Below are positions 1-37,461 of a DNA stretch of 37,461 nt, one piece after another. Position 1 is the stretch's first letter. Each line of letters starts with the position of its first letter. The notes under the pieces are model-generated. The model made no database searches, had not been told where the DNA came from, and was given only the letters and a program-made list of their open reading frames with translations. The position numbers were made by a program, and so were the translations under genes. The stretch spans positions 1 through 37,461 of the forward strand of contig NW_021835933.1 of assembly GCF_006345805.1 (NCBI RefSeq), read 5' to 3'. The stretch is from Octopus sinensis (lineage: Eukaryota).

Positions 1-130
1 TCCTAAAGAAGCTTGGACGCTTAGCCACGACACACGTGAGACCCGGTGGCTTCTCCAGTTGATCTCCGTTGCTATCGTGGGAGGCAACACAACGTCAATT
101 ATGTTGGCGGGGTCCACTTCGGATAGATGG
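1..130 (+). mobile_element. 3' remnant of a CRE-like (RLE-type) non-LTR retrotransposon
   Basis: From 35 it translates as RETRWLLQLISVAIVGGNTTSIM, the same C-terminal motif as REVSWLFQQIGIAVVRGNAHSIM in the longer element at ~7320-7400. Confidence 0.7.
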
Positions 131-659
131 CTTTGTTAACTTCTAGTAAATAACAGGTTCTCATACTATAGCAGAAAATGTAATTATATCTCATTTAACA
201 GTCGAAAGTTAAACAGCACTTAAAATTTGTAAGGTGGTTTGTTTTGTCTTGCTCAGTCTCAATACAATTGTTTTCAGGAGGTTCAGCTCAAAATGCCGAA
301 TATTCAAGATATTTATTTAACAGTTAGTTAGTCAATTACATCAAAATTACATAGTTAATTAATTACTTTACTTAATTAACTGCGATTCATTGATAAAACT
401 TAATCGATTTTATATATTTTGTCAAAATATTTTTTGATGATTTATATCAAATTTAAAATTATTTTGATTTCTACATTCCCCATTATATTTAACGATAGTT
501 CATTTTTATTATTAATTTGATTATTTTTATGATCAATAGAAAACAGTCAAATTATAGTTTAATATTATTTAAATATTACATGTTATAAAATTTATATATA
601 TACATAAATCAAAAATGGAATACCCAATTTATATTGATATCATTCGTTTTTAAAATTAA

Positions 660-2258
660 ATGATGATTTATTTCATAATCACGGTACATTAGTTTTATGC
701 AGTTGATGAAAATAGGCAATATTGTTAAAAGAAGGATCTCAAAATGGCATGCTTTAAATTCATTATTTAAAATATTTAGATAATACAAGCACATCATCCA
801 GACAAAATACTTGGAAAGGTAATTTTTATCCATGCTTTATTTCGAGGAATAACCACTACTATAGAAAATTTCCATAATTCTGAAGAGGTATAAAATTTTA
901 ATTATAAAAGAATCCTGATACTTTAGCAGAGCATCTAACCTGTAAAATTTGATTTATCATCTGATTTATTTCAGCAAGAACAATTAATAATGAAAACAAC
1001 CGAACTAAATCTAATAGTTGAATACATATTATATATTATTATTAGAAAAACTATTATTTTGCTATTATACGAACTGGGCGAAATACAGGCCAGGAGGATT
1101 CGAATTCAATGATAACGATCTCGCAAACCTCTGTACACATATAATATACGCATTTTGCAAAATTGATGCAAATAATCTCACTCTTGTTTCAAGTGATCCA
1201 AAGTCGGATTTGCCTGGAGGTAAATTTGTTGCATACATATTAGGTAAATATAACGATTATCACCGAATTACTTCTCTTAAACTTTTGAATCCTAGTTTGA
1301 AAGTCTTGCTTTCTGTTGGAGGGTTTCACAAAATGTTAAATGAATTTGCTTTTGTATCAAGCAACGAATCCAATGCAGAGAAATTTGCAAAAAATATCAA
1401 AATATTTTTAAAGAAATATAATTTTGACGGATTTGACATTAATTGGGAATATCCTTTAGATAAAAAAGAGGCATATACTCGACTGTTAAAAGCCGTGAAC
1501 AAAGAGTTTCGGAAAGACTTAACAACCTATATTTTGACCGCAGCTGTTTCAGTCGGAATGTATACGGTTCAAAAATCCTATGAGATAAAAGAAATTTCAA
1601 AGTTAAATATTCACATTTTCACAATCAGATACCTTGATTATATCAATTTGATGACTTATCACTTTTACGGAATTTCGTCAAACACTGTTGGCCATCTTAC
1701 TGGTTTATATGGAATAAGTGATGCTGATAAATTAAACATTGTATTCAGTTCAAATAAACACAAAATTTACAGGATTATGTTATTAGGTATTGGTCAAAAA
1801 ACGGTGCGCCAATTTCAAAAATGCTAATTGGATCTCCTAGCTACGGACATGGATTCAGAACTGCAACAAAAAATCCAAAACTTGGGGACAAAACCATCGA
1901 AGAATTTCCCGCAGGACCGATAACAAAAAATTCAGGAGTGCTAGCATACATTGAGGCCATCAATTCTAAGTAATTTTTAGTATTGTAAAAACAATTTTAC
2001 TGAGATGTGGGATGATAGGCAGAAGACATCATATGGAGTCAAAGATTACTATTGGTTTGGATACGAAAGTACGAGAAGTATTAAAGAAAAAGTTATTTAC
2101 TTTTTTTCACTCCGTAGGCAAAATATGTGAAAGATAAGGGACTAGCAGGAATGTTTGTGTGGACTTTGGATTATGACGACGTTAATGGAAACGAATGCAG
2201 TCAGGGAAAAAATCCCTTGATATCGCAAATGAAGGAATCCTTAACCATCGAAAAGTAG
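660..2258 (+). CDS. Secreted GH18 chitinase-like protein, 12 exons; catalytic motif variant DGFDINWE
   Basis: Exons 660-683, 716-746, 780-818, 847-887, 911-941, 975-1016, 1046-1219, 1244-1601, 1629-1740, 1773-1955, 1981-2091, 2118-2258 splice in frame (introns 23-33 nt). Protein: hydrophobic N-terminus MMIYFIITAILLKEG, N/T/S-rich spacer, then GH18 motifs FCYYTNW, LCTHIIYAF, KVLLSVGG, FDGFDINWEYP, YLDYINLMTYHF, GLAGMFVWTLDYDD; TAG stop at 2256-2258. The model needs GC donors at 747 and 1956. Confidence 0.9.
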
Positions 2259-3701
2259 AAACATATGCTAAATTATTTAGATCGGATATCACCCGTAAAA
2301 ATTTACAACAACGAATGAGTTCATTGACACTACTTCATTATTACATACTAATCAAAATAGTTTTAGAGTTCTAATAATTAACTATTGGTTCGTATGAATT
2401 TCTTGGTTATTAATAATAAAACAATTTTTTAAATTTCTTTAATAAAAACTTTTATGAAAAAACCATCAGTGAATAAAGTATGAATTCAAGATTTATGAAT
2501 GTTATTTAATAAATAAAACTTATTTTTATGTTCAATAATGTGCCTCAATCAAATTTTAAGAAAAAAATATTTGTAGATTGAATATTAAAAAATATATGAA
2601 AATGGTTTTTTACAATCTATTACTTGAGTCTTAAAAATTCAAAAATAAAAAAAGATCAAAAGATTTCCTGAGTGATCCTGAGTTCAATTCAGCCAGGTTA
2701 AAAAATTAAATTATAATTTTTTTCAAGAAAAAAATCGATTTATAGCGAATCCAATTTTTTGTCTGGCACTATGAATCCTTTCATCTCTTTTTACTTGGAC
2801 GTAACTCAGCAGAACCAATCATTTTTAATCAAATGTCCGATAATTTCTCTTTTCTGTTTTACACAATAAAATTTTTTCTTTCCCAAATTCAATAATAATC
2901 ATTTATGTCTAAAATCCTATTTTTAAGAAATGACGACATCTGCATACGAATCTTAAGTTTTTATAGTGACTAAATAGACTATTTCTGATTCAAAAATTTA
3001 TTCATCTTGCAAAATCCCTCAAAATTCCTTGAAAAGCATGTTAGATCCAATCGAAGGATTATTGACATTAAGCACAACAGCAATGCTGCCTTCAAAATTA
3101 TTTCCATACGATGAATGCTCCTTTTTTGTCTTTATTGTTACTTTATTGATTTTTTGTTTCATTTTTAATCAACCGTATTTTTGCTATCATCTGATCAGTG
3201 TTTTTATTACTTTTTAAAATTTTCACGCTGAAAAAATTACAATAGGTGTTAAGAATGACACTTTCACTATATAAATTTATACCTTTTCTTCATTCCTGTT
3301 TCCTGTCCAAAAATTATAAATACTCAAAAAATAACCCAGACCGCACAATCAATATTCAAAACATATTTGAATGCTACGGAACAAGCGTGTGCAAATCAAC
3401 AAAGTTTGTTCAAACTTCAAAAATTGTTAAACTTTGACGATTTCATATTTCAACAGAAAAAAACCTTCATTAGTTGTTCTTAATATTATAAATAAAATTA
3501 AAAGATGCGTTAGTAACGAGCTTATATCAATTTTAATTGAGTACCTTTTTGATTGAAATACTCCAGGATTTTATACTGTGTTTTTTGAGTAAAAGACTAA
3601 AATCTTTTTAATTATTTTTATTTCATAAAATCCGAAATATTATGTCGCGCCCTACGCTGGCGATTACGGTCATCTTTATAGTTGACAGTGTGACCTACAT
3701 A

Positions 3702-4654
3702 TTGTGATGGCAACTAAGTTCATGTCGTTTTTTAAATCTACATGAATTAAATAAAAAATAAGAACTAAAAACTATTTAATCAATAATGTATTCTCCATTT
3801 GTGTCAATCACTTTTTCCAGCGTTCAAAAAGTTTTTCAATACCTTCTCAGTAAAAATTTTTTGTTTTTGACTCCAAAAATCCGTCTAACCAAGCTTTTAA
3901 TTCTGCATCGTTGTTGAACAAAATCCACGCATAGCATTTGAAAGTTACCTAAAAAAGTGAAAATCTGTTGGTGCCAGATCGGGGGATTATAGCGGGTGTG
4001 GCTGTAATTCCCAGCCGTGTGTTTGAATAGCTTCCTTGGTAATTTTTGCGATATGAGGGCGGACATTGTCATGCAATAAAAGGATATTGTGTTGTCGATT
4101 AGGTCGCTTTTCTTGAATAGCCATTTTGATTGTTTCCATTTGTTGAACATAGAGTACGGCGTTCATAGTTTGGTTTTTTTCCAGCAATTCGTAATAAATA
4201 AATCCCTCCCAGTCCAACCATAAACAAAGCATCGTTTTACGTGGGTGAACATCTTGTTTCACGCTTGCTGTCCTCCTTTTATTGGGACCAAGCCATTCTT
4301 TATATTGATATACAGACACCATTTTTCATCGCTAGTAACTATTGAATAAAGAAATTGTACATTTTTCTTGTGAGTTAAGTGATGACGAGCAAGCAAGTAA
4401 AATTTTGGCTCGTTAATTTGTGTTATTATCGCTAAAACCATGGTGAACCTACACTCCACATTTTTGGACTTTTCCCATTAGGTAAAGATGCTTCTCTATA
4501 CACGTATGAAAACAATTAATCCTTTCTGCCAATTTTCTTGTTGTTTGGCGTGAATCTTCATGCAGAAGTTGGTTTAACTGTCCTTCATCAATTTAAGTTG
4601 GGCGACCAACTCAATAAATTTATAAAAACGGCATGAACTTAGTTGCCAACCCAA
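3702..4654 (-). mobile_element. Internally deleted mariner (DD34D-type) DNA transposon
   Basis: Imperfect ~30 bp TIRs (ttgtgatggcaactaagttcatgtcg at 3702; cggcatgaacttagttgccaacccaa ending 4654) with TA on both sides. Frameshifted transposase fragments carry IVTSDEKW, HPRKTMLCLWLDWEGFIYYELL, LLHDNVRPH and (Y)SPDLAPTDFH; the N-terminal HTH region is missing. Confidence 0.92.
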
Positions 4655-5322
4655 TATTTTGACATTCAAATAAAAAAACTCAACCCTCTCTATAGTGAAC
4701 ATGCCATATTTACAAGTAAGATGTAGTACAAATCCAAATTATTTTTTTAGATTTTATTTTTTAAACTCTCAATGATTTTAAAATTCTGAATTTTGGTCAC
4801 ATCTCATATCGGAACGGCTCAATCATCTTATTCTCTTCTTCCTTTTTAGTAACCACTGAAATAAAAAATGCCGTTTTTTTGCGTGCTGATCAGGTAGTTG
4901 GAAAATTACTTGAAAATTTCTTCTGCAATAGCAGTGACGCAAACTCGTTTACTATTTTAGGAGAAAAAGTATTTCTTGAGTTTTTGTATATCTTGTTTTA
5001 CTTTGCTCTGAATTTTAGGATATTCTTAAAAAGAAGAAGGAAAAATGAGTTCCACCGTTTTTAGCCAGAAGACGGAGGAACCAAAAGATTGCAATAATTT
5101 TCGGCGTTTGTTTAACAAGGCTTTTTATTAAACAATCCTAGTGCTATTATTGCAATAATTGTGAACAAGTTAAATTATAATTTTATAATATTTAAAAATT
5201 ATGTATTAAAAAATGAGAATCACAAATGGAATACCTAAATTCAATATAAATCTGTACTTGTTAATTTAATAAAATGATAATTTATTTAATATTTACGGTT
5301 ATTAGTTTTCATTATTTTTAAA

Positions 5323-7473
5323 CTCTCCGGCCGAGTCATATAAAGGACATGATTTCCCGATTGACTATGGAGACTGGAATCCGCCTGATCAAGTGTATTA
5401 CCAAGCTTGTCGAACGGATTGTCAATGCTGAGATTTCAGGCTTTGCAAGGGATCTACTTTTCTGTTCACACCTTATTGCTTTCCGAAAGAACGATGGAGG
5501 AGTCCGCCCCATTGCAGTCGGTAATGTCTTCCGGAGGCTGGCATGCAAAATTGCAGCTCGAAGAGTCTGTCCCCGTGTTGCCGCTGAATTATCTCCAGTC
5601 CAACTGGGAGTTGGTGTTTCCAACGGATGTGAAGCTGCTGTCCACGCGACAAGAGCTTTTTTTCACCTGACACAAGACATTCCCCAAATTCCTTTGCGGT
5701 GAAGCTGGATATCTCAAACGCGTTCAACAGTCTGAGAAGGGACTGTATGCTGGAATCGTGCTCGCAGCGTACCCCAGAGATCATGAGTCTGGCTCACCTT
5801 GCTTACGGGTCCGAAAGTTCGCTTGTCTTTGACAAACACATTGTCCGTTCACGGACTGGAGTCCAACAAGGTGACCCTCTTGGGCCCTTACTATTCGCTC
5901 TGTCAATCGACGAGGTGGCTCGTAATGTAAAGACACCTCTCAACCTTTGGTACCTTGACGATGCCACTATTGGTGGCCCTGTTGATGTCGTCTGGATGAG
6001 TTATATAAAATTGTTCCTGCCCTGGCAAAAATGGGGCTGATAATCAACACCAAAAAAACTGAGATCATAAATATCTCAGTCCCAATTCAAGACTTTGGCT
6101 TAGTAATGGAAAAGATTTCAGAAATCTTGCCAGACACAAAACAAACACGCCTCAACGATGTTTATTTTCTTGGGTGTCCTTCGGAGAGTCCGAAGTGCAA
6201 AACCACCTCAGAGCTAAGAGTGTCGAAATGTCCCGTTTTACTGAACGCCTCTCTCTACTCGACTCCCACACGGCCTTTTTCCTCCTCAAAAATTGCATCC
6301 ACGTGCCCAAACTGTTATATTTATTGAGATGCTCGCCCTGCTTTATACAAGATGAAATATTGCATTCTATCGATGATACGTTAAGATTGTGTGCCGAGTG
6401 GATCCTAAATGTCCGTTTCGATAATGATGGGTGGACCCAGTGTAAACTACCTCTTAATTCTGGCGGAGCTGGCCTAAGATCCGCCCTGGACCTTGCCCTC
6501 CCAGCTTTCCTGTCCTCTCACTCATCCTGCCGAAGGCTATCCTTGGAGATTCTACATAAATCCCCCGAATCTTCTTTGGACAGGCCTTTTGAAGATGGAT
6601 GTATGCTGTGGAAGGAATCAGGATTAAAATTCCCGATCCAAACATCACTCCAACAGAGCTGGGACAAATTACGCTGCGAATTCACCGCAGACAACCTGGC
6701 AATGAGGCTCGACCAGCACCGCCTCGCCTGCTTACGCTCTGCAGCTGTGCCACACAGTGGGTCATGGCTGAATGCTATGCCAATTGCTTGCCTCGGAACA
6801 TTATTAGAGGATGACTGCATGCGTATCGGTACTGCACTGAGACTCGGACTTGACATCTGCGAACAACATCGTTGTAGATGTGGAAAAATGGTTGACGTCA
6901 AAGGTGTACACCCACTCTCTTGCAGACGAAGTGCTGGCCGAGCTCCTCGGCACTCCGCTATTAACAATGTTATCTTAAGAGCTCTTGAGTCGGCGGGCTT
7001 CCCCTCGATCCTAGAGCCAGTGGGCTTAGATCGTGGAGATGGGAAAAGACCCGATGGAATGACCACTTTTCCTACTCCTGTGGAAAATCGTTGGTTTGGG
7101 ATTCAACGTGTGTTGACACCCATTCCAAAACTAATATGATCTCTTCTGCTGTTTCTCCAGGTTCTGCAGCAGATGCTGCAGAGCAAAGAAAATTGCCAAA
7201 TACGCAAATCTTGGACAACGGTACCGCTTCGTACCTATCGCTGTGGAGACTTCTGGGGTAACCGGCCCTCTTACGACTTCTTTCATCAGAGAAGTCGGAG
7301 GAAAAGTTGCTAGGCGACGTGGGGAGCCTCGAGAAGTGTCATGGTTATTCCAACAAATTGGAATAGCTGTCGTTCGCGGCAATGCACACTCCATCATGCG
7401 TGCAACCGCAAGTGCCTTTTAATCATTGACTAACATTAAAAACTATAATTAAAAAAAAAAAAAAAAAAAAAAA
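5323..7473 (+). mobile_element. 5'-truncated CRE-clade non-LTR retrotransposon (RT + CCHC knuckle + restriction-like endonuclease) with poly(A)
   Basis: Frameshifted ORFs give VRPIAVGNVFRRL, QLGVG, KLDISNAFN, GVQQGDPLGPLLF, WYLDD (RT), CRCG..H..SC (zinc knuckle) and GKRPDG (RLE). A 23-nt A tail lies at 7451-7473, and ttagttttcatta is repeated at 5302-5314 and 7490-7502 (probable TSD). Confidence 0.92.
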
Positions 7474-7610
7474 GCATAAATTAATGGCGTTAGTTTTCAT
7501 TAATTTATTGAAAATAGACAATTTTATTAAAAGAAGCCTTACAACACGGTATAGTATAAATTATATAAAAGATCGAACATGCACATCAATTGGAAATTGG
7601 AAATACTCCA

Positions 7611-7998
7611 AACCTTCCCCCCCAAAAAAAATTAAAAAAAAATTTTCTGCATTTTGGTCAAAATGAACAACTACGATGTCCTCGACTTACATGATGAGGT
7701 CCTTAAAACCTTCCCCCCCAAAAAAAATTAAAAAAAAATTTTCTGCATTTTGGTTAAAATGAACAACTACGATGTCCTCGACTTACATGATGAGGTCCTT
7801 AAAACCTTCCCTCCAAAAAAAATTAAAAAAAAATTTTCTGCATTTTGGTTAAAATGAACAACTACGATGTCCTCGACTTACATGATGAGGTCCTTAAAAC
7901 CTTCCCCCTAAAAAAAAATTAAAAAAAAAATTTCTGCATTTTGGTTAAAATGAACAACGCGAATGTCCTCGAAATTCATGATGAGGTCCATTAAAACC
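7611..7998. repeat. Tandem repeat, ~96 bp unit x4
   Basis: Unit aaccttcccc...ttctgcattttggttaaaatgaacaactacgatgtcctcgacttacatgatgaggtcctt starts at 7611, 7707, 7803 and 7898, with a partial fifth start at 7995. Confidence 0.95.
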
Positions 7999-8211
7999 TT
8001 CCAGGCAAAAATCTCACGTATTAAGAATATCCTTGATGAAAACGACAGCGAGAATATTAACAATGATGAACTCCCAATTATTTGCGATAAAGAAATTCAA
8101 TTCATCCTATGTTTTTCTCTTTAAAATTAAATGCATATATCATTATCGACCAAGAATCAAATTAAAGCTATTATCATATTTGACTTTGACAGAATGTGCA
8201 ATCACAGATTG

Positions 8212-8415
8212 CACGACTTTGAATAGAGTGTGCAATTAACAGATTTTGAAAAACCACTTTGATAGTTGAAACCACATTAGCACAATCATTAACACAATTT
8301 ACCACCAATTGACGCACGACCTTGAATAGAGTGTGCAATTAACAGATTTTGAAAAACACTTTGATAGTTGAAACCACATTAGCACAATCATTAACACAAT
8401 TTACCACCAATTGAC
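8212..8415. repeat. Tandem duplication, ~103 bp x2
   Basis: gcacgac(t/c)ttgaatagagtgtgcaattaacagattttg...tttaccaccaattgac occurs twice in tandem. Confidence 0.9.
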
Positions 8416-8459
8416 AGCGCAATCTGAAGAATTTGCGTAAAAATATTCACTATTTAGTT

Positions 8460-8692
8460 AAGTTTTTCGTAAAGATAGAATTTATTTTCGGTATGTCTCT
8501 TTTCCTAAACTTTTTTATTATTCAAAAATAATTTTTTCAATAGATAACCGAAGGAGGGAAGACGACCTTAAGAAAATAAGTTTTTCGTAAAGATAGAATT
8601 TATTTTCTGTATGCCTCTTTTTTCCTAATATTTTTTATTATTCAAAAATAATTTTTTAAATAGATAACCGAAGGAGGAAAAACGAAGCTGAA
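8460..8692. repeat. Imperfect tandem duplication, ~118 bp x2
   Basis: agtttttcgtaaagatagaatttattttc...tagataaccgaaggag occurs from ~8461 and ~8579. Confidence 0.85.
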
Positions 8693-10949
8693 GAAAAAAC
8701 GGTCAGCTTAAGGTAATTAATTAAATCTTTTTTGTGTGTCGCTTTTTTGGCTGCTGCTACTCTGCCTGCCGCATCTCCGCCAGTGGTTTGTCTAATCAAG
8801 GTCACCAAGCTAAATCTCCGGACTATAAAGGCTCTTAAGCATTATCTTAACTGGCTGTTAAAAAAATTAGACAGGTTGTTGCCGTGGTGGCAGAGATTTT
8901 TTTTGTTTATACTATTTTACAAATTTTTAAAATTTTTTTTTGTTTTTTTTATTTCTTTTGTTTTTAAATTATTTATTTTTATTTGTTTTTTTTATTTTTT
9001 TGTTATTTTCTAAAAATTCAACCGGATTGAATTTTTAAACTCCTTAGATCCCTCTGGAATGCCGAATCATCTTTTAAAGTTAAAGATTGGTGTTCCAGTG
9101 GTTTTATTACGAAATCTTGCGCCACCTAAATTATGCAACGGAACGAGGTTAGTTATCAAAAATTTGATGGCTAACGTAATAGAGGCGACGATATTAACAG
9201 GTAAGTATAGAGGTGAGGATGTTTATATTCCACCAATTCCGATAATTTCTGATGAATTACCATTTAGATTTAAAAGGCTGCAATTCCCTTTGAGGATGAG
9301 TTTTGCAATGACAATAAACAAGGCCCAGGGACAGTCATTAAAGGTAGTTGGGTTATTTTTAGAGAGTGAGTGTTTTTCACATGGACAGCTGTATGTGGGA
9401 TGCTCGAGGGTAGGCAGAAGAGAAAATTTATTCATATATGCCAAGGAAGGACGGACGACAAACATCGTTTATCAACAGGCGATAGAATAGGGTTACATTA
9501 AACCAGGTAGTTTTATACATCTACATAAACTTATAGTTGTTTGATGAAACAGGCCCTCCGCAGGAGCTAGGTCGCGGTGAGCGAAGCGAGCTGCCGAGCT
9601 AGTATTATATACGCATTCTGCAACATTGATACAGATAATCTTACTCCTATTTCAAGCGACCCTTGGTCTGATTTGCCTGGGGGTATATTTGTTAAATACA
9701 TATTAGGTAAATATAACGATTATCATCGAATCACTTCTCTTAAACTTTTGAATCCCCAATTAAAAGTCTTGCTTTCTGTTGGAGGGTATCACAGATTGTT
9801 AAATGAATTTTCACTTGTATCAAGCAGTGAAACCAATGCAGAGATATTTGCGAAAAACACAAAAAACTTTTTAAATAAATACAATTTTGACGGATTTGAC
9901 ATTGACTGGGAATACCCTCAAAATCAAAAACAGGCGTACACCCGACTGTTAAAAGCAATGAACATCGAATTTCGAAAAGGCTCAAAAACATATATGTTGA
10001 CCGCAGCTGTCTCAGCGGGAATTTCCACAATTCAGACATCATATGAAATAAAGGAAATATCCAAGTTAAACATTCTCATTCTCACAATTAGATATCTTGA
10101 TTACATCAATTTGATGACTTACGATTTCTATGGACAGTTTTCAACTACTGTTGGTCATCATGCCGGATTATATGGAATTAGTGATACCGACACATCCAAC
10201 ATTGTACTGATTTTAAATAAACTTTAATTTTACAGAATTATATTGTCAAATATTGGGCCAAACATGGTGCACCAATGTCAAAAATGCTTATTGGATTGCC
10301 CATCTACGGACAAGGATTCCAAACAGCTACTAAAAATCCAAAAATTGGGGACAGGATCATTGGTGGAACGCCTGCAGGGCCGATAACAAAACAATCAGGA
10401 ATTTTAGCATACATCGAAGTACGTTTTATTCTAATAAAAAATTAGTATTGTAAATTAGGTTATACTGAAGTGTGGGATGATAAGCAAAAGGTGTCGCATG
10501 GAGTAAAAGACTACTATTGGTTGGGATACGAAAGCATTAAAAGTGTTAAAGAAAAGGTAAATAAATTTTTTTATTTTGTAGGCAAGATATGTAAACGACA
10601 ACGGACTAGCAGGAATGTTTTTGTGGACTTTAGATTATGCCGACACTAATGGAAATCAATGTGGTCAGGGAAATGATCCCCTAGTATATGAAATGAAGAA
10701 ATCATTGAACATTATTGTGAAAAGGTTGAATCATATATTAGATAATAAAGTCACGATAGCAGCAAGAAAAAATTGGTAAAACGAATTCGTCCATTGACTC
10801 TACTATATTATTACATATTCATTAATATCGTGTTAGAGATCCTTTAATTAACTATTGGTTCGGATAATTTTTTTTGGTTACTAATAATATAATACTGTTT
10901 GTGGACATTTTTAATAACGAATTGTTACTATTTCATGTATCAAAACATG

Positions 10950-12510
10950 AGACCAGCAGCTAGCAAAAATAACAGCGTTTTCACCGGTTGCTCTCAAAGG
11001 ACCTATGGTAGTAAATTTTTCTATGGATAGGGAGAAGATCGGGACGGAAAAGGTAATCAGTTAAATGTACATCAACAAAGCAAAATCTTTGAAAAAGAGA
11101 AATCGAGACGTCCATTTTGTGAGCGTAGTGGTGGCCTGAGCGGATACAAGGAAGGTTTAATTCTAAGGGATTAGTCAAGAAGCATTTTGGTGCGGTGAAC
11201 ATCCGGTGAAAGTTTATTGACGACGGAGTTAGGCGTCAACTTAAGAATTGTCTACGTGCAAATAAAATCGTGAATTCTTTTTATTGGATGCGAACATTGG
11301 TTCAGGTCATTGATTTTAACAAGGACCCCGGAGTATTGTTTTGCATGCACATTTTTCAGAGAACGACAGTTGTCATTTAGCACATTTAGATCAGTGCGAG
11401 GATGGTAGGATTTACGCGAAACCAATAGGAATTGTGCTCCTCTCATATTCTTTTATCGGAACAAGATTAGTTTCACAGTGCAGATGGTCGATAAGTGTTG
11501 ATTTCAGGCACCCGAATATAATTCGCATAGCTTTTTGTACAAATTGGAATTCCGTCGTAGAGCTTGTATGTAGGCAGAGAGCCAGTTTGGACTTGCGAGC
11601 GGATGTATTGTTTGTAGACTCTTTTGAGGAATAATTTCTGATCACCAGTGATGTGACCACTTATTATTTTTAGAATGTTTGTACACCTGTTTTTTTTGTC
11701 CAAAATGTTCGAAACATGTTTGTTAAAGGACATATTTGGGTCAAAAGTAAGTCAGAGGACTGTGGAATGTTTGATTAGTGGAAGGTCAGATTAAAAAAGA
11801 TAATTTGGGATGTATGTTTGATTGTCTTTTATCGGAGGATAATAAGATGACCGAGGAAGACGAAGCCTCGAGCCTGTTTTGAAAAAAGTAGCTTTGTAGT
11901 CTTCTGTTTTGAGGAATTAATAATGTCGTCTGCATAAAACAGTGTCAAGTTGTTTGGGTCGTTGGCCGGAAAGTCATGAAAATATAAATTGAATAAGGTC
12001 AGAGATAGCACGAAGGTCTGCAATACACTGTTTGAAAGATAACGTTGTTTAGAACAATGGTCCATAAAGGAAAAGTAACCTATGCGACCTGATAGAAAGT
12101 TTGCAAGCCAGGATTTATAATTTGAGTTTAGGTAGGTCTTTAGAATTTTGTTGATAAATCTATATTGATAGAGAGATGTCGAAGGAAGCAAGTACTGCTC
12201 GTTTTCGGAATCTCTTTTCATTCAAGCCGTCCAGGACGAATTAAAAAAGCATTGTTAAACAAGTAGTTGTTGAGAGAAGTGGTTTAAGTAGGTTTGTGAA
12301 GTAAGGTTAGTGAAAAGGATTGATATTGTGATAAAAATTAGTAGGCTGCCGTCATTTATAGAATCCAATCTGTCCAGCTAGATGTATGAATAACTTGGGA
12401 AATCGTGCAGACAATTTTTGGTTGAAAGATTTGTTTCTTGCACCAAAGAAATGTCCACACTTTTTCATACAAGAACAAAGTTCAACAGTCTTGCAAGCGA
12501 TCTCAAGATA
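10950..12510 (-). mobile_element. Heavily decayed APE-type LINE (endonuclease + RT fragments)
   Basis: Minus-strand fragments include DISLVQETNL (APE-like, ~12430-12465) and SNSVLQTFVLSLTLFNLYFHDFP...LFYADDI (RT domains 4-5), with multiple stops and deletions. Clade not resolved. Confidence 0.7.
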
Positions 12511-12593
12511 CGTAATTAGCACTAAATATAATAAGGCATTAATTTTTTAAAATTTAATAAATGTTTAATGTTAGTAGATAATATCAAAGAAAT

Positions 12594-14142
12594 TTAGTCT
12601 GAAAAAATATTTTCAAACAATGGGCAGTATAGGCCTTCTTTTATCACAGTGATCGGCTTTAATAAATCTGAAATTCCTTTTGTATATTTCTGAAATTTTT
12701 GTATCTATTATAATTACTTGCGCATACGAAATTCCATTATTTTTTTCTATCGCATCAGCATTTTTCCCTATCCACACATATACGCCACTTCTGTGGTTTA
12801 TAATAAACACATCCTTAAAAATTGATATTTAACTTACATTTGAATCAAGTAATGATCGATTTAAAACATCATATTCAATATTGATAAACTCTAGTTTACC
12901 ATTTTCGTTTCTCACTCTTAAAACTTCATTATTAGATTGTTCAAAATCTATAAACTCCGAACTATCATCTGTGAGATTATCTCTAAATATTTGCTATATT
13001 TTAATTTATTTTAGAAACATCTTTTTGTTCTTCATCAAATACAGTGACTTGGCAGTTATTTCTCGTGTTCGATAAGTTATTTGCAAAAATCATCGACTAT
13101 AAATTATTCCGAATTGATTTTACTTGTGCTTTTTCTTGAGGACTACAATTTAAACCATACCAAATATATATCTCGTCCCCAATATCAAGAATAAATGCGT
13201 CGTCGGAATTAAGACATTTTTTACTGGCAGGAACCTAAAATGGTAAGATGAATTATAAATTATCCGGATAACTTGAATTGCCTGAATATTCTTCTTTATA
13301 CCAAAAATATGAATTAATCGTGGCATATAATGTTGAGGGACCACATGACGGAAACCTGAATCGACTCCTCCTGATAAAACTCTAAGAATTTAAATTCCAA
13401 AATAATTTTCAACACGAATTCATCGAAATAACTTTTCATAAGCTCAGTCTCGTGTCCTTCAATTTCTCGATGCTGAACAGCTTTTCCGCCTAGAAAAGTA
13501 TCTAGTTCTACTGTTTTATATGCAGCAGTGCCATATTCATCCTTTAAATAAAACATTTATTCTAATCAAACTGCTGTGCTTTCAATCCCAATCCAAAAAT
13601 GAATATCGTAAGATAAGTCTTCGCTTAACTCTGTTGCTTTATAAGCCTAAAGTTGATATTTGACGCGAATCACATTTAGAATGATGTAAGAATCTCCATT
13701 AAAAAAATTTCCATAATCTTTGATTTCAAGACTTATAACCTCAAAATTCTCGAAATTGATAATTCTGTAATACCACAATTCTCCAGATGTAAAGTCCTTC
13801 AGATTCACAATTTTTCCAAGCTTTTTCCAGCTGCGCAGATGTTTCTAATTTGAATGAAGCTTTTATTACAATACTTTTAATCTGTCTTTCAACGTCAGTT
13901 CCGAATAAAGCTAAATTTGTTTCTTGAATATTAATTTTATGTGGTTTCCTTAGTTTGACTTTCTATAAAAAATATATAACCTACTTTTTGACATTTGAAG
14001 AATTCGAAGCGATTATTCGCAATTTATCTTTTTCGCTTAGCGATAATAAATGTAAAAACCACAATACAATAACGATTAGGCGTATAGAGAATTGAATAGC
14101 CAAAAGTTTTAAAATATTTAGAGAAGCGAGACACATTGGCAT
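12594..14142 (-). CDS. Gelsolin-family (three-domain severin/fragmin-like) actin-severing protein
   Basis: From 13962 to TAA at 12596-12594 the exons splice via ten 24-38 nt GT-AG introns to [21 protein letters not shown]...[94 protein letters not shown]. The first exon is ambiguous (ATG 13994 or 14142, see findings). Confidence 0.9.
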
Positions 14143-15099
14143 TTCTAGAAAATCTGAATAACAATCCTCATAGGATTGTGGCTCCTATAATTGCTACTAA
14201 TATAGAACGTTTTTGTTTATTCATGATTTTCAATTAAAAAATCCTAAAACAAAGAAATCTTGATTGTAAGAAATATCTAACAAATCTGAGCTGTCAAAAT
14301 TATATACCCCGGGGTTTTTAGCTTCTAAAAATCCAATAACACTTAGATAACTCGAATATTCTTAACTTAATTTTAAAAAACAGTTTAAAAATTCACTATT
14401 CCACTGATCTTTAATGTAGTAATTATATTTTATTATGTATGGTCATTGTTTTTAATCATTGCCAGGATTCCACCTTCTCAGAAGTCTACAAAACCAAAAA
14501 AGGAGGAAGAAGAGAGGATGGAAGTGTGTGAACTGCTTTCAAAATAGTTTATTCTTTTTTATTAAATAAAAACTTAAAATGTTTTTAATCATTAAATTTA
14601 AATATCAAGTTTTTTATACGCACTATTTTCAGTTTTCTTATTTTTGAATCAAGTAGAATATATTTAAATTATCAATAATTATGGTCATTAATGATTAAGT
14701 TCTCCTTCATTTAGTCAATTACAAATTTATTAAATCAATAATATACGAACGTCAATGTTAAAAATCTACTTTGATATTTTTAGTTTTATGATATGGTACT
14801 TAATGATTTTCCCTACTGTTTAGATTTTCTACTTCAGATTTGTCTTTCATTGAAAACTATTCTCTCTAAAAATAAAAGATCAATATGCCAAATAAAAAGA
14901 CCCAAATCTTTTTTAGAGTAAAGTCAAGGCCATCACTGCTATCTCATCTCCGAAAATAATTCTGCAATATTCGTTCAATAATGCACCTAAAAATTTAAAA
15001 ACACAAATATATCTTTTGACTCCACCGAATCCATCAGCCCCAGAGGTGACATTTTATCCCGGTTTTTTTATAACATATGTATCTAGAGAAAACCATACA

Positions 15100-15540
15100 A
15101 GAAAGCAGGAATAATATCCCCAAGCATATAACATAAGTCATCTACGCAGATGAAATTGATCTCAATTAGAAGGTATTACCGATAAACTGGTTAATCCTCC
15201 GACAAACTAACGCCGAGAAAACAGAATATACAATAGTTACGACAACAAAACGAGGAAAAATAAAGGCATACAAAGAAACTTAGTACCTTCTTAGGAAATA
15301 TAGAAAACATACTAAAAAGAAAATCACTAACAGCTTTCGCTCTTAAAAGACTAAACAACGTATAATTATTTGTTAAACAAATTTCTGCCTCTTTAAAATC
15401 AAATAATTCAATGTGTTCTAAAACCAGTCTTACTGTACAACTCTTCTATTTGGGGACTTTCTGGCCAAATTACATCTGAAACAAATATCTCTACTCTTAT
15501 TACAATATACAACTTATGGACATAAAATAAGAAGTAACTT
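15100..15540 (+). mobile_element. Decayed RTE-like non-LTR retrotransposon fragment
   Basis: IYADEID at ~15140, then KKLSTFLGNIENILKRKSLTAFAL and LKPVLLYNSSIWG, homologous to the better-preserved copy at 24770-25640. Confidence 0.65.
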
Positions 15541-15621
15541 ATTTTTTTCTGTTTGACAAGAATAACCCATAAAATATATCAAATAATGGAAATTTATTAT
15601 TAATATTATTTAATGATTATT

Positions 15622-16600
15622 TTATCTTTCAAGAATTACAGGAAAAATAATAAACAGAATGAACAAGCAGATGAAAGGTAAAACCCCCCTTGAATTACGA
15701 GTTTCTTCATTCTGATCACAAAAAGAATCCTTCCCTTCTTTTTTTCTCATTATTTTACGATATTTATTAATTGAATCTTCAGAAGATGTCTTTTTCAATT
15801 CTTCCAAAACCAGATCAACGTCCTATTAATTGAATTACTTTAAAAATATTCACCGAAACTTCTATCGATTCCTCAACATGTTTCCAAACTTTAAAACATT
15901 CTTCCCACTCTTGTTTTATATTGTTTTTCCTATAAAATAATGTTAAGTACTCAAAGGAACTTTCTAAGAACTTTGGCAAGTTTTTTAGATATAGAAATGA
16001 TGATCAGTCGGAATATTGTACTTTCGCTATATCTTAGCTGCCCTTGGTCAACTAATTGGATGTCTGATTTCATTTTATCCAACAATAAAAAAAGTTTGTC
16101 GTTTATAGTCTAAAATAAGTATATTAATATCAACGTCTATGTTATTTAATGCACATCCGAGATCTCTACTTGTTGTAAAAGACTGTGACAACTGTTTGAA
16201 TATTTCATAGACAAAGCATTGAAATTCCACCAGAAAAGTAAAAAACGGAATTAATCTTAAGGAAATTGAAAAATTTTCGATTAGATTTATACACAATTCA
16301 AGCCATTTTCCTATCAAGTCTGCCGAGAAAATACAAAATTAAAAGAAACTAACCAAAAATCAAAATATTATTTTCATCTTTTTGAGAGTCGATTATATCG
16401 TACAAAATCTGCATATTTTTTGCACATCTATTTAACCAGTCAAACTAAAAATTAAAATGATTTTTAACATATTTGTGATCAGCAGCTTCTCCTTCCTCTG
16501 CAGATATTTCTTGTTTTATTTCATTTGAAAGTAAACTGTATTGAGATTCTAATTCAAAGATAGAATAATCAGTTTCAGATCCGTTCGAATCCTGGATCAT
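15622..16600 (-). CDS. Unidentified multi-exon protein with C-terminal transmembrane segment
   Basis: ATG at 16600 (MIQDSNGSETDYSIFELESQY...). Mini-introns such as gttaaaaatcattttaatttttag (24 nt) and gtacttaacattattttatag (21 nt) link open exons ending ...GVLPFICLFILFIIFPVILER*. One internal junction near 15960-16020 could not be resolved cleanly. Confidence 0.65.
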
Positions 16601-17285
16601 AAAATAATAAACAATAATGATAACTGGAAAACTGATATTTGAAAAAATGACTTGGTCAATTTCAGTAAACAGGTCAACTATTAATGTGGTAGTTAAGGAA
16701 AATGGTAATTTTTTAACTTTATTTTTTGACTAGATCTTTAAATATTGAAAATATTACTTCAGATGATTTGATTTCACCGAAAGTTACACGTTCTATAAAT
16801 TTAAAAATAAAACAGACTTGTTGGTTTTGTTGGTTTATGAAAAAATAATTTATATTTTTCATTTATTTGGTTGAATAAGGTCGATATTTTATCATATTGG
16901 GCATTTTTTATAAATATTATTTTGCTTAGTTGCTTAAGGTTTCTAATTTTGTGTTTTATCGTCACGTTCTCCTCGTTATTCTTAAATTAATATAGTTACA
17001 TACTTTTTCATCTTGTTTACAAGCTTCTAATATAATAAGTTGACATTTTATTAAATTATACTCACATAAAAATTCTAAAAAAGTCGAGTTTTTCTATAGA
17101 AATTAAAAAATGAGACGTCAAACCGACATAGTTTATTAAGACGCACTAAGAGTATTATATAGATGAGAAATATCGCATAATTTACTTCTTTGCTTCCGGA
17201 TTGATAAAGTTAAATTTTTAATAAAATAATCAAAATAAATATTTATTCGATAAAAATAAGGAATAGAAAATATAAATAAGTAATA

Positions 17286-19560
17286 CAGTCCACCTCGATT
17301 TGGAACAGACCTCGGGGCTGGAACACCTCAGTTTTTGGAACAAACCTCAGTTTTGCCTCCGCCTCGGACTTCCGATCTGTAGTCCCACCCCTGCCGTGCG
17401 GATCTACTATGGACGTATACGGGCTCCATGCCCTCTCCTGCAAGAAAAGCGCGGGTCGTATTCCAAAGCCATTCGGCGATTTAACAGAATCATTCTCGAC
17501 TCAATCGAAAGGCCGGCTACCCTTCTGTCTTGAGCCTAAGGGTCTCGACCGCGTGAGGGAAAAGGCCGGACGGCTCTACGTTGTTCTCGTTTTATTCTGG
17601 AGACCTTTGGTTGGATTCCACTTGTGTGGATACCTTATCAAGTCTTTCATCAACGAATCGGCCTCTCTTGCTGGGTCTCGTGCTAATAAGGCTGAGCTTT
17701 CGAAGTGCCGGAAATATCAGTCTTTGATGGATGACTTTGTTTTGGCCAATCGTTGTCGAGACTTCCGGCGTCTTTGGCTCCGGGACCCTCACTTCCCTAA
17801 GAAATTGGGACATCTTTGTTCTTCGCGGTCCAAGGACCCTAGGGAATTTACTTTCCTCATTCAGAGGACCTGCTGGCTGTCATGCGTGGCAACAGCTGTT
17901 CCTCCGTCTCGCTGGGAGAATTATTAGTTTGTTGACTTTACTAGTAAGTTTTATAGGTTCACCTCAGTTTTTGGAACACTTTGTAGGATCTCTGCCTAGA
18001 ATAAATAATTCCTTTTAAATGAAAACTCGATTTGGAACAAAATTATTATTATATTTATTTCTAGTCATTAAAAAAATTAATAATTTGGATTAAAAAAAAC
18101 TCCACGCTAAATCATTATGGGTCTCAGTTACGAGAAAAAGGTGAAATTGCTCGACAACTAAAAAGTCATTCACACAGAGTACTTGCTCAAAAATATGAAA
18201 CGAGCATTGGCACAATTGCTCGAATAAAAACACGATTACACCGCAAATAACTGTGGGAAATTATTCCAAATTTTCCGACTGAAACAAAAACTGACGATAT
18301 TTTGAAACATTGGATAGTAAAGGTCTCGACGTTTTTCAACAATTACGGCTCTAAAATATTCCAGTTTCAGGTCCTCTTATCAAAAAATTGGTAATTTTAC
18401 TTTTTCTCACATTGTTTTAAGGTTTGAAAATTGCGGGTAAATTGAACATTACAAGCTTTAAAGCATCGAATGGTTGGTTAATTGATTTAAAAAAAAGACA
18501 TGAACTCAAATTCAAAATCCTTAGGGGCGAAAAAAACTCATGTAATCGTGATGGAATTCAATCATTTTAAAAGTTTTCCATGAAAAAATTGATCAATTTG
18601 GAAAAATAATATCTTTAACATTGATGAAACTTGTCTTTTATAAAAAAAGACCCCAAAAAAATCATTCGTACAAAAATTGATTTTTTAATAATCGGGAAAT
18701 TAACAATCCAGATGTTTCAGAAATTTTAACCCTGAGGATTATGGTGCTATGTACTCATCTTCCAAAAAGCCTGGATGACAAGAGATATTTTTATTCAATG
18801 GTTATTCTTAGTGAATGAACGAATGAAAATGGAAAAGAGAAAAATTTTAATTCTTGATAACGCTTCGTGTCATGAAAATAAATCACTCTCAAATATCGAA
18901 TTGCTGTTTTTACCAAAAATACAACTCCAATTCTTCAACCATTGGATAATGGGATAATCCAAGCTTTTAAAGATAATTATTCGAAGGCGTTAATTGAATT
19001 TATTTGTTGTATAGATGAAGAAGATTTTTTACTGCGACTTACTTAAAAAAATTAATTTACGCCAATCATTGAAAATAGTATCGAAATCGTGGCAAATTGT
19101 ATCCTCCGAAATAATTACAAAATTGTGGGATAATACTTTCGGCAAAGAAATATTTGTTGTTTCTGATAATCTGACGGATGATGTTATAGAACAAGTTGTA
19201 CACGAAGTGTTGGAAAATACGGAAAGCAGCGATAATGAAGAAATTTTGCAAAATAAACAGACTACGGTCAAAGAAGTAGTAACAAAAGTGAATGAATTGG
19301 AAGAATCTGTTCTAGACATAGCTCCAATTTTGTTAAATGATTTTTACTGTTTCAGACAAAATTTGTTCAGTAGTTTGAAGAAAAATTATGGTTATGGAAA
19401 AAAGATCGATGACTATTTTTCAATAAATAATAATATTTAAGACTTTTTTGCATTAATTAAATTATTAAATTTATATTGATATTAATTTTTGACAAAACCT
19501 CAGTTTTTGGAAAAACCTCAGTTTTTGGAACACTTAGTGTTCCAATTCAAGGTCGGACTG
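17286..19560 (+). mobile_element. pogo/Tigger-like DNA transposon, degenerate, with nested CRE fragment
   Basis: TA|cagtccacctcgatttggaaca ... tgttccaattcaaggtcggactg|TA imperfect TIRs, with subterminal acctcagtttttggaa repeats at both ends. Transposase fragments (~18100-19440) include PVSGPLI, FKASNGWL, IFNIDET, WMTRDIF, LILDNASCH and LQPLDNGII. Confidence 0.88.
17356..17960 (+). mobile_element. CRE-like 3' fragment inserted into the pogo subterminal repeat
   Basis: MDVYGLHALSCKKSAGR..LEPKGLDR and PIVVETSGVFG match the RLE region of the 5323-7473 element; acctcagtttt flanks both sides (probable TSD). Confidence 0.8.
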
Positions 19561-19779
19561 TACCAAACACCAATGCCGATCCGGAGTACAGACAGACAAC
19601 CTCAATTACCACTCCATCTCATGTCTGAACAGAATTGGACGCTCTTCACGACATACAGAACTAAAACAGATCATCTAAACAGATTCTATTTTCAACCGGA
19701 ACCTTTCAACTGAAAATTATTTTCAACTGGAACTAATCTACATCTTTGCAGAGGACTGAAGAAAGCTTAACACAATAGC

Positions 19780-20065
19780 GACTTTTCTTTATCAAAAAGA
19801 AAAGTGTCTGGTCTGGAAAGTAAATTGTGCAAAGTCTTTTTCCACCCAGAACATAAGAGTATCACTCAAAAGTCCTAAAGATCCATCCGACCGGGCCGAG
19901 AGAAAGAAGCGTAAATGCTGATGTCAGGAATGACCAGAGCCTGTTTCGACACATCAGGCCACTTTTGAAGAAGATTACCAAGGACTTATTTTAGTACCCG
20001 TATCTTGCCGAACGAGTCTCTCTGGCTATTGTCAAAGGTAATGCACTTGTTATCCGCCAATAAGC
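19780..20065 (+). mobile_element. Degenerate RLE-type (CRE-like) 3' remnant
   Basis: DPSDRAERKKRKC and YLAERVSLAIVKGNALVI* resemble the terminal RLE motif. Confidence 0.55.
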
Positions 20066-20286
20066 ATTTATTTCTTGCAAAAATCTAAATATTGATATTG
20101 TAAAATGGTCTAAGAGTACACCTCTCGATTTAATAACCGAGTTACTTTTCCAGAAGTATAAATAATAGACTAGCATATACTTTTTTAAGTATCTAAAAAG
20201 GATTATTTTTTTCTAAATAAAGATATCGAGAAATATTAGTGCACAAAACACAATTAAAACATAAATTTGTTTGTCATTCTGTAAAC

Positions 20287-21302
20287 CGGGGGTTCTCAAT
20301 TTTTTTTGCTCGTCGACCCCTTAAATTTGTTTGACCCCCTAAATATTTAATTTTTAAAAGGTTACTATTAATGAAAACAGTGTCAATCATTTTTTGTTTA
20401 CTAAGAGAGTCTTTTACTTCTTTAAAGTACTCTATTGGCTTATCTCTTGTATCAAAATGTTTTCTCCTAAGATGATCCAACAATTTGAACGGTTTCATTG
20501 CATCATTTAATAATGACTTATTACATAGTGACCAATATAGTCTATTTAATAGACTATGAACAACAATTTTCATTATTCGCATCACCATTCTCTTTTAATG
20601 TTTCCAATGCAGATCAAAGTTTACAAATGGAACTATTGGAAATCCAATCAGATTCTATACTTAAAGCTAAATATTTGGAGGTTGAAATACTTGCTTTCTG
20701 TTCATATCTTCCTGGAAAGTTTAAAAACTTTAAAAAGTTTGCAACAAAAATCATTGCTATATTTGGTTCGACATATGTGTGTGAACAGCTTTTTTCAGTT
20801 ATGAAAATGACAAAAACTGCTCAAAGAACAAGACTAACTGCTGAACATTTATCCTCTTTAATAAAAGTCGGAACTACACGAATAGCTCACCTGACATATC
20901 AAAAATTGTATCTAAAAAAAGATGTCAATCCTCTGGAAGCACTTCTCACCAAAATTAGAGGGCGATAATTCAATAATTTAGTTTCTCTTAATAATAAATA
21001 TCAGAACTAATCTTCCCTTAATGAGAAATTATTATAAATGCGGCCCTCGAAGCGAAATTGTTACAAAATGCGGTCCTCAAAGCGAAATGAGTTTGACACC
21101 CCTGGTCTATTATCAAAATTTTTTTTATAAATTCAAATGCCAAATATTCATTTTTATATTGAAAAAATTTAAAGTAAAAAAACGACTCATACAAGAACGA
21201 CAAACAAAGTTTTATTACTTCAAAAGTAAACTAACTTAATTTAAAATGAAGAAAAATTAAATAATTAAATTTATTGTCGACCCCAGCTTGAGGGGTGCGC
21301 TG
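20287..21302 (-). mobile_element. hAT (Buster/Charlie-like) remnant with 8-bp TSD, containing a nested opposite-strand hAT fragment
   Basis: ctgtaaac flanks both ends (20279-20286, 21303-21310), and the left end cgggggttctcaa is hAT-like. Minus-strand LLNDAMKPFKLLDHLRRKH is a Buster/ZBED5-type N-terminal motif. Confidence 0.78.
20548..21104 (+). mobile_element. 3' half of a second hAT element (GTF2IRD2/SPIN-like dimerisation domain)
   Basis: LFASPF..LQMELLEIQSD..IFGSTYVCEQLFSVMKMTKTAQRTRLT, ending in the TIR gagtttgacacccctg at 21104. Confidence 0.82.
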
Positions 21303-21571
21303 CTGTAAACCAAAAGAAAAATAAGCAAATTACTTTTTAGTCGTTTAGAAATAATTCATTAATTTTGTCTGGATTAAATTCAAAGAATTTTTAGTTCAAT
21401 AATTTTATAAATTTTTAGTTTTTTTAAACTTGCTTGCTATTCGCAGTGAAACTACTGGAGATTCCTAATTGTTTTACCTTTCCATTTTTTTAAGTTCATT
21501 TTTCGAGCAATAAAACATCACAAATAACCGTAAGAATTAGCAACATGAAACAAGTAGAAGCCAAAACCAAT

Positions 21572-21639
21572 CCATTGCTTAAAAATGAATTAAACACGTT
21601 AGAGACCATTGCTTAAAAATGAATTAAACACGTTAGAGA
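21572..21639. repeat. Perfect 34-bp tandem duplication
   Basis: ccattgcttaaaaatgaattaaacacgttagaga x2. Confidence 0.95.
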
Positions 21640-21989
21640 CATGTCCACCAAAAATAATAAAGTTTAAGTTGAGTCAATATTATACAGGAAATATTTACAT
21701 TTGGAAAAAGATTCTTTGCTTGTGCGTAGGTAGTTTTAATAAGAGAAAGTGAAGGGTCGTCGATGTAAGGAATTTAAATAATGGCCATAACAAGTGACAA
21801 GTGCTAATAAATCGATGGATTCAACAAAATTGTGCAGAGTATAAAACAAACATTAATGGGGCACAAAACTTTTTAAAAATAATCCTCACTAGTTTCGAAA
21901 AAAACCTAAACAAAAACAATTAAAGATTCTGAAAATAGGATCTATAAATAAGATGATGTCTTCGTTTTGTCTCGGTATTTAATAATCTT

Positions 21990-22290
21990 TTCAGTATAGA
22001 TTTGTTATCAATGATCCAGGGGCGGATGCGTACATTAGCAGGCTCTGGGCAAGAATGTGTCAACGCATGTGGCCTTCTAGGTGAGTGGCCTTCCTTTGTT
22101 CGATGGAAACACAGAGATCCCGTCCGGTCTCTTCCCATGCCCTCGATCGATCACAGGTTCAAGTACGGAGGAGATTCCGGCAACTTCCAAAGCTCTTCGG
22201 ATAAGGTCATTTAGAGAAGCGTGTAGCAAAAAACGGCCAACACTGCGTCCACACAATAAGGCGTGCAGACCAAAGTGAAATTCGGCATGT
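21990..22290 (-). mobile_element. CRE-like zinc-knuckle/RLE fragment
   Basis: FGLHALLCGRSVGRFLLHASLNDLIRRALEVAGISSVLEP..DRGHGKRPDG. Confidence 0.85.
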
Positions 22291-22401
22291 AGTTTATTAA
22301 AAAGCTTTGAAATATAAAGAATATTCAAATAAACAAGCAGCAAGAGACACTTGAAAAAATTTAGAAACATTTTTCACTAATAAAAATAAAAATTATTAAA
22401 A

Positions 22402-23019
22402 TTAAATTATTCTGGGAAATTTGTCGATCTCTTCTTGTGAGTAGTCTTCGAATTTTTTGTAGATTGGCATCACCTGCGGAAGTTTGTGAGAAATATTTTG
22501 TTTTATATGATCAGGAATATTCTATTATAAAGTAAATGTGAACAATTCAACCTTTCCAGGAAATATATGGAGTCTTGCTAAAGCATCGTGCCTCAGTAAA
22601 GATCCACGAATATGCGTCTTTATAGCATTGCGGATAATCCATGTTGAATCCTGTTGGTGTCGTTCATAAGCCATGACTTTTTTGGAAATAGTCCTAAACC
22701 TGAAATAAAAAAATTAATATTTCACCTGGAAAATTCTCGATAGTATAAATTCCGCCAATTATTCCCTTCCATAGCTATATATCGGCTATTTATTACTACC
22801 ACGTGGTCACCACAGTCATCTAAAATGAGACATCCTTGCTTATACTAAGAGGGTGGTATATTGGCTTGTGTTTTCCTTCTAAGTAAGGAGCAATTTTTAA
22901 GGCAGAATAAAAAGGACTTTGATGTTGGGCATCGTAAAGCCACCACACACGTGCAAACGTGAGCCATTGCTGTAGTAGAAAATTTGTAAACTTACTTCAA
23001 CACGACGAAGGGAAGACAT
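22402..23019 (-). CDS. MRPL13: Mitochondrial ribosomal protein L13 (uL13m), 5 exons
   Basis: Introns 22995-22970, 22845-22820, 22725-22700 (26 nt each) and 22551-22522 (30 nt) give [70 protein letters not shown], matching the animal MRPL13 N- and C-terminal signatures. Confidence 0.95.
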
Positions 23020-23140
23020 AAGTGTTAATTTAAATATTTTTTTAATATTAATAATATAATTTTTTATGCAAAAATTTGTCTTCAAAGAGAGAATTAAATA
23101 ATTAAAAATAGCTGAAGGATTCTGTCTGCACTCATGCGAC
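23020..23140. promoter_or_regulatory. Probable compact bidirectional promoter region (MRPL13 / AASDHPPT)
   Basis: About 120 bp of AT-rich DNA lies between two divergent start codons; inferred from gene geometry only. Confidence 0.5.
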
Positions 23141-24215
23141 ATGAGAAACTGTGGGTTGCGTACGGCAAAACTACTAGCTCTCCACAACGGAATCGACAAA
23201 TGTGGTAAGTTGTATTTAAAATAAAAAATTTTGATTAACTAATTTTTGTTTATTATTAGCTTTAAATATTGTAATAATAAATATAATGTTAAAGCTAGTT
23301 TTTGACTGTTCGAAGTGGATTCCCAATGAAAGTGTTTGGAAGAAGTGCATTTCTTCAATTGATTACATCGAAGCAGTGAAATTTGAAACTTTGCGACATA
23401 AAAACGCAACAAAAAATTCTTTAGTTGAAAATAAAATAATATAAAATTAGATTGGTCGACTATTAATACGATACTCAGTGACTCAATTGTTGGGCATACG
23501 CTGGAATTGTATAGATCTCAGACGTAGTTCCTATAATCGACCTTATATCACTGTTCAAGCCAGTTGGATTTCAATTTGGCTCACGATGATGATCTTGTAA
23601 TTTGTGTGGCCTCGAAATACCATTTTATTGGTGTAGACATTCTATATATAATAATAGTAAAAATGTATGCTTTAAATATAAAAAGGAAAAGATACAATTG
23701 AAGACTACACATTACTTGTTCAGAAGAAAACAAGTTCGAAGAGTTTTAATTATATTTTTGGCTCTTCTGAAGGAAGACTGTCCAGATTCTATCGAATTTG
23801 GGTGTTCGGTTGTTTATTGATAACTAGGTCCTCAGTGAGAGTTATATAAAGGCAATTGGAAGGGGGCTGGGATTCAGTATTAACCGTCTTGATTTCAACA
23901 TTTCGGAAGAAGATGTTTGGCCATGTTTTTCAACAACTGTTTCTGTTGATGGAGTTTTACAGAATAATGTTACATTTGAAGAGCTTAAATTAGGCAACAA
24001 CGACCATCTAGCTGCAATCTGTCTTATTTCTTCAAATATAAATGTACTAAATTTGCATTTTATTTTTATAGGTCTGTGAAGATTCGTGTGTTATAAATTC
24101 AGTTTTTCAATATTTGACTATTGATCAACTTTTGGCAAATTCAACCAAAGTGTTGCAAGTGGATAAAAAAATTTCCCAATGTTGGTTGGATTTTATATCT
24201 AAAAAAGATTCTTAA
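23141..24215 (+). CDS. AASDHPPT: Sfp-type 4'-phosphopantetheinyl transferase, copy 1
   Basis: Spliced product LVFDCSKWIP..IGRLLIR..FNLAHDDDLV..IGVDI..RFYRIWVLSESYIKAIGRGLGF..FEELKL follows the AASDHPPT motif order. Start is ATG 23286, or 23141 via a 55-nt intron. As assembled there is a -1 at ~23549 and a +2 at ~23651 relative to copy 2, likely sequencing errors. Confidence 0.85.
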
Positions 24216-24769
24216 TAAATTATTTAAATCTGAAATAAGGGATATTTGTCGGGTTTTTCCATTGTGTTGATTAGCTATAGACTACTTCTTACGAATATTG
24301 TATTCAAAAATAATAATTTATATGTCTAAGTTCGATTCGAAATCCCTCTGAAAGTAACTTGTGTATAATTTTAGATAAGATAAAGTTGTATTTATTTCAT
24401 GATAACAATTTTACTAATAAAAATAAAGATTGGTAGTTCTTTTAAAGAATAGACTTTTACTATCACAACACAGTCATCATAATCACCCGAATATGCTAAT
24501 TGTTATCACATGCTTTGTATCCATAGAACTATAACAAAAATAGTTAGAGCTGAAAGTAGAATGTATTTTCATTAAGAGGAGTATCTCTTAGTGACAAATT
24601 GGAAAATGATTTACCGATAGTCATGGTTTATTAAAACCTGTAAAGAACTATTTTACGATTTTTCAAATAAAGCAGAAATTGTGAATACTACTAAACACTC
24701 TGAGAAAACATTTCTCACTCGTTACACTCGGTCGCATAACCCGAACTGTTAATGAATATTTTTCCCCCA

Positions 24770-25640
24770 GTCATAGCGGATTCAGGGCTAGAAGATCCAC
24801 AGCTGATATAATCGTGACCTACTTATCGAGGTTCTGGAAAGCTTTCTAGAGGTGGATGAAGTGATAATGATACGGTTACTGCTTGCTAAGACAGAACTTT
24901 CTGTTCGTATTGAGTCAGTCTCCTCCAGGCGGTTTAAAACAAATGTCGGCACCCCTCAAGGAGATTCTCTCCCCCTCTGCTATTTGTAATCTATCTGGAA
25001 GCCGCCTTGAGAGATTTGAGAACTTTCTATAATGATTTTATCACCGAAAATGTATATGCGGACGATGTGGACTTTGCCTAGGACAACATAGATGATTTAA
25101 TTCATCTAATAAGCAATTCCCACGGGTGCTTAACAAATGGTTCCTGATAATTAACACTTCCAAAACTGAATTGACGGAGATAAAACAAATGGACACCAGA
25201 ATTGGTGAAACATGGAAAAACGTCAACAAACTCAGCTCTCTACTTGGAGACAGTGAAGACATTTCTCGCAGAAAGATGCTTGCTACCGCGGCTCTAAGCA
25301 GAATACGTGAAAAATGGCTCCAAGCTTGGCTGATAAATCGGGCCCTCAGATCAATGCTTTATAATGCATTCGTAAAGCCTGTTCTACTATACAACTCGTC
25401 AACATGGGGGATTTCGGACACTGAACTGAAGACTATAGACTCTTCACCGTAAACAACTACGTCTCTTACATGGAATACACTGGCCATCAAAAATTAACAA
25501 TCTATTACTGTATAGACATTACGATGCTACACCGTTGTCTCAAGAAATCGTTGGAGGCGGTGGAAATTATTAGGCAATATTTTGCGAATGGACCCCAGAA
25601 CTCCGGCCAATCGGGCATGGACGATTATACAAATTAGTAA
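24770..25640 (+). mobile_element. RTE-like retrotransposon RT fragment, copy 1
   Basis: GTPQGDS.SP.LF.IYLEAALR, VYADDVDF, INTSKTE, FVKPVLLYNSSTWG, RWRRWKLLGNILRM. Confidence 0.8.
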
Positions 25641-25696
25641 AAAAATTTAATGAATTTTACATTAAAAATAATATTTTAATAATTAAACATTTTGTT

Positions 25697-25980
25697 TTTT
25701 GTTTTTTTTTTTTTTTACTTAATATATGTATTTTTTTAACAAAAGGAAGAAAATATATGTTAATTAAGGTTGTTTAAGAGCAGAAAGGATAGCGTGGCTA
25801 TTACCCCTGACAACGGTTGTTGAAAGGCGTTGAAACAGCCATTCGGTCTCCTTTCTATCTTTCGTCCGAACCGAGATCAGGGATCCAAGTTTCCTAATGA
25901 AAGCGATTGATTCCGGACCAAAGACTCCGGATGACTCCACAATGATCGGTTGCACTATGAACCTGTCCTTGAGCTCTGAA
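25697..25980 (-). mobile_element. Short CRE-like 3' fragment with A-rich tail, copy 1
   Basis: QPIIVESSGVFG..EWLFQRLSTTVVRGNSHAIL*, a T-run on the plus strand at ~25697-25717, and aacattttgtt on both sides (25686, 26012). Confidence 0.8.
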
Positions 25981-26140
25981 TATTTTAATTTTTTAAAATT
26001 TTAATTTTTTTAACATTTTGTTGTGTAAATTTTTAATTTAGTAAAATTAATGAATGTAATTATTAAGCGTCAATTTTATTCGGACTGTGACAGGACACAT
26101 AAGAAACAAATACAAAAAAGTTTAAAAAAACTCCCAAAAG

Positions 26141-26327
26141 GGAATGCGCCCAAACCGGAAATACTGCAATACCGGGAGGACGCGTGGTAGGGAGGAAGCA
26201 AGCTTCGCAACACATACCAAGGCACAAAATAAGCATTATATCTTGCCCCGTGTAAGGGCGTCCCAGATATAAAGCTGGAAAGAACAGATACTACACTTTG
26301 ATCTTAGCCAAAAGGCCGAGAAGCGAC
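26141..26327 (-). ncRNA. U2: U2 spliceosomal snRNA, full length, copy 1
   Basis: Minus strand reads GTCGCTTCTCGGCCTTTTGGCTAAGATCAAAGTGTAGTATCTGTTCTTTCCAG..., with an Sm-like site (ATTTTG) and stem-loop IV loop ATTGCAGTA in stem ccgg/ccgg; ~187 nt. Confidence 0.97.
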
Positions 26328-26519
26328 AAAAAGAATGTGATTTTCGGTGGGCAACAATTATTCTAACAACAACAAACAGGGTTGTTTGTTTTTGTGCTCA
26401 GTAATAATTATTATAAATTTAAATTTTATAATTATTAATTATATCTATCTTACAAGAGTATAACAAAATTACATTATTATTTTTTGTCTGCGATTACTTT
26501 TCTAATCTGTATTTTTGTC

Positions 26520-27050
26520 TCGTTCGATACCTAGCTTATCGAAACATGGAATCTGTTGAAAAACTTTGACTCACTACTTCGAGATCGGGCGAATATAATG
26601 CGCAGAAAAACTCTTGTCGCTGAGTGTTCGTAAAATCGTTATGTAGGACTGACTACGACATAGTTCTTTGCACCCCTCACTACGCTCCAGAATCTACAAT
26701 ACCTTTGTAAAAACCGTCTTAATTTTAAATCATCTCTATGGCCCATTTCCGATACCAACTAAATAATCTTGACTCTTCACGAAAAACAACTTTGTGTCCT
26801 AATTGAAGTACATTAGTATCAGAAAATCAAACTCATCACTCTACAGGCTCAGCAACTCGGTGCCAATCAGCCGTGACATCATAGACGGCTATGGGAGATC
26901 CTAAGAATGGATCCAACTGCTTCTGCCTACCAGGCCATGGAAAAATACTTCCTATCAGATGGACCAAAATTTCGTGGGCGATCCAAATTATACTGCTGGC
27001 CGTTCTGCAACAAAACGTAAACCCTAAACAACGATAATGACCTGGACCCG
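26520..27050 (+). mobile_element. Older RTE-like fragment, copy 1
   Basis: TWNLLKNFDSLLRDRANIMRRKTL and RRLWEILRMDPTASAYQAMEKYF..FRGR resemble the 24770-25640 family. Confidence 0.65.
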
Positions 27051-27269
27051 AAAATGCATTAATTTAACCACTAGTTACGGACATTGATTTCATGAATCTA
27101 TGCTTGAAGTAAGGTTAAATTTGTTATTTATCGAGTTTAAAAAGTAATAAAGTTTTTTTAATAAATCTAACTCAAATTATTATTTTAATAAATTGTAAGG
27201 AAATCATGTCGATTATTGCTATTCTTTATTTCTAGAACCGCTTAAAGCTAGTTTACTCGACTAATAGCT

Positions 27270-27563
27270 AGCAGCCCCAGTTGCTGAAGACTATGGATGT
27301 TGGAATTCAAACGTCGTGGGTTCGATTCCGATGGAACCAAGTTTTCAGCTGGGGTCAAGTCTTGTCAACGTTCCCCACCCGTGAGGCGACGAGTCCATCT
27401 GGCACGACACAGATGTAGAAAGGGGACCTCCCACCTTCCCCCGATCACATTTCCCGATGAAGAATCTCCATTATGCAAAAAACCCGTCCGGATTCAAATG
27501 AAGTGCGGTGAGCTACGGTAAGAGGCTGACAAATGGGAATGGGCATACCAGAAATTCCCCACC
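27270..27563 (+). mobile_element. GC-rich SINE-like element with Pol III B-box, truncated by the duplication junction
   Basis: GGTTCGATTCC at 27319-27329 lies inside an imperfect inverted repeat (ccccag..ctgaagact / agttttcagctgggg); no complete tRNA cloverleaf is visible. Confidence 0.5.
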
Positions 27564-27670
27564 AGGACTTTGATGTTGGGCATCGTAAAGCCACCACACA
27601 CGTGCAAACGTGAGCCATTGCTGTAGTAGAAAATTTGTAAACTTACTTCAACACGACGAAGGGAAGACAT
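27564..27670 (-). pseudogene. MRPL13: 5' fragment of MRPL13 created by the duplication
   Basis: Exon 1, intron 1 and the start of exon 2 (to ..YDAQHQSP) run directly into the SINE-like sequence at the junction. Confidence 0.9.
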
Positions 27671-27792
27671 AAGTGTTAATTTAAATATTTTTTAAATATT
27701 AATAATATAATTTTTTTATGCAAAAATTTGTCTTCAAAGAGAGAATTAAATAATTAAAAATAGCTGAAGGATTCTGTCTGCACTCATGCGAC

Positions 27793-28846
27793 ATGAGAAA
27801 CTGTGGGTTGCGTACGGCAAAACTACTAGCTCTCCACAACGGAATCGACAAATGTGGTAAGTTGTATTTAAAATAAAAAATTTTGATTAACTATTTTTGT
27901 TTATTATTAGCTTTAAATATTAATAATAAATATAATGTTAAAGCTAGTTTTTGACTGTTCGAAGTGGATTCCCAATGAAAGTGTTTGGAAGAAGTGCATT
28001 TCTTCAATTGATTACATCGAAGCAGTGAAATTTGAAACTTTGCGACATAAAAACGCAACAAAAAATTCTTTAGTTGAAAATAAAATAATATAAAATTAGA
28101 TTGGTCGACTATTAATACGATACTCAGTGACTCAATTGTTGGGCATACGCTGGAATTGTATAGATCTCAGACGTAGTTCCTATAATCGACCTTATATTCA
28201 CTGTTCAAGCCAGTTGGATTTCAATTTGGCTCACGATGATGATCTTGTAATTTGTGTGGCCTCGAAATACCATTTTATTGGTGTAGACATTCTATATATA
28301 AATAGTAAAAATGTATGCTTTAAATATAAAAAGGAAAAGATACAATTGAAGACTACACATTACTTGTTCAGAAGAAAACAAGTTCGAAGAGTTTTAATTA
28401 TATTTTTGGCTCTTCTGAAGGAAGACTGTCCAGATTCTATCGAATTTGGGTGTTCGGTTGTTTATTGATAACTAGGTCCTCAGTGAGAGTTATATAAAGG
28501 CTATTGGAAGGGGGTTGGGATTCAGTATTAACCGTCTTGATTTCAACATTTCGGAAGAAGATGTTTGGCCATGTTTTCAACAACTGTTTCTGTTGATGGA
28601 GTTTTACAGAATAATGTTACATTTGAAGAGCTTAAATTAGGCAACAACGACCATCTAGCTGCAATCTGTCTTATTTCTTCAAATATAAATGTACTAAATT
28701 TGCACTGTGAAGATTCTTGTGCTATAAATTCAGTTTTTCAATATTTGACTATTGATCAACTTTTGGCAAATTCAACCAAAGTGTTGCAAGTGGATAAAAA
28801 AATTTCCCAATGTTGGTTGGATTTTATATCTAAAAAAGATTCTTAA
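27793..28846 (+). CDS. AASDHPPT: Sfp-type phosphopantetheinyl transferase, copy 2
   Basis: Same as copy 1 except that the last intron's acceptor is deleted (still in frame), there is a 1-nt homopolymer frameshift at ~28575, and gt is missing at ~27921. Confidence 0.75.
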
Positions 28847-29399
28847 TAAATTATTTAAATCTGAAATAAGGGATATTTGTCGGGTTTTTCCATTGTGTTG
28901 ATTAGCTATAGACTACTTCTTACGAATATTGTATTCAAAAATAATAATTTATATGTCTAAGTTCGATTCGAAATCCCTCTGAAAGTAACTTGTGTATAAT
29001 TTTAGATAAGATAAAGTTGTATTTATTTCATGATAACAATTTTACTAATAAAAATAAAGATTGGTAGTTCTTTTAAAGAAATAGACTTTTACTATCACAA
29101 CACAGTCATCATAATCACCCGAATATGCTAATTGTTATCACATGCTTTGTATCCATAGAACTATAACAAAAATAGTTAGAGCTGAAAGTAGAATGTATTT
29201 TCATTAAGAGGAGTATCTCTTAGTGACAAATTGGAAAATGATTTACCGATAGTCATGGTTTATTAAAACCTGTAAAGAACTATTTTACGATTTTTCAAAT
29301 AAAGCAGAAATTGTGAATACTACTAAACACTCTGAGAAAACATTTCTCACTCGTTACACTCGGTCGCATAACCCGAACTGTTAATGAATATTTTTCCCC

Positions 29400-30270
29400 C
29401 AGTCATAGCGGATTCAGGGCTAGAAGATCCACAGCTGATATAATCGTGACCTACTTATCGGGGTTCTGGAAAGCTTTCTAGAGGTGGATGAAGTGATAAT
29501 GATACGGTTACTGCTTGCTAAGACAGAACTTTCTGTTCGTATTGAGTCAGTCTCCTCCAGGCGGTTTAAAACAAATGTCGGCACCCCTCAAGGAGATTCT
29601 CTCCCCCTCTGCTATTTGTAATCTATCTGGAAGCCGCCTTGAGAGATTTGAGAACTTTCTATAATGATTTTATCACCGAAAATGTATATGCGGACGATGT
29701 GGACTTTGCCTAGGACAACATAGATGATTTAATTCATCTAATAAGCAATTTCCCACGGGTGCTTAACAAATGGTTCCTGATAATTAACACTTCCAAAACT
29801 GAATTGACGGAGATAAAACAAATGGACACCAGAATTGGTGAAACATGGAAAAACGTCAACAAACTCAGCTCTCTACTTGGAGACAGTGAAGACATTTCTC
29901 GCAGAAAGATGCTTGCTACCGCGGCTCTAAGCAGAATACGTGAAAAATGGCTCCAAGCTTGGCTGATAAATCGGGCCCTCAGATCAATGCTTTATAATGC
30001 ATTCGTAAGCCTGTTCTACTATACAACTCGTCAACATGGGGGATTTCGGACACTGAACTGAAGACTATAGACTCTTCACCGTAAACAACTACGTCTCTTA
30101 CATGGAATACACTGGCCATCAAAAATTAACAATCTATTACTGTATAGACATTACGATGCTACACCGTTGTCTCAAGAAATCGTTGGAGGCGGTGGAAATT
30201 ATTAGGCAATATTTTGCGAATGGACCCCAGAACTCCGGCCAATCGGGCATGGACGATTATACAAATTAGT
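29400..30270 (+). mobile_element. RTE-like RT fragment, copy 2
   Basis: Duplicate of 24770-25640. Confidence 0.8.
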
Positions 30271-30327
30271 AAAAAAATTTAATGAATTTACATTAAAAAT
30301 AATATTTTAATAATTAAACATTTTGTT

Positions 30328-30612
30328 TTTTGTTTTTTTTTTTTTTTTACTTAATATATGTATTTTTTTACAAAAAGGAAGAAAATATATGTTAATTAAG
30401 GTTGTTTAAGAGCAGAAAGGATAGCGTGGCTATTACCCCTGACAACGGTTGTTGAAAGGCGTTGAAACAGCCATTCGGTCTCCTTTCTATCTTTCGTCCG
30501 AACCGAGATCAGGGATCCAAGTTTCCTAATGAAAGCGATTGATTCCGGACCAAAGACTCCGGATGACTCCACAATGATCGGTTGCACTATGAACCTGTCC
30601 TTGAGCTCTGAA
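30328..30612 (-). mobile_element. CRE-like 3' fragment, copy 2
   Basis: Duplicate of 25697-25980. Confidence 0.8.
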
Positions 30613-30772
30613 TATTTTAATTTTTTAAAATTTTAATTTTTTTAACATTTTGTTGTGTAAATTTTTAATTTAGTAAAATTAATGAATGTAATTATTAAGC
30701 GTCAATTTTATTCGGACTGTGACAGGACACATAAGAAACAAATACAAAAAAGTTTAAAAAAACTCCCAAAAG

Positions 30773-30960
30773 GGAATGCGCCCAAACCGGAAATACTGCA
30801 ATACCGGGAGGACGCGTGGTAGGGAGGAAGCAAGCTTCGCAACACATACCAAGGCACAAAAATAAGCATTATATCTTGCCCCGTGTAAGGGCGTCCCAGA
30901 TATAAAGCTGGAAAGAACAGATACTACACTTTGATCTTAGCCAAAAGGCCGAGAAGCGAC
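30773..30960 (-). ncRNA. U2: U2 snRNA, copy 2
   Basis: Identical to copy 1 except that the Sm site reads the canonical ATTTTTG. Confidence 0.97.
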
Positions 30961-31154
30961 AAAAAGAATGTGATTTTCGGTGGGCAACAATTATTCTAAC
31001 AACAACAAACAGGGTTGTTTGTTTTTGTGCTCAGTAATAATTATTATAAATTTAAATTTTATAATTATTAATTATATCTATCTTACAAGAGTATAACAAA
31101 ATTTACATTATTATTTTTTGTCTGCGATTACTTTTCTAATCTGTATTTTTGTCT

Positions 31155-31690
31155 CGTTCGATACCTAGCTTATCGAAACATGGAAACTGTTGAAAAACTT
31201 TGACTCACTACTTCGAGATCGGGCGAATATAATGCGCAGAAAAACTCTTGTCGCTGAGTGTTCGTAAAATCGTTATGTAGGACTGACTACGACATAGTTC
31301 TTTGCACCCCTCACTACGCTCCAGAATCTACAATACCTTTGTAAAAACCGTCTTAATGTTTAAATCATCTCTATGGCCCATTTCCGATACCTAACTAAAT
31401 AATCTTGACTCTTTTCACGAAAAACAACTTTGTGTCCTAATTGAAGTACATTAGTATCAGAAAATCAAAACTCATCACTCTACAGGCTCAGCAACTCGGT
31501 GCCAATCAGCCGTGACATCATAGACGGCTATGGGAGATCCTAAGAATGGATCCAACTGCTTCTGCCTACCAGGCCATGGAAAAATACTTCCTATCAGATG
31601 GACCAAAATTTCGTGGGCGATCCAAATTATACTGCTGGCCGTTCTGCAACAAAACGTAAACCCTAAACAACGATAATGACCTGGACCCGA
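31155..31690 (+). mobile_element. Older RTE-like fragment, copy 2
   Basis: Duplicate of 26520-27050. Confidence 0.65.
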
Positions 31691-31908
31691 AAATGCATTA
31701 ATTTAACCACTAGTTACGACATTGATTTCATGAATCTATGCTTGAAGTAAGGTTAAATTTGTTATTTATCGAGTTTAAAAAGTAATAAAGTTTTTTTAAT
31801 AAATCTAACTCAAATTATTATTTTAATAAATTGTAAGGAAATCATGTCGATTATTGCTATTCTTTATTTCTAGAACCGCTTAAAGCTAGTTTACTCGACT
31901 AATAGCTA

Positions 31909-32290
31909 GCAGCCCCAGTTGCTGAAGACTATGGATGTTGGAATTCAAACGTCGTGGGTTCGATTCCGATGGAACCAAGTTTTCAGCTGGGGTCAAGTCT
32001 TGTCAACGTTCCCCACCCGTGAGGCGACGAGTCCATCTGGCACGACACAGATGTAGAAAGGGGACCTCCCACCTTCCCCCGATCACATTACCGATGAAGA
32101 ATCTCCATTATGCAAAAAACCCGTCCGGATTCAAATGAAGTGCGGTGAGCTACGGTAAGAGGCTGACAAATGGGAACTGGGCATACCAGAAATTCCCCAC
32201 CTCTCTTTGGAGACGGACGGCTGTAATGAAGATTTGGTGGCTAATGTTGATCGGCACACGCGATCCCTTCGTTCCTTGCTCCTTCATTTG
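31909..32290 (+). mobile_element. SINE-like GC-rich element, untruncated copy
   Basis: B-box GGTTCGATTCC at 31957-31967; the GC-rich body continues past the duplication end to ~32290. Confidence 0.5.
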
Positions 32291-32386
32291 ATTAGTTAAA
32301 AATAATTCAGGTTTCACTTTTTGTCAAATAACAATTCATTAATCCTTAAATTTAAATTGAATAATTTTTAAATAGGTAAAATCAAT

Positions 32387-33493
32387 TCAAGATCTCCAGG
32401 AAGAGTTAAACCGAGAGGATAAATCTTTAAATTCATTTCTCTGAAAAATTATACAATCCCACAACTTTATTTTCCAGATCAATCAAAAGCGGGTGATTTG
32501 GGTCATTTTCATGCAACAAAGTCATATAATGAGCATAAACCTGAACATAAATCAATACAAATTAACCTCCTCTGAACCACCAATCCTGTCTACTATTGCT
32601 ATAATGTTGGCCAAAACAGTCCCATCTGAACTATCCTGTAAATATAGTACAAATAATGCGTCTTACTAGTCTAAATGCCTCCAAAAGTAAAGAATATGCC
32701 TCGTCAAGTCGATTTTGTGAAATCAAGGCCACGGCTTGACTGTTCAAAAGAACCGATGATGCTCCAAAACGGTCAATCAGTTCTTTACAAGCCTCAAAAG
32801 CATCGTTTGTCCCCTTTAAGGAATTCTGGGAACAGATTACCGCAAACTTAAACTTACTGAGTATAAATTATATTGAATTGAGGCTAATTGAGAAATAACC
32901 GAGTCTTCGTCTAACATCATTATATTTTTGAGCTGATTTTTTGCTAAATCAGGTCTGTTGAGAGCCAAAAGAAGTTGTATTCTCATAGAAAGGCACTCTA
33001 AGTTATTTTCTTCAGTGGAAATTGACATTAAGCCAGATTTATAGTCCTATGAATATTTTTATCAATAAATTATATATCATGGTTGAATTAATACCTTTTG
33101 ATCTGAAAATATAATAGAAGCCATTATTTGTGCAATAGGACTCATCTTTTCTCCGTTTTGTATTCTCTGTGTAAGATTTTGAACTATTTCGTAACTATTT
33201 TAGCTAAATTCAACATTAATATATACCGAGCAGTATTATTACCACTACTAAAATATTTAGCAGCCATTTTTATTTCTTCTATATCTGGATGAAATTGCTC
33301 GCTATTTATGATGAGGCTGTATTTCTTTTGTGCGAGATAAACTCTGTTAATTAATATTTGTGATTCTGATAATTGCTTAAATGTTAAAATATGTATTTTA
33401 TACTTTTGACTTTAATGCCTCTGATAAGACTTGATTATAATGTCCAGTATGAAAAAAATTCTCCATTTGTATTAATGAATGAGAATAAGCCAT
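32387..33493 (-). CDS. COPE: Coatomer subunit epsilon
   Basis: Spliced via ~25-35 nt introns: MAYSHSLIQMENFFHTGHYNQV..RVYLAQKKY..LECLSMRIQLLLALNRPDLAKNQLKNIMMLDEDSVISQLA..LLNSQAVALISQNR..LANII..PNHPLL..*, matching the epsilon-COP TPR motif order. Confidence 0.93.
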
Positions 33494-33629
33494 TGGACAC
33501 ACAAGAAATTAAAATAAAATTACTTCCGTGTATTATTTTTTAAATAATATCTTTTTTTTTATTTTTTAGATTAAATGTTTATTTCAAAATTTTTATTTAC
33601 TTAGTTTTCCAAGAAAAGAAAATGCTTAT

Positions 33630-33870
33630 TGGTGGATAGCCATTACTTCTGACTATAGCCATGGAGATTCGTTCACCCAAATACAGGTGCTCAGTTGGGT
33701 TGTCCGTAAACCTTTCCAAAAGTCACCCGATGCACTGGAACAGGCTTCAATTAAAAAGGTTTCTTATTTCTGACGTCTTGCATGCCAAGGAGACAAACAA
33801 TCTGCCATTCCCGACATCACTTTATTTTTCTAGTTTCCTCATTTTGATCTGTCCATAGATAGAGGTTTTT
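33630..33870 (-). mobile_element. Degenerate RLE-type (CRE-like) 3' remnant
   Basis: Minus-strand EHLYLGERISMAIVRSNG resembles the terminal RLE motif. Confidence 0.55.
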
Positions 33871-34519
33871 TTGATATTATGAAAAAAATAAACCTTTTGT
33901 GAGCATAAAATCAAAAAGATGTTCATTTAAAATTTTATTTAACAATTCTAATCTTTAGTCGTTATTTTTCATTTGTTGAAAAATGATCTGCTGTGATTGT
34001 TGGAAAATGATCCGTTATGATCTGTTATTTCTGTTTGACAAAAATTCTCTTCAACATATAATTATTTGTTATAAAATGTCACGGGTTGGATAATACTTTT
34101 TTAAAAAATCCCTGATAATTAATTTAAAATAACTGATAATGGAATTAAGTCGATTAGAGTCATATTTTTTATGACGACTTTTGTGTATATTTTTAAAAAT
34201 CATCATTCATATTTTTAAGTGCGCACGTATCTTTATCAAAAATTCAAACTAAAAAATATATATAATATTAAATTCCCCATAACAAAGTTTATCTTTTAAA
34301 TAATAAACAAAGAAACTCCTAATAGAAATTCAAAGTGGCCAGAAACCCGAGAATGCCTGACGTTTGAGGTCCCCCCAATTATGGGTTGCACAATAAGATG
34401 ATTAATTATGTGATGAAGATAAGGAATAACACAGAAAGAGGTTGAAAAGGCATCTTGTTTTGACTACATCTTCTAGATATTGTCATAGAAAGCACCTGCA
34501 CTTCTGATAGGAGCAGTGA

Positions 34520-34925
34520 CAATCATGTGTGACGCTAGCTGGACGTTTGGACACGTTCCGGCAGCGTGAAAACATACGATCGTTAGAGTGATACCCAAAT
34601 ACGGTAAATCGACATTGTTAGCAGCGAACTATTGGTCGATTAGCCTTACCTGTGTTTTCTCTAAAAAATGGAAAAGATTGTATATAACGGACTTATATGG
34701 AAAATGGAGTTATATGGAATCACTATATTTGCTTTCACCCATACAATGTGGATTCCTCGAAGGAAGATACACAGGGGACTGTTTCAAGGAGCTAGAACAC
34801 CAAGAATCTCGTGCTTAGAGAAACAATGCTTGGGTAACTTTGTTGTTTCTGGACTTGGCAAAAGTTTCGATAGCGTGTGGCACCGGACCTACTTGCGAGA
34901 GCTTAAGAAACCAAAGGCGGAATGA
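34520..34925 (+). mobile_element. Decayed LINE RT fragment (I/Jockey-like)
   Basis: IPKYGK..NYWSISLTCVFSK..LLSPIQCGF..GRYTGD and GKSFDSVWH (RT domains 0-3), frameshifted. Confidence 0.7.
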
Positions 34926-35878
34926 AGATTTATCGATTAGGATGTTTAACATCAGATATTAAAGCACTTGGAGTTAATCATAAGTACGTGTTTAAAAACG
35001 TTCTTACTTTTATACAAAATTTTATCGATTTCAGGAAAAGTACAGATACTCAGACTGTAGAGAGGATGTAGAAAAGTTCAAAATGACTTAATACAGAGAG
35101 GTACCGCGCGTCACTTTATGCATACCTTGTCGTTAGAAACAATTTAAACACATTATTTAGAATTTTTCTGGAAAAAACAAGTAACCGAGTTGAACAGCGC
35201 ATTTGACGAACTGCTATGTTCCATAGTTGCTTTTTGTCCTCCAAAAATAACATTTCCACCAATAGCCGATGAGACATCCGAAATTATCGGATCTTTCTTC
35301 GTCGGCTGGGAACGAAGATTTCAACGGTAAACAAGGATCCCAACGAAACTCGCCATCTTTTCCAAATAATCTCGTTGGCAATCGTCTGACCGATTTAAAA
35401 TAATCTTTGTTTTTTATATTGTCTGATTAAATGCATATGCAGTAAAAAATTAAAAATAAATTTTCATAAACTTAATTCAACACTCAAAAGTTGGGAGTAT
35501 GAAACACGAGAATATCTTTTTATCTCCCCGTTAATAATTTTTCCTTGTTTTTTGGGTCTTTGCTTTTTCTTAAAAAAACTATTCAGTTCAATGATTTATA
35601 AAATTTAAATTTTATTCATATTTATTCAAATGAGATCAATATTTATTATAAAACAATCTTTTTTAGTTAAAATCAGGGATTCTCAATGTTTTCAATTGCC
35701 ACATATGGGTGTCCTTTATGGTTTGATGGAAAACTGGGTTTCAATGTCTCGTAGCTGAATGGCGAGTAGATGATGAGTTGAGCCCTGTGATTTGGAATTA
35801 CCAAAATCTATAAAAATAGACCATGTAACAGAAACGGTCATTTCAATCGTAAATTTTATTTGCTTTCGTCCTCTAAAT

Positions 35879-36589
35879 CAGTGATTCTCAACCGTGGTGC
35901 ATGTGCACCATTTTTGGTACATGGAAAATACTCGAATGGTGCATGGAAAAAAATTGGTACATGGTATTATTTTTTTTAATATTTTTTTATTATCAGTAAT
36001 TAGTACATTACAATGGTTAAACATTATCATTTGATACCTATAAATACTCGTGTCAATCACATGTCTGGTGGTAATTCATGTACGCCTCGGATTTATCGTA
36101 AAGAATATCTGAAATATGGATTTATCCCTTCCAGTGGAAACAAATCTAGGCCTTTTTGCATAATCTGCAAAATTTCTTTGGCCAATAGTTCAATGAAATT
36201 ATTAAGATTAATACACCATTTGAGGACTAGTCATTCAAATCTAATCGGATCTTCGCTTGAATATTTTCAAAATATAAAAAACAAGATTGATGATAAGGAA
36301 TGGATTGGGGATTTAGTCATGAATTATACGGTCTGGTATTTGCATTTATCGAAAAACTACACCTTTCATAATAAAAATGACTTAATCAATGAATTCGAAA
36401 CATGTTTAATTGATTTTAAAAAGGTCTACCTATTATGAAAATATTTTCGTCACCCATGGAAACAGATTCTGCAACCGCTTTGTATGTAGATCAGCTGGAG
36501 CTAATTGAAATACAGGTAGATTTACAACTTACCGCGCTATTTAAGTCAAGTGAACTTTGGATATTAAAGTCGAATTTCACAATGGAATA
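35879..36589 (+). mobile_element. hAT Buster/ZBED5-like remnant
   Basis: Left TIR cagtgattctcaac is preceded by ctctaaat. YRKEYLKYGF..PFCIICKISLANSSMK..HHLRTSH is followed, after an internal deletion, by C-terminal-like residues; the element is interrupted by the pogo at 36590. Confidence 0.78.
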
Positions 36590-37461
36590 CAGTCAACCCT
36601 CTCTATAATGAACAAAATGTCCACGTCAAATCATCATGTTCACTATTGTCTATAGTGAACAAAAGGAATCAAAATAACAATAAACAATGTTAAAGTATAA
36701 TTACAAAGATTCAATCACAGAGGTTTCACAACAAAAAAAAAATTACAAAGATTATTTAGAGATTTTAATCATGTAATCGGTGATTTTTGAGAATGATTAG
36801 TTTGATAATTTCTTAATTTTTTGTATTTCGTATACTTTTCCTCTTTGTTCATAATCATTCTCAAGAACCATAATTCAAGCGCCTTCGCTATTCACTAGCT
36901 TCATATAGTGTCGGAACATAAATTTTTTCATCTTCCTCTTCACAATGGTCTTGCTGTTTTAGTTTTCTCGCAAAGTTTTGTATAAAGTTTTCGTCGTCAA
37001 TTTGATCATTTTCATGAATCAAAAATTTTCATCATCTATTCTTCTATTTCTGTCAGGTTCTGTTTAACGCATTTTCAAATGCTTTCTTGAAACAATTTGT
37101 AATTGTTAATTCCGACACTTCTAACCAAGCTTGATTTATGAATATCAAGCAATTCAATAGAGTGAATTTCTTCTTAACTTTCCGTAACTTTTTCGTAATC
37201 TACATTGTCATCATTAGTATAAAATTCATCAAGTGTGCACATAGGAGTTGTCTATACCTGTCTTTGAATGATTTTATTATTCCTTGATCAAGGGGTTGTA
37301 ACTTCGATGTTGTATTTGGAGGGAAAAAAAGAGTTCGATGTTACTGAACTCTAAATCACGTGAGTGTACAGTCGCATTATCAAGTAGAATTAGAATTTTT
37401 CTTTTTTTTTGCAAAATCATTTTTTTGTTCAATTCTATGAGCCATTCTGAGAAATAACCAT
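36590..37461 (-). mobile_element. 3' part of a pogo/Tigger-like transposon (runs off the window)
   Basis: TA|cagtcaaccctctctataatgaac terminus; the minus strand encodes FPPNTTSKLQPLDQGIIKSFK (DDE_1) and an acidic C-terminal tail. Confidence 0.85.

Follow-up and report, generated by a model that had tools for sequence, protein, structure and literature searches.

Whose genes are those that, on a scaffold filed under Octopus sinensis, are interrupted by introns of 22-48 nt, and are these introns real? The window, i.e. the whole stretch of DNA analysed here, is a 37,461-bp unplaced scaffold (C12404, 33.3% GC) of the 2.72-Gb, 13,516-contig O. sinensis assembly. Dicyemids are parasites of the octopus renal sac, and the octopus is their obligate host. 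We conclude, at a probability of roughly 0.9, that the window comes from the nuclear genome of a dicyemid mesozoan, Dicyema or one closely related to it, co-assembled with and annotated as octopus, in which ordinary U2-type introns have shrunk to this size. Tiny introns of this type are already known genome-wide for dicyemids (Ogino et al. 2010, Gene 449:70; Lu et al. 2019, PMC6736024; Zverkov et al. 2019, PMC6543705; Hadjez et al. 2026, PMC13644364).

A preliminary description had claimed ultra-short introns in every host gene, and this is confirmed: 53 GT/GC-AG introns were placed across seven distinct protein genes, namely two chitinases, a three-domain gelsolin-like gene, MRPL13, AASDHPPT (two copies), epsilon-COP and an orphan gene (Table 1), at a density of ~4-12 per gene and with a 71% bias toward phase 0. 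Their median length is 27 nt (mean 28.1); 52 of the 53 are ≤38 nt and 37 (70%) are <30 nt. The short range given earlier (nearly all 21-38 nt) stands, while its single 55-nt exception (23631-23685, AASDHPPT copy 1) was rejected as an artefact that offsets 1-2 nt indels, the second copy having 29 nt there (28305-28333); the longest real intron is the 48-nt one of COPE (33094-33047). The reading of stops by the standard code also holds, except for its TAG part: TAA terminates six times and TGA once, and TAG was not seen as a terminator.

Table 1. Features of the window; intron lengths (nt) are in parentheses.
Feature	Position	Strand	Remarks
Chitinase-like gene 1 (GH18)	660..2374	+	~448 aa, hydrophobic N-terminus and hydrophobic C-terminal tail, stop TAA
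Chitinase 1, tentative 5' introns	684-715 (32), 747-779 (33, GC-AG), 819-846 (28), 888-910 (23), 942-974 (33), 1017-1045 (29)	+	open frame from 660
Chitinase 1, homology-backed introns	1220-1243 (24), 1602-1628 (27), 1741-1772 (32), 1956-1980 (25, GC-AG), 2092-2117 (26), 2255-2280 (26)	+	D. japonicum CLP1 alignment
Chitinase-like gene 2	9592..10847	+	paralogue, ~78% identical to gene 1, stop TAA
Chitinase 2 introns	9683-9706 (24), 10065-10091 (27), 10204-10235 (32), 10419-10445 (27), 10557-10581 (25), 10725-10750 (26)	+	six positions as in gene 1
Three-domain gelsolin-like gene	12594..13994	-	eleven introns, stop TAA
Gelsolin intron 1	13984-13963 (22)	-	ATG and open frame only
Other gelsolin introns	13874-13845 (30), 13773-13749 (25), 13673-13647 (27), 13571-13542 (30), 13413-13382 (32), 13272-13235 (38), 13123-13097 (27), 13018-12994 (25), 12837-12814 (24), 12717-12690 (28)	-	homology
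Orphan gene	15622..17093	-	≥408 aa, C-terminal hydrophobic tail anchor, stop TAA
Orphan gene introns	17003-16981 (23), 16817-16793 (25), 16757-16730 (28), 16624-16592 (33), 16468-16445 (24), 16353-16320 (34), 16134-16110 (25), 15971-15950 (22), 15853-15823 (31)	-	nine, by open frame only
MRPL13 (mitochondrial uL13m)	22402..23019	-	169 aa, four introns, stop TAA
MRPL13 introns	22995-22970 (26), 22845-22820 (26), 22725-22700 (26), 22551-22522 (30)	-	
Tandem duplication, 4.65-kb unit	22913..32201 (22913-27563 and 27564-32201)	.	window-vs-itself blastn
AASDHPPT copy 1	23286..24215	+	stop TAA
AASDHPPT copy 1 introns	23424-23450 (27), ~23657-23685 (29), 23802-23827 (26), 24044-24071 (28)	+	second intron by copy 2 homology
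U2 snRNA gene copy 1	26139..26327	-	Rfam RF00004, 141 bits, full length, GUAGUA and Sm site intact
AASDHPPT copy 2	27935..28846	+	
AASDHPPT copy 2 introns	28073-28099 (27), 28305-28333 (29), 28450-28475 (26)	+	
U2 snRNA gene copy 2	30771..30960	-	Rfam RF00004, 148 bits
Epsilon-COP (COPE)	32387..33493	-	295 aa, seven introns, all phase 0, stop TGA
COPE introns	33403-33376 (28), 33195-33167 (29), 33094-33047 (48), 32857-32826 (32), 32666-32636 (31), 32566-32541 (26), 32465-32441 (25)	-	

Spliced protein-to-DNA alignment, in which any GT/GC..AG intron of 12-150 nt was permitted, backs 37 of the 53 introns by homology; the references were D. japonicum CLP1, four bivalve or echinoderm gelsolin-like proteins, pig uL13m, human AASDHPPT and mammalian epsilon-COP. 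All 37 fell at 24-48 nt despite the latitude allowed. The other 16 (the chitinase 1 5' exons, gelsolin intron 1 and the orphan gene's nine) were placed by open-frame continuity alone. Removal of the introns leaves an open frame for a conserved protein, gap-free at the junction. When the 42 introns of the six complete models are instead retained, 36 disrupt the frame or add a stop (28 by frameshift, 8 by an in-frame stop) and six stay in frame without a stop; in five of these six the segment is missing from homologues.

The chitinase-like genes illustrate the effect. Splicing raises the Pfam GH18 match of gene 1 from 199 bits (3-259) in the RefSeq model to 274 bits (3-317/317), and the CLP1 protein of D. 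japonicum, presumably cDNA-derived, lacks its intron segments, an indirect support for splicing at the transcript level. Gene 2, whose 5' end is truncated by a Pif1/Helitron-like fragment, differs from gene 1 by 0, 6 or 9 nt in exon length and by 2 and 1 nt in intron length. Six other scaffolds (C9535, C12462 twice, C12471, C2705, C12604) carry paralogues with the same introns at 23-32 nt. Among the tentative 5' introns of gene 1, the one at 942-974 is kept in the paralogue on C9535, and the one at 1017-1045 is an apparent gain or loss between paralogues.

For the gelsolin-like gene, four independent reference proteins gave the identical 10 introns; its product matches gelsolin and villin in PDB and Pfam Gelsolin in three stretches. 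The COPE product, found without splicing as two stretches at 82.8 bits, becomes a single one at 123.9 bits, with residues 7-289 aligned to 19-304 of epsilon-COP (5a1v_Q; E = 9.4e-35). The orphan gene had no homologue in any search made, and its 5' end was looked for and not found; it adjoins a transposable element (17250-18020). Its open chain scores 1017, vs 252 ± 74 (maximum 537) in 200 dinucleotide shuffles.

MRPL13 aligns gap-free to pig uL13m over 1-169, including the C-terminal part (E = 1.8e-42). This, together with best gelsolin matches among spiralian and other animal three-domain gelsolin-like proteins, agrees with the earlier view of these genes as metazoan. The octopus has a separate MRPL13 on the chromosome-scale contig C8. 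Like its canonical metazoan U2-type introns, those of the window gene have GT-AG ends and a canonical U2 with GUAGUA to serve them, and three of the four lie at the same codon and phase. In the octopus gene, however, >50 kb separates the exons, the donors read GTAAGT and the pyrimidine tracts are long, whereas the window gene spans 0.6 kb and its introns of 26-30 nt show no donor consensus past GT and only a weak run of T ahead of YAG.

Only the 5' part of MRPL13 recurs (at ~27564-27670), within a tandem duplication whose two units show 98.9% identity and 21 gap openings; in both, the MRPL13 5' end is accompanied by AASDHPPT, a U2 gene and a fragment of a retroelement. One base lacking at 23548 and a surplus AT at 23651-23652 disrupt the reading frame of AASDHPPT copy 1; copy 2 loses its frame at 28574 and, through a 16-nt deletion, also lacks the 3' terminus of its fourth intron. 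The composite protein carries Pfam AASDHPPT_N and ACPS. With two frameshifted AASDHPPT copies and a truncated chitinase 2, the window evidently contains assembly errors or pseudogenes.

The introns had been described as spliceosomal, with little donor consensus beyond GT and no obvious branch-point motif, and the signals bear this out. Their ends are GT-AG in 51 of 53 and GC-AG in two (747-779 and 1956-1980, ~4%), and removing them restores conserved proteins; the GC-AG intron at 1956-1980 has a GT homologue in the chitinase 2 paralogue (10419-10445). Beyond the first two donor bases, information content at +3 to +6 is ≤0.13 bit. The acceptor is YAG, with a weak T excess at -5 to -7 and A/C at -8 to -9, and the interior is about 81-82% A+T vs 67% in exons. 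Branch-point motifs show no enrichment: on average, the highest-scoring U2-complementary site reaches 2.45, vs 2.35 ± 0.21 in shuffles (52 introns, p = 0.32). In contrast to these minimal signals, both U2 snRNA genes of the window are canonical. Perhaps recognition occurs by intron definition, spanning a segment that is very short and A+T-rich; most information would then be carried by the two intron ends, their spacing and base composition, and any A 8-12 nt 5' of the AG could serve as branch point. To judge from sequence, the introns are probably removed in vivo in the source organism.

The chitinases point to that organism. Their closest relative outside the assembly is D. japonicum CLP1, the only named dicyemid protein found, which at 51% identity is a paralogue or distant orthologue (~50%); all other named proteins outside the assembly are at ≤39%, and true octopod chitinases at ~35%. 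In the tree of this one gene family the window chitinases and CLP1 form a clade with 100/100 support, and octopod chitinases lie elsewhere. The taxon inference of the preliminary description, which had named dicyemids among reduced parasites, was thus right. The label on the record, Octopus sinensis, names the very host in which D. japonicum was collected for sequencing (PMC6736024), which makes the window a contaminant scaffold. Its introns would sit at ancestral metazoan positions and have shrunk to ~22-48 nt, as published for dicyemids. Mobile elements are plentiful (mariner, pogo-type DDE, hAT, Pif1/Helitron and RT fragments), and copies of a multi-copy retroelement at 5300-7420, 97-100% identical to it, occur on 33 or more other scaffolds; no copy that was scored lies on C1-C30.

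It is very unlikely that the scaffold is genuine octopus nuclear DNA, be it octopus genes with unusually short introns or horizontally integrated dicyemid DNA. The record and its RefSeq proteins do carry the octopus label, and an unplaced scaffold is, on sequence alone, compatible with host membership; yet the octopus has its own MRPL13 with canonical GTAAGT and polypyrimidine signals, its chitinases fall outside the window clade, every gene of the scaffold has dicyemid-type architecture, and the young retroelement family, among copies scored, is on non-chromosomal scaffolds only. Slighter still is the chance of another source with tiny introns, such as a myxozoan, a ciliate with standard stop codons or another protist, even though myxobolid myxozoans have median introns of 22-27 bp and very short ciliate introns are on record (PMC13644364): the sisterhood of the window chitinases to the D. 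japonicum protein, the animal matches of the gelsolin, the gap-free MRPL13 with intron positions common to a mollusc, and the origin of the sample in an obligate dicyemid host all stand against it.

We give least credence of all to the notion that the introns are artefacts, arising from indel errors in long reads or from the decay of pseudogenes, and that frames were mended post hoc by choosing GT..AG segments. Such errors exist: 21 indels separate the tandem copies in 4.65 kb, indels made the false 55-nt intron, and in degenerate paralogues the aligner produces spurious 'introns' of 12-20 nt or 57 nt. It is difficult to envision, however, how they would yield 37 homology-backed segments confined to 24-48 nt, all GT/GC..AG-bounded and A+T-rich inside, that recur at identical positions in paralogues on seven scaffolds and in octopus MRPL13, and that are missing from the CLP1 protein.

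A dicyemid source also fits published genomes. Dicyemid introns have a median of 27 bp, with two thirds <30 bp (PMC6543705), as in the window, where intron positions, to judge from MRPL13, are likewise conserved with other animals; the D. japonicum genome, from O. sinensis, has 36.7% GC, 49% repeats and a mean intron of 38 bp (PMC6736024), with reduced splice-site motifs (PMC13644364), and the window is similarly A+T-rich and repeat-rich, with the chitinase-like protein family and the host in common. The myxobolid myxozoans, in contrast, are a cnidarian lineage with the trait by convergence (Hadjez et al. 2026, PMC13644364), whereas the window chitinases group with Dicyema in a cephalopod sample. 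Ciliate introns resemble those of the window in short size range, minimal internal signals and high A+T, but ciliates are protists, several with reassigned stops, and the window genes are metazoan, have (in MRPL13) intron positions common to a mollusc and terminate at TAA or TGA.

The practical news is dicyemid contamination of the octopus assembly by many scaffolds, perhaps Mb-scale, with mis-spliced RefSeq models. Such '[Octopus sinensis]' proteins as P0001 'acidic mammalian chitinase-like' come from the parasite; they are also mis-spliced, since the gene predictor either translates in-frame mini-introns or truncates models. Comparative genomics of cephalopods, counts of gene families and claims of horizontal gene transfer can be led astray by these mislabelled entries. 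The contaminant scaffolds are at the same time usable dicyemid genome data. At least 33 others, some over 0.5-1.3 Mb, share the young retroelement or chitinase family of the window. Unlike D. japonicum itself, the assembly loci are only ~50% identical to its CLP1 and the window was filed and annotated as octopus; assembly-wide, no copy nearly identical to CLP1 and no locus above ~54% identity was found. Tentatively, and at somewhat under even odds, the RefSeq assembly may hide an Mb-scale partial genome of a dicyemid other than the sequenced D. japonicum strain or species.

If so, this would be a second dicyemid genome for free, and would allow a between-species test of how introns of 22-30 nt evolve without donor or branch consensus, covering intron gain or loss (as at 1017-1045), the ~4% usage of GC-AG and the 71% phase-0 bias. 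The window itself would further illustrate that animal spliceosomes, with a canonical U2 snRNA, can handle introns of 22-30 nt with almost only GT...YAG.

With our own protein-to-DNA spliced aligner (BLOSUM62; GT/GC..AG introns allowed from 12-150 nt and in all phases, length unweighted) and, for the orphan gene and some 5' exons, by open-frame continuity, we placed 53 introns of 22-48 nt in the window genes (median 27, mean 28.1), bearing out the ultra-short introns proposed in the preliminary description. All except one measure 38 nt or less (52 of 53), 37 (70%) are under 30 nt, and the longest credible intron is the 48-nt one of COPE. The single 55-nt intron earlier proposed in AASDHPPT (23631-23685) does not stand: it jumps over the indels of copy 1, and its counterpart in copy 2 is 29 nt (28305-28333). 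In the six complete models, retention would shift the frame for 28 of 42 introns, bring in an in-frame stop for 8 and be silent for 6; five of these six are missing in homologues, and the RefSeq model P0001 renders such segments as spurious peptide (KFVAYILG, LNIHIFTIR). Terminators are TAA (six) and TGA (one), and no TAA, TAG or TGA occurs in frame within the 5,955 nt of modelled exons. Phase 0 is used by 30 of the 42 introns (71%), including every one in COPE. In degenerate chitinase paralogues the aligner invents 'introns' of 12-20 nt or 57 nt, a caution about indels. Chaining open frames ab initio, with intron lengths of up to 70 nt, over-fitted A+T-rich non-coding DNA; this 'open-frame chain' approach served solely as a lead and, at 20-40 nt, for a test against shuffles.

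Features of the window
Feature	Position	Strand	Remarks
Chitinase 1	660-2374	+	
Retroelement with RVT_1 domain	5300-7420	+	GC-richer (~44%)
Tandem repeats of ~96 nt	7610-8002		copies 93-95% identical
Pif1/Helitron-like helicase fragment	9014-9487	+	
Chitinase 2	9592-10847	+	
Gelsolin-like gene	12594-13994	-	
Orphan gene	15622-17093	-	
MRPL13	22402-23019	-	
Tandem duplication, 4.65-kb unit	22913-27563 and 27564-32201		98.9% identical, 21 gap openings
AASDHPPT copies 1 and 2	23286-24215 and 27935-28846		frameshifted at differing places
U2 snRNA genes	26139-26327 and 30771-30960	-	full length, canonical, GUAGUA and Sm site intact
COPE (epsilon-COP)	32387-33493	-	

Aligned to chitinase-like protein 1 (CLP1) of Dicyema japonicum, both chitinases show six introns at identical positions, of 24, 27, 32, 25/27, 26/25 and 26/26 nt; the CLP1 sequence is reportedly cDNA-derived (Ogino et al.). 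The 5' part of chitinase 1, from the ATG at 660 and with six further short introns, completes an unbroken frame of 448 aa with a hydrophobic N-terminus. Pfam GH18 scores 274 bits over 3-317 of 317 positions for the spliced product and 199 bits over 3-259 of 317 for the RefSeq model. Paralogues on six other scaffolds have introns of 23-32 nt at the positions seen in the window. The chitinase 1 intron 942-974 is kept in the paralogue on C9535, and the 29-nt intron 1017-1045 is missing from that gene, the closest paralogue; the two differ in length by 41 nt, i.e. these 29 nt plus four codons, possibly a recent gain or loss of the intron between paralogues. Chitinase 2, whose 5' exons are replaced by the helicase fragment lying directly upstream, is perhaps a truncated pseudogene.

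Four reference proteins (bivalve, gastropod, echinoderm and one unnamed) agree on ten introns in the gelsolin-like gene (30, 25, 27, 30, 32, 38, 27, 25, 24 and 28 nt), and an eleventh, of 22 nt, follows its start codon. MRPL13 has four introns (26, 26, 26 and 30 nt) and when spliced aligns gap-free to residues 1-169 of pig uL13m (E = 1.8e-42). COPE has seven (28, 29, 48, 32, 31, 26 and 25 nt); its spliced product matches epsilon-COP (5a1v_Q) in one stretch over residues 19-304 with 123.9 bits, while the unspliced sequence matches in two stretches with 82.8 bits. The aligner's first solution for one COPE intron (44 nt, 33184-33141) was dropped on reading the DNA for a 29-nt intron (33195-33167) with a better end-to-end match. 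AASDHPPT has four introns (27, 29, 26 and 28 nt), and its two copies differ by exonic indels of 1-2 nt and by a 16-nt indel (24058-24073) at the 3' end of the fourth intron; as a result, neither reads through from end to end. In copy 2 the 16-nt indel deletes the 3' splice site of that intron, and the remaining 12 nt can be read in frame. The orphan gene, whose nine introns (22-34 nt) were placed from the open frame alone, would encode at least 408 aa ending in a C-terminal hydrophobic tail anchor; with intron lengths of 20-40 nt its open chain scores 1017, versus 252 ± 74 (maximum 537) in 200 dinucleotide shuffles. Pfam, a set of 5.8 billion proteins and the rest of the assembly yielded no homologue of it.

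The scant donor consensus and lack of an obvious branch point remarked on earlier were also upheld. Past the GT (GC in two of the 53 introns), donors carry at most 0.13 bit per position: +3 is A or T, and +5 shows no preference for G. Acceptors read (T/C)AG and then A or G, and T is slightly in excess at -5 to -7. Intron interiors are 82-83% A+T, and whole introns have 23% GC versus 33% in exons. When the introns were scored for branch sites able to pair with U2 GUAGUA around a bulged A, the best site averaged 2.45, versus 2.35 ± 0.21 after shuffling (p = 0.32). A search for over-represented 4-mers returned only A/T runs, with no motif above composition. Compared with the Rfam consensus, both U2 copies carry one additional A between GAUCAA and GUGUAGUA, the 5' half being otherwise invariant. 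A search of the assembly for a dicyemid U1 gave only octopus chromosomal copies plus one degenerate copy amid microsatellite-rich DNA on C9998, the sole match on a small scaffold, and the 5' end of the dicyemid U1 could therefore not be read. These minimal signals agree with the reduced 5' and 3' splice motifs of D. japonicum (PMC13644364). We infer intron definition, in which such introns would be recognized by their ends, spacing and composition.

Several observations address whether this is octopus or dicyemid DNA. The best match of the hand-spliced chitinase (1045-2260) is P0001, named 'acidic mammalian chitinase-like [Octopus sinensis]', followed by other small-scaffold proteins bearing that species name and then by D. 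japonicum CLP1 (P0004) at 51% identity; genuine octopod chitinases reach ~35%. In a maximum-likelihood tree the two window chitinases group with two such small-scaffold proteins and CLP1 (100/100 support, long branch), and the chitinases of O. bimaculoides, O. vulgaris and Argonauta are placed among other animals. Searching the assembly (2.72 Gb, 13,516 contigs, the window being C12404) with the window MRPL13 found a second, distinct MRPL13 on the chromosome-scale C8, with exons at ~79,339,5xx and 79,288,7xx, >50 kb apart, bordered by GTAAGT donors and by long pyrimidine tracts. Its boundaries fall at the codon and phase of introns 1, 2 and 4 of the window gene. Two different MRPL13 genes with common intron positions indicate orthologues of two organisms in one assembly, and the match of boundaries makes the window mini-introns shrunken ancestral introns; the title of Ogino et al. 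2010 (cited in PMC6543705) calls this 'conservative exon/intron structure'. Two other MRPL13-like matches (C12603:47744-47866 and C8999:149972-150082) were set aside as mere 16-residue fragments of exon 4, identical or nearly so, with the rest of the gene absent.

The window is A+T-rich (33% GC), with compact genes interspersed with pieces of mariner transposase, pogo-type DDE, hAT, Pif1/Helitron-like and reverse-transcriptase elements. Copies of the RVT_1 retroelement, 97-100% identical, occur on at least 33 other scaffolds, several of which carry dicyemid-type chitinases too. Among the copies scored, no chromosome-scale contig (C1-C30) has one. The element looks like a young family, one that marks dicyemid DNA on a Mb scale within the octopus assembly. 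The ~96-nt repeats lie directly past its A-rich 3' end. Each unit of the tandem duplication, which may be genuine or an assembly artefact, holds the MRPL13 5' end, an AASDHPPT copy, a retroelement piece and a U2 gene. Dicyemids live in octopus renal sacs. O. sinensis is the host of the sequenced D. japonicum (PMC6736024). No locus in the assembly exceeds ~54% identity to D. japonicum CLP1, an absence that the large chitinase family and a possibly incomplete contaminant may qualify. The chitinase clade, the separate octopus MRPL13, the retroelement distribution and the paralogue introns together support the earlier guess of a dicyemid.

Introns of Dicyema sp. have a median of 27 bp, about two thirds being <30 bp (Zverkov et al., PMC6543705); D. 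japonicum has a mean intron of 38 bp, 36.7% GC and 49% repeats (Lu et al., PMC6736024); and among animals surveyed such introns are limited to myxobolids and D. japonicum (Hadjez et al. 2026, PMC13644364). The window matches these dicyemid figures point for point, and the ultra-short introns are therefore a published dicyemid trait, correctly rediscovered: the observation is confirmed, its dicyemid interpretation supported, and the kind of system already known. An intact MRPL13 was earlier taken to imply mitochondrial translation; this is reasonable and comes as no surprise, mitochondrial genomes having been described for dicyemids (bioRxiv 10.1101/282285).

RefSeq models on the dicyemid scaffolds (P0001, P0002, P0003, P0006) translate in-frame mini-introns or end at an unrecognized intron, and these proteins carry the host name in NCBI and UniProt. 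The literature searched contained no paper noting that the O. sinensis assembly includes scaffolds of dicyemids; these scaffolds, bearing mis-spliced, octopus-labelled models, are modestly new. Their main value lies in alerting to contamination and annotation problems and in supplying additional dicyemid sequence.
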